64,000 bases of DNA from Pelagomonas calceolata. Lineage: Eukaryota. A model generated the notes under the pieces. That model was not told the origin of the DNA. It saw nothing but the letters and a program-made list of their open reading frames with translations, and did no database searches. Position 1 is the first letter of the stretch. The number at the start of each line of letters is the position of its first letter. The translations under genes and the position numbers were made by a program. Positions 1 to 64,000 of this stretch are shown piece after piece. The stretch covers positions 1,116,001-1,180,000 of the forward strand of contig CAKKNE010000005.1 of assembly GCA_918797485.1 (NCBI GenBank). Reading direction: 5' to 3'.

Positions 1-250
1 GGCGCAAAGCTTTGGGCTAGTGTCTTACTACGCTAGTTACGCTGTTTTGCGCGCGCGCTTTTTCCCGGGGCCTCCTGAGCTCGCGGGTTTCTACGTCGAC
101 AGCCTTTGCGCGCTTTTTGAGATCGTCTGTTCCTAGCTCTGGGGAATAGGCACAGCTGACAGCGCTGCTGACAATCTGCTGACTGCTGACAGGGACAGGC
201 TGCATAGCAGCGGTCAAAAAACAATCTACCTCTGATCCGCAGTGGTCATT

Positions 251-985
251 ATGGATCCAGAGCCCAACTGGTCTCCTATCTTCCGCGCTGTTATGGACCT
301 TGATGTTCAAGCTCTGCGGCGCGAGCTCGCGTCTGGCGTCGACGTTAATCTGATGGAGGACAAAACCACGCCGCTCTATATGGCTGTGATTTTTGGTAGT
401 TCATACGCTGAGGAAAAGTTACAGGAGCGACTCGAGTGCATCTCAATGCTCTTGGAGGCTGGCGCTTCAATATCTAATATTGGCCGGGGAGCAACTGCAT
501 TACATCATGCTGCGAGCAATGAGTCCCCGGCATTCCATCCCGTCATCAAGCTACTCATGGAATCGGGCGCCGATGTTAATGCAGTTGATTCTTTGGGCGA
601 TTCCGTGTTAGCTGCGGCAGCAGAAAGTGGTACGACCGGCGCTGTCAGGATGCTCATCTCGGCGGGCGCCGTGGGTCTCGACCGAGCCCTGGACCTAGCG
701 ATTACGAATGGCAAAATACGCAATTGCGCTCAGCTCCTGCGCGCCGGCGCCGCACTACCGGCCGTAATAACCGCGCCCGCGCCGCCGCCGTATTCGCAAA
801 GGCGCGGTTTCCCGCAAATGTGCGCTTACATAGGGAACATCCGCGCGGCGGGAAATTACAAAGCCTACGAGAAGGCGCATCGTCAGCGCCTCGTGGCAAT
901 ATTCCTCCCGAAACTGCCTCATCTCCCGGCCGACGTGCTCGGGCGCGTCGTCGAAATTTTATGGGATATTGGGGGTCACGAATAA
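251..985 (+). CDS. Ankyrin-repeat protein
   Basis: Ankyrin motifs TPLYMAV, TALHHAA, GADVNAVDSLGDSVLAAAA; first ATG at 251. Confidence 0.9.
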   Translation: MDPEPNWSPIFRAVMDLDVQALRRELASGVDVNLMEDKTTPLYMAVIFGSSYAEEKLQERLECISMLLEAGASISNIGRGATALHHAASNESPAFHPVIKLLMESGADVNAVDSLGDSVLAAAAESGTTGAVRMLISAGAVGLDRALDLAITNGKIRNCAQLLRAGAALPAVITAPAPPPYSQRRGFPQMCAYIGNIRAAGNYKAYEKAHRQRLVAIFLPKLPHLPADVLGRVVEILWDIGGHE

Positions 986-1022
986 TGTGCACTGTTAATA
1001 GCTATTAAGGTTACACATAGAT

Positions 1023-2978
1023 CTAACACCCGTACGCCGCGACGAGCGCCTCCTTCGCCTCGGACACCTCGCGCATCTTCCGCTCGGCTCTTAACCGATC
1101 GCCCCGAGCTTTGTCCGGGTGCCACAGCCGCGCCAGTTTTTTATGTTGCTTCTTGAGCCACTTGCATTTGGATTCTTTCCGCAAATCCAGGACGTTGGCC
1201 GGCAGGTCTAGAACACGGGCATGATCTCTACGTTTCTCCCACTGGTCCTCGAGCCGCCGGCAGTCCATCAGCCGCCTTCTTAGATCGAAAGCGTCGCCCG
1301 CGTCGTCGGTCCACTGCAGTCGTTCTGCCTCAGCCCTTTCCCCACCGGCCGCCTCGACGGCGGCGCGCCAGTCGCGCACCGCGTCGTCGTAGGCGTCGTC
1401 CCGCTCGAGAGCCGCCGCTCGAGCCGCGTAGGCTTCGACACCCTCGTCCTGTTGGACCGCAGCGTCGCAGGCCGGCTTCGCCAGCTCATGGCGTCTCACG
1501 CGACTAAACGCGTGGCAGCTCCGCAGATAAAGCGTCGCCCGATACGCCTCCAAGCGACTCCCTTCGAACTCCTCGCCCAGCGCGTCCAGGGCGCCGTAGG
1601 CCTCGTCCAACAAGTCGACCGTCTTGAGGGCCATCCCCTTTTTCAGTTGCTTATCAATAGATTCGACCCTCCTCTTGAGTTCCTTGAGCCCGTCGTACTG
1701 CGTCCTTAAAGGTTTGGAATCGGGGTCGTGCCTGAGACCAGCTTGGACAAACCTAGTCGCCTTGTCGAGGCGACCCCTTTCCAGTGCTGCTGCTGCCCCA
1801 ATGGTCAGCGCGAGCGTCTTCGGCTCGCCCGTCACGAAGGGCGTCCGCATCAGTTTCGGATTATGTTTTTCTAACGCTTGTAAGGCAGCTCCTGCGACCT
1901 GTTCGGCGCCGCCCGCGTCGCCTAGCACCAAACGGGCTCGCGCGAGCCAGACGGCCCACTTGAGCGGGCGGCCACTCCTTACGAGACGAGCCAACGCCTC
2001 CGCGGCGCTGCTCCAATCCCCTTTGGCATTGTCGTTGTCTTCGGCGAGGGCTTTACGTAGAGAATCGACGGCCGTGGACGCCGCCGCCGCCGCGTCCAGA
2101 GCTCTTTGAGCCGTGCTCTCGACGGCCTCCTTGTTCTCGGGCCCGGAGGCAGCCGCACAGCGCGCGATGTGCGCCAACGCCTCCTCGGCGTCGCCGCCAC
2201 TATCCAAAGACTGAAGAGCCGCGTCGAACTCGCTCTTCGCATCACCTGTAAACTTGTGCCCGCCCCGGAACAGATCGGCGACCGAACACGAGCGCGACGC
2301 CACGCAGCTCCGCGCGTTGCTCGCGAAGGCGTCCCCGGGCTTCGCCGTGTGCTCTTCACTATCCAACAAGGCCCGTAGACCGGCCTCGGCGGCCTTCCGT
2401 CTTTGTGCAGCGGCGTCGCGCGACGCCTTTTCCCGCGCTAAACGAGCATCATAAATAGCCCGTTCCTGGGCCTCCTTGGCCAGCTGTTCCTGGAGCTGCC
2501 GGTCCTCCTGCATACATGTCGAAACTTCCCTCATGTACTGCTCTTCTACTGATCGTTCAATACCTTTGCGCCGGGCGGCTCTTAAATAGTCGGCCGCGGC
2601 GCTTCTCGGTCGGTCCTCCCTTGCCTCTTCGGCACGTTTGACATGTTTTCCTGCCGTTTTTAGTTTAGTGGCGTTCGATCCCGCGAGCGCGTGTACTCGA
2701 TCGTCGGGCACCGGTGTGTCGGATGACGCCTCTTCGAGCACGTCGGCGATTTTCCGTGCAAAGCCGGCGTCGGGCCTTTTGGCGATATCCCAGACGTAGC
2801 GCAACGCCGCGGCCACGGCGTCCTCATCCAAATGAATCGCGACGTCGACCGTGTCCTTGTCGTTGAATTTGAGCGGCACGCTGATCCACTCGTTCGTTCG
2901 GACGTCGCCGTCCGGGCCGACGTCCGCTATTTCTGCCGCGGCGACGGCGAACGCCAGCGTAGCGAGGAGCCGATGCAT
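1023..2978 (-). CDS. Signal peptide + TPR + C-terminal J-domain co-chaperone (DNAJC3/P58IPK-like)
   Basis: Hydrophobic N-terminus, TPR-like helices, J-domain KLARLWHPDK...MREVSEAKEAL. Confidence 0.85.
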   Translation of the reverse strand: MHRLLATLAFAVAAAEIADVGPDGDVRTNEWISVPLKFNDKDTVDVAIHLDEDAVAAALRYVWDIAKRPDAGFARKIADVLEEASSDTPVPDDRVHALAGSNATKLKTAGKHVKRAEEAREDRPRSAAADYLRAARRKGIERSVEEQYMREVSTCMQEDRQLQEQLAKEAQERAIYDARLAREKASRDAAAQRRKAAEAGLRALLDSEEHTAKPGDAFASNARSCVASRSCSVADLFRGGHKFTGDAKSEFDAALQSLDSGGDAEEALAHIARCAAASGPENKEAVESTAQRALDAAAAASTAVDSLRKALAEDNDNAKGDWSSAAEALARLVRSGRPLKWAVWLARARLVLGDAGGAEQVAGAALQALEKHNPKLMRTPFVTGEPKTLALTIGAAAALERGRLDKATRFVQAGLRHDPDSKPLRTQYDGLKELKRRVESIDKQLKKGMALKTVDLLDEAYGALDALGEEFEGSRLEAYRATLYLRSCHAFSRVRRHELAKPACDAAVQQDEGVEAYAARAAALERDDAYDDAVRDWRAAVEAAGGERAEAERLQWTDDAGDAFDLRRRLMDCRRLEDQWEKRRDHARVLDLPANVLDLRKESKCKWLKKQHKKLARLWHPDKARGDRLRAERKMREVSEAKEALVAAYGC

Positions 2979-3128
2979 GGGCTTGCTGCAGTAAGTCGCA
3001 CGCTTGCAAGGAAGCTATGCCGCAGCGACTGGCGCAGCAACGGGCTGTCGCCAGGCTGCAAATCCAATGCAACTGGGCTGTTTGTGGGCGTCGCAGCGCG
3101 TGTAAAAATGGGGTCAAAAATTAATCAG

Positions 3129-3150
3129 CTAGCGGTCAGTAAGACACTAG
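3129..3150 (+). promoter_or_regulatory. CTAG-GTAAGACA-CTAG upstream motif (representative copy in a divergent gap)
   Basis: CTAGCGGTCAGTAAGACACTAG; one of 15 copies. Confidence 0.7.
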
Positions 3151-3328
3151 CAAGAATTGTGGGGCAGCCTCTCCGCGCGTAGGTAGCCGCATAGCTCGCG
3201 ACGCGCTGGCAACAAGGCCTCCTTGGCTTCCTGAACCCCCGTCGGTGCGAAATCCTGAGCTGTAGCCTCGGAAATTGATGCTGCCACTGTGTACCATAAG
3301 CTGCTGCCCTAAACGCCATCGACGCGCC

Positions 3329-3814
3329 ATGCCCAAAATACTCTACGTCTGCACGAGCAACACCTGCCGAAGTCCAGCCGCCGCGACGATCGCGCGCGCG
3401 CACCTTGAGACAATCGGGCGGACGGATGTCGAGATAACGAGCCGCGGCCTCACCGACCGCTATTCCGCGTGGGGCTCGGGCCCGGACCCGCGCGCCGAGA
3501 AAGCTTTACAAAGGGCCACGGGCCTGTCGAGCGCGGGCCACGCGTCCTCGAAATTAACGGCGACAGAAGTAGACGAGTGCGACGCGCTCTTCTACTTCAT
3601 GCGCGAGCACGTCGACTGGATCGCGGGCTGCGTCGGCGAGGCGCCGGTGCGGCGCGCCCTCGAGAGCGGCCGGTTGTGCATCGTGCACCCGCCGGACGGC
3701 ATTCCCGACCCGTTCTTCGCCGACGACGCGTTCTACGGCGAGGTCATGACGATGCTCGAGACGCACGTCGCGCGGTCGTTGGACGAGGTACTTGATAAGT
3801 TTACAACACGTTAA
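3329..3814 (+). CDS. Low-molecular-weight protein tyrosine phosphatase family
   Basis: P-loop ILYVCTSNTCRSP (CX5R) and IPDPF motif; ATG at 3329. Confidence 0.9.
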   Translation: MPKILYVCTSNTCRSPAAATIARAHLETIGRTDVEITSRGLTDRYSAWGSGPDPRAEKALQRATGLSSAGHASSKLTATEVDECDALFYFMREHVDWIAGCVGEAPVRRALESGRLCIVHPPDGIPDPFFADDAFYGEVMTMLETHVARSLDEVLDKFTTR

Positions 3815-3847
3815 ATAAAGCGTCGGCGGCGTGCGCCACGCGTCAGT

Positions 3848-4753
3848 TCAAGGCGCTGGCGGCGCGGGCTCGCTCGCCGGCGCGGCCGACTCGCCAGCCC
3901 CGAACATCTCCCCGAAGTAGTCGGGGTACTTCTCGACGCAAGCTTTCAGAGCCAGCGTCGGCTCTGCACAGGCCACCGCGAAGTCCGCCTCTTTCTTCTC
4001 TTTGTCCTGTTCGCCATTCTTCGCTTCCACGTCGTCGAGACACGCCTCCCACACTTTAAAGACGGCCGCACACGGCGAGTCCTCCATGAACTGACAGAGG
4101 GGGCATTTTAACGAAGGCTCCACGAGACAAGTCTCGTCCCTCCAAAAGTCCGCGCGGCAGACCGTGCCACTTAACGGCGCTTCATTGGTAGGTGGCCACG
4201 GGTCGCCCGAGGACCCCTCCACGGCTTTCTTCGGTTCCGCATGATTGAATGCCGCCTCACCGATCTTCAGCACCGCCGTCGTTGAACCACTGGCCTTCAC
4301 CTCCGTCCCGTCGCACAGACAAGCCCCTCTCAGGGCACCGTCGCTGTCGGCGCCGACGACTCGAACCGTCGCCCTTTCGCCGTAGAGCGAGCCGTACATC
4401 TCCGGTCGTTTTTCTAGCCCTTCATCTAGCACAAACAAAGCCGTCGTGCTGTCCTTGTCGGGCCATTTCTCCGCGAGCCGTTTCCGCGACGCGTCGTCCA
4501 AGAAGACGCCGACCCGCGGCGCGGTGTCCGGCGTCGGTTTCGGTTTTTCTGGTGGCGGCGTCGCTGTCGTCTGTGGTGGCGTCGCCGTCGTCTGGCGCCG
4601 CTGGAGTTGCGCCGCTGGAGCCGCCACGGAGTTGCGCCGCTGCAGCGAGGATGTCTTGCGCTGGCGCGGCGCCTCGGTGCTCTGCTCGGCTGCTGCGTAC
4701 GGTATAGTAGCAGCGAGCGCTGCGCCGCCGCGCGCGGCGAGGGTTCGCAGCAT
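3848..4753 (-). CDS. GCK-domain (twin CX9C-like) protein, probably mitochondrial
   Basis: CPLCQFMEDSPCAAVFKVWEAC...CAEPTLALKACVEKYPDYF; presequence-like N-terminus. Confidence 0.7.
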   Translation of the reverse strand: MLRTLAARGGAALAATIPYAAAEQSTEAPRQRKTSSLQRRNSVAAPAAQLQRRQTTATPPQTTATPPPEKPKPTPDTAPRVGVFLDDASRKRLAEKWPDKDSTTALFVLDEGLEKRPEMYGSLYGERATVRVVGADSDGALRGACLCDGTEVKASGSTTAVLKIGEAAFNHAEPKKAVEGSSGDPWPPTNEAPLSGTVCRADFWRDETCLVEPSLKCPLCQFMEDSPCAAVFKVWEACLDDVEAKNGEQDKEKKEADFAVACAEPTLALKACVEKYPDYFGEMFGAGESAAPASEPAPPAP

Positions 4754-5164
4754 GGTCTATTGCACTCGCTGTGCTGCTCGGTGGTGAACAGCCGCAGTTG
4801 CGCTGCGATGCGCTGCACAGCGATCACAGCGATCAAAAGCAATGCTTTCGCGTCCCAAAACAAGGCAGCGTCCACAGCTACGGGCTTGCGCCGCGAATGA
4901 GTGCTTCGCTAGTATCTTACAGGACTCTAGCTGAAAAAATATAACTTGGCTTTGCCGCAGCAACAGGCGCCTGCGCTCGCGCCCTGAGGGCCCGTGAAAG
5001 CCTGACTGTGCTGCCAGCGACCACTGCTAAGCACAGCAGCCAGCCCGACGTCGCCGACGCGGCCGAGCCACTACAGGTCGCCAGGCGCTGCATTGCCGCG
5101 CGGCAGGTCGAGACGCTGTACGCGCGCACGCCGTCGACGCAGCGCAGCACCCAGCGGCTAAAAC

Positions 5165-6940
5165 ATGGCCGCCGCCGTCCGCCCCATGCCGCAGCGCGCC
5201 CAGTCGGGCCCCACGGCCGTGCTCTTCGAGGACGACCCCGTGCGGCGCTACGAGCGCGACGCGCCGGCGCCGGCGCGGTCCCCCAACAGAAGACCGCCGC
5301 CCGTGCGCACCGGAAGCTGTGTGGGAGATGCGCCTTCTCCTAGAGAGAGCATGGGCGCGCGGCGACGGCGACGGTCGCAGGAGCCCCGACCTCGAAGTAG
5401 ATCCCGGTCCGGTTCCGTCACGTCGCGCTCCGGCGCGCGCTCGTTAAGCCCCCAACGGACCCAACTTTCCCAGAGGAGACGATCTTCCTCAAATGGGGAC
5501 CTCAATACGACAAAAGACGACATTGAATTACCAGCGATTGATTTTCAACCACCTACCTTACAAACGTCGTCGTGGCGCGACCTGCTGGCCTTCGCCTGGT
5601 CCGAGGCTTTAGGTGATCGCCACGCCTTTGGGTTAGATGAAAATGTGACTTCGGAAATCGACAACTTCCTGCTGGTCCCGGCGCGGTTCGAGCGGTTCCT
5701 CTGGTTCGGGCTGCTGGCTTGCCTAGATACGTTTTTATATGCGGTGACCTTCCTACCGATACGTGCTTTTGTAGCATTGTACTCTCTACTGGCTTTGGCT
5801 TTACGGATAAGACCACAGGAACCGCGCTCCCCGGGAAGCCCGCGCAACTTAAGGCCGCCGGCCTTCTCGCGGGCGCAAGCTTATGATTTGGCGCGATGCG
5901 TCGTCGTAGCGGCAGGTGTTGGAGTGTTACGAAGGGTACCACTATCCAGAGCTTATCATTGGATCCGGGGCCAGAATACGATAAAGCTATACGTTATCAT
6001 AGGCATCATGGAGGTTTTTGATAGGTTGCTGTGTGCCTTCGCCCAGGACGCGTTAGATAGCTTCTACCTGTCGACGCGAGGTGCGCTCGAGACGATACAA
6101 AATACGAGGAAGTCGGCCGTGTTTCTGTCACTCGTGACGGTGGTGACCGTGGCCCACGCTCTGTTGTTATTTGTACATTTAACCACATTAAATGTGGTGG
6201 TCAACGCCAACGAAGCAACGGCACTCTTTGCGTTACTCGTGTCAAATAACTTCAGCGAGATAAAGTCGACAGTGTTCAAGAGGTTTACGCCCTTGACTTT
6301 ATTTGACATCACGGCGGCCGACGTCTGTGAAAGGTTCAAACTTGTTTTGTTCTTGGCTCTGCTGTACTTGCTGGGCTGGGCGCAAGTCGCTGGAGATGCG
6401 ACAGAGAGTCGAGCCAGTCTAGAGGTGGTCCGCTTCCAAAGTCTCAGTGTCTTGGGCTTCGAGGTCGTGGCGGACTGGCTCAAGCATGCGTTTGTTGCCA
6501 AATTTAATAGAGTAGACGCGTCTGCTTATGATGCTTACGCTGAGAGAGTAGCTCGAGATGTCGTTACCGGTCGACGGGGCGGCGACGCTGGTTTTGCTTT
6601 AGATCATACGCAGGCCGTTACGAGACGACTATCCTTTCCTTTATTACCGCTGGCGTGCGTCGCCGTGCGGTACGCCGCGTTGAGTCTTGGTTGGTTACGA
6701 TTGAGTTTGGAGCTATCACCGTATGCGGTGGCGGCTTTGGCTTCCCTGGGCTTCCTGCTATTAGTGCAGCTCAAGCTGCTCACCTCCATATGTCTGGCGG
6801 GCGTCGCGGTCGGGCTCTGCCCCGACGAGGCGGCGACGCCGGCGCCGTTGAAGTCGCCGCGGCGCGAGGCGCGGTCGTTCCACGACCTGCCCGCGCTGCG
6901 GAAGACCGGGTCCCAGACCCTGGCGCGGGCTAGTGTATAG
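5165..6940 (+). CDS. TAPT1: TAPT1/Emp65 (DUF747) ER membrane protein
   Basis: CLDTFLYAVTFLPIR, YHWIRGQNTIKLYVI, LLVSNNFSEIKSTVFKRF, DWLKHAFVAKFN. Confidence 0.92.
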   Translation: MAAAVRPMPQRAQSGPTAVLFEDDPVRRYERDAPAPARSPNRRPPPVRTGSCVGDAPSPRESMGARRRRRSQEPRPRSRSRSGSVTSRSGARSLSPQRTQLSQRRRSSSNGDLNTTKDDIELPAIDFQPPTLQTSSWRDLLAFAWSEALGDRHAFGLDENVTSEIDNFLLVPARFERFLWFGLLACLDTFLYAVTFLPIRAFVALYSLLALALRIRPQEPRSPGSPRNLRPPAFSRAQAYDLARCVVVAAGVGVLRRVPLSRAYHWIRGQNTIKLYVIIGIMEVFDRLLCAFAQDALDSFYLSTRGALETIQNTRKSAVFLSLVTVVTVAHALLLFVHLTTLNVVVNANEATALFALLVSNNFSEIKSTVFKRFTPLTLFDITAADVCERFKLVLFLALLYLLGWAQVAGDATESRASLEVVRFQSLSVLGFEVVADWLKHAFVAKFNRVDASAYDAYAERVARDVVTGRRGGDAGFALDHTQAVTRRLSFPLLPLACVAVRYAALSLGWLRLSLELSPYAVAALASLGFLLLVQLKLLTSICLAGVAVGLCPDEAATPAPLKSPRREARSFHDLPALRKTGSQTLARASV

Positions 6941-7601
6941 AGAAATCTTTGTGTTTGCTTCTGTTGCTTCTAGCCTGTTGCTCTAGCCTGTTGCAGTGTT
7001 GCTTTCCGGGGGCGTCACGGTGAGAAGCTGCGAGTGGACCCGCGACCGCGCGTGTCTATCTAGATGTAGTTTTTTCGTGTCGCGTCGACTGGCGTAGTGC
7101 CAAACGGCGTCTGTTCTGCCCGGCCTGCATCGGCTAGAGCCATCGGCACGATGACTCCAGTGGCCCGCGCGGCCGCGGAAGGCCGCGGACTAGCAGGCGG
7201 GTACGCGCCCGCGCAACGCCCACCGCCCTACCGAGCCCTGGCGCACGCCTTGAGCTACGCCTCGGGAGCGTTGGCGCGATTCGCCTCGGCACCGTCCGCT
7301 CCTAAAATAACTACGAGGCGTCGCAAATACTACCTGTAAGCCCGTTCTAAAACGAGCAGGCGAAGGCCCGGAGGATCACTCGGCAGCCCAGCATCGGCGC
7401 TACAGCTTCGGTAGCTTCCCTGCTGCCCGCCGTCGCCGTGCAAGCAGCTTTTCGGCTGCACACCAAAAACTGCCAAAATCCGAGGGCGCGACGCGGCCCG
7501 AGGCTTCGAAAAGCCGTCGACAGGACTGCTATAAGTCTCTGAACTTCGCTGCACGCCGTCGCCGACGCGCGGACGCGATCCAAGGAAAAGCAGAGACGGC
7601 G

Positions 7602-9059
7602 ATGCAGAACGCCGCCTACCCGCCGCAGTATAATGCGGGGGCCCAGCCCGTGCCCATGCCTGAACAGGTGGGCTACTACGCCGCGCCGGCGATGCTCGGC
7701 GGCCCCGTGCCCGGGAGACCGTCCTACGTCCTGCCACAAGCACCTTCCGTAGGAAGCTGGCCCCTGCCACCTGCTACAACCCAAATGGTCCCCGGCATGG
7801 CGCCGCCGCCCGCTCCAGCAAACGAAGAGCCGACGAAGGTCGTGCGAGCGAAGGGCGTGGCACGAGCGCGCTGGAACCGCGACGAGGAGGAACGGCTCAA
7901 AAAACTCGTCGGGGAGCACGGCGCGAAGCGCTCCTGGCAGAAGATCTCCGAGAAGCTCGGGAGCGGCCGCACGGCGTCGGGCGTCGAGCAGCACTGGCAG
8001 GTCATGACGGGCCAGCGGCAGCGGAACGGCGCTACGGTTCCCAAGGAGAACCAGGCGCAGCATCCCAACGCTCTACTTGCTGTAGGACAGAAAGATGGTC
8101 AGCAGACCGAAAGAAGGACCTCTGCGAGGTGGACGCAGGACGAAGAAAACAGGTTGCGAGAAGCTGTTTCTGAATTGGGCAAGGGCAAGTGGACCCTGGT
8201 CGCTGACAGATTGGGCACTGGAAGGTCACCGTCGGCCGTGGAGCAGCACTGGCAGATCGTGACTGGCCAAAGAAAGTCGAAGGGAAGGCACGCTGCCGCT
8301 CATCTACAGCATCGCGCGCGGACGATGGGCGCGTCGGCGCCGGGCGCGCAAGCATTTGTCTTGGCGGGTGGCTCCGTGACACCACACTTACCGGGTCTAG
8401 CGCCACCGGGCGAGCAGCCGAGAGAAAAAGGTGGCGCTCGGTGGACGCCCGACGAAGAGCACGAGCTCAAACGACTCATCGAGGAGGTGGGTGCGAAGGG
8501 CCAGTGGAGGGTGATTGCTGATAGACTACGAAGCGGTAGATCTCCAGGAGCGGTAGAACAACATTGGCAGATCATGACCGGGGGCCGGAAAGGGAGTAGT
8601 GCGACGCGGCTCGCCCAGCAACGACTTGAGGTCGACGACGGCGACGGCGACTTGAAGCGGTCTCGGGCGACGAAGACGCGCGCGGTCGCTCATAGGTGGA
8701 CTCCTCAAGAAGAAGCGCAATTATCAGCTTTAGTGGAAGAATTGGGTCCTCGCGGCAAGTGGGGCCAGATCGCCGAGAAGTTGGCTTCCGGTCGCACGTC
8801 GTCCGGCGTCGAGCAGCACTGGAAGATCATGCACGGCGCGCACCACGGCGCCAAGAAGGCGCGCCTCGCGCCGGCGGCGCCGCCGACCTTGGTCGCCGCG
8901 GCGGCGCCTCCACCTAGTATGCTGGGCCAGGCGCGGCCCATTTCGCACGGCCAGGTGCCGGGCCAGTGGGTGCCGGGCCTGCCGGGCCAGCCGTACCAGT
9001 ACCAGGTGGTGACGGACGCGGACGGGCGGCCCGTCCAGGCCTCGGGGCAGATGATGTAA
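7602..9059 (+). CDS. Myb/SANT protein with four repeats
   Basis: Four RWT/NxxEExxL...W..IA..L.SGR....VEQHW repeats, Pro/Gln-rich termini. Confidence 0.88.
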   Translation: MQNAAYPPQYNAGAQPVPMPEQVGYYAAPAMLGGPVPGRPSYVLPQAPSVGSWPLPPATTQMVPGMAPPPAPANEEPTKVVRAKGVARARWNRDEEERLKKLVGEHGAKRSWQKISEKLGSGRTASGVEQHWQVMTGQRQRNGATVPKENQAQHPNALLAVGQKDGQQTERRTSARWTQDEENRLREAVSELGKGKWTLVADRLGTGRSPSAVEQHWQIVTGQRKSKGRHAAAHLQHRARTMGASAPGAQAFVLAGGSVTPHLPGLAPPGEQPREKGGARWTPDEEHELKRLIEEVGAKGQWRVIADRLRSGRSPGAVEQHWQIMTGGRKGSSATRLAQQRLEVDDGDGDLKRSRATKTRAVAHRWTPQEEAQLSALVEELGPRGKWGQIAEKLASGRTSSGVEQHWKIMHGAHHGAKKARLAPAAPPTLVAAAAPPPSMLGQARPISHGQVPGQWVPGLPGQPYQYQVVTDADGRPVQASGQMM

Positions 9060-9093
9060 GGGATTTCTTGACTCAAATTTACTCGTCGTTCGT

Positions 9094-11325
9094 TCAGTGA
9101 TACCCAGTGCGTGGACCAAGTGGACCAAACCCCGCCAAATTGTCGCCGCTTGAGTCGATGACGGACAGGACATGCGGGACCAGGACGGGTCCACGGCTGC
9201 CGCCCGGCAGATCAAACTGCGGCGACACGCGTCGCGCCCGATGAAACAACCAGGCGAGGCGATGCGCGAAGACGCGTGACATGAGTTCGTTCGCTTCGGT
9301 ATCGAACGTCACTGTTGTTGGCGGGTATGGGAGTACCGGGCCCACAAATTCCTCGGCGAGTTCAATCACAGCACCCATCTCGTTGGGACCGAGAAGAGGC
9401 TCAGCGTACGGCAGCGCGGCGCGCAACGCCGCGGCCGCGTCCGCGGCAGCGTCGAACGGTCGCACATACAACACTGGCAACCGTTTCTGCGTCCTTTCCA
9501 GCAACGTAACAACCGCGCGCGCGACGTTGGAGAAGGTGAGCGGACCGGAATACGCCGCGACCGAAATTTCGCGCTGGACCTCCTCCATAAGTAACTCGTC
9601 TGTGCCTATGGAGTCCTCAGCAACTTGACGGTAAACGATCGTCCGCGGTTCGCGGTTGGATGTCTCGTGCAGATGAAAACCTCTCGCTAGCACTGCGATC
9701 TCCACGCCCCACTTCTTGACGAGCTCGCCGACGAGGCCTTCGACTTCCGGGGCCCAGTGTGTAAATCCCGCGCGGCGCGCGGCAGTCTCCGTCAAAGTCC
9801 TTTGGGCCCGTGCCGTGAGATCAGCGCCGCCCATCCCCTGGCGCAGGGGGCGCTGGCGCGCCGGGAGCACGGTCGAGAGCTTCGAAGGCGCGGCAGGCGG
9901 ATCGCGGTCAACATAAACGCAGCCCGTCCAGCGTTCCCCTGCGTGCCTCTCTGCGACGCGGACCGCGTCCAGGTCGACCACGGGCTGCACTGAGATCACT
10001 TCGGCTCTCCCTGCATACGTGACGAGCCAGAGTAGGCACTCTCTACCGCAACTTGGGCAGGGGCACCCGACCGCGCCGCACCACCGCTCGGGGACGGGAT
10101 CCTGAGGCCCTTGCGTAGCAGACTTCGTCAGCCGGAGCCCGAAGTAGCGGTCGTCGATGCCTTCTCCTTCGCCCCGGTCCGTCGCAAACTGCTCCATATC
10201 AAGGACCCCGTCACGCAGCATACCCAGCACGTCCCGGGAACACCGCTTGTAGTAGTCGGCGGCCATGTCGCTGAGAGGCTGACGGTCGCTGAAAACAGCG
10301 TAATCAAGTCCCGCGAGCGCGCGAAGTACCACGCTCTCCGTCAGTTCGTATCCCGGCGCTTCAGTCCAGCGCGTCCGTAGCGTATGCTCCCACGCGTAAC
10401 GTATGTCCGACGCATCCGAATCTGAGTCATCCGTCATCCAAGGTTCCCGCTCGCTCTCGTCGGACTCGGCCTCGCTCTCGTCGTCAGAGGAAAGCGGCGC
10501 CGCGCAAGACGTGTGGACGAGGGCCACGAGCCGTTCAACTCTCAAATCGGACTCCGCGGCTTCACGCAGCAACGGGTGCCCGACGCCGCGGGCCTTCGCG
10601 ATGACAGTAGATAGAAAAGCGCACAATGCCGAGGACGCCGCGTCGAGCGCGCCTGGCGCGAGGTGTGTGATGCCCGCGCGGCTCGCGATCCACCGCATCG
10701 ATCGACGGATGGCGCACTGCGGCGACGAACCGTCGAGCGGAGCCGCCTCGCACCACGTCATCGGTCGGCGGCGCCACACGACCGCGGGCGCCGTCTGCGC
10801 CTCTTCCGAATTCGTAACATCGGGCGGCGCGGGATGCGTCGATGCCGTCGACGCCGAAACCAGCCCGGCGCAGGCGCAGCCCGCTTGCGGTCGGCCCGTC
10901 CCCGCAACTCTATCAAAACCACATATCTTGATCGCGTCCTCGATGTCGCACGGCCACACGACCGTCGCATTGCGGCAGTCACATGCGACCATCAAAGCCG
11001 AGTTAAAAACTCCCGTCAGGAACTTCTCTGCGGCGTTCCGCAGCACGGTGGCCGCGCGCTCCGTGATCCGCGGCCGTAGGAACGACTCCACAACTTTGCG
11101 GGCATCAGCGCTCAGCAGTCGCACGAGCGGCGCCGACCACGCCTGCACACCGCAGGTGCCCACGAGTAGCGCATCAAACGGGCCGGCAAAAAACGAGCGG
11201 TGGTTGCTTTCTATCTGGGCTCTACGAACATTCCTCAACTGCATAGTTACCAGCGCATCCAGCGGCGGGCATCGCACCCTTAACCCCTCCCACTTCTCTT
11301 CTTGACTTGGCGTGCTGCTCTCCAT
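9094..11325 (-). CDS. Protein with multiple H4-like histone-fold segments
   Basis: Long ORF, first ATG at 11325; RITERAATVLRNAAEKFL..VVWPCDIEDAI, AIRRSMRWIASRAGITHL, AARRAGFTHW. Confidence 0.65.
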   Translation of the reverse strand: MESSTPSQEEKWEGLRVRCPPLDALVTMQLRNVRRAQIESNHRSFFAGPFDALLVGTCGVQAWSAPLVRLLSADARKVVESFLRPRITERAATVLRNAAEKFLTGVFNSALMVACDCRNATVVWPCDIEDAIKICGFDRVAGTGRPQAGCACAGLVSASTASTHPAPPDVTNSEEAQTAPAVVWRRRPMTWCEAAPLDGSSPQCAIRRSMRWIASRAGITHLAPGALDAASSALCAFLSTVIAKARGVGHPLLREAAESDLRVERLVALVHTSCAAPLSSDDESEAESDESEREPWMTDDSDSDASDIRYAWEHTLRTRWTEAPGYELTESVVLRALAGLDYAVFSDRQPLSDMAADYYKRCSRDVLGMLRDGVLDMEQFATDRGEGEGIDDRYFGLRLTKSATQGPQDPVPERWCGAVGCPCPSCGRECLLWLVTYAGRAEVISVQPVVDLDAVRVAERHAGERWTGCVYVDRDPPAAPSKLSTVLPARQRPLRQGMGGADLTARAQRTLTETAARRAGFTHWAPEVEGLVGELVKKWGVEIAVLARGFHLHETSNREPRTIVYRQVAEDSIGTDELLMEEVQREISVAAYSGPLTFSNVARAVVTLLERTQKRLPVLYVRPFDAAADAAAALRAALPYAEPLLGPNEMGAVIELAEEFVGPVLPYPPTTVTFDTEANELMSRVFAHRLAWLFHRARRVSPQFDLPGGSRGPVLVPHVLSVIDSSGDNLAGFGPLGPRTGYH

Positions 11326-11520
11326 GGAGGATGTGCCTGATGGGTCACCTCGGCGCACAGGCTCCGGGCGACTCCAGCGTGCGCGCAGCCGCTCGCCGCT
11401 AAGAGATGATGTCTGCTGTGAATCCTACGAGCGCTACCTCACACTTGTCTCTGCGCTGTGAGTACTAGATCAATGCCAAGAGCAGGCGCGAGCGCGCTAG
11501 CGTCTGTAAGACACTAGGAT

Positions 11521-12627
11521 TCACCTTACACACACAACTCCCGCAACGCGGTATACCGGCCGCCCATATGCCTCGTACCGCCCCTCCGTCTCCGTCCGCG
11601 CCGGCAGAGGCGACGCCGCAAGAAAGTCCCCGCCGACGGCCCGGGCGCCGCCGAGCTCCACCCAGCGCTTCGTCCGCAGCGCGGCGTCGCCGTCGACCGG
11701 CGTTCGAGGCCACGCGAGGCCGCACTCCTTTGCTTGGAGGACGCGGAATTCCGGCAGACTCGCGAGCAGGTCGCGCGTCCGGACGGCAACATCCTCGACG
11801 TTGCTCGCCACGAGGACGCACGTCTCACTCGACCCGGCGCGCGCCGCGAGCCGCAGCGTCGCCGCGTTGACGAGGCACTTCGACGGCGTCTGGGGCAGCT
11901 GCGCATTTTTGCTGCGCTCGTCGAGCGCTGGGGGCGTCGGAAACATGAACAGCACCGCGCGAAGAGGCCCCGCGTAGCACTCGCGCACCCAATGCAAGGC
12001 TTCATCCGCGGAGGCACATGCAAAACGCAGGCGCCCCGTCATCCCCAGGCGATGCGCGAGACCGTCACCGTAGAGCAGGCAGTGCGCGGCGCGGTCCACG
12101 GCCAGGACGTTCACGTGGGGGCGTACTTTCGCGAGCGAGACCGCGAGGGCGCCGAAGCCGCACCCCGCGTCGACGACGAGAGGCCTCGACGGGTCCTCGA
12201 ACACAGGAGGCCACGCGAAGCCGCCGCGGGCGCTCGGTGTTTGCGTCACCTTCTTGCGCGATTTGGAGTAGTCCCAGAGCTCCGCGAGCGCCGCGTCGTC
12301 GCTGAAGCTGACCTTGCCGCCGAGCCGTCGCCACGTCCGTCGCGGGAGCCGCAGCGCGGCGAGGCCGCATTGTGCGCGTGCCGCCGCCGGAGCCTCGTTG
12401 CAGCGGCGCGAGACGATCGCCGCGAGGCGCGCGAACGGCTCGTCGGTTGTGAGGCCCGCGAGCGCGCAGTCGCGCGCAGCGATCGCGGCAGCCGCCGCCG
12501 AAATGCCGCTGTGTCGCGCGGCGGTGAGCACGGCTTCCTCGTCGTCGGCGTTCACGCGGCCCGCGCGCCGCGCTTGCAGCAATGCGATTGCTGACGCCCT
12601 TAAGGCACCGTCGGCGCTGTCTGGCAT
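11521..12627 (-). CDS. SAM-dependent methyltransferase, TrmB (tRNA m7G46)-like
   Basis: VVDAGCGFG, VLAVD, FMFPTP, ASNVED, RTETEGRY. Confidence 0.78.
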   Translation of the reverse strand: MPDSADGALRASAIALLQARRAGRVNADDEEAVLTAARHSGISAAAAAIAARDCALAGLTTDEPFARLAAIVSRRCNEAPAAARAQCGLAALRLPRRTWRRLGGKVSFSDDAALAELWDYSKSRKKVTQTPSARGGFAWPPVFEDPSRPLVVDAGCGFGALAVSLAKVRPHVNVLAVDRAAHCLLYGDGLAHRLGMTGRLRFACASADEALHWVRECYAGPLRAVLFMFPTPPALDERSKNAQLPQTPSKCLVNAATLRLAARAGSSETCVLVASNVEDVAVRTRDLLASLPEFRVLQAKECGLAWPRTPVDGDAALRTKRWVELGGARAVGGDFLAASPLPARTETEGRYEAYGRPVYRVAGVVCVR

Positions 12628-13102
12628 CGATGGAGCTATAAATTGTCTCTATTAATGAGAGCTCAAACGCAGCGATTAGCGCTAGCCTCGATGGCAAAAG
12701 GCTGCTGCAAAGGCTGCACTGTGCACAGAGCCGAACGTCGCGTCCTTGCTAAAGAAATGGTGCAGAGCTGAGAGAAACGGAGCACTGTAGGCCCTGCAAG
12801 CACCCAACTTGTAATTTTGCACAGCTACACACCACTTGCTTTTTGCGCTTGCATGCTTGCATCAGCTAGCGGCATAGTAAGGTACTAGCCCCAAAAAGCT
12901 CGTCGACGCTGTTGCCCTGCAGCTCGGCACACAGCGCTGTTATCGGCCCGGTCGGACTGTCTGTTACACCATCGTGACCCCGCGGTAGGGCTCGGAAACT
13001 TCGGCGCGAGTGCCGCACAGCCAGTGTGGCCCACAGCAACCCCTCCCCAGTTTCAGCGCGGACGACGCCGCAGCGCAAGTATCCAACAACCGCGCGCCAC
13101 CG

Positions 13103-14404
13103 ATGCCGCAACTCGCCGACGCCATGCTCTGCGGCTACGGCTCCGGCCTCGAAGAAGAGCCCGGCACGACCTTCGAGGCGATCCCGCAGTCGATCGTGCG
13201 CGACGAAGTTTTGAAGCACGCCGACGGCGCGGCGCTGAGTGCCGCGGCGAGCGCGTCGAAGGCCCTGCGGACTGCTGCGGGAGATGCGGGCCGCGCGCAA
13301 CTCCAAAGGCGCTTCTCCTGGCTCTGGCCGTCCGCGTCGAAGCCCGACGGGCCGCGACCGCGCAACGCGGCGCCGGCCGGCGCTTTGAGACTCTTGGAAG
13401 AAGACGGCTCCTTCGTGTTAGCTTGCGGGACACGAGAGGAAGCGGCACCGACGGCGGACGCGGCCGCCGTGCGACCCGCCCCACCTCGACCGACCGAGGA
13501 GATGGCGCGACGGCGCCATGACGACGCCTTACGAGCGTTAGGTGTGCCCCGCCTGCACGATTGTAGCACGGCGCGGAACGCTCCAGCCGCGTGTAGAGCC
13601 AATAACGGCGACGTCTGGCTCTGCGGAGGATGGGCGGACGGTGAAGCGCTGCAGGACTGCGAGTTCTTGGATGCTTCCCGGAGGTGGCGGCGCGGGCCGA
13701 GGATGGACGCGGCGCGGTGCTTTGCTGCCGCTGCTGCTCCTCCATTCTTAGACAATGCTATCCTCGTCGTCGGTGGAGGGGACACTTTATGGGTCGGCGG
13801 TACGGCTTCTCGCGAGTGCGAAATCTTGGATCTTGCCGATGAGGGGACATCGTGGGCGGCGTTTCCGTCGTTAACTTATGCTAGATGTGGTCACGGCCTC
13901 GCCTCTGTTTCAAAGCACGTCGTGGCGTGCGGCGGGTACGGCGGCGGTGATGCGTACCTCGACAGCGTCGAGGTTTGTTCGGGTGAGAGGTGGGTAAACG
14001 GCTCGAAGATGAATTTCAGGAGGACGGGGGCCGGCGTCGGTGCCGGTCCGGACAGCTGCGTCTATGCGGCGGGTGGCTCGCCCGACGGCCAGGACGCCTT
14101 GGCCTCGGCGGAGCGCTGGGACTTGAGGACGGCACGATGGGAGCTGTTGCCGCCCATGGCGCGCGGCCGCGGTTATGTGGCGGCGGCCTTTGATGCGACC
14201 GGAAACTTCGTGGTGCACGGCGGCTACGGCGAGACGGGCGACGTCGGCGCCGACGCGGAGGCCTTTGACATCCGGGCCCACCGGTGGCGGCCGGTGGATT
14301 TGGCGCATTCGGCGCAGACGCAGTACTACGGCCAGAACGGCGCCGGGCGGACGCGGTGGTACCTGGACCGCGCGCAGCACGGGCTCGTGTTCACGGTCGT
14401 GTAA
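13103..14404 (+). CDS. Kelch-repeat protein with possible F-box-like N-terminus
   Basis: Repeated GG...E..D....W Kelch blades; first ATG at 13103. Confidence 0.85.
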   Translation: MPQLADAMLCGYGSGLEEEPGTTFEAIPQSIVRDEVLKHADGAALSAAASASKALRTAAGDAGRAQLQRRFSWLWPSASKPDGPRPRNAAPAGALRLLEEDGSFVLACGTREEAAPTADAAAVRPAPPRPTEEMARRRHDDALRALGVPRLHDCSTARNAPAACRANNGDVWLCGGWADGEALQDCEFLDASRRWRRGPRMDAARCFAAAAAPPFLDNAILVVGGGDTLWVGGTASRECEILDLADEGTSWAAFPSLTYARCGHGLASVSKHVVACGGYGGGDAYLDSVEVCSGERWVNGSKMNFRRTGAGVGAGPDSCVYAAGGSPDGQDALASAERWDLRTARWELLPPMARGRGYVAAAFDATGNFVVHGGYGETGDVGADAEAFDIRAHRWRPVDLAHSAQTQYYGQNGAGRTRWYLDRAQHGLVFTVV

Positions 14405-14576
14405 ATCAAATCGGTTTTCCTGCTTTTTTGTTGCGGCGGCAGCGTGTTGGGCGCCAAAGAGCCATACCTTACTGCTAGTGTCGTCTTACAGGACGGCTAG
14501 CTCTGGAAGCCCAGTCATCGCATAAAAACGCGGTGCACACCGTTGCCATATCGAATTCATCGTCGCAGAAGCTACA

Positions 14577-15911
14577 ATGATCGCTCGCGCGGCTGTGCTA
14601 TTGCTCGGGCAGTGGCTCGGGCAGGCCTGCGCGTTTCAGGCATCCGTGCAGCCCCTGAGTCATGGTGCAAGACGCTCCAGCCCTCTCGCCGCGACAGCCA
14701 CGACGGAGGAGCCCGTGCTGACACTCTACAGAGATACCAACGGCTGGTGCCCCTTCTGCGAGCGCGTGTGGATCGGACTCGAGAAAAAAGGCATCCCGTG
14801 CGTGACACGGCGTCTATGAATCGATTACATGCGGCCGCGTCGACGCCATCGACGCAACACGTTGCGCAGGTACGACGAGAAGCTCATCAACCTCCAGGAC
14901 AAGCCCCAGTGGTACCTCGATATAGTGCCGACGACGCTCGTGCCGGCGATCGAGTGGCACGACGAGAACTGGGATGCCGACACCCCGGGCAGCGGCGCGC
15001 TCGTGTGGGAATCGAAGGACATCCTCGAAGCCATGGATGCAAAATTCGCCGAGACGCCTTTGCGCTCCGCCGACGAGGAGGTCGCGGAAGTCGTCGAGGT
15101 CCTGAACGCGTCCGTGGGATTTGTGTACGGCGCGCGGAACGGTACGGCCGACGACAAGGGGGCCCGCTTCGCGGCGGCGCTCGACGCGCTCGATGGAGTG
15201 CTTGCGTCGTCGGGCGGTCCGTTCGTGCGCGGCGGCGAGCTCTCCGCGGCCGATCTGGCCCTGGCTCCGACGCTCGAGCGGTTTGGAGAACAACTCAAGG
15301 TGCTCAAGCCGGAGTTTCCGGCGCTCGACGCGGGCCGACCGGCCATCACGCGCTGGTCCGAAGCCATGGACCTCGAGCCCGCCTACACGCGCCGAGTGAA
15401 GGGCGACGCCTACTCTTGGACCGCGGTAACGTCATCGTTCCTGCGCATCTTCGCGAACGCGAGCGACGCCGAAACTCAGGCCAAAATAGCCAAAGCGGAC
15501 AAGGCGGCGGCGGCGCTGCTCGCGGAGTCGCGGGCGGATGCGACGGCGCTCGATGATAAAGCCGCGTGCGCCGAGGCCGTTGCCGCCTTGTCGAAGAACC
15601 GCAAAAATGTCGCCAGAGATGCCGCCGACTCGTCGCCGAAGACTCAACCTCACGTGAAGCGCGCCAAGACGGCCCAAGCGGCGGAGGAGGCGATAGATGC
15701 TGCTCTCGTCGTGCTCGACGGCGGCAAGGCGCGCGTCTCGGGAGAGGCCAAGGTAGCGGCGGCCGCCATCGCCGCGAGGCTCTGCGCACCAAGAGACATG
15801 GGCGCGCCCGCCGCGGCGGCCCTCCGGCACACGCTCCTCGTCCTCGCGGAGAAGAAGCCGCGCGGGTCGCGCCTTCTGAAGGCGCTGCAGATCTTTTTCT
15901 TCTGGCTCTAG
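14577..15911 (+). CDS. Glutathione S-transferase (Cys-type active site), 2 exons (14577-14797, 14870-15911), likely plastid-targeted
   Basis: LYRDTNGWCPFCERVW; splicing restores KKGIP|YDEKLINL; VPA..WES and LSAADLALAP motifs; signal peptide followed by AF. Confidence 0.88.
14798..14869 (+). other. 72-nt GT-AG intron
   Basis: GTGCGT...GCGCAG; joins two ORFs in frame; contains CGCCATCGACGC. Confidence 0.88.
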
Positions 15912-15946
15912 GGGCCTAACCCATGTTGTATACAGTCACTTACACA

Positions 15947-17115
15947 CTAGAAGAGCGACGCGAAGAAGCCGCCGCTCGCGCCGAAGGCCGAACTCTGCGA
16001 CGCGGCGCAGGAGAACTCGTGCACCGTCGTCTGCGTATACGTCTCGCCCGGCCGCAGCACAATGTTGGGGAAATGAGGTCTGTGGATCGAATCTGGGAAG
16101 TGCTGGCATTCCAGACAGAGGCCGGCTCTTTTGCTGTAGGGAATGCCCACACTTGGCGAGCCCTTGGCGCCGTCGCTGCGGCGCAACGTGCCGTCCTGTG
16201 TGACATCGACCGCGTCGATGGCGTCGGGGCCACGGCAAACACTCAAGGCGCCTTCGACGAGACACCGATGCGAGCCAGGAAATTGCCCGTGTAGAACTGC
16301 ACGCCCGGCTCCGTCGTCCAGACCTTCATGAGCCGCCCGCTCTTTTCCGACCAGAGCGTCGCGACCGGCCGCAGGCCCTCCTCGGAGGCGGCACCGGAGA
16401 GCACAAAATTATGATCGGCGCCGTTGCCCTGATCACATTCGAGTATTCCATCCCCCACAACCCGGGGGGCCGAGCAGTAGTCCATGGGCGTGCCCTTGAC
16501 CGCTCTCACTTCTCCGGTCGGGATGGAATCATCATCCGTAGGTGTATAAAATTGAGCCTCGAGGCGGATGACGTGCTTGTCGACGGACGACGCCCCGCCG
16601 TCCTCGAGGTTCCAATACGCATGATTCGTGAGGTTCAAGGGCGTCGCCTTGTCCGTCGTGGCGGCATAGTCGATCTTCAGAGTGTTTTCCGTCGGTAGGG
16701 AGTAGGTCACGCGCACGTCGAGCGTGCCGGGGTAGCCCTCGTCGCCGTCCGGTGACCGTAGAGCCAGCGTCAGCTGCGTCGCCGTCGACTCGACGACGGC
16801 CCACCACTTCCGGTTGAAACCCTCCTTGCCGCCGTGGAGGTGGTGGTGGCCGTTGTTGGCATGTAATTCATAGGTCTTCCCATCGAGGGAAAATTCCGCA
16901 TTGGCCGTGCGGTTCGCCACGCGACCCGCGACACTGCCGAAGAACGGATTCTTTCCTAAATACGGCTCCTCCCGATCGAAGCCGAGGACGCACTCGCCCC
17001 GATTCCCGTGCTTGTCCGGCACTCTTACTGACGTGATCGTCGCGCCGAGCGGTAATATCGTCACTTTGATGCCGTCGCCGCTCGGGTGCTCGAGGACGTG
17101 GGCGGTGTCGCCCAT
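15947..17115 (-). CDS. GALM: Aldose 1-epimerase (galactose mutarotase), 2 exons (17115-16276, 16195-15947)
   Basis: [47 protein letters not shown]. Confidence 0.93.
16196..16275 (-). other. 80-nt GC-AG intron
   Basis: GCTCGC...CACACAG; this junction restores the conserved YTGNFLDG. Confidence 0.75.
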
Positions 17116-17543
17116 CGTTTCTTGCTGTCTGCTTCGTAGTGGTGTTTGCCTCGAGTGCTGTGGCCGGTAGGACTCACGTGTCGACGGCGTTCTCCTCGTG
17201 GCGCGTCGATGGCGTCGGCGGCTGGCCCGCGCGCGCGGCAGCAGCAGAGAGGGCTGTGCAGGCTTGCTGCTAGAACGGTCCTGCAAGCGGCGGCGGGGAT
17301 CGCAGCTGTTGAGAGCGTGGTGCGCCGAGGTCTGGAGACGCGTAGCAAGTACAACAATGAGCTCTGGTAGCCTACGGCGGGCGTAAAAGCTATTTACTGC
17401 AAAATGCTGCTCGCAAAAAATCAATTCCACTAAACGGGTTTTCGCGGCCGCACACATACACACACACACCCGCCCTGTACTAGGACGGTAAGAGATCGCC
17501 CTAGCAGCGGGACACACTATGCTTCTTTTTCATTAACCCAGCC

Positions 17544-17828
17544 CTAGCCCATCGACGGCATGCACGAGCACGAGCAGTCGCCCTCGTCGCCATCATCAAT
17601 AACGGCGGAGGGCGGCGGCTGCGTCGCCGTGAGCGCGACCTGCTCGTCGAGCGGCTTGTCCGTCTTCAGGGGCCTGCCGCCGACCAGAAAGCGGCACTCG
17701 GCCTCGTCAATTCCCGAAAGTGCGGCGTACTGCTTTATGACTTCCGTCATGGGCGTGCCGGCCTGGACCTTCATGAGGCGGACCTCGCCCGTCTCCTTGT
17801 CCGTCGCGCGGATCGTGTAGGACGGCAT
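17544..17828 (-). CDS. Small SUMO/ubiquitin-like protein
   Basis: MKVQAGTPMTEVIKQYA...CRFLVGGRPL; Cys-rich tail, no terminal GG. Confidence 0.65.
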   Translation of the reverse strand: MPSYTIRATDKETGEVRLMKVQAGTPMTEVIKQYAALSGIDEAECRFLVGGRPLKTDKPLDEQVALTATQPPPSAVIDDGDEGDCSCSCMPSMG

Positions 17829-18207
17829 CCTACCGATCCGCGGCCGGCGGGCCCTCCCTCTCACTTTAAAATCGGTGCGGTTGCGACGAACGCAGCGTCG
17901 TAGCGGTGGCCGCAAGTGCTGCGAACGACGCGTTCGTTGGCTTATCGCTGCCCCGCAGGCTGCCCTCGTCGCGTTTGCGCCGCTTTTGATCCAGGGTGGC
18001 GCGGCGCCAAGACGAGGAAACGTGCGGGGCGGGCGGCGCGGCCCCCCGGCGGCGCACGGATCCGCGCCTGCGGTGAAGGATAAGGGCCGCGCGCCCTTTG
18101 CGACAGCTAGCGGCTGTAACGCACTAGCCTTTGAGCAGCTGCTGCTCAAGGCTTTTTGCAGGCATTTTGCATCGTAGGGCTGCCCCCGAGCGATTTGACC
18201 AGACAAG

Positions 18208-19329
18208 ATGATCCTCACGCAGTGCGCCGTCTGCGCCACCGAGCTCGGCTTATCATTGGGCAAGAAATGCGGCCGCTGCAGCACGCGCTACTGCGGCGCC
18301 GACTGCCAGAAACAACACTGGGAAGAGGGTGGCCATGACAAGCTCTGCAGGAAAATAAAAAAGGCAGGCGGCGCCGAGCAATACAACGCAAATGAGAAGT
18401 ACACGGAGGCTGTCGGAGCTGCTGCGGAGGCGTGCGCGGAGGACACGAAGGGCCAGACGTGCTACATCTGCACGCAGGCCCTCCATTGGAAGACGAAGGA
18501 GGGCCTCGTGCGCGGCTGTTCGTGTCGCGGGACGGCGGGTTTTGCGCACGTGTCGTGCTTGGCGGAGCAGGCGAAGATTTTGGTCGCGGAGGCCGAGGAG
18601 AACAATTTGGATATCAAGGTGCAGCATGAGAGGTTTGCGCGGTGGTTCGTGTGCAGTCTGTGTGAACAACAATACCACGGCGCCGTGTGCGGCGCGCTCA
18701 GCTGGGCGTGCTGGAAGACGTACGTGGGCCGGCCGGAGGCGGACGTGGCTCGGATGAGTGCGATGAGCGTCCTTGGGAACGGTTTATTCTCTGCAAAACA
18801 CAACGAGGACGCGTTGTCCGTGAGAGAGGCCGAGTTGGCTATGAAACGGCGCCTTGGCGATTCAGAACACAACATACTCATCGTGCAGGGCAATCTTGCG
18901 ATCACATATGATGCTCTAGGACGGCTTGAAGAGGCCCTACAGATGAAGCGAGACGTATACTCCGGACGGTTGAGGCTCAGCGGCGAAGAACATGAAGAGA
19001 CCCTCCGAGCGGCCAACAACTACGCGTCGTCCCTTCTTACAACAGATCGCTTCGGAGAAGCCAAATCCCTGTTGCTCAAAACGATACCTGTGGCGCGGCG
19101 CGTTCTCGGAGAGAATAAGGATCTCACGCTCAGGATGAGATTGGGTTACGCGGCGGCGATCTACAGGGACCCCGGCGCCACGCTCGAGGATCTCCGCGAG
19201 GCCGTGACGACGCTCGAGGAGACGGAACGGGCCGCGCGGCGCGTGCTTGGCGGCGCGCACCCGACCACAGCGGGGACTGGGGAGGTACTGCAAGAAGCGC
19301 GAGCCGCGCTAAGCGCCCGCGAAGGATAA
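18208..19329 (+). CDS. MYND zinc finger + RINGv + TPR protein
   Basis: CAVC..CGRC..YCGADCQKQHW..H..C; CYIC..GCSCRGTAGFAHVSCL..W..CSLC; LGEEH/LGGAHP TPR repeats. Confidence 0.9.
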   Translation: MILTQCAVCATELGLSLGKKCGRCSTRYCGADCQKQHWEEGGHDKLCRKIKKAGGAEQYNANEKYTEAVGAAAEACAEDTKGQTCYICTQALHWKTKEGLVRGCSCRGTAGFAHVSCLAEQAKILVAEAEENNLDIKVQHERFARWFVCSLCEQQYHGAVCGALSWACWKTYVGRPEADVARMSAMSVLGNGLFSAKHNEDALSVREAELAMKRRLGDSEHNILIVQGNLAITYDALGRLEEALQMKRDVYSGRLRLSGEEHEETLRAANNYASSLLTTDRFGEAKSLLLKTIPVARRVLGENKDLTLRMRLGYAAAIYRDPGATLEDLREAVTTLEETERAARRVLGGAHPTTAGTGEVLQEARAALSAREG

Positions 19330-19347
19330 ATACAAGCACAACTATTA

Positions 19348-20502
19348 TCACCCAGTACAGCCCCCCGGCGCGACGTCCTCGGACCCCTCCTTCTTCGCGA
19401 AGGGGAAGCTCAACTTGTAGAGGAAGCGGTCGACGAGCGTGTCGCCGGCGGGCGTCGTTGATGATGAAAACGCGCCGGCGGCGGCGAGGCGCGACACGCA
19501 GGACAGATTGCCCTTTTGGGCCGCGACGCCCAGAGGTGTGCGGCCCGACAGATCCGCTTTGTGGACGTCGCCGCCGCGCGCTATGAGCAAGTCCAGCGAC
19601 GCGTAGTCGCCCGACGCGGCGCAGGCTAGCAATGCGGTGGCGCCGTCGCTGTTCGTCGCGTTCGCATCACAACCAGCATCGAGCAAAATGTCGACGCACG
19701 GCGTGTGGGAGTACGTCGCGGCCTTATACAAACACGTCTCGCCGTCGGGCTCGGCCCGTAGTGACGCGTCGGCGCCCTTCTTCGCCAGGAAGCCGCAGGC
19801 CGCGTCGATACCCGTCACGCAGCACCAATGTAAAGCGGTGTAGCCCCCGCAATACGCGTTAATGGCCCTCTTGGTCAAATTATGGGCGATGATCACGACG
19901 GCCTGGCTGTGGCCCTTCGACGCCGCGAGGCACAGTGGCGTCAGGCCGTGGCGGTTCCTCCTATCAGTTTGTGCATTTGCATCTCTGAGGATGGTCAGGC
20001 TCTCGATGTGTCCTAATTGAGCCGCGGCGTGGATCGCTGCATCTCCATAAAAATTCGGGCAGTCTACTCTACAGGAAGGCAGGCCTAGGAGCCGTCGCAA
20101 TTCCGTAGAGTCGCCCGCGAGGACGGCGCGGTGCAGGGCCGTCTCGCCCTTGGCATCGGGCGCGAAAAGCTCGCGCTCCTTTTTCTTTCGTCTCTCTTCC
20201 TTCCGTTCCGCTTCTCGTCTAGCCTTGGCTTCGTTGTCAATAGCCACGAGGGCCTGCGACGGCTCCTCTTTTGCGGGCTCGTCTTTGACCGTGAGCGCGC
20301 GGCTGCTGGCTTCGGCCTTGGGCGCGCGGGCGCGTCGCAGGCGCTCGGCCTCGGCGGCCTGCGCCCTTGCCAAAACGACGTGCGCCGGCTCCGGTCGCGG
20401 GCGGCGGCCGTCGTCGGCGGGCGCCTCGCGGAACGCGCGCAGTCGCTCGGCCTTGTCCGACGTGAGGCGGAGGGAGCCGCGCTGCGAGGCCTTTTTCTTC
20501 AT
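19348..20502 (-). CDS. Ankyrin-repeat protein
   Basis: About 7 ankyrin repeats (GETALHRAV, GLTPLCLAA, GRTPLGVAA); first ATG at 20502. Confidence 0.88.
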   Translation of the reverse strand: MKKKASQRGSLRLTSDKAERLRAFREAPADDGRRPRPEPAHVVLARAQAAEAERLRRARAPKAEASSRALTVKDEPAKEEPSQALVAIDNEAKARREAERKEERRKKKERELFAPDAKGETALHRAVLAGDSTELRRLLGLPSCRVDCPNFYGDAAIHAAAQLGHIESLTILRDANAQTDRRNRHGLTPLCLAASKGHSQAVVIIAHNLTKRAINAYCGGYTALHWCCVTGIDAACGFLAKKGADASLRAEPDGETCLYKAATYSHTPCVDILLDAGCDANATNSDGATALLACAASGDYASLDLLIARGGDVHKADLSGRTPLGVAAQKGNLSCVSRLAAAGAFSSSTTPAGDTLVDRFLYKLSFPFAKKEGSEDVAPGGCTG

Positions 20503-20883
20503 TTTTTGACGCGTTCGCGGCGGCGGCGGGCGCGTATTGCTGCACGTCTGGCAACCTCCGGCGTGCTGCGGGCTGCAGACAAATATGTGGCCCCAGCTCG
20601 GGCAGTGTGGGTGCTGCCTGCAGCGGTTTGACGCAACCTCCAGAGGCGCGCCGCAGTAGCAGCGGTCTAGGGCTTGCTCCTCACAGCGTGGGCACGCCGG
20701 TAACGCACGTACAAGTGAAAACACAAAGCAGCCAAAAAAAACGTGCTAGCGTATTGTAAGGCACTAGCAAGCGCAAGCACACTTTGCAGCGGCCGTGTTG
20801 CGCACTATTGATAACTTACGTACAAAGCACTCTCTGGTAAGATCTCAGACAGTACCCGCACCGACCTGAGGAGTCCCGAAGCG

Positions 20884-21806
20884 ATGCCGTCCACCGTACG
20901 CTGCGCTGCACTCCTTGCAGTGCCAGCCGTCTGCGGCCTCGTCGCGCCGCCGACGCGCCCGAGCCGCACACGGCTCCACAGCACCGTAACTCAAGACTTG
21001 GGAACGACCACGGCACCCTTACTAGACGACGCCGCCACCGCGCGCGCCGTCGCCGCAATGCGTGAGGACGCGCGTACAAAGCCACTATCAGACGACGAGC
21101 TGACCTGGTTCGCGCGCGACCGGCGGGGCGACGCCAGGGAGGCGGTCGAGAAGGTTGTACAGTATCTAAGGTGGAGGAAGGACCGGGGCGGCTTAGGTGC
21201 TGACCGAGACGCGTTGATGCGGCGCGCGGCCCCCGAGGCGCGACGACGAGTCGGCTACTTGGCAAGGGAGAAGGACGCGCTCAACCGCCCGACCGTGGTG
21301 GTAGTGGCACGCCGACATGACGCGATGAGGCGGGACCTCAAGGCGTCGCAAGCACTCTGCGTGGCCGTCCTCGAAGACGCCATCGCCGAGGCCGTCAAGG
21401 AGGGCGGCGAGCAGGTTTTGGCGCTCGTGGACCTGCGGCAGGTGGGCCCGCAGAACGTCGACGTGCCTTTTTTACTGTGGCTCATCATGACGCTGCGGAG
21501 CTACTTCCCGAAGCGGCTTGGCCAGGTCGCTCTGGTGGATCCGCCGCCGGTTCTCTTCGAGGCGGTGCGTTTGCAGCGTCCGACGCGTCCCTTCCCCGAT
21601 TGCGAGCGCCGAGTCGCGTCGACGGCGTATGAGCTGCGCGAAACTCGCCTATCGGTACGCCATCGCCGCGACGCGTGAACACACAGGCCTGGAACCTGAT
21701 CAAGGGCGCGGTCGGGCGCCACGCGGACATGGTACGCCTCGTGTCTTCCGCAGACGTGCGGAACGCGTACTTCGCGGGGAAGCGCGTGCCGCCGGACCTA
21801 AGGTGA
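20884..21806 (+). CDS. CRAL-TRIO (Sec14-like) lipid-binding protein, 2 exons (20884-21564, 21687-21806)
   Basis: WFARDR, YLRWR, KDALNRP, LVDL, YFPKRLG..LVDPP; splicing gives FEA|AWNLIK. Confidence 0.88.
21565..21686 (+). other. 122-nt GT-AG intron
   Basis: GTGCGT...ACACAG; restores the CRAL-TRIO C-terminus. Confidence 0.88.
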
Positions 21807-21819
21807 CTTGTTATTAACT

Positions 21820-23793
21820 TTAGACCGCCCCGTAGACGTCCCCGTACAACGCCCTCGACATAACATCGACGAAGGGCTCGGGGTCCGGCAAGGACGAACG
21901 GAGCGAATCTACGATGGACACGTCGTCGCCGGGCCATTTAATACTCAATCTTTTTTCGCTCGGTTGCCGTCGTAGCGCCAGTGCCTTGGAAATGACATCC
22001 GCAGCGACGTCAGCATCGTATTGCCAGGTGCCGTGGCCCCGTTCGCCCAGGTTATGTACTCCTACGTCAGTATCCTTCAAATACTCCACCACGGACGCCG
22101 AAGGGACAATATCATCTTTCGAGCTCAAAAACACGTCGCACTTGCGCCCCCGCAGGTCCTCGACCCAGAGCACGGCCTCCTGCCACCAGAAGCGCTTCCT
22201 CAGACTGAACGAGATGGCCGGGTCCGTCCGCAGGATGTCCAAAATGGGATCCTGCGTCTCCTTAAATAAGAAACCTCTAGAGACATCTGGTAAGTGCAGG
22301 TGGAAGCAAACGGGCTCGATCAGAGCGCACGACGCGACCGTAGAAGGGGCGTACTTCAGCGCGTAGGTAATCGCGACGGTCCCGAAGGAGTGCCCCACCC
22401 AGCAGGCCGCCGGGTCGTCATGTTCAGTTAACATGCGCGACGCCGCCTCACCTAATTCCTTGGGTGACGGGAGTTCTCTACCAAAACGCGTCAAGGCGAG
22501 CGCGGGCAACTCCAACAGGTACATGGGCGCCCCGTCGCTCTCGCACCCGTCGACCAGATCCCCGATGAGGTTGTGATAGGGCAGGAATCCAATCCCAATT
22601 CCGTGCGCGAAGATTAGGGGTGTGGCGCCGTCCACCGGTTCCTGGGCTTCGCGGCGCCAGTAGGTCGATGTGCCCGTCGAGTAGCGCTTGAAGCCCCGCT
22701 TTTTTAACGCCAAAAACTGGGCGTTCTTCGCGGCGTCGACGATGGCGTAGACGAGGAGCGGGTGGTGCTTGCTCGGCGCCGACGCCTGCTGGGCGCACAT
22801 GTACTCGTGTGTTGCATCTCCAGATGGGAAGACAAACGATGTCTGCCGGTCGCTGCTTAGGCGCTCCTCGAGGCGCTCGACCTGCGTTGATTGATACCGT
22901 ATTCGTTCACGAGACGCGTAGACTCTCCGACGGCCACGTCGACGGCGTCGAGGCGACGTGGTCTCATGAAGACGCCACCGCCGCGACCACATCACGTTCA
23001 AGTTCATTTTATGCTCTGACCCACGGACCATCCAGCTCAGCTGCCGCTTCTGGCGATGGTCCGATGCCGCAGCACCAAACACGTTGCCCGACAGCCACGC
23101 CTCGATGTCTCCTCTCGTAAGGGAATCAAATTGTGCACCGTAGAACCAGCCCTCCACATAGGAAACGACGTCGTCGCAGTTCTCCAGACATCGTCGCCAT
23201 AATAACCGCGTGTTCCCGGACGGCGGCGGCACGGTCTCCTTCCCGCCAACGTCGTCCACCACAAACGCGTAGGACCTACTACAAACCTCGGCGAGGGCCC
23301 ACGCCGCCGCGGGCCACGGCGCCGCGCCGGCCGCGCCCAGCGCGAGCAGCGCCACCGATGCCGGTAAAACAGCGTCCATGGCCGCCCGGGCCACGTCGGC
23401 GTGGCCCTCGGCCTGGATGCGCTCCTCGGGCGCCTTGAGGATGTTGTTCTTTTTACCTCGGAGGTTCCGGAGGGACGGCGTCGCCGCTCTCACGTGGTCG
23501 ACGACGTCCGTGAGCTCGTGGAGCGCCTCTTTCGTGACCTCGTGGGTCTTGGCTTTGATCGTCGCGGCGACGGCGCCGACCTGGGCCTTGACCGCTTCCG
23601 GCGACGCCGACGGGTCATTTACAGGAACCGACACGCCGCAGCCGTCGAGGGCGCGGTGCGCTGCGTCTACTACGGCCGTTCGTACCGCCGGGAGGTTCGC
23701 GAGCGTCCGCTGCGCCGCGTTCGTCATTTTGCTCAACGGGGCCGGCGTCCGCAAAGCGGCACACACGCTTATCAAACAAAGAAATCGCATCAT
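21820..23793 (-). CDS. Alpha/beta hydrolase, with a probable in-frame intron 23028-22882
   Basis: PLIFAHGIGIG, GHSFG nucleophile elbow, DDIVP, GHG. Confidence 0.88.
   Translation of the reverse strand: MMRFLCLISVCAALRTPAPLSKMTNAAQRTLANLPAVRTAVVDAAHRALDGCGVSVPVNDPSASPEAVKAQVGAVAATIKAKTHEVTKEALHELTDVVDHVRAATPSLRNLRGKKNNILKAPEERIQAEGHADVARAAMDAVLPASVALLALGAAGAAPWPAAAWALAEVCSRSYAFVVDDVGGKETVPPPSGNTRLLWRRCLENCDDVVSYVEGWFYGAQFDSLTRGDIEAWLSGNVFGAAASDHRQKRQLSWMVRGSEHKMNLNVMWSRRWRLHETTSPRRRRRGRRRVYASRERIRYQSTQVERLEERLSSDRQTSFVFPSGDATHEYMCAQQASAPSKHHPLLVYAIVDAAKNAQFLALKKRGFKRYSTGTSTYWRREAQEPVDGATPLIFAHGIGIGFLPYHNLIGDLVDGCESDGAPMYLLELPALALTRFGRELPSPKELGEAASRMLTEHDDPAACWVGHSFGTVAITYALKYAPSTVASCALIEPVCFHLHLPDVSRGFLFKETQDPILDILRTDPAISFSLRKRFWWQEAVLWVEDLRGRKCDVFLSSKDDIVPSASVVEYLKDTDVGVHNLGERGHGTWQYDADVAADVISKALALRRQPSEKRLSIKWPGDDVSIVDSLRSSLPDPEPFVDVMSRALYGDVYGAV
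22882..23028 (-). other. Probable 147-nt stop-free GT-AG intron
   Basis: GTCCGT...ACGCAG; removal gives LSWM|VERLEE; carries the intron-type CGCCGTCGAC motif. Confidence 0.7.
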
Positions 23794-24010
23794 GACATGT
23801 TACTATGGACACTATGGACACTATTGACAGCGTTTTCGAAGCCTCTATGCTCCTCGGCTTCCCGGACAGCTACCTTTTTTATGCTTCTGACCTCAGCCCA
23901 ACGCAACCGGTCGGTTCCATCCAGCGCGCGCGTGCCGCCCATCAAAGGAGCCGTCGTACTCTCAAATGATCGCTGGCAACGCCCTGCGAGCAGCTCTGTC
24001 CAAACTCGAG

Positions 24011-24031
24011 CTAGCGGCAGTAAGACACTAG
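24011..24031 (+). promoter_or_regulatory. CTAG-GTAAGACA-CTAG upstream motif (representative copy in a divergent gap)
   Basis: CTAGCGGCAGTAAGACACTAG. Confidence 0.7.
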
Positions 24032-24229
24032 CAAATGCAGCAAGGCAGCGGCGGCGCTCAGCGAGTGCTGTAGCAGCGCTTCAAGCAACGGCATCGTAGC
24101 GCTCGTACGCATTGCTTGCACGCGACGCCGCAGCGCATCGCTTCGTAGCGGAGACGCAGGCGGCTGCGGTGCAAAGTAGCAGCAACAAGCAGCACTACAC
24201 GAAAGCGCAGCGCGCCACAACGAGCCACC

Positions 24230-24553
24230 ATGGGCAAGGGCGGCATGGACTACAAGGGCCAGAAGCTCTCGGAACAAATTTATCTAGTACTGATCCCGGC
24301 CGTCGGGTCCGTCGCGTGGGTCTTTGGGTACCTCGCGCAGGACTTCAAAACCACTTTTTATGGGTGGCTCGCCGGTTTAGTATTGGCCATGCTCATCTGC
24401 GTGCCCGACTGGCCCATCTTCAACCGGAATCCCACTCCTTGGTTGGAGGAGATCCCGTCGGCGCGCAAGCAAACGGTGGTCGATGACGACGACGAGGACG
24501 ACGCGCCCGCGAAGGCTACGAAGGCGAAGAAGAAGAAGGGGGGGAAATCGTGA
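24230..24553 (+). CDS. SPCS1: Signal peptidase complex subunit 1 (SPC12)
   Basis: MDYKGQKLSE, two TM helices, VPDWPIFNRNP..W. Confidence 0.95.
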   Translation: MGKGGMDYKGQKLSEQIYLVLIPAVGSVAWVFGYLAQDFKTTFYGWLAGLVLAMLICVPDWPIFNRNPTPWLEEIPSARKQTVVDDDDEDDAPAKATKAKKKKGGKS

Positions 24554-25169
24554 CATAGTCTACTCCTCGCGGAGGCGCCGCATCGGCATGCTTCGGCGTG
24601 ACTAAGGCTCGGGGCGACGGCGTGCGAGGGCCGGGGGCCGGGGGCGGGGTGGGCACTACGCTCAATTTATTATGTCTCCATGCGCCTCCCCGACCGGTCC
24701 CCGAGCAGTACAGCGCCAGGAAGACTCATCCTGGCGCGGTCCCAAAAAAAGTAAGCGGCGCTGTCGGGCCCGGGCGCTGGCATTCTGTTTGCCTGTGTTG
24801 CGCCTCGCCTCGGGCGTGTAGAAGGTAAACCACCACTGCAGAAGGGCCAAGATGGCAGCCCAATCGAGTGCCAGCGGCTCCGGCAGCGATTCCGCCGATG
24901 CGCCAACAAAAAAAAAGAAAAAGCGCAAACGCAAAAAAAAATAAAGCGCTAGCGTCTGTTGAGACACTAGCAAGCAAAAGCCCAGGTTTGGCTGGTGGCC
25001 TAGTTGTGCCTTCCGCACAAGTTCGCCAACGAGCTCGACACGAGCGAGCCACGGACGCCGAGCACGCTGCGCAAGTGTCTGCTGCCCCAAAAAGCAGCAG
25101 GAAGTCCACTGAAGGGCAGCACCAAGCCCACAAAGGCCACCGCCTCCGCGAGGCACGCGACGGCCGAAG

Positions 25170-28100
25170 ATGGACCGTGGCGCTTCGCCACGAACGGGAG
25201 ATGTCGGGAGCGGGCCCGGCGGGACCAAAGATGCGCACAAGAAGGCCTTGGGGCCCCAAGACGGCGGCGGCGGTCCGTCGACGGTAATTGCTTTGGGTGG
25301 AAACGGGTCGGGCTCGTCATATCCGACGAAGCCCGTCGATCTAGATGCTGATACGAAGAAACGTTACCGTCCACGCCATTTCAAACGTGTGAAAGAACGC
25401 CGCAACCGACGTAAGCGTGATCAAGATGAACGCCTTTTCATCAAAGGTCTGAAGGCGAAGGCTACCAACGAAGAGCCGAATCGGAAAGAACGTCGCGAGG
25501 GTGTTCAGGGTTTTAAACCGCCCAAAAAAACAGTAAAATTGAGCGTTCCGCCGCCCAAGACCGTGATCGTAGATGATGGCTCAAACAAGTTTGGCTCTCT
25601 TCGTGTGGAAAGCGAAGTCCCCTCTCTTATTTCTAAGACCACAACCATCTCTACCACTACATCTGTCGAGGAAGACGTTTATTGGTCGCCATGCGAATCT
25701 ACCGATAAACCAGTTATTTCCTACAAAGTAGAAGATCTTGATCCAAAGGATGAACGTGACTCTAAGATTTGCAACGTCGTGCTGCGCGGTAATCACTATA
25801 TTAATAAACAAGAGCGTCGCACGACCTTCGTGGGGGCTCTGAAGACGCACTTCGACGCGCATAAGTCTGGTGATGACGGCCTGTCGAAGAAAGAGGTGAA
25901 CGCCGCGCTCAAGTCCTTTGCCAAGAAAGATAGAACGGGCAAGTTCCGGAAGCTCGAGGAGCTCGAGGCGCTGTTTGGAGACATGGATCTGAACGGCGCG
26001 GGCCGCGTGTCCTACGACGAGCTGACGGACTTCATCGACGACATCGACGCCGACGACATCGGCGCCGGCCGCAATCACCGCGGGAAGGGTGCCGGTGGTA
26101 TCAAAACGATTTACCTAAAAGAAGATCGTGTTCCTAAATTAGATTACATTTACCGTGAAGACCTACAAGTGACTTATTCTCTAAAATTAGGACGGTTGAA
26201 ACTGCGGTTGAAACTGCGATATATAATTCAGCAATTGGCCTTCCGTCGTCAACACAAGGTGTCATTGAAGGTGACCCACCTGATGGCTGAGACCTTCAAA
26301 CACAACTTGATGTTCCTAAACAACATTCCTAACAAAGATGTGGTGGTGTCTCATGGGCTTCTGGCGCTGCCTTCTACTTCCGCCTTCGACGGCGCGGCGA
26401 CTGCTGCGCCCGGCGAGGCGTCCTTCGAGGGCCAGCACGCGGCACTTGCGGCGCTGGGCCAGGCCGTGCTCGCGGCGCTGGGCGTGGCGTTCTTCCAGGG
26501 CTCGACTCCTATCGATGTCGTCGGGGGCTACGTTTTCTCGCTGGACGTCCTCGGCGACGCGCTATCTCTGGACGTGCTGACGAACTCAAATGTGCTTCAC
26601 AAGACGGGCTTCATGGGCGCGGCGCCCACGGTGGTCTTCTTGGGTGGTTCGGAGGGACTCAACGCCCTCTTGCTGGACGCGTCGGCGGCCGCGGCGCTCG
26701 ACGGCGTGTTCAAGGGCCTCTTCGGCGTCGCTGCGCTTCGCGGGCAACCGGTAGTCGTGGGCGCGGCGCCGGACGTGCCATGGTATAATTCTTCGGACGG
26801 CCTAGACGTCTTCTCGGGAAACCTCTGCCAGCGGGCTGGCGGCGCGCGGCTCGTGGGCGCGTTGACGGATTCATTAGATGGGCTACGGACGGCGAGCCTC
26901 GCGGTGGCGGTCGCGGACGCGGCGTGCGTCCAGGGCTCGGCTTCGCTCGACGTCGCGTTGTGTCAGAACTCGCCGCGGGCCGTCGCGCGGCTCGTGGGCG
27001 CGCTCACGGATTCACTAGATGGGCTACGGAAGGCGGGCCTCGCGGCGGCGGTCGCGGACGCGGCGTGCGTCCAGGGCTCGGCTTCGCTCGACGTCGCGTT
27101 GTGTCAGAACTCGCCGCGGGCCGTCGCGCGGCTCGTGGGCGCGTTGACGGATTCATTAGATGGGCTACGGAAGGCGGGCCTCGCGGCGGCGGTCGCGGAC
27201 GCGGCGTGCGTCCAGGGCTCGGCTTCGCTCGACGTCGCGTTGTGTCAGAACTCGCCGCGGGCCGTCGCGCGGCTCGTGGGCGCGTTGACGGATTCACTAG
27301 ATGGGCTACGGAAGGCGGGCCTCGCGGCGGCGGTCGCGGACGCGGCGTGCGTCCAGGACCCGGAGGCAGTCTTGTCCGACAAACCCTTGTTAGCGGAGGC
27401 CATGGAGGAAGATCGACTCGATAGTATGAAAGAGCAAAAAGTGATACAAATATTGGTCATGACCGCCTCGGGCGCGATGCCCTCTGTTTTTGTGAAGCCG
27501 TGGGCGACTGTCGGTGACCTCATGCTCGTGATCCAGCAGATGATGGATGTTCCCCTGTCAAAATATCAGCATCTGCAGTCCATCGGCGGCAGACCGATGC
27601 AAAACGCAGCTTTGCTCCAGCACTACGACATCCAGAATAATTCTACTGTGGTTTTGTCGGAGCCCTGGCCTGGGCATCTTCTAGGAGGCTCGTTGTTGTC
27701 GTTGAAAGAGCTCATTGACAAGGGCAGCCTAAACGTGGGCGACATCATCGTCTTCAGGGAACACAATCACCAAGAGGAAGGCGAACTGCTCGAGAACGGT
27801 TGGATCAGGCACGAGGGCACAGTCTACAAGTCGGCGAGTGCGTTCGTGGGGGCGATGCGCGGGAAACCTTCAAGCGGATATGACTTTCTCTATACGGCTA
27901 CCGGTACGCCGATCCAGTCGCTCCGCAGCGACCCCTCCGACAGTAGCTCGAACGGCGACGACTTGCGCAGCGACTCGAACAGCGACGACGAGGCGCCCCC
28001 GCAGCCGCCTGGGGACCAGCAGCTCGCGGGCCGGCGGCGGCGCCAGCCAACCGAGCGCTTTGATCATCAAACGCAAGTGGGCCAGTATTATGTGAAGCGT

Positions 28101-31100
28101 GGGTCCGCTGTGGGTGGCGCAGACGACGGTGACGACGACGTGGTCATGGAGGACGATGACGAGCAGTCCCAGCTGCAACAAGCTCTGAAAATGTCCATGC
28201 AACCTATGGGAGAGGGATTTGTGGAGGAGACGACCGCGCCGACGCTGCCAGCGACGCCGGGCGCGGCGCCGGACCACGCGCGGCCCGGCGGCGTACCGCC
28301 ACCACCTTCTCTCCCACCGGCGAAGCGCTCGCTCCAACCCGCTTCGCCGACCTCCGGGAATGTCAAAGTGTTCTTCGACGACAACTTCCTGCCTAGCGAG
28401 TCCGTTTTACAGGGACTGAGGAACGCGGGCGTCAGGATAGTGGGTCGGCCGCGCGACGCTACGCATATCGTGTGCGAGGAGCCGCTACGACTTTCGCTTA
28501 CTTTTACCGCTGCCAGCTGCGTCGTGGACCATGCAGTGACGCACGAGTGGGTAGAGGCTACCATCGAGGCCGGTCGCCCCCTAGAGGCGACGAACTACGT
28601 TGTGGACAGCCACGAGCTCGAACAAGATGTTGGATTTAATCTCGCCGATAATTTGAGGCGGAACCGTGAGGCGGTGGACCGCTCGGAATTACGCCTGCTT
28701 CAGGACAAGGTCGTGTGTGTAGATCCGGACTTTCAGTGGCGACGTGATCTATTGGATGATTTGCAGGAGATGATCGACTGCTCTGACGCGATGCGGCTCG
28801 AATTTAGTGATGTGGTCGACTTAGACGGCACCCTACCGCAAGAAGGAGCCATCATCATCTGTAAAGACGACAGTGGGCTAGTAGATGAGGCGATTGTGGA
28901 CGATATCGCGTCCCCAACCACTGTAGTAAAGTACTGGGATCTCTGTGAGTACCTTCTGAGGAGGGCGTACCCCTGGGACGAGGCTACTGGGGATGCGCAA
29001 GCCCCGGGCCAGCCACCGGCGCATGCTCCTCCTAGAGATGTAGAGGACTGGCGCTCTTTGATGGGCGCTACGGTTGTAACACCTGAAGGCAGCAATGGGC
29101 GCTGTGTTGCGCTCCACGTGGACTCATCCTCCGAAGAAGATCGGGAGCTCAGCGAATTAAGATGGGAGGCAGGAGGTTTCATAGAAGAAGGTTTGCTTCG
29201 TAGAAATGTTGGATTCGTCGAGTTCGAGGCCGTGTCGCCCAGCGATGGCTTGCCCCACGTCTTGCGCTGGGATGGTGCACCGAAGCCTAATGTGAGGGGG
29301 ACGTTCGACGTGGTTTTCGCCGACGGCACTCCAGCGACCGTCGATCGTATTATGACCTGGCTCAGACCTGACCAGTGGAGCTCTTTATCTCGGTTGCCGG
29401 ATGGGTGCTGGTGCCGCCCTCTAGCGAGGGAGCCCCAGGATGAATGGGGACGGATCGTGGGGACCCTGAGGTCGCCCGATCCAGGTCTACTTTATGAGGT
29501 TCGCATGCAAAACGAGGAACGATCTATTAGTGTGATGGAGAGCTCACTGGTTCCCATCGTCCTGGTCCGAGATACTACCGGGCATTTGTCGCCCTACGCC
29601 GTGTCGGCGCTACGGCGCCCCGCTTCGCAAGGGGCTGATGGCGGGGACGTCCAAACTGGCGGAGATCCGAGTCCGCCACCGGCTCCACCTGCTCCGCGGG
29701 AGGCACTGCCAGAGGAAGCTGGCAATTGGCCAAAAGCTTTCATTGAACTGCTGCGCGAGAAGAAGGTGAAGTGCAAATTTAAGAGTCCGAATCCCAAGCG
29801 CGGAGCAAGTGCTGCTCGCTATGATGGGTATATGCGCGCCACCAATATCGGGGATTATTACGACATCTTCCGCGGCAACATGAGTGATCTGCGGAACGAT
29901 ATCACTAAGGGCTACTGCCAGCTCGACAAATCGGAGCGCGACGACGCGTGGCTCGAGTACTTGGAGTCGGGCGAGGACTTACAGTCGAAGGCCGAGAAGC
30001 CGAAGGCCAAGAAGCCGAAGGCCAAGCCCGCCGCTAAATCGGGCGCCGGCGCCGAGGACACTACTGATGAGGACATGTTTGGCACAAATACGACCCCTCC
30101 GGCAGAGCCCCTCGTACTGCCACCTGACTGGAACGAGAGCAAGCAGCGGGCCAAGGACCCTGAGTTGGAAGCAGCGGTGTGTGCGCTGGGCGCCGCCCTC
30201 ACGGGCAAGACGAGCTTTACTAAGGAATGGGACCTACTCTTGAAGCATCGCTGTTATTGTTTTTATATTCACGAGGACGATCCAGCTAATAAAGCAGTGA
30301 AGAACCTCGAAGTGCCGATCGGTTGGCCGTCATACAAGGAGTTCAGCAAGAGCCCCAAGAAGAATAAACCTTCCAGCCTGAGGTTGTTGCGCCAATACCT
30401 CAAGTATGCACTGCAACTCGCGAAGGAAGGCGACAAATACTGCCTAGACGACGAGCAGAGCGAAAGCAATCGCTTTTGGCCGGAGGAGCGGGAGAAATTT
30501 CACGGGGCCATGGCGACGCTCAACATAAATCGGAGTGGGCGCGGCTTATCGAGGGAGGACTGCCGCCGGATCGCGGAGCACCTACCCAACAAAACACCTC
30601 AGCAGGTCCATGCGCACGCTTGTTCTTACTTCAGCTCCTTCGATGCGGAAGCGCAAGCTATTGAAAAGCTCACTAGTACTGGCGACTCCTACGTGAAGTC
30701 CGTCTTGGGCACGGACACCATCAACACGTCTGAGCTCCTCTTCTGCATCATCTCCACAGGCCGGTGGATCGATGCCAAATTCATTGAATTGAGACTGTCA
30801 AAAGCTGGCCTAGAAGCGTCACAAATACTGTGGGTTGTGGGCACCCCGGAAGAAGTGGCCAAGTACAAGTCGCAATGCTCTGGTGAAGTAGTAGTAGGAG
30901 GCGGTCTCTCTGCGTCGAGAAACAAAGCTCTAGAAACGGCCCGAGCCCGCAACCGCGTGTGCGTGCAACTGAGGGACAGTGTTTGGAAGTGCGTGGTAAT
31001 ACAGGAGGGGCCTGAGGAGGGCGGGTCGCTAGCTGATTTCTACAACAAGAACGGTCTGTGGAAAGAGCCACCGAGTCTGGAGGCGGCCAATACCACGGGC

Positions 31101-32765
31101 TCGAAGAACGTGGAGGTGACACTCGTGGCCGCGGCCTTGTTGTTGCACGATTTGATGAAAGCGAGGGACAAACGCTTGGCGGGCTGCTTCCCTGTCCCGA
31201 ACAAGGGCTTCGCCGCAAGCAAGGAACCGGTGCAGCAGCGGGAACTTGTTGATGAAAGGCTGTTGGTAATCGACCCGGAGGGCACCAAATTTGACGAATC
31301 ATTGAATTTCAGGGAGGTCGACGAGTTCACGGCGCAGCACATCCACAAGTACGACGGGATTTATAGATCAAACCGCGTGCTGTGTGTGGGACAAGGCCGC
31401 AAGGGGAAGACCTGGGTCACCCCGGAAGGACCTAGTGAAGAGGATAAACAGAACGCCATCGATTCACTGCTCAATAAGCATCGCGACTTGTTCCGTGAGA
31501 GGATCATCCACAATAGAACAACACGCCCGCACGATAGGTATGTGTTGAGTTGGGAACAGGACGCCTCTTCGGAGCCGAAGGACCAAAATGAGACCATGGA
31601 GGACGTGCAGCCCGGCGAGCAGACCGTACTGTCTACACAACTACCGTTCGACGCCGGGTCTTTGGCGGCCCTGGAATGTCCGTCGGTACCTATGCGAGAA
31701 CTGACCCCAGAGGACAAATTTATACGCTTCGCGTTTCTGGCGCGCGAGACGGTCGAGTGTGAGAACGGTAGAGAAAGCAAGGCTGCCCTGATTGTACCAC
31801 ACGAAGCGGGGAAAGAACACGAACCCCATAAGGGTCAGCTTCGCGTGCTCGCTCAGTTAGTGAAAGGTAGGTTCACCCACAAGGTGAAGTTCGCATCACG
31901 TGCTTCTAAAAAGCTTACTATTTTGGGCGAGGACGATTATGGCTTCGAATTTAAACCGACGGAGGCGCCTGCGATGTACAGAGATACGGAGTGCATTTTT
32001 GTGCTGGATCCCAGGGCCAAGGGTAGTTCTTTCATACCCCGATGTGCCCATGCGAAAGGTTTTGTCACACTCGCCCCTGGATGTGCGTGCGGCTTAGAGT
32101 GCCCTGGTTCTCAAATGGAGATCCACCAGCACCATATCACTGCGCATGAACGCGACTGCCTCTTGGCCCCATCCACACACTGCATCAACAGTGGGTTGCT
32201 CGCCAGCGGCATTTGGGGAAGGCAACGACCCTTACACGAGCAGCTCAACAAGCTCTGGGGGATGATCAAGCATCAACATTCCATTAACGATAAAACCTTT
32301 GTCCATCTAGCCGAGATCTCGGTTCCAGTTGAAACTAACCAAAAGTCTGGCGAAGCATATCCTGGAAATGCTACTCTAATGAATGCATTCAAACCAGGCG
32401 GCGAATTATCTAAGCACTTGAAAGTAGCTGATCCTACTCGTGTACATGAGCTGCTGCCAGAGGGTCTGCCCGACGACGTCGCGACGGGGGGCACGTACTA
32501 CGAACTCAAGAAGGATAGTGAAAAATACTTCCCGTTCTGGGGCCGGGACACGCTTCTCTATTACGAATCGAAAAAAACGCTGTCCGTTGTTTATGGGAAA
32601 TGCCCCATAACAGGAGTGGGCGGACGAAAGACGAAAAGAACCACTCGGCTCCTTGTGCTACACCACATCACAGTCGATAAAAATAAGGAATGCTTTGTTG
32701 GCTTCATCAACGACAATGTGAACAGGGGCCTCGGCAGCACCGACGCCCCGGATCCGTTTGCCTAG
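25170..32765 (+). CDS. 2531-aa mosaic protein: EF-hand, 47-aa repeats, ubiquitin-like, RAMA-like, UIM, BRCT, SANT/Myb, GREB1/TAGT-like glycosyltransferase fold
   Basis: Uninterrupted 7.6-kb ORF; domain motifs listed in findings. Confidence 0.8.
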   Translation: MDRGASPRTGDVGSGPGGTKDAHKKALGPQDGGGGPSTVIALGGNGSGSSYPTKPVDLDADTKKRYRPRHFKRVKERRNRRKRDQDERLFIKGLKAKATNEEPNRKERREGVQGFKPPKKTVKLSVPPPKTVIVDDGSNKFGSLRVESEVPSLISKTTTISTTTSVEEDVYWSPCESTDKPVISYKVEDLDPKDERDSKICNVVLRGNHYINKQERRTTFVGALKTHFDAHKSGDDGLSKKEVNAALKSFAKKDRTGKFRKLEELEALFGDMDLNGAGRVSYDELTDFIDDIDADDIGAGRNHRGKGAGGIKTIYLKEDRVPKLDYIYREDLQVTYSLKLGRLKLRLKLRYIIQQLAFRRQHKVSLKVTHLMAETFKHNLMFLNNIPNKDVVVSHGLLALPSTSAFDGAATAAPGEASFEGQHAALAALGQAVLAALGVAFFQGSTPIDVVGGYVFSLDVLGDALSLDVLTNSNVLHKTGFMGAAPTVVFLGGSEGLNALLLDASAAAALDGVFKGLFGVAALRGQPVVVGAAPDVPWYNSSDGLDVFSGNLCQRAGGARLVGALTDSLDGLRTASLAVAVADAACVQGSASLDVALCQNSPRAVARLVGALTDSLDGLRKAGLAAAVADAACVQGSASLDVALCQNSPRAVARLVGALTDSLDGLRKAGLAAAVADAACVQGSASLDVALCQNSPRAVARLVGALTDSLDGLRKAGLAAAVADAACVQDPEAVLSDKPLLAEAMEEDRLDSMKEQKVIQILVMTASGAMPSVFVKPWATVGDLMLVIQQMMDVPLSKYQHLQSIGGRPMQNAALLQHYDIQNNSTVVLSEPWPGHLLGGSLLSLKELIDKGSLNVGDIIVFREHNHQEEGELLENGWIRHEGTVYKSASAFVGAMRGKPSSGYDFLYTATGTPIQSLRSDPSDSSSNGDDLRSDSNSDDEAPPQPPGDQQLAGRRRRQPTERFDHQTQVGQYYVKRGSAVGGADDGDDDVVMEDDDEQSQLQQALKMSMQPMGEGFVEETTAPTLPATPGAAPDHARPGGVPPPPSLPPAKRSLQPASPTSGNVKVFFDDNFLPSESVLQGLRNAGVRIVGRPRDATHIVCEEPLRLSLTFTAASCVVDHAVTHEWVEATIEAGRPLEATNYVVDSHELEQDVGFNLADNLRRNREAVDRSELRLLQDKVVCVDPDFQWRRDLLDDLQEMIDCSDAMRLEFSDVVDLDGTLPQEGAIIICKDDSGLVDEAIVDDIASPTTVVKYWDLCEYLLRRAYPWDEATGDAQAPGQPPAHAPPRDVEDWRSLMGATVVTPEGSNGRCVALHVDSSSEEDRELSELRWEAGGFIEEGLLRRNVGFVEFEAVSPSDGLPHVLRWDGAPKPNVRGTFDVVFADGTPATVDRIMTWLRPDQWSSLSRLPDGCWCRPLAREPQDEWGRIVGTLRSPDPGLLYEVRMQNEERSISVMESSLVPIVLVRDTTGHLSPYAVSALRRPASQGADGGDVQTGGDPSPPPAPPAPREALPEEAGNWPKAFIELLREKKVKCKFKSPNPKRGASAARYDGYMRATNIGDYYDIFRGNMSDLRNDITKGYCQLDKSERDDAWLEYLESGEDLQSKAEKPKAKKPKAKPAAKSGAGAEDTTDEDMFGTNTTPPAEPLVLPPDWNESKQRAKDPELEAAVCALGAALTGKTSFTKEWDLLLKHRCYCFYIHEDDPANKAVKNLEVPIGWPSYKEFSKSPKKNKPSSLRLLRQYLKYALQLAKEGDKYCLDDEQSESNRFWPEEREKFHGAMATLNINRSGRGLSREDCRRIAEHLPNKTPQQVHAHACSYFSSFDAEAQAIEKLTSTGDSYVKSVLGTDTINTSELLFCIISTGRWIDAKFIELRLSKAGLEASQILWVVGTPEEVAKYKSQCSGEVVVGGGLSASRNKALETARARNRVCVQLRDSVWKCVVIQEGPEEGGSLADFYNKNGLWKEPPSLEAANTTGSKNVEVTLVAAALLLHDLMKARDKRLAGCFPVPNKGFAASKEPVQQRELVDERLLVIDPEGTKFDESLNFREVDEFTAQHIHKYDGIYRSNRVLCVGQGRKGKTWVTPEGPSEEDKQNAIDSLLNKHRDLFRERIIHNRTTRPHDRYVLSWEQDASSEPKDQNETMEDVQPGEQTVLSTQLPFDAGSLAALECPSVPMRELTPEDKFIRFAFLARETVECENGRESKAALIVPHEAGKEHEPHKGQLRVLAQLVKGRFTHKVKFASRASKKLTILGEDDYGFEFKPTEAPAMYRDTECIFVLDPRAKGSSFIPRCAHAKGFVTLAPGCACGLECPGSQMEIHQHHITAHERDCLLAPSTHCINSGLLASGIWGRQRPLHEQLNKLWGMIKHQHSINDKTFVHLAEISVPVETNQKSGEAYPGNATLMNAFKPGGELSKHLKVADPTRVHELLPEGLPDDVATGGTYYELKKDSEKYFPFWGRDTLLYYESKKTLSVVYGKCPITGVGGRKTKRTTRLLVLHHITVDKNKECFVGFINDNVNRGLGSTDAPDPFA
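26844..27357 (+). repeat. 141-bp coding tandem repeat, about 3.6 copies
   Basis: Near-identical units start at 26844, 26985, 27126, 27267. Confidence 0.95.
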
Positions 32766-32776
32766 TTCGCACCCGC

Positions 32777-33125
32777 CGTGCATTATATATAGCGGAGGCA
32801 CGACCGCGGTCCTACTATTAGAGTCGGTATCGCCGACATGTCGACGCTTAGTCGACGCCTACAATTCATTACGTGTGCGAGGCCATGAGTCAGAGACGCC
32901 GACGAGGCCATGAGGACACTCGCGGGTCGTGTATTATATATAGCGGAGGCACGACCGCGGTCCTACCATTATCTTTAGTACAACAGACGAGTATGGAGAT
33001 TACTAGGATGGACCCCCACGGATTTAGTACAATTGTCCACCGCGGATTTACTACGGACACCGCGGTATTACTATGGATCCATACGGATTTAGTACAACGC
33101 GCCGCTGCGAATTTACTACGGACAC
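32777..33125. repeat. Non-coding direct repeats (44 bp x2 at period 151; degenerate 65-bp period pair)
   Basis: ATTATATATAGCGGAGGCACGACCGCGGTCCTAC at 32782 and 32933; CGGATTTAGTACAA at 33019/33084; ATTTACTACGGACAC at 33046/33111. Confidence 0.9.
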
Positions 33126-33466
33126 GTGAGCGGCGAGCACGACGCTCGACGGAGCGGATCGTGCAAGAAGAAAACTTTGGGTTAGATTACCGAGCGTCGG
33201 AAGGCCCCCGAGGTCAGGTCGGCGTCCGTGGCCACCATCTGCCGAATGGTGGTCGCGTATAGAGGCGAGCGGCCGGGAACGGATCGGACTGATTATTGCG
33301 ACAGGACCGGACTGTTAGGGCCGCCCACGGTTGCTGTGCGACGCCCCGCGCGGGGGGCATTTCGCACGCGGCCGTGTTAGTGTAATGTCTATAAGAAGTA
33401 TTTCTAGTAAGAAGTATTCTCTACAGAACCACAACCCGCTTTGAGCGCGGCCGACCTAACTCAAGA

Positions 33467-33853
33467 TTAATTAGTATCCCATCTTAGCCGTCCCTGCCAG
33501 TACGCCCGGTTTATCGTATCTAGTTTTACGGTGCAGAGCGTCACGAGGCAGAGCCGGTCTTGCCGGAGCGCGGCGACGTCGGCGGAGAGGTCGCGCCTCC
33601 ACTCGTGCGTTTTCTTGGCCTTGCGGCGGCCGGGCAGCATGCAGAAGCCGACGCGACCCGCGGCGTCGGGCAGGCCCGCGCGCGATAGGAAGGCGACGGC
33701 CAGCGGGTGCGACGCCGAGGTGAACACCGGCGGGGGCACCGTCTCGCTGCGGGTCCAGCGGTGCCAAAAATACCTCAGCGGAGGATTACGACCCTTGGTC
33801 CGTCCGTCGCGGAGGATCAACCCTTCGAAGGGAGTCCTGTACCTTGGCTTCAT
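33467..33853 (-). pseudogene. Probable 3'-truncated CDKN3-like/dual-specificity phosphatase fragment
   Basis: GRVGFCMLPGRR...RRDLSADVAALR...LVTL; the ORF ends before any HCX5R motif. Confidence 0.5.
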
Positions 33854-34288
33854 ATAGTCGGGCGTACAAGTCTGCTCTCACACACAGCTGGCAGCCACAA
33901 TAATGAATGCGCTGCCCAGGCTGCAAACGGTGCTGCCCCGGACGTAATGACTGCGTTGCCAGGCTGCGAAAACAGCTCTCCATGTAAACAACGAGGAGCC
34001 TCTCACTCCTAAGGAGGCGTCCTCTTGCGAGAATGTCGATCTGTTTGTCTGCCCTTCGGGAGCGTTCCTGAAAGTCCAGGCAAATTCTCCGGCTCAGCCG
34101 TCCCGAGAGCTGGACGAACCGTCCAGCCCTCCCTCTCGCATGACTCACACAGCCACGCCCCAGCAGCTTTCCCCATGGTTGTAGGGATATCGGAGCAAAC
34201 GCCAACTCGCGAGTGCGAGAAGAGGTTCGAACACAGATGCTTACGTCGTAGAGAGGGGGGAGAGAGAGTCGGGCCTTGTGCACGCAAC

Positions 34289-37200
34289 TCAGTTCTTGCC
34301 GGGACCCCAGTCGTCGTCGGAGTCGTCGGAGTCGTCCTTGGGCCGCTTTCGTTTGACCTTCTTGCGCGGCTTCTTGGGCGGCTCCATCGACGACGTGCGC
34401 TTGAGCGGCTGGTCCTTGGGCGGCCGGCCGCGCGGCTTCTTCGGACGGTCTTGTAAATCGCCGTCGTCCTGCTCTTCAGCTAATAATCGGCCGAGATCCA
34501 CGACCAGCGACGAGCGCACGGACCCGCCCCGGTTCGTCCCGACGGCCGCCAGCGCACTGCGAGAGAAGAGCGGCCCGCACACCAGCGGAGAATCGTCACG
34601 AATCGCACCTAACTGTTTATCGCAGTCGCCGTCGTAGGCCGCACACCGCGCGTCGCCCAATCGGTGCCTTCGCTTGATGTGGGCCTTCAAGCGACACAAC
34701 AACGAAAAAGCACCACATCTAGCGGCATCTCTAGCAGACACGTCAGAAGCATCCCTCAGCGACTCATGGAGAGCAGCCCCATCGAGCGCACAAGCCCGGG
34801 CACACGCTCGAATAACCATGAGCGGCTCGTCGGCCGTCCGGAACGGCAACGAACCCAGGGCCCTACAGGTGGCCGCCCGTTTCCCGAGCCAATTTGATAA
34901 ATCTCCGTCTTTCGCAGGGAGGTCGTTCGGCGTGACGAAGACATCCAAAGCGGACTTGAGGGCCTTGGCCCTCGCTGCTCTACCTTCGCAGCACACTTGG
35001 TACGACGTCCCGACGGCCTTGAGGATGGGTAGCGGGATTTCGTCGGAGTAGCGTCTCGCCGACGCGCACGCGTCCGCGAAGCCTTCCGAGAAGCGTAAGG
35101 CTACGAGTTGCGGTCTCTTGGCAGCGGTCTCCCTCAAAGCATCCGCGGCGGCGTCCCGGACCTTTTGCAGCTCGTCGCCATGTCTTCCGACTAGTAGAGG
35201 CGCTATATCTCGGGGATTCGCGAGGCCGTGCCTCAGGACACCGTTCAGGAACGTGACTGACGCGCATCTCACGTCCCCATCGCGGTCTTCCAAGAGTGTA
35301 GAAGCCCTCGCTAAGCAAGCCTGGGCGCACGCCGCCGCGGCCTGGAAGGCGCCCTCGGCGTCCTCTCTCAATGACTCATCATTGCATACGACACTTCGCA
35401 CGGACTCCGAATCGGAAGCGTGCTGCGCTCGAGCGGCTCGATCGCACCCATCCAGGACGTCCGCCCAGCCTCGCAAGGAAGCAGCTCTCACAGAAGCGTG
35501 GGGATGACTTAACAACCTCTCCAACAATCCGTCTGAACGTGCAGCGTTCGCGAGGCGCGGCGCGCCGGCGACAGACGCACACGCCGCGGAAGCCGCTCGC
35601 GCCGCCGCGGCATCATTGGAAGACGCCTCGCGCGCGACACACGCAAACACGGCGCCGTGCGGGTCCCGCATCCGCGCTAATGTACTGGGCTCGCTCTCGT
35701 CGTCCGGAGCGCCTCTGGCCAGGCCGCACGCCCAATCTTTTGCCACACATCCTAGCACTAAGGCCGCCCGTCCCACGTGCCTTCTCCTCCTCAGCAAGTC
35801 GTGACACAATGCGGCCAAACGCCACAGCGATCTTCCAGCCTCGGTGTTCGACCTCGTTGCGTCCAAGGCAGCGAGACAAGCGACGGCTGCCGTCGTCGGC
35901 GCGCTTCCTCGGGAGTTCAGGGCGGCCTTCTCGAGATCAGGTGAACATCTAGCTGCCAAGGAAGCTGATGCTGGTCTAGGTAGAGCACTACACGCGGCGT
36001 GAATGATCTCCGCGGCCTTTTGCACCGCTGCGGACTCGCCCTTCTCATCCAACCCGTTGTCGCCTCGCAGATAGGGTGCTATCACATCTAATGAGGGAGC
36101 CACGGTTTCCGGAGCGCTCCGCGCGAAGGCTCGGATCGCACTCAGTGTCATGACAACATCAGAAGCGCTCTCTTCGGTCAAGGAACCAGTTATGATAGTG
36201 TGCTTGTCCGGCGTCGTCTGGGGCGTGACCTTCCCGTCCGAGCGGGATCCGTCCAATCTAACCAAGTGATCAGCCAAGTGCGCGACGTGCTGTTGGGCTC
36301 GCAATCGCGCAGACGCCGCCTTCCTGGACTTCCCGTCCTGCTCCGTGAGGGCCATGGCGAAGACCGCCCCGATCGTTTGGTCATCTCCGGCCGCAGACAC
36401 GACGTCCACAACTTGCCTCGTAATTGGGTCGAGGCGATACGCGGCCTCCTTGATGCGAGGAGCGTCCGTGACGCTGGGAGACACGCGCGGCAACAAGCGA
36501 GGCGCCGCCACGTCAGCAACGGGCGCGAACCAGGCCTCGCGGATGCAGTCTCTCACTAAGTCCTTGACCGTTCGTTCCTCACTCGGACGAGCGGCACATC
36601 TAACAAGAGCAGCTAACGTGCGCGCCCGCGCATCGGGCGGTATTCTCGCATCCGTCAGCGTCGTCTTTAGGCGGCGGGCGGTGGCTTTTCTGACGGCTAG
36701 GCCCGCATCTCTCAGTCTCTTCAAGAGGTCCTCTTCGTAATGAACGAAGAGCGACGGCTGCTGCTGGCACTTCGTGCCGCACACTTCCACCGCGGCGAGT
36801 CTGACACTGGGAGACTCGTCGGCGAACCTAGACCGCATGGCCTGCTGGACGACGTCTCTTTCCAGTAGGTGATCACACGACGCTCGGCCTAGGGCTCTTA
36901 GTGCTTTGTCCCGCACCTTCGGCTGAAGGTGGGCCAGCAAGCCTACCAATTGCTTCGCTAGTAATGATAACCCTCGCGCCAATGGTGAACCTTGGACAAT
37001 AGCGCACGCGACGCCTCGCAATTTGTCGCGCGGTAGAGCTGCGTCCCACGAAGCTCTTCGAACTCTCGCCACGTCCCTGCCCGCGAATTGCGATGCTAAA
37101 TGGCGCTTCAACGCCTTGGCCGAGTCGGGGAGCTCGGCGTGCCATTTTGCCACACTGTATCTAAGAGCTTCGCCACAGAGCGGCTCTGACGACGAGCGCG

Positions 37201-38560
37201 CCTCGAGGCCGTTGAGCTGGAGCTGCTGGAACGCCACCAACGCTTCCAAGCGCTGGTTCTCCTCGGGCACGTCACAAGCCCCGCCTTGCTCTTGCACGAC
37301 TGGTGTTACTGATGAGGTAGCCCGTTTTGTTACTGCAGAGACGCCGCCCACAATGACAGCCAGCAAGTCCCCGAGGAAGCACACATAAGGTTCGGCCTTT
37401 CGATCCGACGGGGCCTTCCTCAGTTCTGTGCTAGCAGATCGAGCTAACGACCTTAACACGCTTTCACTTGATGAGGACCAGGCCGGCGCTTCTAACGCCG
37501 CAACTAGATCTGACGAGAAGGCTAGAGCTAGGTCGCGCCAGTCGCTTTCGTTCGGGCCCTCCCGGCACCTTCTGAGTAGAGCTCCCGTCAACGCATTTGA
37601 ACATCTTTCACTTTCCGTCACAGACGGGACCTCCTCCGCCAGAGGCACGCAGGCCTCGGTGATAACTAAGGCCAGGACCGACGCCCACCGCGCGGAACCG
37701 CCCAAATCATCATCTAGAGCTATTCTCGAAGAAGACGTCTCCGTCCGTAAGACATCTAACCAGTCTTCTAGTAATGCGGCTCGATGCGACGGGTAGCTTC
37801 GAGCCGCAGCGCGCCACACTAACAAAGCGGTTGGCGTGCCCCTGGTCTGTAGTATAACACCAGCAGCACCACAGGCGGCCGCGACCGCGGCGTCCTCCAA
37901 TGCCCGGGAAGCGATGAGGTCTGATAATGCAGTCAACCCCTCCTCGACGTCGAGGCCGGCGCGCGCCTGGCGCCGTAATTGCTGAGCCCGCTCGTTTGTT
38001 CTTTCGGCAGAGGCGTACGCGCCGCCGCGCTCCGAGGCTAGTGTGAGTGTGGTAGCGCAGGCCTCTAAAGCTACTTGGTCATCCTTGCAGGCGTCGTCGA
38101 GCAGCTGGCAGGCCCTTTCTTCGTCGTTCGTGGCGCACTGCGCGAGCGCGCGGACGTCGTCCTTCGTTAACGACTCCTTGGCTTCGAGCGCGTTCAGGAG
38201 AGCGAGGGCGTCCTCCGGCGGCGCTGCTTGCTTCTTCGGCGGCCGGCCGCGCTTCTTCGGCGGCGCGGCCGGCGGCGCGTCCGTGCGGCGCCGCTTCTCG
38301 GGCGGCGGCTTCGAAACGACGGCCTCGCCGCGCTTCTGGCGCATCTTGCTTTTCAGGGAGGGCTCGGCGTAGCTCGCGGGCGAGCCGGCGCTTCGCCGGC
38401 GGCCCGTCGTGCTCGTCGGCAAGGGCGCGAGCGGCGGCCGCGGCGGGCTCGCGGCGCGCTTCTTGCTCGCGAAGACGTGGCCGCAGGGGCACCTCGCCTT
38501 CCTGGCGTGGACCTTGGCGTCGCAGGCCGGGCAGGTTTTTTGGGGGCCGCGGCCACTCAT
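34289..38560 (-). CDS. NIPBL: Cohesin loader Scc2/Nipped-B-like
   Basis: HEAT motifs VRDKALRAL, DESPSVRLAAVE, LRDAGLAVRK; C-terminal LRHGLANPRDIAPLL and LPFRTADEPLMVI. Confidence 0.88.
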   Translation of the reverse strand: MSGRGPQKTCPACDAKVHARKARCPCGHVFASKKRAASPPRPPLAPLPTSTTGRRRSAGSPASYAEPSLKSKMRQKRGEAVVSKPPPEKRRRTDAPPAAPPKKRGRPPKKQAAPPEDALALLNALEAKESLTKDDVRALAQCATNDEERACQLLDDACKDDQVALEACATTLTLASERGGAYASAERTNERAQQLRRQARAGLDVEEGLTALSDLIASRALEDAAVAAACGAAGVILQTRGTPTALLVWRAAARSYPSHRAALLEDWLDVLRTETSSSRIALDDDLGGSARWASVLALVITEACVPLAEEVPSVTESERCSNALTGALLRRCREGPNESDWRDLALAFSSDLVAALEAPAWSSSSESVLRSLARSASTELRKAPSDRKAEPYVCFLGDLLAVIVGGVSAVTKRATSSVTPVVQEQGGACDVPEENQRLEALVAFQQLQLNGLEARSSSEPLCGEALRYSVAKWHAELPDSAKALKRHLASQFAGRDVARVRRASWDAALPRDKLRGVACAIVQGSPLARGLSLLAKQLVGLLAHLQPKVRDKALRALGRASCDHLLERDVVQQAMRSRFADESPSVRLAAVEVCGTKCQQQPSLFVHYEEDLLKRLRDAGLAVRKATARRLKTTLTDARIPPDARARTLAALVRCAARPSEERTVKDLVRDCIREAWFAPVADVAAPRLLPRVSPSVTDAPRIKEAAYRLDPITRQVVDVVSAAGDDQTIGAVFAMALTEQDGKSRKAASARLRAQQHVAHLADHLVRLDGSRSDGKVTPQTTPDKHTIITGSLTEESASDVVMTLSAIRAFARSAPETVAPSLDVIAPYLRGDNGLDEKGESAAVQKAAEIIHAACSALPRPASASLAARCSPDLEKAALNSRGSAPTTAAVACLAALDATRSNTEAGRSLWRLAALCHDLLRRRRHVGRAALVLGCVAKDWACGLARGAPDDESEPSTLARMRDPHGAVFACVAREASSNDAAAARAASAACASVAGAPRLANAARSDGLLERLLSHPHASVRAASLRGWADVLDGCDRAARAQHASDSESVRSVVCNDESLREDAEGAFQAAAACAQACLARASTLLEDRDGDVRCASVTFLNGVLRHGLANPRDIAPLLVGRHGDELQKVRDAAADALRETAAKRPQLVALRFSEGFADACASARRYSDEIPLPILKAVGTSYQVCCEGRAARAKALKSALDVFVTPNDLPAKDGDLSNWLGKRAATCRALGSLPFRTADEPLMVIRACARACALDGAALHESLRDASDVSARDAARCGAFSLLCRLKAHIKRRHRLGDARCAAYDGDCDKQLGAIRDDSPLVCGPLFSRSALAAVGTNRGGSVRSSLVVDLGRLLAEEQDDGDLQDRPKKPRGRPPKDQPLKRTSSMEPPKKPRKKVKRKRPKDDSDDSDDDWGPGKN

Positions 38561-39050
38561 GGCGCCGCGGTGACCTTCCCGGGCTTTTTGATTTAAGGCT
38601 GTGTTCTCGTCACAGGCGCGCGAACGCGTCGTCGCGTCGCGGCGCCCAGCTCAATTGCAAGTAGCTGTACTGCTGCGCGAGCTGTGTGGCTGCGCGGCGC
38701 GCTATTGGCTGTGTGCAGGTCAATTAACTCTTGCCGCCGCGGGAGACCAGGCTCTGCATTTTGAGTGTGAGAGCCAAGTCGAGAAGCTGAAAGACTCGTC
38801 GCCGCAGCCTTCCGATCCCTCGCGTACAGCTACAAGTCGCCGCGAAGCGCACGGGCCTAGCTGCGAGACACTCTAGAAGCAGCAGCAAAGCAACCTCGGC
38901 GTCGTCGCCGCGACGCGCAGCGGTGCTGTAGCGGGGTGCTGACCCGCGATTTCCATAGCCCCAGCAGTGCTGCGTGACCAGCGCAGCGATTTGCAAGAAC
39001 GCACAACCAGTGCTGCAGCACAGGCAGAGTGCTGCAGGCAGCACTGCAGC

Positions 39051-40613
39051 ATGCAAGCCCTCGACCGCTGCCTCGGCGAAGCGACCACCGATGAGAACGC
39101 CCTCACCACCGCGCTGGCATTATTACCAACAACCGTCGCCTCGCTCGACGCGCAACAATACAATGAGGTACTAACAAAAGTAGCAGCGATCGACGACGAC
39201 GGGACCGTCGCGGCGCTCACGACACCATGCATACATCAAGCATCATCAGACCAGCTTGCAAAGGCGCCCGACGCGTTAGCAACTTGTGTCCAGAAGTGCC
39301 TCGCCGTCGAAGACAGCGCGTCATTATTGGCCTTCGTCGAGAAGCGGCGGGACTGCGGGTCTCAGTGCGCGGCGTTGCTCGAAAAGGCCGCTCAGAATCT
39401 AGCGGACCGCTGCTCCAAAGAAGCGGCGCCGGAGGCGTTGGAATTACTGGCTGCTTTGTTGGGGGCGTACGCCGACGTGCGCTGCAAGGCCGAGCCCCTG
39501 CAAAAGGCGTTGGGCGAGTCCGAGGCGCGTGTGAATGCTCAACGCTGCCTGGCCGTCCTCTGGAGTCGGGGCCCCGCCGATAGTTTCGCGGCCGCCGCCG
39601 CGGGCGTCCTGAGCAATCTCGAGGCGGCCGAGGCCGCGCCGGGCCCCGTCGCCGCGGCCGAGGCTTTAATTATGGCCGCGCGCACCCGCAAAGACGGCGC
39701 GCCGCTGCCCCTGCCGCGGCTGGTCCGAGCGGCGATGAAACATACAACGCTGATCCCTTCGTTGATGGATGCGCTGCCGGCGTCGATCACGCGGCGCCAC
39801 GGCCTGAGTTTAATGAAGGCAGCTTTGGGCGAGTGCCAGCGGACGCGGTGGCGCGACGCGCCGACCATAAGGGCCCTCGCGACCGTGAGTAGCGCCTTGG
39901 GCGCGGGAGGGGCCGAACTCGTCGACGACGCGGTCGCTCCTTTAATCAGAGCCGCCCTGGCGGCGTCGAGCCCGCGCGCGCCGACGGACGAGGCGCCGCC
40001 GCCGGAGACGAAGAAACGAAAAAGGAGGCGGCCGCCGCGGCGCGCGCCGGCCAAGGCCCACTGGGACATTAGTGAGGCGGCACGCGCGGCGCTCGACGCC
40101 ATCTCTGTGATTGTGCACGCGTGCGGGCCGCGCCTCCGCGACCGGGCTTTGGTGGAACGCGCCGGCGCCGCGCTCCTCGACCACGCCCCTCTGGACCTGC
40201 GCCGCGCTACGTTAAATCTCGCCGCGGCGCTCGTCGCGGCGCCGCTGGACGGGCAGCGGAGCCCCCTCCTGGTCGCGGCGCGCGCGGCGGCCGTCGCGGC
40301 GCACGATACGGTCGAGACGCGCGCCGCGGCGTACCGCCTGCAGGCGGCCTGCGACGCGGTGCTGCGGCCGCGCTGCGCGCCGCTCGCGCCGCCGCGGATC
40401 GCGGCGCCGCCCGCGCGCGGCGACCTCCTCGCGGCGCTCTTCCCCGGCGACGACGCGTCCGCGTCCGACGACGACGGCGCGGCGGAGGCGGCGCCGCCGC
40501 CGCCAGCGCCGCCGGCGCCGCCGGCGCCGCCGGCCGCGCCGCCCGCCGCGCCGCCGGTCGCCGCGCCGCCGGTCGCGGACGACGACGACGAGTTTCCGGA
40601 AATTATCACATAA
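39051..40613 (+). CDS. Rix1/PELP1-like helical protein
   Basis: CDAVLRPRCAPL resembles the Rix1 HPRxPPL motif; Pro/acidic tail ending DDEFPEII. Confidence 0.55.
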   Translation: MQALDRCLGEATTDENALTTALALLPTTVASLDAQQYNEVLTKVAAIDDDGTVAALTTPCIHQASSDQLAKAPDALATCVQKCLAVEDSASLLAFVEKRRDCGSQCAALLEKAAQNLADRCSKEAAPEALELLAALLGAYADVRCKAEPLQKALGESEARVNAQRCLAVLWSRGPADSFAAAAAGVLSNLEAAEAAPGPVAAAEALIMAARTRKDGAPLPLPRLVRAAMKHTTLIPSLMDALPASITRRHGLSLMKAALGECQRTRWRDAPTIRALATVSSALGAGGAELVDDAVAPLIRAALAASSPRAPTDEAPPPETKKRKRRRPPRRAPAKAHWDISEAARAALDAISVIVHACGPRLRDRALVERAGAALLDHAPLDLRRATLNLAAALVAAPLDGQRSPLLVAARAAAVAAHDTVETRAAAYRLQAACDAVLRPRCAPLAPPRIAAPPARGDLLAALFPGDDASASDDDGAAEAAPPPPAPPAPPAPPAAPPAAPPVAAPPVADDDDEFPEIIT

Positions 40614-40614
40614 C

Positions 40615-43600
40615 TTAGACATTCACGTGGGGAGTCATCTGCTTGATGCACGACGTGGCGTCGGCGCCCATGTAGTGCTGGCAGAACGCCTTGAGTTTTT
40701 GCACGGGGTCCTCGCCCTCGTAGAGCTCGAAGGCGATCTCCCTTCCGTCGTCGACCCGTATCGGGAGCGATAGGAGGGGTCGCGCCGGCTCCGGCTCGGG
40801 TCCCATGACATGCTGCTTCAATTGTTCGATACAGGACGCGTCGCCGCCCATCGACGCGGAACAGAACGCCACGATCTTCTGCAGCGGGTCTTCGCCTTCC
40901 AAGAGCGTAAAGATGAACTCGCGCCCGTCGTCGAGGCGGATCGGTAACGACACGAGAAGCTTGGCCGGTTCAGGCTCGGGGGCCGCAGCGCCGGCTTGGG
41001 CGGCCTGGGCGACGACGGCTGGCCCCAGCTGCTCGACGCACGAGGACGCGTCGCTCACCATGTGCGCTTGACAAAACGCTTGGACCTTCGCCATCGCGTC
41101 CTCGCCCTCGAGCAGCGTGAAAGTAAATTCCCGGTTGTCATCGACCTTGATGGGCAAGGACACGAGGACACCCTTGGGCGGTTGAGGCTTCTCCGGCTCC
41201 GGCTCGGCTCCCCCACCGGCGACGACGACGTGCTGCGTCAATTGCTCGACACAGGCCGCGGCTTCGGTGCCCATGTGTCTCCCACAAAACTCGAAGAGCT
41301 TCTGCATCGGGTCCTCGCCCTCGAGGACCTCCAGAGTATGCTCGGCGTCCCCCACCGCGATCGGCAGCGAAACTAAAACCTTCCGCGTGGCGGCCGCGGC
41401 ACGGTCCGCCTCGGCGCGCGCCGCCTCCAGTCGCTGGATCTCGATCCGTTCCGCCTCCGCGCGTTCGGCCTCCAGCCGCTCGGCCTCACGAGCCGCTTCC
41501 AAACGTTCGGCCTCCTCGCGAGCGAGGCGTGCCGCTTCCTCGGCGGCGACGCGGTCGGCCTCCCTTCGAGAAGAGTCCGGGTCCGCCTCGTCCAGGAACC
41601 GCGCCGTCAATGAATTGATGCAAGATGAATCGCCCATGTGCACCTTACAGAACTCCGCGATCTTCAATCGATGGTCTTCTCCACTAAAAACGTCCAGGAA
41701 GTATTCCCTGCCGTTCACGTGCACCGGTAGCGACACGATGAGCTCGGGCGCCGTCTCGACGAATTCCGTAGCGACCCGGCGATGCAACCACGCACCTTCC
41801 GCTTCAGAGAAATCGACCGTTCGCCCGGGCCACAATGAGCCACCTTCGGACTCGCCAAAGGCGACGTGCGTCCGCCCGTTCAGCACGGCTAAACCCATGG
41901 CGAAGCCTTGCGCGAGGCCAAACCACGACTTATAGTCGTAATCAACGGAACAGGGGACGTACGCGACCCACCTCGCTTCCCCGCCCGGTCCGGCGGGCGG
42001 CAGCACCACTACACTGTCTACTTCCACGAGTCGCGCCTCCACGCCTTGTCTGGGGGGTAGTTCGGACGGACAGTGCAGCGACGGCCTCTTGCCTGGTTCT
42101 CTGAGTTGTTCCGATAACTTACGAGCTTGCAGCACGGCGTCGACGGCGTCGCGCTCGACGCGGTGTGATAAAGAGAGAACCAATTGATCAGCAGCATTTC
42201 GAGCCGAAGAGGCAATCGACGCCATTGTGTTAGAAGGGTCCAACGCATTCAACAACTCGTTCGCCTCGCGGTCCTCCCTGACGGCGTCATCATAACGCTG
42301 TTGTAACGTTTCGATGTCCTCTCGTTCCAGGGCCGGCGCGCTCACTTGCACGACGGCCGCCGCCGCTAAGGCTTCCTCAAGTATTTCAGAAGCCGTGTCC
42401 AATTCCTTCTGCGCACTATGTAGGGCAGACTCCGCTGAATTGAGGTCCCTCAGCTTCTCCTCCGAGGGCCGGTGCAAAGCGTAGCCCTTCGAATCCGCGA
42501 GAAGAGCGCCCCTTCTAGCTGCAGTAGTGTTCCGCGACGCGACGACGGCGTCCAACGACGCTAGCTCCGCGGCTCTACGATACTCAGCATCCAATTTGTC
42601 AGTCGCCTGCGCCATGAGCAGCTGCGCCGACGTGCGAAAGGCGTCCGCTTTTGAGCCATTCCCGTCGCTTTTAAGGATCTCCGAATACGTATTGATGGTC
42701 GCATTCGTCGAAATATTGTTCAGGGGGTCATTTTCCACACTTTTGGCGGTGGCACCGACCTCGGACATCACTGTAGCTAAATCTTCTAGTCTTGCTCGAG
42801 CATAGCCTTCCCTGATACCCTCATCCGCGTCTCTAGATGAATTTTCTACTTTCTGGGCCGCCGGGAGCCAGGTGTCTCTGACATGTTCCAACCGGTCGGA
42901 CGCGGCATCATACTTAGCTCGTAGCTCGGCGACCCGCGCTTTCAACTCATACCGCAGTAACGACCAGGGCGGGCACATCAGTTCAATCCTCTCAAAGGTC
43001 CAGTTCGCCGGTCTCACTATACGAACGTCGTCCTGTTTCACGCGACAGCCCTCAAACGCTCTCAAAACCATGAGCTCATGGGCCGGCGAGTCGTATCTCA
43101 GTGAAGCCCAGTGGACCACCCCAAAGCGCGAGATGTACTGCCCCGCTTTCGTCTGGGCCCTCCTTAGGAGCGCATCGACGGCTTTGGCCGCTTCTTTCAC
43201 TCTGTTGTCCTTCGACCGCAGCTCGGTATGAGACGACGTCAGATCCTTCCCCAACAACGTAAGAGCTCTTTGTAGCGCTTCCCGCTCCTTCTTCGTGGCA
43301 TTCGACGTGACGTGATGCGCTTTCCCGTACACGAAGGGCGCGATCAGGGTTTTATGGGCGTAGGTCTCCTTGCGAGCCAACCGAGGCAACTTCTTGAATC
43401 TCAACTCCAGCGTCTTGGAACCGCTCACGGCCTCCTCCCAGTCTTCTCGAGCGACGTCGGCCTTGTGTTGAAACGGTTCTTCTTTCAGGAAGGCGCTGCC
43501 CAGCAAGCCGAGCTGTTCGTCCAACCTGTGTGGCAATCAACCAGTGCGACGGGTGCACGTGCTGGCTCTGTCGAGCGGTGAGGAACCGGCATCGCCACGC

Positions 43601-44781
43601 CATCGAGCAGGCGTCGCGTCGATGGCGTGGAGGACGAACGCGCCGTAAAACTTTGATTTCCACACAGCATCCAACCACTTCCGGTCCTCGTTATCGCAGC
43701 GCAAATGCGGTCGCTTCAAAGTAGCATCACAGAGCCCGCTCACCGTATCTCGTAGATGCGACCTTACGGACCGATCGGCCTCCTCGTTCTCGCGGCGCGT
43801 CTGTGCTAAAGTGGCCAGCAAAGCCTCTTCACGAGCCTTATGTTGCGCGATGGCCGGTGCGATGGCGTCGCTACCCTTCCTCGCTTCTTTGAGGCGTTCC
43901 TCGCAGATGGCGACCTGCTGCTCGGCCTTGTCGCGCCGTCGCAACGCGCCCGTAACGTTCGCGCGTTCGTACGCGTGTCGAGCCGCTTCTCGTTCCGACG
44001 GCGCGAGGTCATTCTCGAGCGTAGCCTTCTTCAGGGTCTGGAAGGTGTGATAAGCCCGTCTTCTAGCAAGAGCCCAATTTGACAAGGGTGACGACTGGAG
44101 TAGACGAAGCGCGCGTAAACTTCCGGACACTACGCGGGCGTCGACCTTCGTCCTTCTAGCGCGCACGGCCACAGCTGACAACCGCAGAAACGCCGCCAGA
44201 GCGTCCGGCTTCCAGGACGCGCGCTCGCAGGCCTGGGAGCCATTTGTTAACAGTGCTTTTTCTGCTTCATCGGCGACTTGCGCCACGGAATAGACCTCCG
44301 ACCGCCGCGCGCCTTCGAGGGCGTCCACTATGGATGGAATGGCTTCGTCGGGCAGGCCTCTTACTTTAGCGAAGCGCTTGGCTGCTTCTTCACAAGCTTC
44401 TCCCGCGACCACATGTGCAGCGGTGTTGCCCCCATCGACCTGGACGACGACGGACGCGCCCGGAGGTCGCGCGTTGACGGCCTCCAAGGCGCTTTGCGCT
44501 TCCACCGCATTGCTTTCTAGACGAATGGAAGCAGCTTGGGCCTTCGCCGTCGCGCGGATGGCCGCCCAACAGGCGCCCCTTCTTCCCTTCCCGCTAATGC
44601 GCCATAACGACGACGGCGGTTGTGCGATGGTGACGTTGCCTCGCCGCAAAGGCCGCGGCTGGACGACGCGGCCCGTGACGAGCAGGGCGTCCCCACTGCT
44701 GCGGTCGCCTCTGACACATTTCTCCAGCTGCGCGGCGTCGAGGGCCGCTTGTGTCGATGTGAGGAGCAGGAGGAGCAGCAT
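40615..44781 (-). CDS. Large secreted coiled-coil protein with five C-terminal ~60-aa repeats; 2 exons (44781-43676, 43525-40615)
   Basis: Signal peptide; two same-frame ORFs joined by a 150-nt intron (KW|LDEQL); repeats LVSLPIxxD..LEGED...FC..HMG....C..QL. Confidence 0.85.
43526..43667. mobile_element. Introner (non-autonomous DNA transposon forming intron 43675-43526)
   Basis: 15-bp TIR CTGTGTGGCAATCAA / TTGATTTCCACACAG (1 mismatch); 8-bp TSD CGTCCAAC / CATCCAAC. Confidence 0.92.
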
Positions 44782-45080
44782 GGCTTTATTTCATCGTCTC
44801 GGCAGCCCTGCTTTTTCGATGTTGTGAGAGTGTGGAAGAAGATGGAGGCAATAGCTTGTGAGGTAGTGCCGTTCGCTGGCTCTATCGGAGCAGCAGCGAG
44901 CCGCACGGGGGGCTGCCGTGCCTTTGCGATTTTGCTAGCGTCACATGGGTGCTAGCTTTTCGAGCGCTACGAGTAGCGCAGGGCTTTTGCGCGCCGCACG
45001 GCTGCCCCTCGCATCGCTTTGATCGCTTCGAGGCTGCCCGGGCGCGCACCGCATCGCTTGGAGGCTGCCGCGTCGCACCG

Positions 45081-46262
45081 ATGGCGGCGCAGGAGCTCGG
45101 GGCCGACGCGGCGGTCGCGTCGGACCTCGCGAGCCAGGCGACGGCGCCGTCGCACGTCCTGGATTCCGAATCACAACTCTCGCAACCCTCCGTGCGCTCG
45201 ACGACGGCGGCGAACGAGCTCGAAGCTGAGGCGGAGCTCGCGGCCGAGCCCGAGCCCGAGCCCGAGCCCGACGAGGCCGCGGCGGAGCCCGACACGTTCG
45301 GCGACTTTGAAACGAGCGACGCGCCCTACGTCATACCGGCCTTCCAGGCGAAGGCCGAGCCCGTCAAAGACGCCGACAAGAAGAAGTGGAAGAGTCATAA
45401 CGCGCAGCGCAAGAAAGAAAAAAAGGACCTCATACCCTTCGAGGTCTGGCTCGCGAACAAGAAGGACCAAGAGGAACGCAAGAAGAAGGCCAAGTTCGTC
45501 GCGATGATGGGCGGCACGGTCAAGGACTCGCCCGAGAAGCAGCGAGCGCTCCAGCACACGCCCGCGAAGGGCACTCCAGCTTACGCCAAATTCCTGAAGC
45601 TGGGCGGCGACTTCCTGCAAGGCATGGAAGACGCCGTGGAAGATCTAGCAAAGGGCCCGTCGTCGCCCGGCGGCGCCTCGGACACGTCGATCACGCAGGA
45701 CGAGATCGATCGCATCGAGGCCATGTGTCACAACCACATGCACATTGGCAACTTGCGAGCGCTGCTGCGGAAGCTGAACGTATCATACACGGTGCTTGGG
45801 GATAGAAGCAACCAGCTCCAGTTACTCGATAAATGTTATGCCATGGACAACAAGTTGTATGGCCGAGATCCGGAGGAGATAAGCTTGTGCATGTGCAACC
45901 TGGCCCAATGCTATGCGGCGCTCGGGGCGTATTCGAAGAAACGGAAACTGTTAGAAAAGGCTTTGGTCATGCAGGAAAAGCTATTTGGAAGGCATTCGCC
46001 CGTCTTGGCACCGTTATGCATGGACATTGCGCAGTGCTGCGAAAAACTTGATGATCAAGAGAGGAGGCGCACGCTCGTCGAGAAGGCCCGGGACATCTGG
46101 ACGAAGGAATACGGGCCGGACGACGCCAACGTCGCCTGGTGCGCGTCCATCCTGGCGGAGTTCCCGGAACGGGAAGAACACGCGGAAATCGATCCCGAGG
46201 CGGCCTACTGGGCCCACGAGCGGGAGCGGCTGCGGGCGTCGGGGGTGTGTGCCATAACGTGA
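45081..46262 (+). CDS. TPR protein (kinesin-light-chain-like repeats)
   Basis: LYGRDPEE..NLAQCY, LFGRHSP, EYGPDDANVA; first ATG at 45081. Confidence 0.8.
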   Translation: MAAQELGADAAVASDLASQATAPSHVLDSESQLSQPSVRSTTAANELEAEAELAAEPEPEPEPDEAAAEPDTFGDFETSDAPYVIPAFQAKAEPVKDADKKKWKSHNAQRKKEKKDLIPFEVWLANKKDQEERKKKAKFVAMMGGTVKDSPEKQRALQHTPAKGTPAYAKFLKLGGDFLQGMEDAVEDLAKGPSSPGGASDTSITQDEIDRIEAMCHNHMHIGNLRALLRKLNVSYTVLGDRSNQLQLLDKCYAMDNKLYGRDPEEISLCMCNLAQCYAALGAYSKKRKLLEKALVMQEKLFGRHSPVLAPLCMDIAQCCEKLDDQERRRTLVEKARDIWTKEYGPDDANVAWCASILAEFPEREEHAEIDPEAAYWAHERERLRASGVCAIT

Positions 46263-46384
46263 GTTAAGGTAGGTGTGGGTTGATGCCGGGAAGTACTCCG
46301 GGGGGGTCGATCCGGTAGAAAAAAAACGGGTTTTTCAACCAAACCTTTTTTGTTGAGTGAAGCCGCATAGCACACGCAATCGTG

Positions 46385-47266
46385 ATGGCGATGCCACCGG
46401 AAATCGGTCATGCTTGCGCTCACGGTCAGGTGGGCGTGGTGGAGGCCTGGCTCAACTCAGACTCAGCACACCACCCTGATATTGCGGACGACCACTGGCC
46501 CACCGACCTCCTGTTCACAGCGGTTCAAAATCCACTGGACCGTGACGACATGATTCGGATGCTGATAGCTAAGGGCGCTACTGTGGACCAGCGCGATGAC
46601 CGTGGCTGGACGCCCCTCATGCACGCGGCGTCATTAGCAAACTTCTGCACCATGGAACTATTAATTGACACGTACGGGGCGAACATCCACGCCGAATTAC
46701 ACGACGGGTACACCGTGCTAATGATTGCAGTTGAGAATGGATGGCATAGCGATCTCACCCCCGAAGGTGTCCTGTTCCTTCTGCGCCAGGCAGTGTATCA
46801 ATCTATGTCTATATGCTCTCGAGAAAGTGGTCCTCGGCGCCTTCTCTATTCTCTGACTACTTGATTTCCGCACAGGCGCCGCGGTGCGAAATGCGACCTG
46901 CGTAACGATCGAGGTGACGATGCCGAAGCGATAGCGGCACGAAATCATCAAATAACCCAGTTCGTCCTCGCGGAAGTCAAAGCCGGTGGCGGCTGCATCA
47001 AGAAATACCTTCGGGAGCCGATTATCAGTTTGAACTGTCTCCGCGTGCTCTGCGAGCGAGGCCGCGCGACGGCGCCGTCAGGCTTCCTTGCGACGCTGAT
47101 GGGCCCCAAACTCCCTCGGGAGTTGTTCGTTCACGTTCTCTCGTTCTGGCGTTCCGCACGCGCCCTTGACGATAGGTCCTTCGATCGAGTACGGGGACGG
47201 TATTTGCCGACCCGGTACGATTACTGGTATTCTTATGAGGCACCTGACGAGGTTATCATGGGCTAA
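46385..47266 (+). CDS. Ankyrin-repeat protein, 2 exons (46385-46782, 46876-47266)
   Basis: GWTPLMHAA, GYTVLMIAV; splicing gives LFLL|RRGAKCDLRN and continues into LRVLCERGRA...VLSFW. Confidence 0.82.
46783..46875 (+). mobile_element. Decayed introner, 93-nt GC-AG intron
   Basis: 3' end TTGATTTCCGCACAG matches the TIR at 43653-43667; partial TSD GCGCCAGG / GCGCCGCG. Confidence 0.7.
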
Positions 47267-47293
47267 TATGCATAAGTACAAATACACAACAAT

Positions 47294-49063
47294 TTACCCG
47301 AGCGCCCGCTTCACGCGGAGCCGCTCGCCCGCCTTGAGCCCGACCTCGCGGAGCAGGTCCATCAAATCGCCCGCGCGGTGCGCTTCCAGGATCGCTTCCA
47401 AATCAATCTCCTCGTCCTCGAAGGCGTCTACCTTATCACCGAGCCGCGCCGCCTCCAGCAAATCCCGGAGCGACGCCGGCTCCTCCGAGGGCGGCGGCTC
47501 CGGCGCTTTCGACGGCGACGCCGGCGGCACGAAGCGCTGGATGGGCATAGCGCGCCTTTCAGGAGCCGCCGTCGCGGACCGCGCCTGCACGACGTCGGGC
47601 GGCGGCGCCACATCCACTGATGCGGCGGGCACGGCGTATTTGGTCTCGAGGCGCTGCATGAGCTCCGACGCGCGAGACGACCGGCGCTCCGGCGACTCTG
47701 GAGAGGGCGCTTTGTACGCATCAGGCGCGCGCCAGGCCGGCAAGGCGTCATCCGAAACCAACTCCGCGGCGGCCGCCGCGAGTCTCCGGGGATCCGCGCC
47801 GGGCTTGGCCGCGGGGTGACCCCGCTGATGTAACCTCTCAAGAGACGCGATCAGATCAGGACCTTTCTCCGACGTGCTCAGCTCCGCCTTCAGCGCCTCG
47901 AGACTCCGCTCCAACTCATGGGACCGCGCAAACACGTCGACGACCGCGTGCTCGCGCATGTCCGCGATGGCCCGCGCTTCCTCCGCCCTTCTCGCGAAGT
48001 CATCGAGTTTCGCCTCGACGGCCTTGAGGTCCTCGAGAGCTTTCCTTTCATCCGCCGCGGCACCCGATACCGTTTTAGCGTGCTCCTGCCTCCGAAATTC
48101 CGCCATGACCGGGTCCTCGGTCTCCTCGAACTGTCGAGCTTCCTCGGCACCACCATCAATCCTATCGTGCAAGACTCGCGTCTCGAAGTCGAAGAGCGCC
48201 TGTTCCTTCAACTCACAGACCTGGAAGTCTTGCAACGACGACGCCCAGGCCGCCGCCGCTGCGCGAGAGCGGAACACGGCCACCTTGTGGGCGTTCGTCT
48301 CGACCAGGGAGCCTCGTTCATCAACAACGACCCACCGCCACTTCCTCACTTCTTGCTGGGCCAGCTCTGTGGACGGTAGGTCGCCGTCCAACGCTCTCAA
48401 CACGTTCTCTCGTCCTAAGTCAAGAGCGACGTGCCGCGGCGAGCGCTGCTGGTCGTCTTCCGCGTCCGGGTCCGCGCCATGTCGCACCAATATAGAAGCG
48501 ACGCGCGCGTTGCCGTCGATACAGGCGTAGTGCAAAGCTGTTCTTCCTGCTTTATCTCTCAGATGGACGTCGGAACCCATCCGCAGCAACTCCTCGGCAC
48601 TCCGCGCCGCGCCGGACTCCGCAGATAGGGAGAGCGCGTGGCGCCCGTCCCGGTCGACGGCGTCGATGGCAAAATCACGCCCGCCCCACTTCTGGAGCGC
48701 GAAGCAGCAGTTCGCTCTATCGGAAGCCGCCGCCGCGTGGAGCGCCGTGCGGCCGGACGCGTCCTCCGCCGTCACGGCCGCGCCTCCTCGCAATAACGTC
48801 GCGACGGCGCCGTCCGAGCCCCGGATGCAGGCGAGGTGCAGCGCCGCGAGGCCGTCGGCCGGGCGCCTGGCGTCGAGATCTACTTTCTCTGAACAAGTAG
48901 CCCGCAGGACCTCGAGCTGTCCTTTTTCGGCGGCCGTCCAGAGCCGCTCCTGCGGCGTTGTCTGTTCTTCTTCTTGAGGACGCGTGGAGCGCTGGCTCCG
49001 GCTCGCTTCGGCGACGGCGGCGTCGAGCGCTTCGTGTTTTTTGGTCGTGAGGAGGTGGCTCAT
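47294..49063 (-). CDS. Ankyrin repeats + coiled coil + C-terminal SAM domain
   Basis: GRTALHAAA, GRTALHYAC; LLEAARL...FEDEEIDL...LREVGLKAGERLRV. Confidence 0.88.
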   Translation of the reverse strand: MSHLLTTKKHEALDAAVAEASRSQRSTRPQEEEQTTPQERLWTAAEKGQLEVLRATCSEKVDLDARRPADGLAALHLACIRGSDGAVATLLRGGAAVTAEDASGRTALHAAAASDRANCCFALQKWGGRDFAIDAVDRDGRHALSLSAESGAARSAEELLRMGSDVHLRDKAGRTALHYACIDGNARVASILVRHGADPDAEDDQQRSPRHVALDLGRENVLRALDGDLPSTELAQQEVRKWRWVVVDERGSLVETNAHKVAVFRSRAAAAAWASSLQDFQVCELKEQALFDFETRVLHDRIDGGAEEARQFEETEDPVMAEFRRQEHAKTVSGAAADERKALEDLKAVEAKLDDFARRAEEARAIADMREHAVVDVFARSHELERSLEALKAELSTSEKGPDLIASLERLHQRGHPAAKPGADPRRLAAAAAELVSDDALPAWRAPDAYKAPSPESPERRSSRASELMQRLETKYAVPAASVDVAPPPDVVQARSATAAPERRAMPIQRFVPPASPSKAPEPPPSEEPASLRDLLEAARLGDKVDAFEDEEIDLEAILEAHRAGDLMDLLREVGLKAGERLRVKRALG

Positions 49064-49956
49064 GCCAGAGGGGCTCTCACAGGTTGTTGGAGCTGTGGCG
49101 CGGGCTGCGAGTTGTTACGCGTGGCCGCAGCGATGGATGGCGCTCAGATCCTCGCCAAATTGATTGTCGTCGCCACTGCGTATTACCGCGTCGATTTTTT
49201 TTTTTTTGCGCGCTGTGTGCTAGCGGTATGTAAGACACTAGGATCTGTACAGATCGATCTTGGTGCACACGAATTGTTCTTCACGCCGAAAGACGAGTGC
49301 GAGGACGATTCAAACGGGTTTGGATCAAGCACTGGAAACAGCAGAGACTGTGCTAAAGCACCATCTCGCGCTGAGGCTCGCCTTGCTATCCTAATTCTAT
49401 CTGGGGCCGACGACAAAGGCCGAACGTTGCTACCTTACCCGACGAGGGCTTACTCGAGTCTCAATTGTAGACCCCAACTGAGAGCGCTCTCGAAGAAGGC
49501 GCCATGTCCCTGGACTCTGGAACCCTGAAGGCCGATGTCGGCCTGCGCAAGAAGACGCCGGCCGACAAGGTGCGAGACGCCGGCGCGAATTTAAACGCGC
49601 GCTTCGCGAAGCTTCGCGGCGCGACGCCGGAGAGCCGCGCGCGCGCCGCGGGCGCGCGCTAGGCGGCGCGGCGCGCGACCCGGTCCTAGGCCGACCCACG
49701 ACCCACGACCACGAGCCCCTATCTAACCACTCCGACTCGGGCCCGCCGCCGATGAATCGGCGACGCGCGGTGTCTCCCCCCCAGGGGCTCCGCCCACTAG
49801 TCCTAGCACCGTAACATCGATGGGGACGCGAAGTGGAGTCGCAGTTGTAAGTTAGGGAGGGCGGCGCGGGGCGGGGCCCCGCCGCGGCGCCGGGGCGGCG
49901 GGTCTGGGTCGGTACAGCTCCAGACGTGCGGCGGCGAATTGGGGCCGGCGGGGCGC

Positions 49957-50427
49957 CTAGCGGCCGGTCATCTCGCAGGCCGCCGGGCCGCCGACGCCGT
50001 CCAAGTCTTTGTGCTCGTCGAGCCACTTCTGGGTGAAGGGCGGCGTGCAGCAGCCGGCGTTCGGCATGACCTGCAGGCCCGGGCAGCAGGGCAGGACGCA
50101 GACGGGCGCGGGCACGTACTCGTCGTCGAACGGCAACGCCGCCGCGCCCTTGAGGCAGAGGCAGCTCTGGCGGCCCTTGCAGCACACGGCCGGCGCCTTG
50201 AGCCCGCACGAGCAGCAACCGCAGCCGCAGTGGCAGATCTCGCCCTTGTCCTTGTCCGCCGCGATCGGGCCCGGGCCGAGGACGGCCTCGCCCGCCGCGC
50301 AGCAGTACTTGCCGAAGCAGCACAGCTCCTCGCCTTCCGAGACGCAGCAGACCTTGATGTCGGTGGGGTCGATGGCGATGTATGTGCACCCTAAGGCCTG
50401 TACGGTCATGTAGTCCTTGGGCGCCAT
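49957..50427 (-). CDS. Small cysteine-rich protein of unknown function
   Basis: ATG at 50427; dense CC motifs; GC3-rich codons. Confidence 0.78.
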   Translation of the reverse strand: MAPKDYMTVQALGCTYIAIDPTDIKVCCVSEGEELCCFGKYCCAAGEAVLGPGPIAADKDKGEICHCGCGCCSCGLKAPAVCCKGRQSCLCLKGAAALPFDDEYVPAPVCVLPCCPGLQVMPNAGCCTPPFTQKWLDEHKDLDGVGGPAACEMTGR

Positions 50428-50711
50428 GGTGCTCTGATCGGGTGACGGCGGCCTGCGGGGGACGGCGCGTCGCGGGGCAGCCCCCTTTTTTGGCTCGGCG
50501 CGGCGGCCGGCAGCCCCCTCTTTTGGCTCGGCGCGGCGCCCGCCGGCCGCGCCGGACGCGCCGTGGCTCGGGGGGCTTGCGGGGCGCGGGCGCGTCGTTG
50601 GCGGACGCGGGCGGTGGCTTGTTGTGGCTTTTTTTTTGCCGGAACAGTGGCAGTGCGAAAAAGGACGCACTGATCGACGACGACGGGTTTTTAGCCCCCC
50701 ACCCCGCACGA

Positions 50712-50974
50712 AACTTAAGCACGGCCAGTGGCGGAGGTCGTTTAGCGACGGACTACAACAAGTTCACTCGGCGTTGCCGGGTGGTGGCGCAATCGGCGCG
50801 GCGGTCGGCCGCGTCATATTTCGGACCGACCGGATTACCTGGGCAAGCAGGCGGCGCACAGGCCGGTCAACCAGGGCTAGCTCATAGTCCTCTCTTTACT
50901 CATACAGGTAGCGGTGACACGACTCGGCCTGGGCATGTGGCAGACGATTACAATCCTCAAGTGCCCCCCCAGGC
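50712..50974 (+). repeat. Left arm of a 263-bp inverted repeat
   Basis: Reverse complement of 52761-53023; 3 mismatches found by eye. Confidence 0.95.
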
Positions 50975-51738
50975 AGTGTAAGAATCAAATTTCTAGACGG
51001 ATAGTCCTATGAGTCTAGTGGACTCTTGGGAGGCTAGTAGGCCGGTAGTAGGGGGGTAGATTAATCTAGGGTACGGGTTTTATGGTTCAGCAAAAGTGGG
51101 TTAAAATGGGATAAGACCGGGGAAATATCGGCGTATCGGGCTGCCTTTGGCCCCAGGCACGTCGCTGGGGGCTGCCTGGGGCAGGGGACACCCGGGGAGC
51201 GCGTAAAAGGCTGTCGCGCGGGTTACCGTAGTTATGGCGCGGCGGCGGCCGCCGGCGCCACGGCGCCCCTCGCGATGACCCTCGCGCTCGTCGGCGCCAT
51301 GGTCCTGGCGTCACTGGCGTGAGCCCCCATCGACAACTTCCCCTTTGCACACATCTCACTCCCATCGCCCACCCATTTATGGGTGTATGGCATTTGCGCA
51401 TATCCCTCTCCCATCGCCCCGTCGGACAACGGTGTAAATTACTGAGTTATCCGGGTTCGCCGCCGAGGCCCTCGGTGCACAACTGAATCACTAGGCCCTC
51501 CTCGACGCGCGGGCCGGCGAGACCGCGCGCTGGCACGTGTTGTGCCACTGCGTCCGGTTATTTCCGAGGTTCATAACCTGAATAGCGTTAAATAACCGGT
51601 CGGCGTCGGGATCAAGAATCGGCTGAATCCCGCGTGGGCTAGCGCTGTAAGACACTAGCAAAAGCAAGCACCATATTTTTAGTTCACATCTTTGGGATCG
51701 GCACCCCAAAAGGCTGCCCGCTTACTCTTGAAGCATCT

Positions 51739-52404
51739 ATGCAGGGCCAAGTCGTTCTCCAGGGGGAGATCGTGGCCGCGGAGGCGCCGCCCCAGCCATA
51801 CGCCGCGGAGGCGCCGCCCCAGCAGCCATACGCCGCGGAGGCGCCGCCCCAGCAATACGCCACGGAGGCGCTGCCCCAGCAGCCATACGCCACGGCCCAA
51901 CCAGTATATGTGCAGCCACAGCCTGTATACTCTCAGCCCGCACCAGTCGTCATGCCACCGGCCGCACCGCAGACCGTTCAGGTCCAGATTCCGGCCGGCA
52001 TGATGCCCGGTTCAGTTTTCGACGTACAAGCGAACGGCCACAGGATACGGGTGACGGTTCCCGCGGGTGGCAGCACAAGATACCATGCGATTGCTGGGCC
52101 TGCTGTGTCGCCGGGCCCACGTACTTCACCATCAAATACTGGCCGCCCGGCGGGCAGCCCGGCGGAGGGGGGCGTTGGTAGCCCATCATGCCCGGCATCA
52201 TCATGCCCGGCTGCATCATCATGCCCGGCTGCATCATCACCGGCTGAGAGAACTGCGGTGCGGCAGGCGGCATCACGACTGGTGATACTGGTTGGGCCTG
52301 GAGCGGCGCCTCACCCTCCTCCTCCCACCAGTTTTGCTTGCCAGTGTTCGGGTCAAACTTCGGAATGGGCTGCCCCGTGCTGGCATCGAACCGCGGCCCA
52401 GTAG
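51739..52404 (+). CDS. Pro/Gln-rich protein; recognisable only to ~52070, probably chimeric or truncated
   Basis: AAEAPPQ(Q)PY repeats, VQVQIPAGMMPG..F.VQ...IRVTVP; downstream part is antisense of the opposing gene. Confidence 0.55.
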   Translation: MQGQVVLQGEIVAAEAPPQPYAAEAPPQQPYAAEAPPQQYATEALPQQPYATAQPVYVQPQPVYSQPAPVVMPPAAPQTVQVQIPAGMMPGSVFDVQANGHRIRVTVPAGGSTRYHAIAGPAVSPGPRTSPSNTGRPAGSPAEGGVGSPSCPASSCPAASSCPAASSPAERTAVRQAASRLVILVGPGAAPHPPPPTSFACQCSGQTSEWAAPCWHRTAAQ

Positions 52405-52417
52405 GCTTGTCTGACAT
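51950..52417 (-). CDS. Pro/Met-rich protein; recognisable only down to ~52065, probably chimeric or truncated
   Basis: PRFDASTGQPIPKFDPNTGKQNW, QPGMMM repeats, PPGCPPGGQY...YVGP, ILCC. Confidence 0.55.
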   Translation of the reverse strand: MSDKPTGPRFDASTGQPIPKFDPNTGKQNWWEEEGEAPLQAQPVSPVVMPPAAPQFSQPVMMQPGMMMQPGMMMPGMMGYQRPPPPGCPPGGQYLMVKYVGPATQQAQQSHGILCCHPREPSPVSCGRSLVRRKLNRASCRPESGPERSAVRPVA

Positions 52418-52760
52418 CGTGCTGTGTGCCTCTCCCATATCATGATATCAGATGATATCATAATGCTAGCTTGCTGTAAGACACTAGGAACAATTCCACA
52501 CCCTAACGGGGGGCGTCCCAGAAAGAGGGGGGGGCGTGCGAGTCCATGCGACTAAGCCCTTGTCGAATACCTAGTCAGGTATTCGACAAACTGAAATTCG
52601 GGATTTGTTAATTTCGGATTTTAGCGATATTCGCTACCGAACCGCGCACTCTACTTGCAAGCACCTGCTGATCGGGCTCCCTAATCGTCGCGGTGCTTCT
52701 TCTTGGTGGCCGACTCGCGCGGCGTCGCGGGCTGGCCGGCCGGCTTTGGGAGCAGGGTCC

Positions 52761-53023
52761 GCCTGGGGGGGCACTTGAAGATTGTAATCGTCTGCCACAT
52801 GCCCAGGCCGAGTCGCGTCACCGCTACCTGTATGAGTAAAGAGAGGACTATGAGCTAGCCCTGGTTGACCGGCCTGTGCGCCGCCTGCTTGCCCAGGTAA
52901 TCCGGTCGGTCCGAAATATGACGCGGCCGACCGCCGCGCCGATTGCGCCACCACCCGGCAACGCCGAGTGAACTTGTTGTAGTCCGTCGCCAAACGACCT
53001 CCGCCACTGGCCGTGCTTAAGTT
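52761..53023 (-). repeat. Right arm of the 263-bp inverted repeat
   Basis: Reverse complement of 50712-50974. Confidence 0.95.
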
Positions 53024-54068
53024 AGGAACGGTCTTGGACACCAGCTTGATCAAACGTCTGCAAAAAAACGCAGTAGAAAACCCGTTTTTTTCGTGCGATG
53101 GCCGCGCAAACAAAAAGTATTACACGAAGCGTACCCAGACGGCCTGCCCCCAGCACCATGCTGGGTCTGCTTCGAAGACCGTCCTCTACAATGGGCCCGC
53201 GGGCCGTCCCATGCCTACAACACAAAACGCTCGCCGGCGGCGCGTCAGCCTGGCGCACGCGTCGCCGCCGAGTGTGCACCGAGGCCGTTCCCGCGCGAGG
53301 ACCGCGATCAGCATGCAGTGGCCACGCCATCAATGAGTCGTCGCCGCCAGGAGCGCAAAGTAATCACATGACGCGGACGTCTAACTGCCGGCCCAGCGAC
53401 CGGTCCGCGATCTTCGAAGTGGAGCCGCACTAGTTCCCCCTGACAGCACGTTTCGAGGTCTCCAGTTTTTCTTCCCACAGGCTTGCTGGCGTATGAAACT
53501 CGTAAGACTCGTATCGTCGTAGCGAGCGCCGCCAGCAGTTTCAGATCATGATATGCGCATCAGCGGCGTGTGGTAAGAGGTCGACGAAGCGCGTGAAGTG
53601 GTCTGCAGAGTCCGGGAGCTTGATCTTCGAGGGGCGGGGTGGTCTTGCATCGTCGTCGGGAGGCCGACGTAAGCTGGAGACGGTTGCGGCGTCACTCGTG
53701 CGGTTCAGCGCGGCGCGACGACGCACGTGTCGGAGCACTGTTCGCCCTTCCGCACCCGTTTGGCGCTGTGAGCTGGGACGCGTGGTCCAGCGTCGCGGCG
53801 TGCGGCTGTGTCCTCTCCGGCTCTGTCGACAGTGACGAGCGAGCGTCCGTGGCAGACTTTTCGAGCCGCGCGTGCGACGCCGCAGCACAGCCCTGTTCAC
53901 GAGCAGCCTGGCTGCCGACCGCTTGGCAGCGCAGCGCCAGAGAGACGTCGGACGGCAGCCGCTCGGCAATGAGAGCCAACTTTATCACTGCTTCGGCGGT
54001 GCAGCGCTGCAGAAATGCTACCTTTGCGCGGAGGGGCCGAGCTGGGCACGGCTCAAGCCAAGCGGTAG

Positions 54069-54090
54069 CTAGCGGTCTGTAAGACACTAG
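54069..54090 (+). promoter_or_regulatory. CTAG-GTAAGACA-CTAG upstream motif (representative copy)
   Basis: CTAGCGGTCTGTAAGACACTAG, about 210 bp upstream of ATG 54298. Confidence 0.7.
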
Positions 54091-54297
54091 CAAGCAGCCA
54101 GGGAGGAAGCCCTTCCGTTGCGTTACTGGTGAACGGCTTGTTGGCCAGCCGTTTAAAGGCATCAGCAGTGCACGACGTAACCGCACGCTGACGTTTCAGA
54201 AGTTACGCGAGCCTCGGAAACCTAGCAGCGCTCATATCCAATTTTAGCGGAGCAGGCTCAAAGACGCAAACCCAGCCGTCACCGCTTTGCAGCAGCC

Positions 54298-57120
54298 ATG
54301 ATCGCCGTGCCCCCTTTCGTCGTCGCCGCGGTGGGCGGCGGCGTCGCTGGCGTCGCGTGGTGGGTCATCTTTGCGTGGTGGAAGTACGTCCTCGCCGTCG
54401 TGCTCCTCATCCTCGCGGGGCTCATCATACAATTACCGAGCGTGTGTCGCGGCACCTGCTTTAACAGTATGCCGGCCCGGACCGCTGCGATAGTCGCCGT
54501 CGCGTTGCTGGGCGACGACACCGCCGAGCGCCTCGCGATGATCGTCAGCATAACCAATGCTCACTTTGATCCGGCCGTCCGCAACGACCGCGGCAAGTGG
54601 GGTATTTTGACGCCGCAGCGGCGGAATTCGTGCGGCAGCCTCGCGCTGCAAGCGTTCCACTTATTCGTCATGGGCATCTTCATCAAATACTTGGACAGCC
54701 CTGAAACGGTAACACACGTAGCTATTGCGTACGCGAAAATGTTGGTGCATTTTGGCTTCTACCAAGTGGCTCGAAATGTGAACGACGGCTTCAAGAGCGG
54801 GGAACGCATCGAGAAGATTAACATATTACTAGCCTGCATGAAAATAGAACGGAAGTACTTCTATACGCCGACGGCCCTGGTTTTGGTCTGCGCGCACTTA
54901 GTTTTGGGCGACAAACTGACCATGTTTTTGATTTTACGTATCATCAAGGTCAGTTGCTTTACCACACATTACTGATGGACCTCCACTTATTTAGGCGTGG
55001 TGCTACTGGGGTGGGGCTGGTAATATTGCCCCGTCACGCTCTCCAGATCTCTTGAAGGTGTTACTGTACATCGCCGAGGACATCGATCCTCTCGTGAAAG
55101 AGTTCTTCGTAGCGTGGCCGGCGGGCCAGTTGGTCGAGACGGCGGATCAACGCCGCGTCTCGGCGGCGTACTACCTCGCCCAAGCCATCAGGATGAAGTG
55201 CGAGCACTACGACGGCCTCGTCGCGATCGCCTGGAACGACGCCGAGCAGCAGAAGGTGATGAAAGACGTCCCGATCAGTGTGTAATTCGACAGACGTGCG
55301 GTCTTCTATCTGACGCATGCGTTACTGATCGGTCAAGCGACCCGACGCTCGAGGCGCTTCTAGGAGAGACGCCGGATCACGCCATCGACGCGACGCGACG
55401 CCATCGACGCGACGCCAACGACATGACGAAGCCATCGAGGCGACGACGATCAATGCGACGCGACGCCAACGAGACGACGACGCGACAACGCCATCGACGC
55501 GACGACGCCACCGACGCTCCGTTCGCGCAGGTCATGGATGATATGCACGAGCAGCAATCGTCGAAACCGGCCTTCCTGGACGCCGCGCGGGCCATGAAGT
55601 CGTTTAGATTGATAGCGGTCGGCGGGGCCGTGAACCAGGACCCGGGCCACCCGCAGTTGCCGCCCATCGTGCTCTCGGCCAAGTGTTCAAGCCAGGACCT
55701 TTCATGGTCCAGAAACTTAACAAGTGCTGAAAGCATTGCCACCATGCTCGTGGGGCCAATTGCTGCATTGGTCTGCGCCATGCTCGCCGATAACGAGGAC
55801 GACGACGTGGAGACGTTTCCCAATAACGAAACGCTCGCGACGCTCACTAGTATGACCTACACGGCCCTCGACCCGAGACAGTCTATCTTTGCGGGCCGCG
55901 TCGTCACGCTCGTCGCCATCCCGCTCGGGCCGAACGGCAAATTATTGTTGGAAGATGCGTTGCGCTGGGAGCGGGAGGGCGAGCACTCGATCGAGAACGT
56001 GGCCTCGAACGAGATCTTGTCTCGCACGGCGCAGTCCGTCTCTGAGATAGGCTCGGTTCTGGCGCTGCGCGCTCGAGTTGAGGAGCAATCGCAAGCTGTG
56101 CTAAATGAGCTCGCGGCGGCTCACACGCTGATGATGGACCGCGAGAACCGCATCGCCGAGGCGCTCGAAAAAGCTAGGGCGAACGGAAATGAGCCTCGGG
56201 CGGTGGTCGTGCTGTATCAGCAGACGCACGGCCTCGGAGATCTCGAGCCTTCCGAGGCCGCGCTGCGTTCTTTCGAGAGCGACGACGCGGTCTACAATAT
56301 GAGATTAGGGTTAGCGAAGGTAGGCGTGTCGTCCATAGAAGCCCGGACCTACAATAGTAAGATGAATATCTCGGATCGCCTGGCGGACGCGTTACCAATT
56401 CAAGAACGATCGATGGCGCCCGATGCTGTGATCGTGGTGCCGCGCGGCCATGTATTCGAGTCTGATACGGCAAGGATAAGAATGTTGAACGAATATATGA
56501 AAGATGCGGCCTACAACGCGCGCTGGCTGACGACCGACGCCCTCCCTACTTTATTTGCGAACCCCTCCCTTTTCGACAACATAGACAATTCTAGCTTAGA
56601 TCTGTACCGGCCCTACAAGTTGACCACTGCTGAAGAGAAGAGCGCTTGGAAGGCGGCAAGCGTTGGAGGCGTTCCACCTGCCTTCAAGTTCGATAAAAAT
56701 GGTAGCTTTAGAACGACCGCGGACGTCCCGAAGCGGACGTCCTCGCGGCGCCAGGGCGGTGCTCCAGCTCCCGAGTTTATCGGTGGGATACAGAAGACTC
56801 GAAAAACCGCGACGACGAAGAAACCGCCGCGAGACTTAGAAGCTGAACTGAAACCGGAGGGGACGTGGAACCTCCCGGCGCTGCAGAAGATTCGCGGGGA
56901 GTTCCAGGACGAGGTCGACCGCTCCATTGCAGCTACAAACAGTGGCACCGAGTACCAAATCAAGTGGGGCGGGGAAAATAAGCAAGTGAAGTGCGCCTTC
57001 CAGGCGTTGTTCAAGTGCACCCGCGGCAAAACGGGAGGTAGAACAAACACTAGAAATGTGGACATCATGACGCACTTCATTAGTGTACTAGACGGAGTCA
57101 TTTCGTCCGAAGAGCTCTAG
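54298..57120 (+). CDS. Unknown protein with hydrophobic N-terminus; proposed exons 54298-54948, 54995-55010, 55047-55255, 55531-57120
   Basis: Three ORFs joined in frame by GT-AG introns of 46, 36 and 275 nt (IIK|AWCYW|DLLKV...QQK|VMDD). Confidence 0.6.
55256..55530 (+). other. 275-nt GT-AG intron with tandemly amplified CGCCATCGACGCGA
   Basis: AAG|GTGATG...GCGCAG|GTCATG, phase 0 on both sides. Confidence 0.75.
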
Positions 57121-57630
57121 AGTTTGGCAGACCGCGCCGGGTGCCTTCGGCATGCCTGGTCCCAAGCGCGCGCAAATTCATTATATCACGTCGCTTCATA
57201 TAGCACTCCCCTCTCCCCCGTAATAACGTATTTCGACTTTATCGCGGCTACGCGTCCCGACAACGCGTAGTTACATATCTGTACACGAGCCGAAAAATAG
57301 TTTGCTACAGCCGGCCAGCTCCTAAACGTGAGGGTGCCGCCACGCGCGCCAATCGTCGTCCAGCAGCAGCAGCAGCGCCGGCGACAGCAGGCCGCGGACG
57401 ACGGTTGCTGCTGCTGAACGGTCCGCGCCCGCCGGCGGCGTCTGTGCCGCGATATTGTTCCTTCCCCTCCCCGATAGAATACTAAAATACAGTACTAGTA
57501 GGGCGCATTGGCTCGGCGGGATATCTAAGATGGACGGAGGAAATTTTAAGTAAACGTGGGGATGAATTTCGAGGACGCCCGCTGGACGGCGGGCGGGCTA
57601 AGATTGTGGAAGGGCGCCTCCGACGGCACG

Positions 57631-58647
57631 CTAGACGCCTGCCGCGGCCGGCACCTCCACCGCATGGGCCGTGGGGACCAGTTCCACCGCCCGGGCCGAC
57701 GCCCGGGCCGTCCGGGGCTTCGGCGCGGCCGGCTCGCAGCACCCGCCGTATGCCACACCGACGACAATCGCAACCGCGGCAATAACGCAGATACCCATAA
57801 GGACACAAAGTATGATAAGGACTTGCATGCCCCACCCGCCGCCGCCTTCGGAATCCTTCTCATTATGGTTCTTGTGGTCCTCCCACGCGAACCCGCTCGC
57901 CGTGAGCTCCTCGTCCGTGGGGATTTGAAACCCCGTGCAGCACGTGAAGAGGTCTCCATAAATGACATCCCCACGGCCTAAACCGTCAAGAAGTTTTCCC
58001 GCCCTGCATTTGTGCCCGTCCTTTATGACAGGCGTGGAGCCGCCCATGCAGCCCGGCGAGGTAGCACAGCAGTCGTCAGGTGCGTTGTCGTCGTCTTCGT
58101 CCGTGGCGCACATTTCGTTGTCGCACTGGAACAAAAACGTCGGTACCGGCGTGAGCGTCGGCGCCGGCGAGGTCGTCGGCGCCGCCGTGGGCACGTCCAC
58201 GCTGCAGAGGGGCACGTGGTCTACCCACGTGTAGTAGTGGGTGAACCAGAGGCCCGACGACTCAAAGGTGTTGCCCCCCGCGCCATTCATCACGGCGCGC
58301 CGCCTGTCGTAGGCCGCGCCGTTCCAGGCGCCGTTGTCCGGCTCGCCGGGCGCCCAGTTGTGGTACGCGGCGGTCGTCGAGTTGTCCTGCCAGAGCCACG
58401 TCTGGTCGACGGCGTGCGTGGCATGGTCGCCGCCGCGCTCCCGGAGGCCGATCCAGCAGGCTTGGTAGCCGCACGCGTCGCGCGCGGCCTCGTTGTCCGC
58501 GTCGCTGTAGATTGCGGCGAGCGCGCCACCGACGCTCGCGCAGTAGGCGGCTGCCTCTTGATAGGTCGCGGGGTCCGTTCCTACCTCATAGCCATTGTAC
58601 GCGGAGCAACCGGAAGCGAGCAGCCCGAGACGCAGGAGGCGACGCAT
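57631..58647 (-). CDS. Type I membrane C-type lectin domain protein
   Basis: Signal peptide, YCASVGGALAAI, CWIGL, YHNWAPGEPDN, PT linker, one TM helix. Confidence 0.88.
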   Translation of the reverse strand: MRRLLRLGLLASGCSAYNGYEVGTDPATYQEAAAYCASVGGALAAIYSDADNEAARDACGYQACWIGLRERGGDHATHAVDQTWLWQDNSTTAAYHNWAPGEPDNGAWNGAAYDRRRAVMNGAGGNTFESSGLWFTHYYTWVDHVPLCSVDVPTAAPTTSPAPTLTPVPTFLFQCDNEMCATDEDDDNAPDDCCATSPGCMGGSTPVIKDGHKCRAGKLLDGLGRGDVIYGDLFTCCTGFQIPTDEELTASGFAWEDHKNHNEKDSEGGGGWGMQVLIILCVLMGICVIAAVAIVVGVAYGGCCEPAAPKPRTARASARAVELVPTAHAVEVPAAAGV

Positions 58648-59195
58648 GGGTGGAGCTCGACGCGGCCGAACGTCCGTCGCCGCCGGGCAGCCCAGATGAG
58701 CCCAATTGGGAGAGGCGAGACGTCCGTCGCCGCCGGGCAGCCCGGCAGCCCGCCGCATACAACTCGATCGGGAGAGCCTAGAGCCACGCGCACACTAGGC
58801 GCGCAATTCAGCTCGACGGGATGTGTCGAGATGCTCCCATGTGGCTGGCTCGCACCCATGATAACTACAGATCACGAGCCAAGAAGCTACAAAGCTACTA
58901 GCCTGCCAAAGTTGCTCGAGCTGCAGGCTTTTTAGAGAGCCCCATCTACGCGGTGAGGACCGCTGCCCCGCCCCGCGCCCGCGGGTCCAGACCCCCTCCC
59001 CGGCTCGCGCGCCCTCCCGACCGCGCGCCGGCCGCCGGCGGGTGCCACCATCCCTGGCAGTTCCCTTCCACAAACCGCGCGCCGCGCGCCCGCCCCCGGC
59101 CACCCCCGTACGCGTGCGCGCCCGCCCCCGGCCACCCCCGTACGAGTGCGACCCGCGCCCCCGCCCCCGGCGCAGGCACGCACCGATCCGTCAAA

Positions 59196-59825
59196 ATGGG
59201 CAATTGCTGCGCCGGCGAGGCGGAGAACCACGGCTGCTGCGCCGTGCCGCAGGGCTCGTGCAAGGGCCGCGCGGCGCAGGTCATGAGCATCTTGGGGTTG
59301 GTCCTGGCCTCCATCTTCTTCGTCATTAACCTCATCTTCAGCACCCTGTGGATCGCCGGATTCTTTATGGCAATCGGCCTCCCGGGGGCGGGCATCGGCA
59401 TCTACATCCAGTTCTTCTGCCTCCTCCTCTCGATCATCGCGTTCTCGCTCGGGCTCTGCTGCTGCACGGGCGAGCGGGGCTGGAATTGTACCAGTGTCTT
59501 CCTGCTCGTGCTCGTGATTCTTTATGTGGTAGCGATCGCGTGCATGGCCATCTCGCACGGCCGCCTCGACGCGATGATCGACGAGGCGTGCGACGAGGAC
59601 GACGACCCCTACTCCTCCAACGACAACGACTGCGACGACAGCGGGCTCCACGGCGTCTTCAGCATCATGTACGCGTGCGTCCTCATCAACGCCATCTTCG
59701 CGGCGATCGCCGGCGGCCTCCTCCGGTCCGCGTCGCCGGAGTGGGTCGGCCAGGGCGACGGCGACGCGCCTCCGGTGGTCACCGCCTCGGCCGCGGACGT
59801 CGAGCTCGCGAACACGAAGGCCTGA
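59196..59825 (+). CDS. Cys-rich multi-pass (about 4 TM) membrane protein
   Basis: MGNCC acylation-type N-terminus, hydrophobic helices, acidic Cys-bounded loop. Confidence 0.8.
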   Translation: MGNCCAGEAENHGCCAVPQGSCKGRAAQVMSILGLVLASIFFVINLIFSTLWIAGFFMAIGLPGAGIGIYIQFFCLLLSIIAFSLGLCCCTGERGWNCTSVFLLVLVILYVVAIACMAISHGRLDAMIDEACDEDDDPYSSNDNDCDDSGLHGVFSIMYACVLINAIFAAIAGGLLRSASPEWVGQGDGDAPPVVTASAADVELANTKA

Positions 59826-60255
59826 GCGCGGCCCGAGTCGCCTTCTTGGTTCAATTACTCAAGTTCGCCGCGCCCGCCGTCCCCAAGTTCTCGCGGGCCC
59901 GTCTCCTACTACGCATCCCCCCACGAGCCGCCTCGCTGAGCGCGCCGCTGAATTAACTTCCGTCGTCCTAGAAGATGGGTCTTATGCGGCGGGGCCGGTG
60001 GACGGCCCGCGGCGCTCGTAGGCAGGGAGCTTTAGGAGGGCGGTCGAGCGTGCGGGTTTTCGTCGAGGGGCGGCTGCGCCCTCCGACGACCCGAGGCGTC
60101 GGCCGACGCCTCGGAGGGGCTCCCGGCGCCGCCGCGCTCGCGCCGGCGGGACCCACCCCGCAACACCGGGGGGAATTTGGTCCAGTGAGAGGAGGCAATA
60201 GCCACCGATGGGGCAGCGCCCGATGGCGCCGGGCTCAATAAAGCTGCGGTAGAGC

Positions 60256-63200
60256 ATGCCTATGGGCCGGCCAGCGCTGCGCTGGCTCGCGCTCGTGGCT
60301 GCTGCCGCTGCGGCGCCAAATGGGGCAGCCTTGCTGGGGCTGGTCGCGGCGGTGCGCGCGCGGACCTGGTCCGCCGCCCCGTTGTTGGAGACGTCGACGC
60401 GCCAGGCGACGACCTGGGTCTTCGGCGAGAACCGCTGGGACGATGAATCTGTATGGACCGACGTCGACGGGCTCGCCGTCTCGATCAAAACCAGCAAACA
60501 CTTCGTGCTGCTCAGTTACCAGGTGGGCCTCGAGGCGTCCTACGACGCGGACGGCGAGCTCTTCATGTGGGAGAAGTTCGATCCTCTCACCGGTGGGACC
60601 GTCACGCAGCGGCGCGTCGGCGCCGGGAGCTTCGTCGAATCCGGTCGAATACAAATGAGGTTTATTGTTGATGGTGTACCTCTAAGAGAAGGTTCGGCCC
60701 ATGTCTCGGCGACGCTGACGAGCAAGGGGCGCTCGAAGCTGGAGCACATCGAGGGGACCGCGGTTCTGCAACCAGGCAACGCCACCAGAGACATTAAAGT
60801 GCAGTGGAAGCCCTCGGGCAAGTTGGTCTGGTCCTCGTCCCCCTCCACCGGAGACGGTTTCATGAGTGGACGGGTCCTCGCGGCGACCGCGCACGATACC
60901 ATGTATGCATCATCACCTCTGACTCCAGCCGCGATCACGCAGAAGGACTGGTTTCCAGTAGAACAGTCGTCTCTGAACATTTCATTGAATGAAACGACGG
61001 CCGTACGTTTTGGGTATGCTCTTACCGTAAGCGCCGCGGCGCCGGGGCCTCAAATGTTAGCATCACCGCTTACTGCTGATGATTATGTGCAAGCGCGATT
61101 AGTGGTTGATAACACGCCGTCGGACGAGTCCGTCGCGACGTTGGGCACGAAGGAACGGGCCGCGTCCGTTGCCGGCGTGTTGGCGCGAGATGTCGTGCTA
61201 GACCTGCCCAAAGGCGCGCACAATGTACGACTCGAGTGGCGGCGCGCGGGCAACTCACCTAGAATGTGGCGCAACGACCCGAACTGTCTAGATGGATTTG
61301 GGAGTTCCCGTCTCCTCTACGCTTCATTAAGTGATTATGGTGTTTACGCTACAAAACACGCCCAGGTCTTGGCCGGTATGCAGTACAAGCGCAAGACGGC
61401 GAAAAGCATTACTGATATAAGGGCCAAATCCAAAAACGAGTGGGCCACCGTTGAAAGTGATACGTTCGTCGTCGAGCAGGACGCGCAAGTACTCCTACGG
61501 TACGCGCTGCCGGTCGCACTGCACAAGTTGAGTAATTGGGACGCGTGGACCTTTGATCAATTGCAGGCCGTGCAGGCGCGGTTACTCGTCGATGGTGTTA
61601 TTTATAGGGAGGATTCATCCTCGGTGGGAGGTTTTCAGAGTTCGGGTCTGCACGATGACTTGCGGGGCGCTCTTGCCTTACCACTCTTAGCAGGAACACA
61701 TTCCTGCACCCTACAATGGAAAAGTGTGGGCGACGAGACCTGGTACTTGGCCTCGAAACATCTGGGCGGCACGGGCAAGGGTGTGATTGACGTGATCGTG
61801 GACTTCCGGCAACAGGCTTCGTTACAAGTGGTACACCAGTCATTCTCGGTCAAGGAGGATACTTCAGTAAACTTAAAAGGTATCAGCGTGCAGGGCGTGT
61901 CCTTCGTGGACAACTACGACGTTTCACTGGAAGTACATGCGTCGTCTGGTGACGTGTCACTACATAACTTTACGGGTCCTACGAAGGAGGCCAACCTTTT
62001 ACTAAAGGAGCTGACGTATACGCCCTGCGCCGAGTGCTGGGGGCGCGACGAGGTTCAACTGGAATTAGTGACGGAGGAAGGTACAGTATTTAACGCCACG
62101 CTATCTATCGAAATCGAGCCCGTCGACGACGTCCCGGAGCTAGAAGCCCCGGACTTACTCGAGGTCGAATCTAGAGTTTCGTTGCGAGGCATCTCCGTTT
62201 CGGATGTGGACAGCGAAGATGAAGCGTACAAGCTGACCTTATTCGCGCTGGGTGGCGTCTTCGAGGGCTGTCGCAACGCCACGGCGACGTCCGTCCTGGA
62301 ATATGAGATGACATTGGACGCGATGAATTTATGTTTACAGGAAAGCTACTACCGGCCGCTCGAAGGCTTCGCCGAGGCCTTCGTCGACAACGTCACTTTG
62401 ACCCTAGAAGACCCCGGTCCGTCGAAGCACCGCCTGACGGAGCATATACAAATCCACGCTGCTGTAGCACAGAGTGGTCCTCGCATCGAGCTGCCGCCCT
62501 ACTACGAGTTGGGGTTGGAGGGCTTTATCGTGGAAGGCGACGATGCGAACACGACTGTCTCATTGACCACCGATGCGCTCGATGCCCTACTACGACTAGA
62601 TAGCCTCGAGCAAGGAGTGTCGATTGATCAAACGGAGCACGGCATCATCCTAAGGGGTTCAGCTAAAGCTATCTCGACGACGCTGCAGTCGCTGACGTAC
62701 GTCCGCGAGCCCTCGTTCGAGGGCAGTGATACGATCACGGCCGTCATAAGAACGAGTAACGCGTCGCGCACGGCGAAAGTAGCCATCGACGTGCGGGGCG
62801 GCGACGCGACGGAATTGTCATTAGTTGATCTCAAGCCTCGGCGGGGCTTCGGGGGCACTCGAGTACGGGTGACAGTGTTGCATGCCGACGAGTTTCCTCT
62901 ACAGTGCCAGTTCGGGGAGCGAGGCGCGGCCAAAGCTCGTAAAGTGGACAACGAGACCTTTGAGTGTGTGGCACCTCAAGGTAGAGCGGGCTACGCTTCT
63001 CTTAGAGTGCACAACAGACGGTTCTGGTCGGACCCTATACAATTTCTGTATGAAGAACCTGTTCGAGTGGTACGAATAACGCCGCCCGTCGGTAGCGTCA
63101 ATACGCCCCTTTTGCTGCATGTTGACAGCGTCATGCCCTCGCCCGACCTAGCTTGCCACTTTGGTGATGTAATTGTAAAGGCGACTAGACTGGATTCCAC

Positions 63201-64000
63201 AACAGTAGCTTGTACGGCGCCGGATCTGAATGGAACTGTGGAGGTCGCAGTGTCGACGAACGGTGTGGATCACGGACCGTCATCGCTCTTCGAGTTTGTG
63301 GACGTGCCCTCGTCACTCACATTGGAACCAGCTTCGGGCGGTCTAGCTCCCCAACTCATTCGCGTGACGACGGATGTTCCATTAAAACGGTTGCCGCACT
63401 TCTGCCGCTTTGGTTTATATGAGACGCCGGCCGCCGTTTTGGATGACTATACGCTAGCCTGCGAGGCACCGAGATCAACAGAGAACCAGGCGGTGCGCGT
63501 CTCCATTGATGGCGGGGCGTCCTACGGCGAGGCTTTTGCAATCTATCGACGCGTCGACAGTGCCATAGCCTGGATCGCGCCAGCAATGGGGTCGCATGGC
63601 ACCCTAGTTACCATAGGGGGCCGCGGCTTCGATGCCTCGACGACGTGTCGCTTCGGTTCTACAGAAGTGGAGGCCGCCGTCGTCTCGGCCGAGGAGCTCG
63701 TATGTCGCGCGCCGGTCGGAAATGGCACCGTTGCGATCGGACTGCTTGTTGACGAGGTCGAGATTTCTTCAAGGCACAGTTACACGTACGTGGAGCCGAC
63801 GCTGCTCGGGTCGCTCTCTCCGAATACGGGGCCGACGACGGGGGGCACTTTGGTCACGATCCACGGCCTGCGCCTGGCCGACGACGCTTCTTGCAACTTT
63901 GGCAACGCGTCGGTGCCGGCGCGCTGGGTCTCCGCCGAGCAGATCGAGTGCGCGGCGCCGCCTCATAAAGAGGGTGTAGTGGACGTGACCGTCGCCGGCG
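60256..64000 (+). CDS. Large secreted/surface protein with cadherin-like and IPT/TIG repeats; 3'-partial
   Basis: ATG at 60256 with signal peptide; same frame reads sensibly to the window end; LTYTP..EPVDDVP; LSPNTGPTTGGTLVTIHG..CNFG..IECAAP. Confidence 0.85.
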   Translation, partial: MPMGRPALRWLALVAAAAAAPNGAALLGLVAAVRARTWSAAPLLETSTRQATTWVFGENRWDDESVWTDVDGLAVSIKTSKHFVLLSYQVGLEASYDADGELFMWEKFDPLTGGTVTQRRVGAGSFVESGRIQMRFIVDGVPLREGSAHVSATLTSKGRSKLEHIEGTAVLQPGNATRDIKVQWKPSGKLVWSSSPSTGDGFMSGRVLAATAHDTMYASSPLTPAAITQKDWFPVEQSSLNISLNETTAVRFGYALTVSAAAPGPQMLASPLTADDYVQARLVVDNTPSDESVATLGTKERAASVAGVLARDVVLDLPKGAHNVRLEWRRAGNSPRMWRNDPNCLDGFGSSRLLYASLSDYGVYATKHAQVLAGMQYKRKTAKSITDIRAKSKNEWATVESDTFVVEQDAQVLLRYALPVALHKLSNWDAWTFDQLQAVQARLLVDGVIYREDSSSVGGFQSSGLHDDLRGALALPLLAGTHSCTLQWKSVGDETWYLASKHLGGTGKGVIDVIVDFRQQASLQVVHQSFSVKEDTSVNLKGISVQGVSFVDNYDVSLEVHASSGDVSLHNFTGPTKEANLLLKELTYTPCAECWGRDEVQLELVTEEGTVFNATLSIEIEPVDDVPELEAPDLLEVESRVSLRGISVSDVDSEDEAYKLTLFALGGVFEGCRNATATSVLEYEMTLDAMNLCLQESYYRPLEGFAEAFVDNVTLTLEDPGPSKHRLTEHIQIHAAVAQSGPRIELPPYYELGLEGFIVEGDDANTTVSLTTDALDALLRLDSLEQGVSIDQTEHGIILRGSAKAISTTLQSLTYVREPSFEGSDTITAVIRTSNASRTAKVAIDVRGGDATELSLVDLKPRRGFGGTRVRVTVLHADEFPLQCQFGERGAAKARKVDNETFECVAPQGRAGYASLRVHNRRFWSDPIQFLYEEPVRVVRITPPVGSVNTPLLLHVDSVMPSPDLACHFGDVIVKATRLDSTTVACTAPDLNGTVEVAVSTNGVDHGPSSLFEFVDVPSSLTLEPASGGLAPQLIRVTTDVPLKRLPHFCRFGLYETPAAVLDDYTLACEAPRSTENQAVRVSIDGGASYGEAFAIYRRVDSAIAWIAPAMGSHGTLVTIGGRGFDASTTCRFGSTEVEAAVVSAEELVCRAPVGNGTVAIGLLVDEVEISSRHSYTYVEPTLLGSLSPNTGPTTGGTLVTIHGLRLADDASCNFGNASVPARWVSAEQIECAAPPHKEGVVDVTVAG

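What the first reader, a model, noticed from the sequence alone, without database searches (positions are those of the whole stretch)
17..54090. Candidate widespread promoter element: CTAG-N12-18(..GTAAGACA)-CTAG upstream of most genes
Seen: 15 copies at 17-36(rc), 3129-3150, 4909-4930(rc), 11497-11517, 12866-12888, 14475-14500(rc), 18107-18127, 20746-20767, 24011-24031, 24949-24970, 38857-38876, 49220-49241, 51639-51658, 52466-52487 and 54069-54090. Weaker copies lie near 17480-17504 and 58778-58798. Consensus is gCTAGcg(n)tGTAAGACACTAGc. Every copy is intergenic and about 50-320 bp upstream of a start codon. Seven divergent gaps each hold one copy, and I saw none in coding sequence or in the short convergent gaps. 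Orientation is independent of the gene. Inference: an orientation-independent core or bidirectional promoter element, or a general regulatory factor site setting the nucleosome-free region. I know of no description of it.
Basis: partly seen in the sequence, partly recalled or inferred. Interest (0 to 1): 0.85.

Follow-up and report, generated by a model that had tools for sequence, protein, structure and literature searches.

The report
Two-way promoter motif of a picoalga
A 27-29 bp two-part DNA motif (CTAGCG, 2-5 free bases, GTAAGACACTAG) sits in the short gaps where this gene-dense alga's transcripts begin, in either orientation, and is likely the docking site of a still unknown protein that would start transcription on both sides.

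Summary
The window has 14 clear copies of aG-CTAGCG-N2-5-GTAAGACACTAG-CAAgc. The 12-mer alone gives 10 hits against 0.08 expected. All 14 lie in the 20% of the window outside ORFs. Nothing is conserved beyond about 28 bp, so it is not part of a longer repeat.

A metagenome scan found 125 more distinct sites with unrelated flanks. There, Pfam-supported neighbouring genes point away from the motif 40 times and toward it 13 times, equally on both sides.

RNA data place transcript 5' ends 5-45 bp from the motif edges on both strands. At 54069-54090 the divergent transcripts start about 40 bp apart, with the motif between them. Orientation does not matter: paralogous promoters carry it either way round.

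The best reading is the binding site of an abundant sequence-specific factor that defines the promoter and positions two-way initiation. Binding and function are inferred, not shown.

There are exceptions. One copy (52466) lies at a transcript's 3' end with no start nearby. Some promoters lack the motif. One strong start cluster is about 115 bp from the nearest copy.

No description was found in the held literature. I rate it a new variant of a known kind of promoter element.

The parts
17..36 (-). Motif copy, 0 mismatches, spacer 2. Lies 205 bp upstream of the ankyrin ORF (242-985, +).
3129..3150 (+). Motif copy, 0 mismatches, in the divergent gap between the DnaJ gene (-) and the LMW phosphatase gene (+). 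A minus-strand transcript contig reaches 3109. Plus-strand 5' ends pile up at 3167.
   Evidence: (X8 piece 1014-3109; X22 'end' 3167, 6 molecules beside depth 8). X4 piece 1020-4879 runs across this copy.
4909..4930 (-). Motif copy, 2 mismatches, in the divergent gap between the GCK gene (-) and the DUF747 gene (+). A minus-strand contig reaches 4879 and a plus-strand contig starts at 4961.
   Evidence: (X4 piece ..-4879; X8 piece 4961-6951)
11497..11517 (+). Motif copy, 0 mismatches, in a tandem gap. It is 138 bp upstream of ORF 9094-11358 (-) and 3 bp past the stop of ORF 11521-12627 (-).
   Evidence: X4 piece 9064-12761 runs across it.
12866..12888 (+). Motif copy, 2 mismatches, in the divergent gap between a methyltransferase-like gene (-) and the Kelch gene (+). 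A plus-strand contig starts at 12902 and a minus-strand contig reaches 12761.
14475..14500 (-). Variant copy with a 2-3 nt insertion in the right half, in the tandem gap upstream of the GST gene (+). A contig starts at 14566 and 5' ends pile up at 14654.
18107..18127 (+). Motif copy, 2 mismatches, 80 bp upstream of the TPR/MYND gene (18208, +). The strong minus-strand start cluster at 17983-17995 is 112-124 bp away.
20746..20767 (+). Motif copy, 1 mismatch, in the 159-bp divergent gap between an ankyrin gene (-) and the CRAL_TRIO gene (+).
   Evidence: no RNA laid here
24011..24031 (+). Motif copy, 0 mismatches, 217 bp upstream of the hydrolase-fold ORF 21820-23793 (-), in a 1.4-kb divergent gap.
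   Evidence: no RNA laid here
24949..24970 (+). Motif copy, 2 mismatches, 199 bp upstream of the 2531-aa ORF (25170, +). It is the second copy in the same divergent gap.
   Evidence: no RNA laid here
38857..38876 (+). Weak relative of the motif in the divergent gap 38561-38966.
   Evidence: It is not found by the two-part scan.
49220..49241 (+). Motif copy, 0 mismatches, 156 bp upstream of the ankyrin ORF 47294-49063 (-). Minus-strand contigs reach 49206 and 49207, 13-14 bp from the motif edge.
   Evidence: (X8 and X9 pieces)
51639..51658 (+). Motif copy, 0 mismatches, 80 bp upstream of ORF 51739-52404 (+). Plus-strand 5' ends pile up at 51701, and depth rises from 2.9 to 79 across that point.
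   Evidence: ('end' 51701, 14 molecules beside depth 43)
52466..52487 (+). Motif copy, 1 mismatch, and the exception. It lies at the 3' end of the 51739-52404 transcript. No start is seen on either side.
   Evidence: pieces end at 52487, 52489 and 52491 in three assemblies; plus-strand depth falls from 43.9 to 0.13
54069..54090 (+). Motif copy, 0 mismatches, lying exactly between two divergent transcripts. Minus-strand contigs reach 54064, 54057 and 54029, with a 5' pile at 54044. Plus-strand contigs start at 54101, 54105 and 54107.
   Evidence: Of the 12 reads over position 54076, 11 come from other loci.

Best explanation
The motif is a discrete 27-29 bp two-part DNA element, aG-CTAGCG-(2-5 nt)-GTAAGACACTAG-CAAgc, that lies in the transcript-start gaps of most genes in this window. 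It is likely the binding site of an abundant sequence-specific protein that would define the promoter and position RNA polymerase II initiation on both sides of it.

Shown directly:
- The motif, its excess over chance and its sharp boundaries.
- Its restriction to non-coding gaps that contain gene starts.
- Its indifference to orientation.
- Transcript 5' ends within about 5-45 bp of its edges on both strands.

Inferred:
- That a protein binds it. A candidate is a two-domain or dimeric factor, since two CTAGC words lie 17-18 bp apart and the spacer tolerates 1-3 nt length changes.
- That binding opens chromatin or recruits the initiation machinery.
- That one site serves both divergent genes.
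For: 1. Excess over chance: 10 hits against 0.08 expected for the 12-mer. Fourteen two-part copies lie in 64 kb.
2. Discrete element: information content drops to background beyond -2 and +5 in 125 independent sites. Flanks are unrelated.
3. Position in the window: all 14 copies lie outside ORFs that cover 80% of the window. By ORF models, 7 of 10 divergent, 4 of 9 tandem and 0 of 10 convergent gaps hold a copy.
4. Independent sites: 125 distinct metagenome sites. Of 39 with ORFs on both sides, 17 are divergent, 20 tandem and 2 convergent.
5. Neighbouring genes at those sites: Pfam-supported neighbours point away 40 times and toward 13 times (binomial p = 0.0003). The split is 20/6 on the left and 20/7 on the right. 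The median distance to the ATG is about 170 bp. The neighbours belong to many unrelated families.
6. Transcript 5' ends close to the motif edges:
   - 3109 and 3167 around copy 3129-3150.
   - 4879 and 4961 around copy 4909-4930.
   - 12902 after copy 12866-12888.
   - 49206/49207 before copy 49220.
   - 51701 after copy 51658.
   - 54064 and 54101 around copy 54069-54090.
7. Orientation flips among five paralogous TPR/MYND promoters, with the motif 65-161 bp from the ATG.
8. Two pairs of related loci keep the motif while the surrounding non-coding DNA has diverged. In each pair the only difference inside the motif is a 1-nt spacer indel.
Against: - No binding, accessibility or reporter data exist.
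- Start mapping rests on 9 copies. Much of it uses transcript-contig ends, which only bound the true 5' end.
- Copy 52466-52487 shows no transcript start. It lies inside the 3' end of a polyadenylated transcript.
- The strong start cluster at 17983-17995 is 112-124 bp from the nearest copy, and the start at 14654 is 154 bp away.
- Some promoters have no canonical copy: 3 of 10 divergent gaps, and the Myb gene with 5' ends at 7318.
- RNA contigs cross several copies (3129, 11497, 52466). Contigs from other loci contain the whole motif.
- The pairs were both retrieved because they carry the motif. They show that conservation occurs, not how often.
- Extra copies were sparse in the metagenome flanks: 5 near-matches plus a few second exact copies in 218 kb. 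The held flanks are short, however.
Confidence: 0.62

Rival explanations
1. The motif is a DNA-level boundary or other chromosomal signal that merely shares the promoter gap. It could be an insulator between neighbouring transcription units, a stop or 3'-end signal for the upstream gene, a recombination hotspot or a replication-related site. In this reading it does not itself drive initiation.
For: - Copy 52466-52487 coincides with a transcript 3' end and has no start beside it.
- Copy 11497 lies 3 bp past a stop codon.
- In metagenome loci, the stop codon of 8 of the 13 genes that point toward the motif lies 12-126 bp from it.
Against: - The polyadenylated transcript at 52466 contains the whole motif, so polymerase is not blocked in front of it.
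- Contigs read through copies 3129 and 11497.
- Convergent gaps, where a pure terminator would be useful, almost never have it: 0 of 10 and 2 of 39.
- The spacing to 5' ends is tight on both sides.
- One copy per about 4.6 kb is too dense for replication origins. This last point rests on general knowledge.
Confidence: 0.15
2. The copies are relics or footprints of a tiny mobile element that inserts at CTAG in open promoter DNA. They would have no function of their own.
For: - The element is bounded by two CTAG words, like a target-site duplication.
- A motif of about 36 specified bits present at very many unrelated sites is hard to build by point mutation alone. This is an inference.
- Spacer indels look like decay.
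Against: - No similarity extends beyond about 28 bp in 125 + 14 sites, which is too short for any known autonomous or non-autonomous element.
- The inner 12-mer is asymmetric, so there are no terminal inverted repeats apart from CTAG itself.
- No 'empty site' AGCTAGCAAGC occurs in the window: 0 hits against 1.4 expected.
- Unconstrained relics should have decayed like their flanks. In two related locus pairs the motif is intact while the flanks have diverged (with ascertainment bias).
- Relics would not explain starts at matching distances on both sides.
Confidence: 0.08
3. The motif acts as RNA, or as a single-strand hairpin. Options are a 5'-leader structure, a splice donor (GTAAG) of a leader intron, or a processing signal.
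For: - The element can fold, with GCUAG pairing with CUAGC and, in some copies, GUCU with AGAC. The z-score reaches -4.0 on the reverse strand.
- It contains GTAAG.
- Some RNA contigs contain it.
Against: - At six copies the transcripts start outside the motif, on both sides of it or on one. At 54069-54090, 11 of the 12 reads over the motif come from other loci.
- It occurs in both orientations relative to the gene.
- No splice joint starts at any copy. The real introns are at 14798-14869 and 16195-16274.
- The inner stem is not conserved. The commonest spacer is GCCT (27 of 125), not the pairing GTCT (4 of 125). Three of 8 copies fold no better than shuffles.
- There is no Rfam match in the window.
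Confidence: 0.04

Closest known systems
General regulatory factor sites of budding yeast (Reb1, Abf1, Rap1) - recalled, not tested against a motif library
   Same: Both are short sequence-specific sites found at many functionally unrelated promoters. Both lie in the gap upstream of the start, act in either orientation and are often shared by divergent genes. The yeast sites can also mark the end of the upstream unit.
   Different: The sequence is unrelated. This element is much longer (27-29 bp, two halves, variable spacer). It lies closer to the starts, about 20-50 bp from its centre. One polyadenylated transcript runs through a copy rather than stopping in front of it.
DRE/DREF and BEAF-32 sites of Drosophila, and the 18-20 bp ZNF143 (Staf) site of vertebrate promoters - recalled
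   Same: These are promoter-proximal, orientation-free motifs that are enriched at housekeeping and head-to-head gene pairs. The ZNF143 site is similarly long and information-rich.
   Different: The sequence and lineage differ. Here the motif occupies most of the space between two starts only about 40-60 bp apart. It is present at 7 of 10 divergent gaps in the window, not at a minority class of promoters.
Classical core promoter elements (TATA box, initiator; the HomolD box of fission yeast) - recalled
   Same: The centre-to-start distance of about 20-50 bp is in the range of TATA-to-start spacing. The conserved CA just right of the motif resembles an initiator dinucleotide.
   Different: TATA and the initiator are directional and serve one start. 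This element is used in both orientations and on both sides. There is no AT-rich core and no further conserved position at a fixed distance.
Miniature inverted-repeat transposable elements and introner-like elements of picoalgae
   Same: Both occur in many dispersed copies in a compact algal genome, and this element is bounded by a short repeated word (CTAG).
   Different: Only about 28 bp is conserved. There are no inverted termini beyond CTAG, no flanking duplication outside the element and no empty sites. The element lies between transcript starts, not in introns.

Membership tests
Promoter-proximal factor-binding element (general regulatory factor type) | Over-represented, discrete motif with unrelated flanks | tested here: met
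Promoter-proximal factor-binding element (general regulatory factor type) | Lies upstream of gene starts and is depleted at 3' ends and in coding sequence | tested here: met
   14 of 14 copies outside ORFs; 0 of 10 convergent gaps hold a copy; 2 of 39 convergent; 40 neighbours point away, 13 toward. One exception at 52466.
Promoter-proximal factor-binding element (general regulatory factor type) | Acts in either orientation | tested here: met
   20/6 on the left against 20/7 on the right; 3 paralogous promoters carry it in gene orientation and 2 inverted.
Promoter-proximal factor-binding element (general regulatory factor type) | Bound by a specific protein, with a nucleosome-free region at the site | not testable with these tools
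Core promoter element (TATA/initiator class) | Fixed, narrow distance to the transcription start | tested here: inconclusive
   For 10 of the 5' ends recorded, the distance from the motif edge is 5-45 bp. Others lie 66, 105, 112-124 and 154 bp away. Most are contig ends, not capped 5' ends.
Core promoter element (TATA/initiator class) | Directional, one element serving one start | tested here: not met
   Starts are seen on both sides of single copies (3129, 4909, 54069). Both orientations are used.
Dispersed repeat / miniature transposon | Similarity extends over tens to hundreds of bp, with terminal inverted repeats and a target-site duplication | tested here: not met
   conservation ends at about 28 bp; no empty site.
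Spliceosomal intron 5' site | Reads join across a GT..AG interval that starts at the motif's GTAAG | tested here: not met
   the only clean GT..AG-type joints are 14797>14870 and 16194>16275. None is at a motif copy.
Known structured RNA family (Rfam) | Match at the gathering score | tested here: not met
   0 matches in the window.

The most novel reading that the evidence does not exclude
One 27-29 bp two-part element is the near-universal, orientation-free nucleator of RNA polymerase II initiation in this alga and its close relatives. It is present in thousands of copies. Each copy fires both ways from starts about 20-50 bp either side of its centre, replacing the TATA/initiator logic. It is read by a dedicated two-domain or dimeric factor that is still unknown. 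Its high information content would imply spread by a copy-and-paste process rather than by point mutation.
Probability: 0.3. Interest if true: 0.85.

Novelty: new variant of a known kind. Interest (0 to 1): 0.68.

Why it matters
Promoter architecture is essentially uncharted in pelagophyte-like picoalgae, a group that matters in open-ocean production.

If the reading holds, a single recognisable 28-bp word marking most transcript-start gaps would have four uses:
- It would give annotators a direct predictor of start sites and of gene boundaries in very compact genomes and in metagenome contigs.
- It would offer a minimal two-way promoter part for genetic tools in these algae.
- It would point to one dominant, still unidentified DNA-binding factor that could be fished out with the motif as bait.
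- It would provide a compact natural system for studying how one short site serves two divergent starts only about 40-60 bp apart.

Tried and rejected
- Longer dispersed repeat: rejected. Flanks are unrelated in 14 + 125 sites.
- Leader-intron splice donor: rejected. No joints occur at any copy.
- RNA or DNA hairpin as the functional form: folding is better than shuffles in 5 of 8 copies. However, the inner stem is not conserved and the motif lies outside most transcripts.
- Insertion with a CTAG duplication: no empty sites were found.
- Known RNA family: none.
- Viral carriers: 0 exact matches in viral contigs.
- Whole-genome scan: not possible, because no genome is held for the window.
- Counting copies along the longer metagenome records: not possible, because those records are not held.
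- Earlier notes of this scan: nothing was found by place, sequence or words.
- ORFs spanning metagenome copies: 17 of 125 copies lie inside an ATG-started ORF of at least 120 aa. Stop-to-stop frames spanning copies are common. None shows a convincing coding signature with the motif well inside it. GC-rich DNA gives long spurious frames, so this remains unresolved rather than disproved.
- Literature:
  - The literal 12-mer, its reverse complement and 11-12-nt sub-strings occur in 9 papers. Judged from the listing only, these concern padlock or rolling-circle probes, prenatal testing and yeast diphthamide. None concerns algae.
  - Searches on pelagophyte/Pelagomonas/Aureococcus combined with promoter, motif, upstream, start site or bidirectional gave nothing relevant.
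  - The Pelagomonas genome paper PMC9481584 has 0 occurrences of 'motif', 'upstream', 'intergenic' and 'UTR' (listing; passages).
  - PMC4410273 mentions 'promoter' only for a T7 primer (passage).
  - Supplements were not opened.
They are not used as evidence.

Full report
**What is in the sequence**

The window is GC-rich (about 62%) and packed with long, mostly intron-free ORFs of ordinary eukaryotic families: ankyrin, DnaJ, Myb, Kelch, GST, TPR/MYND, cohesin loader and TIG. ORF models cover 80% of it.

- GTAAGACACTAG with at most one mismatch occurs 10 times against 0.08 expected, and 0 of 100 shuffles reach 10.
- CTAG-N8-22-CTAG occurs 24 times against 5.8 expected.
- A two-part scan (CTAGCG, spacer, GTAAGACACTAG) finds 13 copies with at most two mismatches. 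It also finds 14475-14500, which has a small insertion in the right half.
The stretches at 17480, 58778 and 44935 are marginal.
- The six remaining CTAG pairs match the chance expectation.
- An independent repeat finder recovers the same element as families of 25-39 nt.

**Extent of the element**

The 25 bases either side of the window copies are unrelated.

These give 125 distinct sites, again with unrelated flanks.

Position-by-position information content in these 125 sites is at background everywhere except:
- A and G at -2 and -1.
- C, A, A, g, c at +1 to +5.

The element is therefore aG-CTAGCG-N(2-5)-GTAAGACACTAG-CAAgc, about 27-29 bp. The spacer is 4 nt in 76 sites, 3 nt in 35, 5 nt in 8 and 2 nt in 6. 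GCCT is the commonest spacer, in 27 of 125 metagenome sites and in none of the 14 window copies. No second conserved signal lies at a fixed distance. The same pattern has no exact match in 2.9 million viral contigs.

**Where it lies**

In the window:
- All 14 copies lie in the 20% of the window outside ORF models (P about 1e-10).
- By ORF models, 7 of 10 divergent gaps, 4 of 9 tandem gaps and 0 of 10 convergent gaps hold a copy. Some of the 'tandem' gaps are probably breaks within one gene.

In the metagenome loci:
- Of 39 sites with an ORF of at least 120 aa on both sides, 17 are divergent, 20 tandem and 2 convergent.
- I then restricted the count to neighbours with a Pfam match at E of 1e-5 or better. 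That left 49 of the 113 ORFs scanned, giving 53 motif-gene adjacencies. Forty genes point away from the motif and 13 toward it (p = 0.0003).
- The split is 20/6 on the CTAGCG side and 20/7 on the GTAAGACACTAG side.
- The median distance to the ATG is about 170 bp.
- The neighbours are functionally unrelated: thioredoxin, transporters, kinases, a cyclin, a Ras GTPase, nitrite/sulfite reductase, flavodoxin, threonine synthase and others. This is a general signal, not a pathway-specific one.

**Relation to transcripts**

Stranded poly(A) RNA reads and three independent transcript assemblies of the same organism were laid on 1-20000 and on 48800-54600.

How the tables are read:
- Over known genes the first mate is antisense to the RNA.
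- The depth step at 51701 (2.9 to its left, 79 to its right) shows that the table's 'end' of a molecule is the RNA 5' end.

What each copy shows:
- 54069-54090: minus-strand contigs reach 54064, 54057 and 54029, with a 5' pile at 54044. Plus-strand contigs begin at 54101, 54105 and 54107. Two divergent transcripts therefore start about 40 bp apart with the 22-bp core between them. Of the 12 reads over position 54076, 11 come from other loci.
- 3129-3150: minus-strand contig to 3109; plus-strand 5' pile at 3167.
- 4909-4930: contig ends at 4879 (minus) and 4961 (plus).
- 12866-12888: plus-strand contig from 12902.
- 49220-49241: minus-strand contigs to 49206 and 49207.
- 51639-51658: plus-strand 5' pile at 51701.

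These 5' ends lie 5-45 bp from the motif edges, or roughly 20-50 bp from its centre, on both strands. Contig ends only bound the true start.

**Results that do not fit neatly**

- Copy 52466-52487 has no start beside it. It sits at the 3' end of the polyadenylated 51739-52404 transcript. Three assemblies end at 52487-52491, and depth falls from 44 to 0.13.
- The strongest start cluster seen (17983/17989/17995, for a short abundant minus-strand RNA) is 112-124 bp from the nearest copy.
- The starts at 14566 and 14654 are 66 and 154 bp from copy 14475-14500.
- The Myb gene (5' ends at 7318) and 3 of 10 divergent gaps have no canonical copy.
- RNA contigs cross copies 3129 and 11497. Contigs from other loci contain the whole motif. 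The element can therefore be transcribed and does not block polymerase.

**Orientation**

- The two-sided symmetry is one line of evidence.
- Five members of the multi-copy TPR/MYND family carry the motif 65-161 bp upstream of the ATG. These are the window gene and four metagenome loci. Three carry it in gene orientation and two inverted.
- In tandem contexts, the metagenome loci give 13 against 7. The four tandem copies in the window all go the other way. Overall there is no preference.

**Conservation**

Two pairs of related metagenome loci (about 88-95% identical in their conserved parts) keep the motif at the matching place, while the neighbouring non-coding DNA is poorly alignable. In each pair the only change inside the motif is a 1-nt spacer indel. 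Both members of each pair were retrieved because they carry the motif. This shows that conservation occurs, not how often.

**Alternatives**

- Leader-intron donor: excluded, because no joints occur at copies. The real introns are 72-80 nt.
- Hairpin: the outer GCTAG/CTAGC words, and in some copies GTCT/AGAC, can pair, with z-scores down to -4. However, the commonest spacer breaks the inner stem, both orientations occur, and the motif lies outside most transcripts.
- Transposon footprint: only 28 bp is conserved and no empty sites are found. An origin by some copy mechanism cannot be excluded. It is attractive, because about 36 specified bits at very many sites is hard to reach by point mutation alone.
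- Pure boundary or terminator role: argued against by read-through and by the near absence from convergent gaps.

**Mechanism proposed**

An abundant sequence-specific protein binds the element, keeps the gap open, and positions initiation about 20-50 bp to either side, so one site serves both neighbours. The protein could be two-domain or dimeric, because two CTAGC words lie 17-18 bp apart and the spacer tolerates length changes.

Shown: the anatomy, placement, orientation independence and proximity to 5' ends. Inferred: binding, chromatin opening and recruitment of the initiation machinery.

**Comparison with known systems (from memory, not from a motif database)**

It works most like these three:
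- Yeast general regulatory factor sites.
- The DRE/BEAF-32 sites of flies.
- The long ZNF143 site of vertebrate promoters.

It differs from them in four ways:
- Its sequence is unrelated.
- It is two-part, with a variable spacer.
- It lies very close to two starts.
- It is used at most start gaps in the window.

It is not directional like TATA or the initiator.

**Literature**

No description was found in the held library:
- Literal strings.
- Topic searches.
- The Pelagomonas genome paper PMC9481584 has no 'motif', 'upstream', 'intergenic' or 'UTR'.
- Supplements and papers outside the library were not seen.

That paper gives 63% GC and one gene per about 2 kb for Pelagomonas (passages). This is compatible with the window, but the taxon was not verified here.

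**Verdict**

This is a real, sharply bounded, promoter-gap element. It is most likely a two-way promoter-defining factor site. I rate it a new variant of a known kind.

- Confidence in the main reading: 0.62.
- Interest: 0.68.

Noticed in passing
window 64-109: Hundreds of RNA reads match only this 32-45 nt segment, with unrelated sequence on both sides (loose ends at 64/76 and 104/109). A joint 'goes back 32' from 108 to 77. This suggests a tandem 32-nt unit in a very abundant RNA encoded elsewhere.
   Followed up: no
window 49741-49781: A segment of about 40 nt is shared with very abundant RNA(s) from other loci (457 and 393 loose-end reads). One such RNA carries a full motif copy 10-13 nt upstream of the segment.
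   Followed up: no
window 17520-17983 (-): A short, abundant polyadenylated minus-strand RNA. It has 5' piles at 17983, 17989 and 17995 and a 3' pile at 17520. Depth is about 244 against 37 for the neighbouring aldose epimerase gene. ORF 17544-18284 on that strand has no Pfam match.
   Followed up: no
window 18208-19329 (+); loci L001, L005, L034, L056, L076, L079, L089: The TPR/MYND-finger gene belongs to a multi-copy family. Many variant reads lie over it, and paralogues 34-63% identical in protein occur on seven metagenome loci, one of them holding two in tandem.
   Followed up: partly
window 52466-52491: A motif copy coincides with the 3' end of the 51739-52404 transcript in three assemblies. 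This may be chance in a compact genome, or a second role of the element at gene ends.
   Followed up: partly
window 50452-50629: The RNA sample differs from the window here. About 176 nt are replaced by 11-13 nt (TTGTTGTGGCT...), which looks like a strain-level indel.
   Followed up: no
window 9057-9094: The Myb gene's RNA 3' ends pile up at 9060, directly after its stop codon. The convergent gene's contigs begin at 9064-9072. The two 3' ends therefore nearly abut within a 34-bp gap.
   Followed up: no
window, all motif copies: Eleven of the 14 canonical copies have the CTAGCG half on the left of the + strand, whatever the gene direction (two-sided p about 0.06). This may be chance.
   Followed up: no
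window 26840-27363: Tandem 141-nt repeats, 96-97% identical, lie inside the 2531-aa ORF 25170-32765.
   Followed up: no
window 3116-3128, 20733-20745, 24936-24948, 49207-49219: A- or T-rich runs lie directly next to the CTAGCG side of several copies. The metagenome sites show only a mild A excess at -8 to -11.
   Followed up: partly

What the first reader, a model, noticed from the sequence alone, without database searches (positions are those of the whole stretch)
25170..32765. Giant mosaic ORF coupling chromatin modules to a GREB1/TET-associated glycosyltransferase-like domain
Seen in order: EF-hand (DMDLNGAGRVSYDE, ~25850-26045), 47-aa repeats, ubiquitin-like (~27440-27690), RAMA-like (SLKELIDKGSL..G.LLENGWI..YKSASAF, ~27695-27920), UIM (QLQQALKMSM), tandem BRCT-like (~28360-28975), an NPK..SAARY..Y module (~29740-29930), SHAQKYF-type SANT (~30470-30635), a GT-A-like region (~30735-31500: CIISTGR, LSASRNKALETA, CVQLRDS, FDESLNFREVDEFTAQHI..YRSNR), and about 350 unassigned C-terminal aa. 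Established: TAGT/GREB1/JGT-family enzymes glycosylate oxidised DNA bases (base J, phage DNA), and RAMA is proposed to read modified DNA. Inference: a possible DNA-modification reader/writer. The expected acidic DDD appears as RDS, so the domain may be catalytically dead.
Basis: partly seen in the sequence, partly recalled or inferred. Interest (0 to 1): 0.8.

Follow-up and report, generated by a model that had tools for sequence, protein, structure and literature searches.

The report
Dead sugar-transferase fused to probable nuclease
A marine alga carries a real, transcribed 2,531-residue gene in which DNA- and chromatin-binding modules and a DNA sugar-transferase that has lost its catalytic residues sit in front of a doubled domain that is likely a DNA-cutting enzyme, so the protein likely finds and cuts DNA rather than decorating it.

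Summary
The 2531-aa ORF (25170-32765, +) is real: an annotated Pelagomonas calceolata protein, transcribed on the + strand, and collinear with an independent 5-kb contig. EF-hand, 47-aa repeats and RAMA are confirmed; ubiquitin-like, UIM, first BRCT and Myb are weak hits. The GT region is TAGT-like and groups with the intact stand-alone pelagophyte TAGT, but it has lost the DxD-type Asp, the xED motif, the C-His and NxGG together, so it is very likely not a writer. Both copies keep His-His...Asn; the second is predicted as beta-beta-alpha and aligns in register with phage endonuclease VII. That match is weak (P 0.007) and three fold searches found no nuclease, so the assignment is likely, not shown. 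The gene belongs to a recombining family of variants (73-97% identical, patchwork differences, pN/pS about 1.2), with short in-frame forms lacking the dead GT and the putative nuclease residues. Best reading: a chromatin-targeted nuclease in a genetic conflict, with the dead TAGT as a binding module. Interest 0.6.

The parts
25170..32765 (+). Whole ORF, 2531 aa (P0001)
   Evidence: + strand polyA reads in all 30 bins of X24
25170..26351 (+). N-terminal 394 codons that are shared with the short 407-aa forms
   Evidence: P0004, P0006; joint 26351>32724
25842..26036 (+). EF-hand pair
   Evidence: PF13499 31.9 bits, above cut-off, as fragment
26843..27357 (+). 47-aa tandem repeats (141 nt x 3.7), no family
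27438..27665 (+). Ubiquitin-like domain (weak)
   Evidence: PF00240 E 0.0015
27696..27932 (+). RAMA domain
   Evidence: PF18755 37 bits, above cut-off, as fragment
28158..28202 (+). UIM (weak); the segment 27940-28185 is duplicated or swapped in other family members
   Evidence: PF02809 E 0.06; joints; P0005
28359..28973 (+). BRCT-like region; first copy weakly supported, second by eye only; variable patch aa 1120-1138
   Evidence: PF16770 E 0.0008
29730..29939 (+). NPK..S..RY module, unassigned
   Evidence: no Pfam, NCBIfam or PDB hit; weak match to P0050, E 0.004 in a small local set
30471..30635 (+). Myb/SANT domain; last helix differs sharply between versions (14 nonsynonymous, 1 synonymous change)
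   Evidence: PF00249 E 0.005
30678..31559 (+). TAGT-family GT-A domain with degenerate active site (R1935-D-S1937 at 30972-30980; E2029-R2030; R2048-E-V-D2051 at 31311-31322; G2076 for the conserved His)
32052..32204 (+). Putative His-Me finger, first copy (H2321, H2322, N2340)
   Evidence: repeat 1 vs repeat 2, probability 97%, E 5e-11; invariant in 15-16 family variants; low pLDDT
32577..32738 (+). Putative His-Me finger, second copy (C2478, H2498, H2499 at 32661-32666, N2518 at 32721)
   Evidence: invariant in alignment A2 and 20 of 20 covering variants; predicted strand-strand-helix; weak EndoVII match
26352..32723 (+). 6372 nt (2124 codons, in frame) missing from the short forms; ends right after the N2518 codon; ends CA..AC, not splice sites
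25556..26228 (+). 673 nt missing from another short form; ends CA..TT
32777..33125 (.). Downstream direct repeats: 44 nt x2 (32777, 32928) and about 60 nt x2 (33001, 33066)
   Evidence: L001 holds one 44-nt copy

Best explanation
The gene encodes a large multi-module protein that likely binds DNA and chromatin through its front modules and a catalytically dead TAGT domain and likely cuts DNA with a doubled His-Me-finger (HNH/EndoVII-like) domain at its end. Shown: the ORF, its transcription, the module order, the TAGT origin and loss of four catalytic motifs, the tandem C-terminal repeat with invariant His-His...Asn, and many variant and shortened versions. Inferred: (1) the repeat is a nuclease, its two copies forming a built-in pair; (2) Myb, RAMA, the NPK module and the dead TAGT, whose pocket has gained arginines, choose the target, while BRCT, UIM and the ubiquitin-like domain tie it to chromatin or damage signals; (3) copies exchange patches by recombination, changing specificity, as expected in a genetic conflict (a selfish nuclease or defence against foreign DNA); (4) the short forms are nuclease-less deletion derivatives.
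For: GT dead: of 50 columns conserved in at least 70% of 129 relatives and aligned to the query, 18 are lost, including D 125/125, K 125/125, D 123/123, Y 123/123 and H 114/117 (its positions are one too low, corrected). NxGG is replaced too. The same changed motifs stand in all 3-5 covering family variants, so it is an old derived state. It groups with the intact stand-alone TAGT of Aureococcus at 100/100 on a branch of 1.76. Nuclease: C, HH and G-L-G are invariant or nearly so over 20 rows down to 25% identity. The only polar residues shared by both repeats are HH and N. AlphaFold2 puts HH in a strand (335-342), then a strand, then N in the first turn of a helix (355-362), at pLDDT 66-73, the layout that PMC5714182 describes for His-Me fingers. 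Repeat 2 aligns in register with 14 phage EndoVII cores, P 0.007, 0 of 100 column shuffles reaching the score. In repeat 2, 89 of 131 columns vary among family variants while the motif block does not. Family: L001 is 96.9% identical, with 550 identical codons next to dense patches; 21 further variants are 73-95% identical; several versions occur in one sample of a species reported haploid.
Against: No significant sequence or structure match to any nuclease: PDB profile searches 0 hits; Pfam, PHROGs and NCBIfam none; EndoVII HMM E 0.6 or worse and whole-domain HHalign probability 1.3%; repeat 1 reached by 5 of 100 and the joint profile by 10 of 100 shuffles. The model has mean pLDDT 52 and 189 of 371 residues under 50. 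Three of four EndoVII zinc cysteines are missing. pN/pS between window and L001 is 1.01 in the GT and 1.18 in the C-terminus, which fits relaxed selection as well as diversification; the Myb patch alone is not significant (P 0.13). L001 has a frameshift before the C-terminal domain. Expression is low (depth 1-3 over 26357-27409 in the best run) and no full-length mRNA is shown. Nothing here shows what the dead TAGT binds.
Confidence: 0.45

Rival explanations
1. A mobile or segmentally duplicated gene family whose nuclease serves its own spread, while the front modules and the GT are captured host fragments drifting without function; the short forms are non-autonomous copies.
For: pN/pS about 1; frameshift in L001; deletions with non-splice ends, including a third in P0007; only 7 cluster members against 84 for the neighbouring SPC12; GC3 swings from 0.38 to 0.88 along the ORF; the GT is a copy of a host-type gene.
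Against: No terminal inverted repeats in 24400-33600; no transposase, RT or Rep domain; a 7.6-kb frame stays open; GT columns vary less among variants (47 of 227, from few rows) than repeat 2 (89 of 131) and the changed motifs are fixed.
Confidence: 0.25
2. A non-cutting chromatin adaptor: it reads a modified base or chromatin mark through RAMA and the dead TAGT, and the C-terminal repeat is a metal- or DNA-binding domain of another fold.
For: No fold or profile match to nucleases; RAMA fused to BRCT and other chromatin domains is described in eukaryotes (PMC4738411 passage); intact TAGTs among the relatives are fused to Chromo and MBD.
Against: His-His...Asn conserved in both repeats and in the predicted His-Me positions; rapid patchwork change is unusual for a housekeeping adaptor (inference).
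Confidence: 0.2
3. One reading: an active DNA-base glycosyltransferase (writer) with built-in readers, using a metal-independent variant site.
For: GT-A enzymes such as GT14 lost DxD and use basic side chains (PMC7185993 passage); the query gains Arg at 1935, 2030 and 2048 and keeps S..R, RN and FDE.
Against: DxD-type, xED, C-His and NxGG are all changed; loss of DxD plus xED marks the inactive COSMC in the same paper; the relatives keep a median 91% of the conserved columns.
Confidence: 0.07
4. Assembly chimera or untranscribed junk.
For: No read or contig spans the ORF; the joint at 26351 is bridged only marginally in the long form.
Against: Independent contig collinear over 5 kb; P0005 identical over the last 1392 aa; zero-difference contigs from two studies and stranded polyA reads.
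Confidence: 0.03

Closest known systems
TET/JBP-associated glycosyltransferases (TAGT, PF20691; JGT, GREB1 GT domain)
   Same: Same GT-A family; 39-41% identity to the stand-alone pelagophyte TAGT cluster that includes Aureococcus EGB07407.1
   Different: All four catalytic motifs changed; no GREB1 zinc/helicase part; fused to a probable nuclease
T4 endonuclease VII / Endonuclease_7 and other His-Me finger nucleases
   Same: Cys, then His-His at a strand, short loop, Asn in the first helix turn, in register
   Different: Two copies in one chain, only one zinc-site Cys, no significant profile or fold match; relatives found only in marine metagenome and algal data
Prokaryotic reader-nuclease fusions of type IV (modification-dependent) restriction, e.g. 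RAMA-HNH, wH-HNH, GmrSD
   Same: A proposed modified-DNA reader in one chain with an HNH-type nuclease (PMC4738411, PMC11037411, PMC5714182 passages)
   Different: Eukaryotic nuclear gene with BRCT, UIM, Myb and ubiquitin-like parts; a dead glycosyltransferase as candidate reader was not seen in these passages
Eukaryotic RAMA chromatin proteins (MPND/MYSM1 paralogues, RAMA-BRCT fusions)
   Same: RAMA with BRCT and ubiquitin-related modules
   Different: No JAB/MPN domain; carries TAGT and a probable nuclease; multi-version and fast-changing
Crinkler/CR-type modular conflict proteins (recalled, paper not seen)
   Same: Recombining modular family with a ubiquitin-like domain and a C-terminal nuclease-like domain
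   Different: The ubiquitin-like domain lies at aa 757-832, not at the N-terminus; no CR family hit in Pfam

Membership tests
TAGT/JGT/GREB1 glycosyltransferases | Sequence homology to the TAGT GT-A domain | tested here: met
   Atlas 0.97-0.98; relatives at E down to 1e-53, three of which pass the PF20691 cut-off; own Pfam score is below cut-off
TAGT/JGT/GREB1 glycosyltransferases | DxD-type metal motif (SDD in relatives) | tested here: not met
   RDS; second Asp 125/125 in relatives
TAGT/JGT/GREB1 glycosyltransferases | xED catalytic-base motif (KEDY in relatives) | tested here: not met
   REVD; K 125/125, D 123/123, Y 123/123 lost
TAGT/JGT/GREB1 glycosyltransferases | C-terminal His and NxGG | tested here: not met
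   His 114/117 and GG 113/113 replaced
TAGT/JGT/GREB1 glycosyltransferases | TET/JBP dioxygenase partner in the genome | not testable with these tools
   no genome held; PF12851 absent from a supplement table that was cut when stored, which decides nothing
GREB1 | N-terminal zinc domain and permuted inactive SF2 helicase (PMC7968844 passage) | tested here: not met
   no helicase or GREB1 family in Pfam scan
His-Me finger nucleases | Catalytic His in the first strand, preceded by D/E/H | tested here: met
   H2498-H2499 invariant, in predicted strand 335-342 of the model
His-Me finger nucleases | Metal-binding Asn/His in the first turn of the core helix | tested here: met
   N2518 (model 358) in helix 355-362; 20 of 20 variants
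His-Me finger nucleases | Significant profile or structure match to a known member | tested here: inconclusive
   repeat 2 vs EndoVII P 0.007, probability 5%; no member listed, with a half-confident model
Endonuclease VII (PF02945) | Two CxxC zinc pairs | tested here: not met
   only C2478 is conserved
His-Me finger nucleases | Nuclease activity | not testable with these tools
   needs bench assay
RAMA domain | PF18755 above cut-off | tested here: met
   37 bits vs 35.2 as fragment; 31.8 in the whole protein
DNA transposon | Terminal inverted repeats and a transposase | tested here: not met
   none within 24400-33600; ends further out not excluded
Crinkler/CR proteins | N-terminal ubiquitin-like header (recalled) | tested here: not met
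   ubiquitin-like domain is internal, aa 757-832

The most novel reading that the evidence does not exclude
A eukaryotic modification-dependent restriction nuclease: a TAGT copy turned from writer into reader of oxidised or sugar-modified bases (or of its absence), which with RAMA steers a tandem HNH nuclease to viral or rival DNA in one of the ocean's most abundant algae; versions swap specificity patches, and the abundant nuclease-less short forms act as regulators or antidotes.
Probability: 0.12. Interest if true: 0.88.

Novelty: new variant of a known kind. Interest (0 to 1): 0.6.

Why it matters
Reader-nuclease fusions are the core of prokaryotic modification-dependent restriction; a eukaryotic nuclear version with a repurposed DNA glycosyltransferase would point to DNA-modification-based self/non-self recognition in a dominant open-ocean alga. 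The C-terminal repeat is an unannotated family (no Pfam hit) that can be tested with one purified 370-aa domain. The intact pelagophyte TAGT from which the dead copy derives makes a second question testable: whether these algae carry base-J-like glycosylated DNA.

Tried and rejected
C-terminus as a degenerate TET/JBP dioxygenase (idea from recalled motifs): dropped once relatives showed a tandem His-His...Asn repeat and no 2OG-Fe family hit. AlphaFold2 without alignment: pLDDT 32. Fold searches with the alignment-based model gave no E under 0.001 in PDB or BFVD and only Z 2.4-2.9 rows in the wide search; this neither supports nor excludes a small His-Me finger. Atlas had no usable hit for the C-terminus. 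No relatives in viral contigs, prokaryotic genomes or phage records. No full-length (1392-4430 aa) relatives of the GT plus C-terminus. Short forms as spliced mRNA: ends are CA..TT and CA..AC and they carry linked SNPs, so deletion copies are more likely, but a DNA run holding the joints was not found; X19 lacks them but does not cover 24668-27586, and contigs drop rare variants. Short form as the empty site of an insertion: rejected because it keeps the last 12-13 residues of the putative nuclease domain. Four look-ups of earlier scan notes returned nothing. The original TAGT paper (10.1093/nar/gkt573) is not held. No complex prediction was run.

Full report
What it is. The frame 25170-32765 (+) is open for 2531 codons between SPC12 and a NIPBL-like gene. 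The exact protein is in NCBI nr, and members of its cluster and of a neighbour's cluster are named Pelagomonas calceolata. No genome was held, so paralogues could not be counted directly. Two papers report the species as homozygous or haploid (PMC9481584 and 10.1101/2024.10.30.620910, passages).

Is it real? Stranded polyA reads from four runs of one sample cover the ORF on the + strand; the best run covers 30 of 30 bins, at depth 1-3 over 26357-27409 and 16-47 over 29867-32674. Zero-difference contigs from two other studies tile most of it, and a run that behaves as DNA crosses 32724 unbroken. An independent contig, L001, is collinear over 27863-32820 at 96.9%, and P0005 is identical over the last 1392 aa. 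No record spans the whole ORF, and the long form's passage across 26351 is bridged only marginally.

Front modules. As fragments, EF-hand and RAMA pass Pfam cut-offs; ubiquitin-like, first BRCT, Myb and UIM are weak; the second BRCT, aa 1271-1520 and the NPK module have no hit. The 47-aa repeat is a 141-nt array. RAMA was proposed as a 6mA reader, fused to nucleases including HNH in prokaryotes and to BRCT and other chromatin domains in eukaryotes (PMC4738411, passages); a preference for methylated DNA could not be confirmed for MPND (PMC11037411, one passage; PMC9963953 and PMC6591016 seen as search listing only).

The glycosyltransferase. The Atlas places aa 1851-2137 with TAGT clusters at 0.97-0.98. 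The full HMMER search gave 208 hits, of which the best 150 were listed; 3 of the 58 proteins scanned pass the TAGT cut-off. I aligned 129 of 145 GT relatives (16 dropped for covering under 150 profile positions). Of 65 columns conserved in at least 70%, 15 lay in a tail that the aligner left unaligned for the query; of the other 50 the query keeps 32, while relatives keep a median 91% and at least 62%. Lost are the second Asp of SDD, GD, K, D and Y of KEDY, the C-terminal His and NxGG. These match the DxD, xED and C-His elements of GT-A enzymes; single losses are tolerated in some families, but loss of DxD and xED marks the inactive COSMC (PMC7185993, passages). Family variants carry the same changed motifs. 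In a tree of 27 chosen rows the domain sits with the intact stand-alone TAGT cluster that includes Aureococcus EGB07407.1 (100/100, branch 1.76); so long a branch calls for caution, but it is also the best BLAST relative (39%). GREB1 has a helicase-like part and glycosylates protein (PMC7968844, passages); neither applies here.

The C-terminus. The search found distant relatives (25-40%) of aa 2161-2531, some as stand-alone 335-376-aa proteins, none with a Pfam, PHROGs or NCBIfam name. The domain is a tandem duplication (probability 95-97%, E 5e-8 and 5e-11), and both copies keep His-His and a later Asn. The alignment-based model is confident only for residues 238-360 of 371, where it gives strand (with His-His), strand, helix (Asn in the first turn), the His-Me finger layout (PMC5714182, passages). 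Against 14 phage EndoVII cores fetched here, repeat 2 aligns Cys, His, Asn and Gly in register with P 0.007 and 0 of 100 shuffles; repeat 1 gives 5 of 100, the joint profile 10 of 100, and the whole domain a probability of 1.3%. Fold and PDB profile searches list no nuclease of this fold. I put the His-Me assignment at about 0.7.

A recombining family. Window against L001, 1632 codons: 105 nonsynonymous and 27 synonymous changes, pN/pS 1.19; aa 1254-1803 are identical, then the Myb helix shows 14 against 1, and BRCT, GT and C-terminus hold dense patches; L001 has a +1 frameshift. The Myb excess alone is not significant (P 0.13). Twenty-one more variants are 73-95% identical, and all that cover them keep the His and Asn residues. 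RNA holds two joints without splice ends, 25555>26229 and 26351>32724 (6-56 and 2-34 reads per run; also in contigs of two studies). The second is in frame, gives 407-aa proteins on record (P0004, P0006) and removes everything up to the Asn codon. Its reads share SNPs with L001. More than two versions in one sample of a haploid species suggest paralogues (inference). No terminal inverted repeats were found.

How it likely works. The front modules and the dead TAGT would choose a DNA or chromatin target and the doubled finger would cut it; recombination among copies would change the target. This works like prokaryotic reader-nuclease fusions but is not a member of a defined system, and it is not an active TAGT. 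Rivals are a selfish nuclease with drifting cargo (0.25), a non-cutting adaptor (0.2), an active writer (0.07) and artefact (0.03).

Novelty. Ten paper searches listed no paper on this protein or on a dead TAGT fused to an HNH domain. The original TAGT paper was not held and may list such fusions; the Crinkler comparison is recalled. One supplement file of PMC9481584 could not be read and its gene table was cut. PMC5741180 (one passage) confirms JGT is GT-A. Verdict: new variant of a known kind, interest 0.6.

Noticed in passing
P0033 cluster, incl. P0225: An intact, conserved stand-alone TAGT (about 390 aa, 56 members) in Aureococcus and marine metagenomes; pelagophytes may make glycosylated DNA bases.
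   Followed up: partly
P0088, P0089, P0099, P0119, P0136, P0139, P0158, P0168: TAGT-like domains fused to an ATP-dependent DNA ligase; others fused to Chromo (P0043) or MBD (P0121).
   Followed up: no
P0069, P0100, P0182, P0184, P0186: Stand-alone 335-376-aa proteins made of the same tandem His-His...Asn repeat, without any Pfam family; hosts unknown.
   Followed up: partly
window 32675-33376: + strand RNA depth (53-87) is well above that of the ORF body, over a 3' region with 44-nt and 60-nt direct repeats.
   Followed up: no
window 33467-34046 (-): A short, highly expressed transcript between the ORF and the NIPBL-like gene, with a 136-aa frame; not identified.
   Followed up: no
L002 4983-5837 (Synechococcus phage S-CBWM1 gp9): Weak TAGT-like match (E 7e-4 to P0002) beside a SNF2 gene and a glucose-1-phosphate thymidylyltransferase.
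   Followed up: no
window 27940-28263: RNA joints show duplication (28185>27940) and replacement (27974>28263) of the UIM segment in other versions; P0005 has two UIM-like motifs.
   Followed up: partly
window 34292-38560 (-): NIPBL-like protein has a Shugoshin_C motif hit (33.5 bits, aa 54-74) near its N-terminus.
   Followed up: no
window 24847-25034: Most RNA reads lack the base at 24847 (90 of 112 in X24) and many lack 25034-25035, so the 5' region read is mostly that of other versions.
   Followed up: no

Follow-up and report, generated by a model that had tools for sequence, protein, structure and literature searches.

A shugoshin-like SGO motif alongside a predicted zinc ribbon in the N-terminal tail of a Pelagomonas calceolata Scc2/NIPBL cohesin loader

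The window analyzed here, a stretch of 64,000 nucleotides from Pelagomonas calceolata, carries an expressed Scc2/NIPBL cohesin loader on the minus strand at 34289-38560, encoded by a single, apparently intronless open reading frame of 1423 aa (P0001). The identification as Scc2, already made in an earlier note on this DNA, is borne out by a Nipped-B_C match above the Pfam cut-off (56.2 bits against 26.4, E 6e-15) together with HEAT matches, and by a PDB sequence search in which all four matches were NIPBL or C. thermophilum Scc2. It was further strengthened by a phmmer match to human NIPBL (2.6e-12) and by a FastTree tree that places P0001 with named pelagophyte Scc2. Pfam HEAT and Nipped-B_C matches and the alignment of a structural model assign aa 115-1345 (34526-38218, minus strand) to the HEAT/ARM loader core. 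Divergent from scc2 over ~490 bp lies an expressed plus-strand gene (39051-40613) with no Pfam or PDB match, the product of which has a C-terminal pattern that we take to resemble Rix1/PELP1. A plus-strand ORF of 2550 codons (25113-32765), which has internal repeats and lies in a lower-GC stretch (55-60%), gives weak matches to EF-hand, ubiquitin-like, RAMA, UIM, BRCT, and Myb domains.

Four stranded poly-A RNA runs from one sample place RNA on the scc2 strand from ~34030 to ~38700, with no splice joints, indels, or variants listed in the gene. Same-strand depth in the bin 38525-38705, which takes in the 5′ UTR region (38561-38705, minus strand), is 2.6-14.5 and drops to <1 upstream. Summed read depth is thin over 38163-38524 (5.3 and 2.2, with flanking bins at 13.6 and 34.7); these two bins are the most GC-rich of the gene (0.73 and 0.75), and depth residuals along scc2 drop as GC rises (Spearman −0.45, p 0.03). 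The frame is open over 34289-38650, with its first ATG at 38560 in the context GCGGCGCC ATG and no upstream ATG in the 160 nt before this start. The beginning of the frame can be regarded as coding because sister-clade Scc2 proteins, after the Met at aa 1, have their next one at 334, because M73, the sole early alternative Met in P0001, is Leu in that clade, and because GC3 of the tail is 0.93. The uninterrupted architecture of P0001 is repeated in six other full-length proteins (P0003, P0011, P0025-P0027, and P0030), all from independent metagenome or Logan contigs. A true start further downstream, the doubt that the earlier note had attached to its own reading, was rejected on these grounds.

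AF2 models aa 34-111 as disordered, with the first helices at 115. Residues 107-330 of this model can be aligned with C. thermophilum Scc2 391-772 (Z 11.6, rmsd 4.3, 220 aligned), NIPBL 1193-1558 (Z 11.5, rmsd 3.6, 219 aligned), and 6yuf_D 211-572 (Z 10.5); Scc2 and NIPBL are the two best structural matches, yet they lie within 1 Z of importin-type or generic HEAT repeats. The modeled core likely begins at about aa 110-115, leaving a 110-residue tail at the position of the Scc4/MAU2-binding region of other Scc2 proteins. An N-terminal T/S-D/E-x4-LP[LF]P-type motif, presumably linked to MAU2 binding, was found in 12 of the 85 long Scc2 proteins scanned; the P0001 clade has a bare PPLAPLP without acidic context, in a region that is poorly conserved generally. 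In yeast, Scc4 binds residues 1-181 of Scc2 (PMC5610175, in excerpt). Searches with the tail itself returned nothing meaningful from PDB sequences and no usable ESM Atlas match for aa 1-120; the ESM Atlas leads for aa 4-38 all stayed below 0.9. A Foldseek search gave no match at E up to 0.001.

The motifs that had previously been named in this tail are all present and in place, read from the ATG at 38560 on the minus strand. The tail opens with a predicted compact four-Cys zinc ribbon (aa 8-31, 38468-38539, minus strand), in which CPACDAKVHARKARCPCGHVF (aa 10-30 of P0001) sets C10, C13, C24, and C26 in the spacing C-x2-C-x10-C-x-C. UPF0547, the family to which we take the ribbon of human C16orf87 to belong, matches this segment at 21.2-27.8 bits (E 2.8e-6 to 3.2e-4), below the Pfam cut-off of 29. 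Modeled with an alignment, the ribbon forms a small beta module with pLDDT ~80-84 over aa 11-30, and a 40-aa ribbon piece folded alone gave a poor model (pLDDT 60). The C16orf87 ribbon (C16/19/30/32) has the same spacing as that of P0001, and no function is shown for it in the available part of PMC13133221. The description of a UPF0547-like C4 element therefore holds for the four-Cys spacing, the conservation, and the modeled fold, and falls short at the Pfam cut-off.

A basic, Pro-rich linker, unexpectedly conserved in the sister clade, follows at aa 32-50 (38411-38467, minus strand). Two AT-hook-like sequences complete the basic elements: KRGRPPK at aa 103-109 (38234-38254, minus strand), an AT-hook-like or NLS-like patch that is not conserved, and a C-terminal patch at aa 1374-1385 (34406-34441, minus strand) within a basic/acidic tail. 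Both are below the Pfam AT_hook cut-off (16.3 bits on P0001 against 17.4), and RGRP occurs 29 times in the six-frame translation of the window. The N-terminal hook is present in none of the five full-length sister-clade proteins (0/5), the C-terminal RGRP is intact in 13 of the 20 cluster members reaching that region, and patches like the C-terminal one occur in P0005-P0008, P0039, and P0118. Both hook sequences exist as the earlier note had them, the cut-off and the lack of conservation of the N-terminal copy speak against their weight, and the AT-hooks of P0001 are, as far as sequence can tell, weak and labile.

Between ribbon and core, the SGO motif RRRS..ASYAEPSLKSKMR occupies aa 54-74 (38339-38401, minus strand), with K72 at 38345-38347. 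Its Pfam Shugoshin_C match (33.5 bits, E 3.6e-8, cut-off 23.3) settles the earlier suggestion of a shugoshin-like motif in its favor. A profile of stand-alone shugoshins gives 31.4 bits on the same segment, a score biased upward because the nine shugoshin-type loci behind the profile were chosen by a pattern taken from the P0001 motif; the Pfam model is independent of that choice. Elsewhere in the window, the best score of this profile is 8.8 bits (1384 six-frame segments, 108,133 residues), and 5000 shuffles of aa 1-120 reach 8.0 bits at best, so that by these sequence comparisons the match exceeds chance. The motif is laid out as an Arg run followed by Y-x-E-P and the K72 helix, in a segment that AF2 predicts to be disordered. 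K72 aligns with K298 of S. pombe Sgo1 (the K of TKLR, column 58 of a 60-residue line in PMC5579357 Dataset EV1). That residue is the equivalent of human K492 and is required for phospho-H2A binding (PMC11774493 and PMC7041694, both in part); the equivalent lysine of Cryptococcus is dispensable for Sgo1 localization (PMC11774493, in part), and the general role of the SGO motif in shugoshins is covered in PMC4301718 (in part). P0001 as a shugoshin was rejected: the motif is N-terminal, after a zinc ribbon, Pfam gave no Shugoshin_N match at E up to 10, and no shugoshin coiled coil was found in the tail, with no helix before aa 115 in the AF2 model.

Conservation was examined against the sister clade, in which P0003 is 76% identical to P0001 overall. 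Identity there amounts to 18 of 24 residues in the ribbon (aa 8-31, with all four Cys kept), 15 of 17 in the linker (aa 32-48), and 25 of 28 in the SGO segment (aa 49-76); the other disordered segments of P0001 give 23/39, 11/30, 14/26, and 38/59. Sister-clade Shugoshin_C scores are 17.7 and 15.1, below the cut-off of 23.3, and three diatom-type shugoshins with Thr at the position concerned also score below it (17.8-20.6). An SGO score of at least 18 bits was reached by 11 of the 179 proteins of the Scc2 search, all in two clades, with the next best at 6.7, in a set where 112 proteins have at least 900 aa and many distant models are perhaps N-terminally truncated. A homologue search with the tail alone returned P0003 only. 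The motif is absent from the Aureococcus proteins P0039 and P0050 and from P0033, P0035, and P0055; Chrysophaeum P0032 lacks its N-terminus. In FastTree, run on 32 of the 105 long homologues and flagged for composition bias, the P0001 clade and its sister clade are together sister to Aureococcus P0039 and grouped with Chrysophaeum P0032 and three further proteins. Conservation of the motif in pelagophyte Scc2 thus stands for the near orthologues of the two clades and does not extend to Aureococcus, P0033, P0035, or P0055. This suggests a recent lineage-specific gain of the SGO and ribbon module, unless the Aureococcus and related models are incomplete.

In Aureococcus, the closest relative with a name, residue 11 of Scc2 aligns with residue 110 of P0001, and ~10-20 residues are modeled before its core; because the Aureococcus tail is nearly absent, the module would be inessential to pelagophyte loaders, or else the models are incomplete. 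The short tail of P0039 and P0050 (aa 1-10) opens with an RRSSRL stretch that, in our view, resembles the HMGN arginine-anchor acidic-patch motif and may tether the nucleosome in another way from this position. P0033 and P0035 begin with a stretch that looks Tudor/SH3-like by eye, with a weak Myosin_N match. A PHD finger was detected by Pfam in none of 11 pelagophyte-clade Scc2 proteins, compared with 4 of the 12 other Scc2 proteins scanned. Non-plant Scc2 proteins with a PHD are P0048, P0051, P0052, and P0054, and P0051 (Chrysoparadoxa) also has two Tudor domains; the Scc2 PHD has been published as plant-specific (PMC7304647, in part).

The occurrence of the SGO motif on other proteins was investigated by a degenerate DNA motif scan of metagenome contigs, which gave 32 loci, none of them at an Scc2 gene. 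By eye, these comprise 22 diatom-type long shugoshins, three longer GC-rich coiled-coil proteins, five tiny shugoshin-like genes, a strawberry-notch helicase (L015), and a likely chance match without a Pfam match (L024). The best 120 of 131 matches in an SGO profile search added Aureococcus strawberry-notch proteins in which AAA_34, Helicase_C_4, and Shugoshin_C are all above cut-off; Shugoshin_C scores of P0258, P0259, P0264, and L015 are 27.8-30.9 bits. In L015 (2017-5136, plus strand), the motif sits in a central disordered insert of the helicase. The Aureococcus strawberry-notch protein AANO005409 is filed as “Sgo” in PMC5579357 Dataset EV1 (in part), and this entry has the look of an orthologue assigned in error. 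In the same partial data set, the “Sgo” models of Thalassiosira and Albugo appear by eye to be fusions. Among the tiny shugoshin-like genes (~130-145 aa), the one in L027 lies between HORMA-domain and Rad51/DMC1-family genes (1391-6340, plus strand); a Rad51-family neighbor recurs in L012 and L032, and L023 has a similar HORMA-like ORF without a Pfam match. A conserved meiotic trio of HORMA, tiny shugoshin-like, and Rad51/DMC1 genes in GC-rich algae is possible. L005 was rejected as a source of the host shugoshin, as host RNA and contigs compared with this locus gave only two partial matches of 41-44 nt, from unrelated sequence.

The published pelagophyte annotation (PMC9481584 Supplementary Data 2, a partial table covering rows up to Pca_6p00990 and used as a lineage-level reference) lists Shugoshin_C on two genes, SCC2, which also carries an AT hook, and a protein kinase (row Pca_2p00380). 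The pairing of SCC2 with Shugoshin_C thus already exists there as an automatic label that receives no comment, and neither “shugoshin” nor “cohesin” has a match in the main text of PMC9481584. Among the titles and abstract openings searched, with few subscription journals covered, no paper describes an Scc2 that carries an SGO motif.

Direct chromatin targeting by the Scc2 tail, as the earlier note had it, is plausible in light of this analysis. We lean toward a model in which the N-terminal tail uses its SGO motif, with help from the ribbon and the basic patches, to hold the loader directly on nucleosomes, and place this model slightly on the probable side. The disordered SGO motif, with its Arg run, Y-x-E-P, and K72 helix, would bind the nucleosome or H2A in the way shugoshins do, the zinc ribbon could, together with the basic patches, add DNA or chromatin contacts or promote nuclear import, and the module may be a recent lineage-specific reader replacing the PHD finger that pelagophyte Scc2 is without. 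General tethering is placed slightly ahead of targeting through Bub1 and phospho-H2A because a strawberry-notch helicase and a kinase bear the motif as well. PMC11148194 offered nothing on this subject. The latter proposal, which we regard as doubtful, is that the SGO motif reads Bub1-phosphorylated H2A and recruits the loader directly to pericentromeres, replacing the budding-yeast Ctf19-Scc4 route. It would fit the retention of all signature residues, K72 included, and the dependence of centromere-targeted loading in yeast on Scc4 bound to Scc2 1-181 (PMC5610175, in excerpt). It would also fit the lack of any row for MAU2, K11266, or PF10345 up to Pca_6p00990 in the pelagophyte table (PMC9481584, in part). 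The silence of this table on MAU2 is weak because it covers part of the annotation, lists neither STAG nor WAPL by name, and comes from a pipeline that dropped short single-exon genes without a match (PMC9481584, in part); its silence on a small shugoshin is likewise weak. One kinase in the same partial table has a BUB1-like best match (E 8e-11), but its two Mad3/Bub1 rows are TPR-only and without kinase, K02178 has 0 matches, and the Aureococcus MadBub is TPR-only, with Ectocarpus having one that includes the kinase (PMC5579357 Dataset EV1, in part). Judged on such matches, a pelagophyte Bub1 kinase is uncertain, and the presence of the motif on the strawberry-notch helicase also counts against a strictly centromeric reading. 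A bolder scenario, in our estimate unlikely, would make the SGO motif a portable tag gained independently by the loader, the strawberry-notch protein, and the kinase, with Scc2 reading phospho-H2A and loading at centromeres without Scc4/MAU2.

The tail might instead serve mainly nuclear import or low-specificity DNA binding, with an SGO match that is convergent or relict and no histone reading. The K/R-rich clusters of the tail, the hooks that come and go, and the narrow phylogenetic range of the module would agree with this, as would the linker, which is conserved equally (15/17 over aa 32-48) and thus indicates that conservation is not motif-specific. Nevertheless, the specific Y-x-E-P-S-x-K-x-K-[LM]-R core is near-identical to that of stramenopile shugoshins, and shuffles reach ≤8 bits, which makes such a role quite improbable as the main explanation. 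The thin depth over 38163-38524 and the fused “Sgo” models of Thalassiosira and Albugo could point to a gene-model artefact, in which a shugoshin-like or zinc-finger gene was fused to scc2 or the start lies downstream. One stop-free frame, the lack of joints in the four RNA runs, the same architecture in six independent full-length proteins from other contigs, and a tail without the shugoshin coiled coil largely refute a fusion, and we consider an artefact of either kind very improbable.

If tethering through the SGO motif is correct, a loader with its own shugoshin histone-reading motif would provide a one-protein shortcut from centromere marking to cohesin loading. The SGO motif is usually taken as diagnostic of shugoshins. 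Here, three unrelated proteins from a single class of algae bear it, and one of them is filed as the Aureococcus shugoshin (PMC5579357). More broadly, the N-termini and inserts of Scc2 look like a hotspot for swaps of chromatin readers, including PHD, Tudor, and SGO with a zinc ribbon.

Compared with known systems, P0001 shares the HEAT core, Nipped-B_C, and the fold of the first core segment with the Scc2/NIPBL/Mis4 loaders of human, C. thermophilum, S. pombe, and S. cerevisiae, but it is compact (1423 aa), with ~110 pre-core residues, and has the ribbon and SGO motif in place of a recognizable Scc4-binding N-terminus. With shugoshin/MEI-S332 it shares the SGO motif with its conserved Tyr, Glu-Pro, and K298/K492-equivalent lysine, whereas it lacks the N-terminal PP2A-binding coiled coil and, as a HEAT protein, bears the motif N-terminally. 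GC-rich algal contigs also contain small shugoshin-like genes that stand on their own (L005, L012/L027, L023, and L032). In the Aureococcus strawberry-notch proteins, nearly the same motif (SYAEPSLK core) lies within a disordered segment close to a small zinc finger, although the host protein is unrelated, the motif is internal, and the zinc finger is of RanBP type. C16orf87/HDIP, a chromatin-complex protein, likewise has an N-terminal C-x2-C-x10-C-x-C followed by a disordered region (PMC13133221, in part), a likeness limited to ribbon spacing and layout. Tetrahymena Scc2 functions without an identifiable Scc4 (PMC6208729, in part), and plant PDS5 has also gained reader domains (bioRxiv 10.1101/2025.05.08.652912, in part). 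In land plants, the PHD of SCC2 is a histone binder and SCC4 is not required for meiosis (PMC7304647, in part), which offers the parallel of a lineage-variable reader within the loader and a proposed bypass of SCC4 in meiosis; the P0001 module differs in that it combines an SGO motif with a C4 ribbon and is N-terminal, while the PHD is internal and missing in the P0001 clade.
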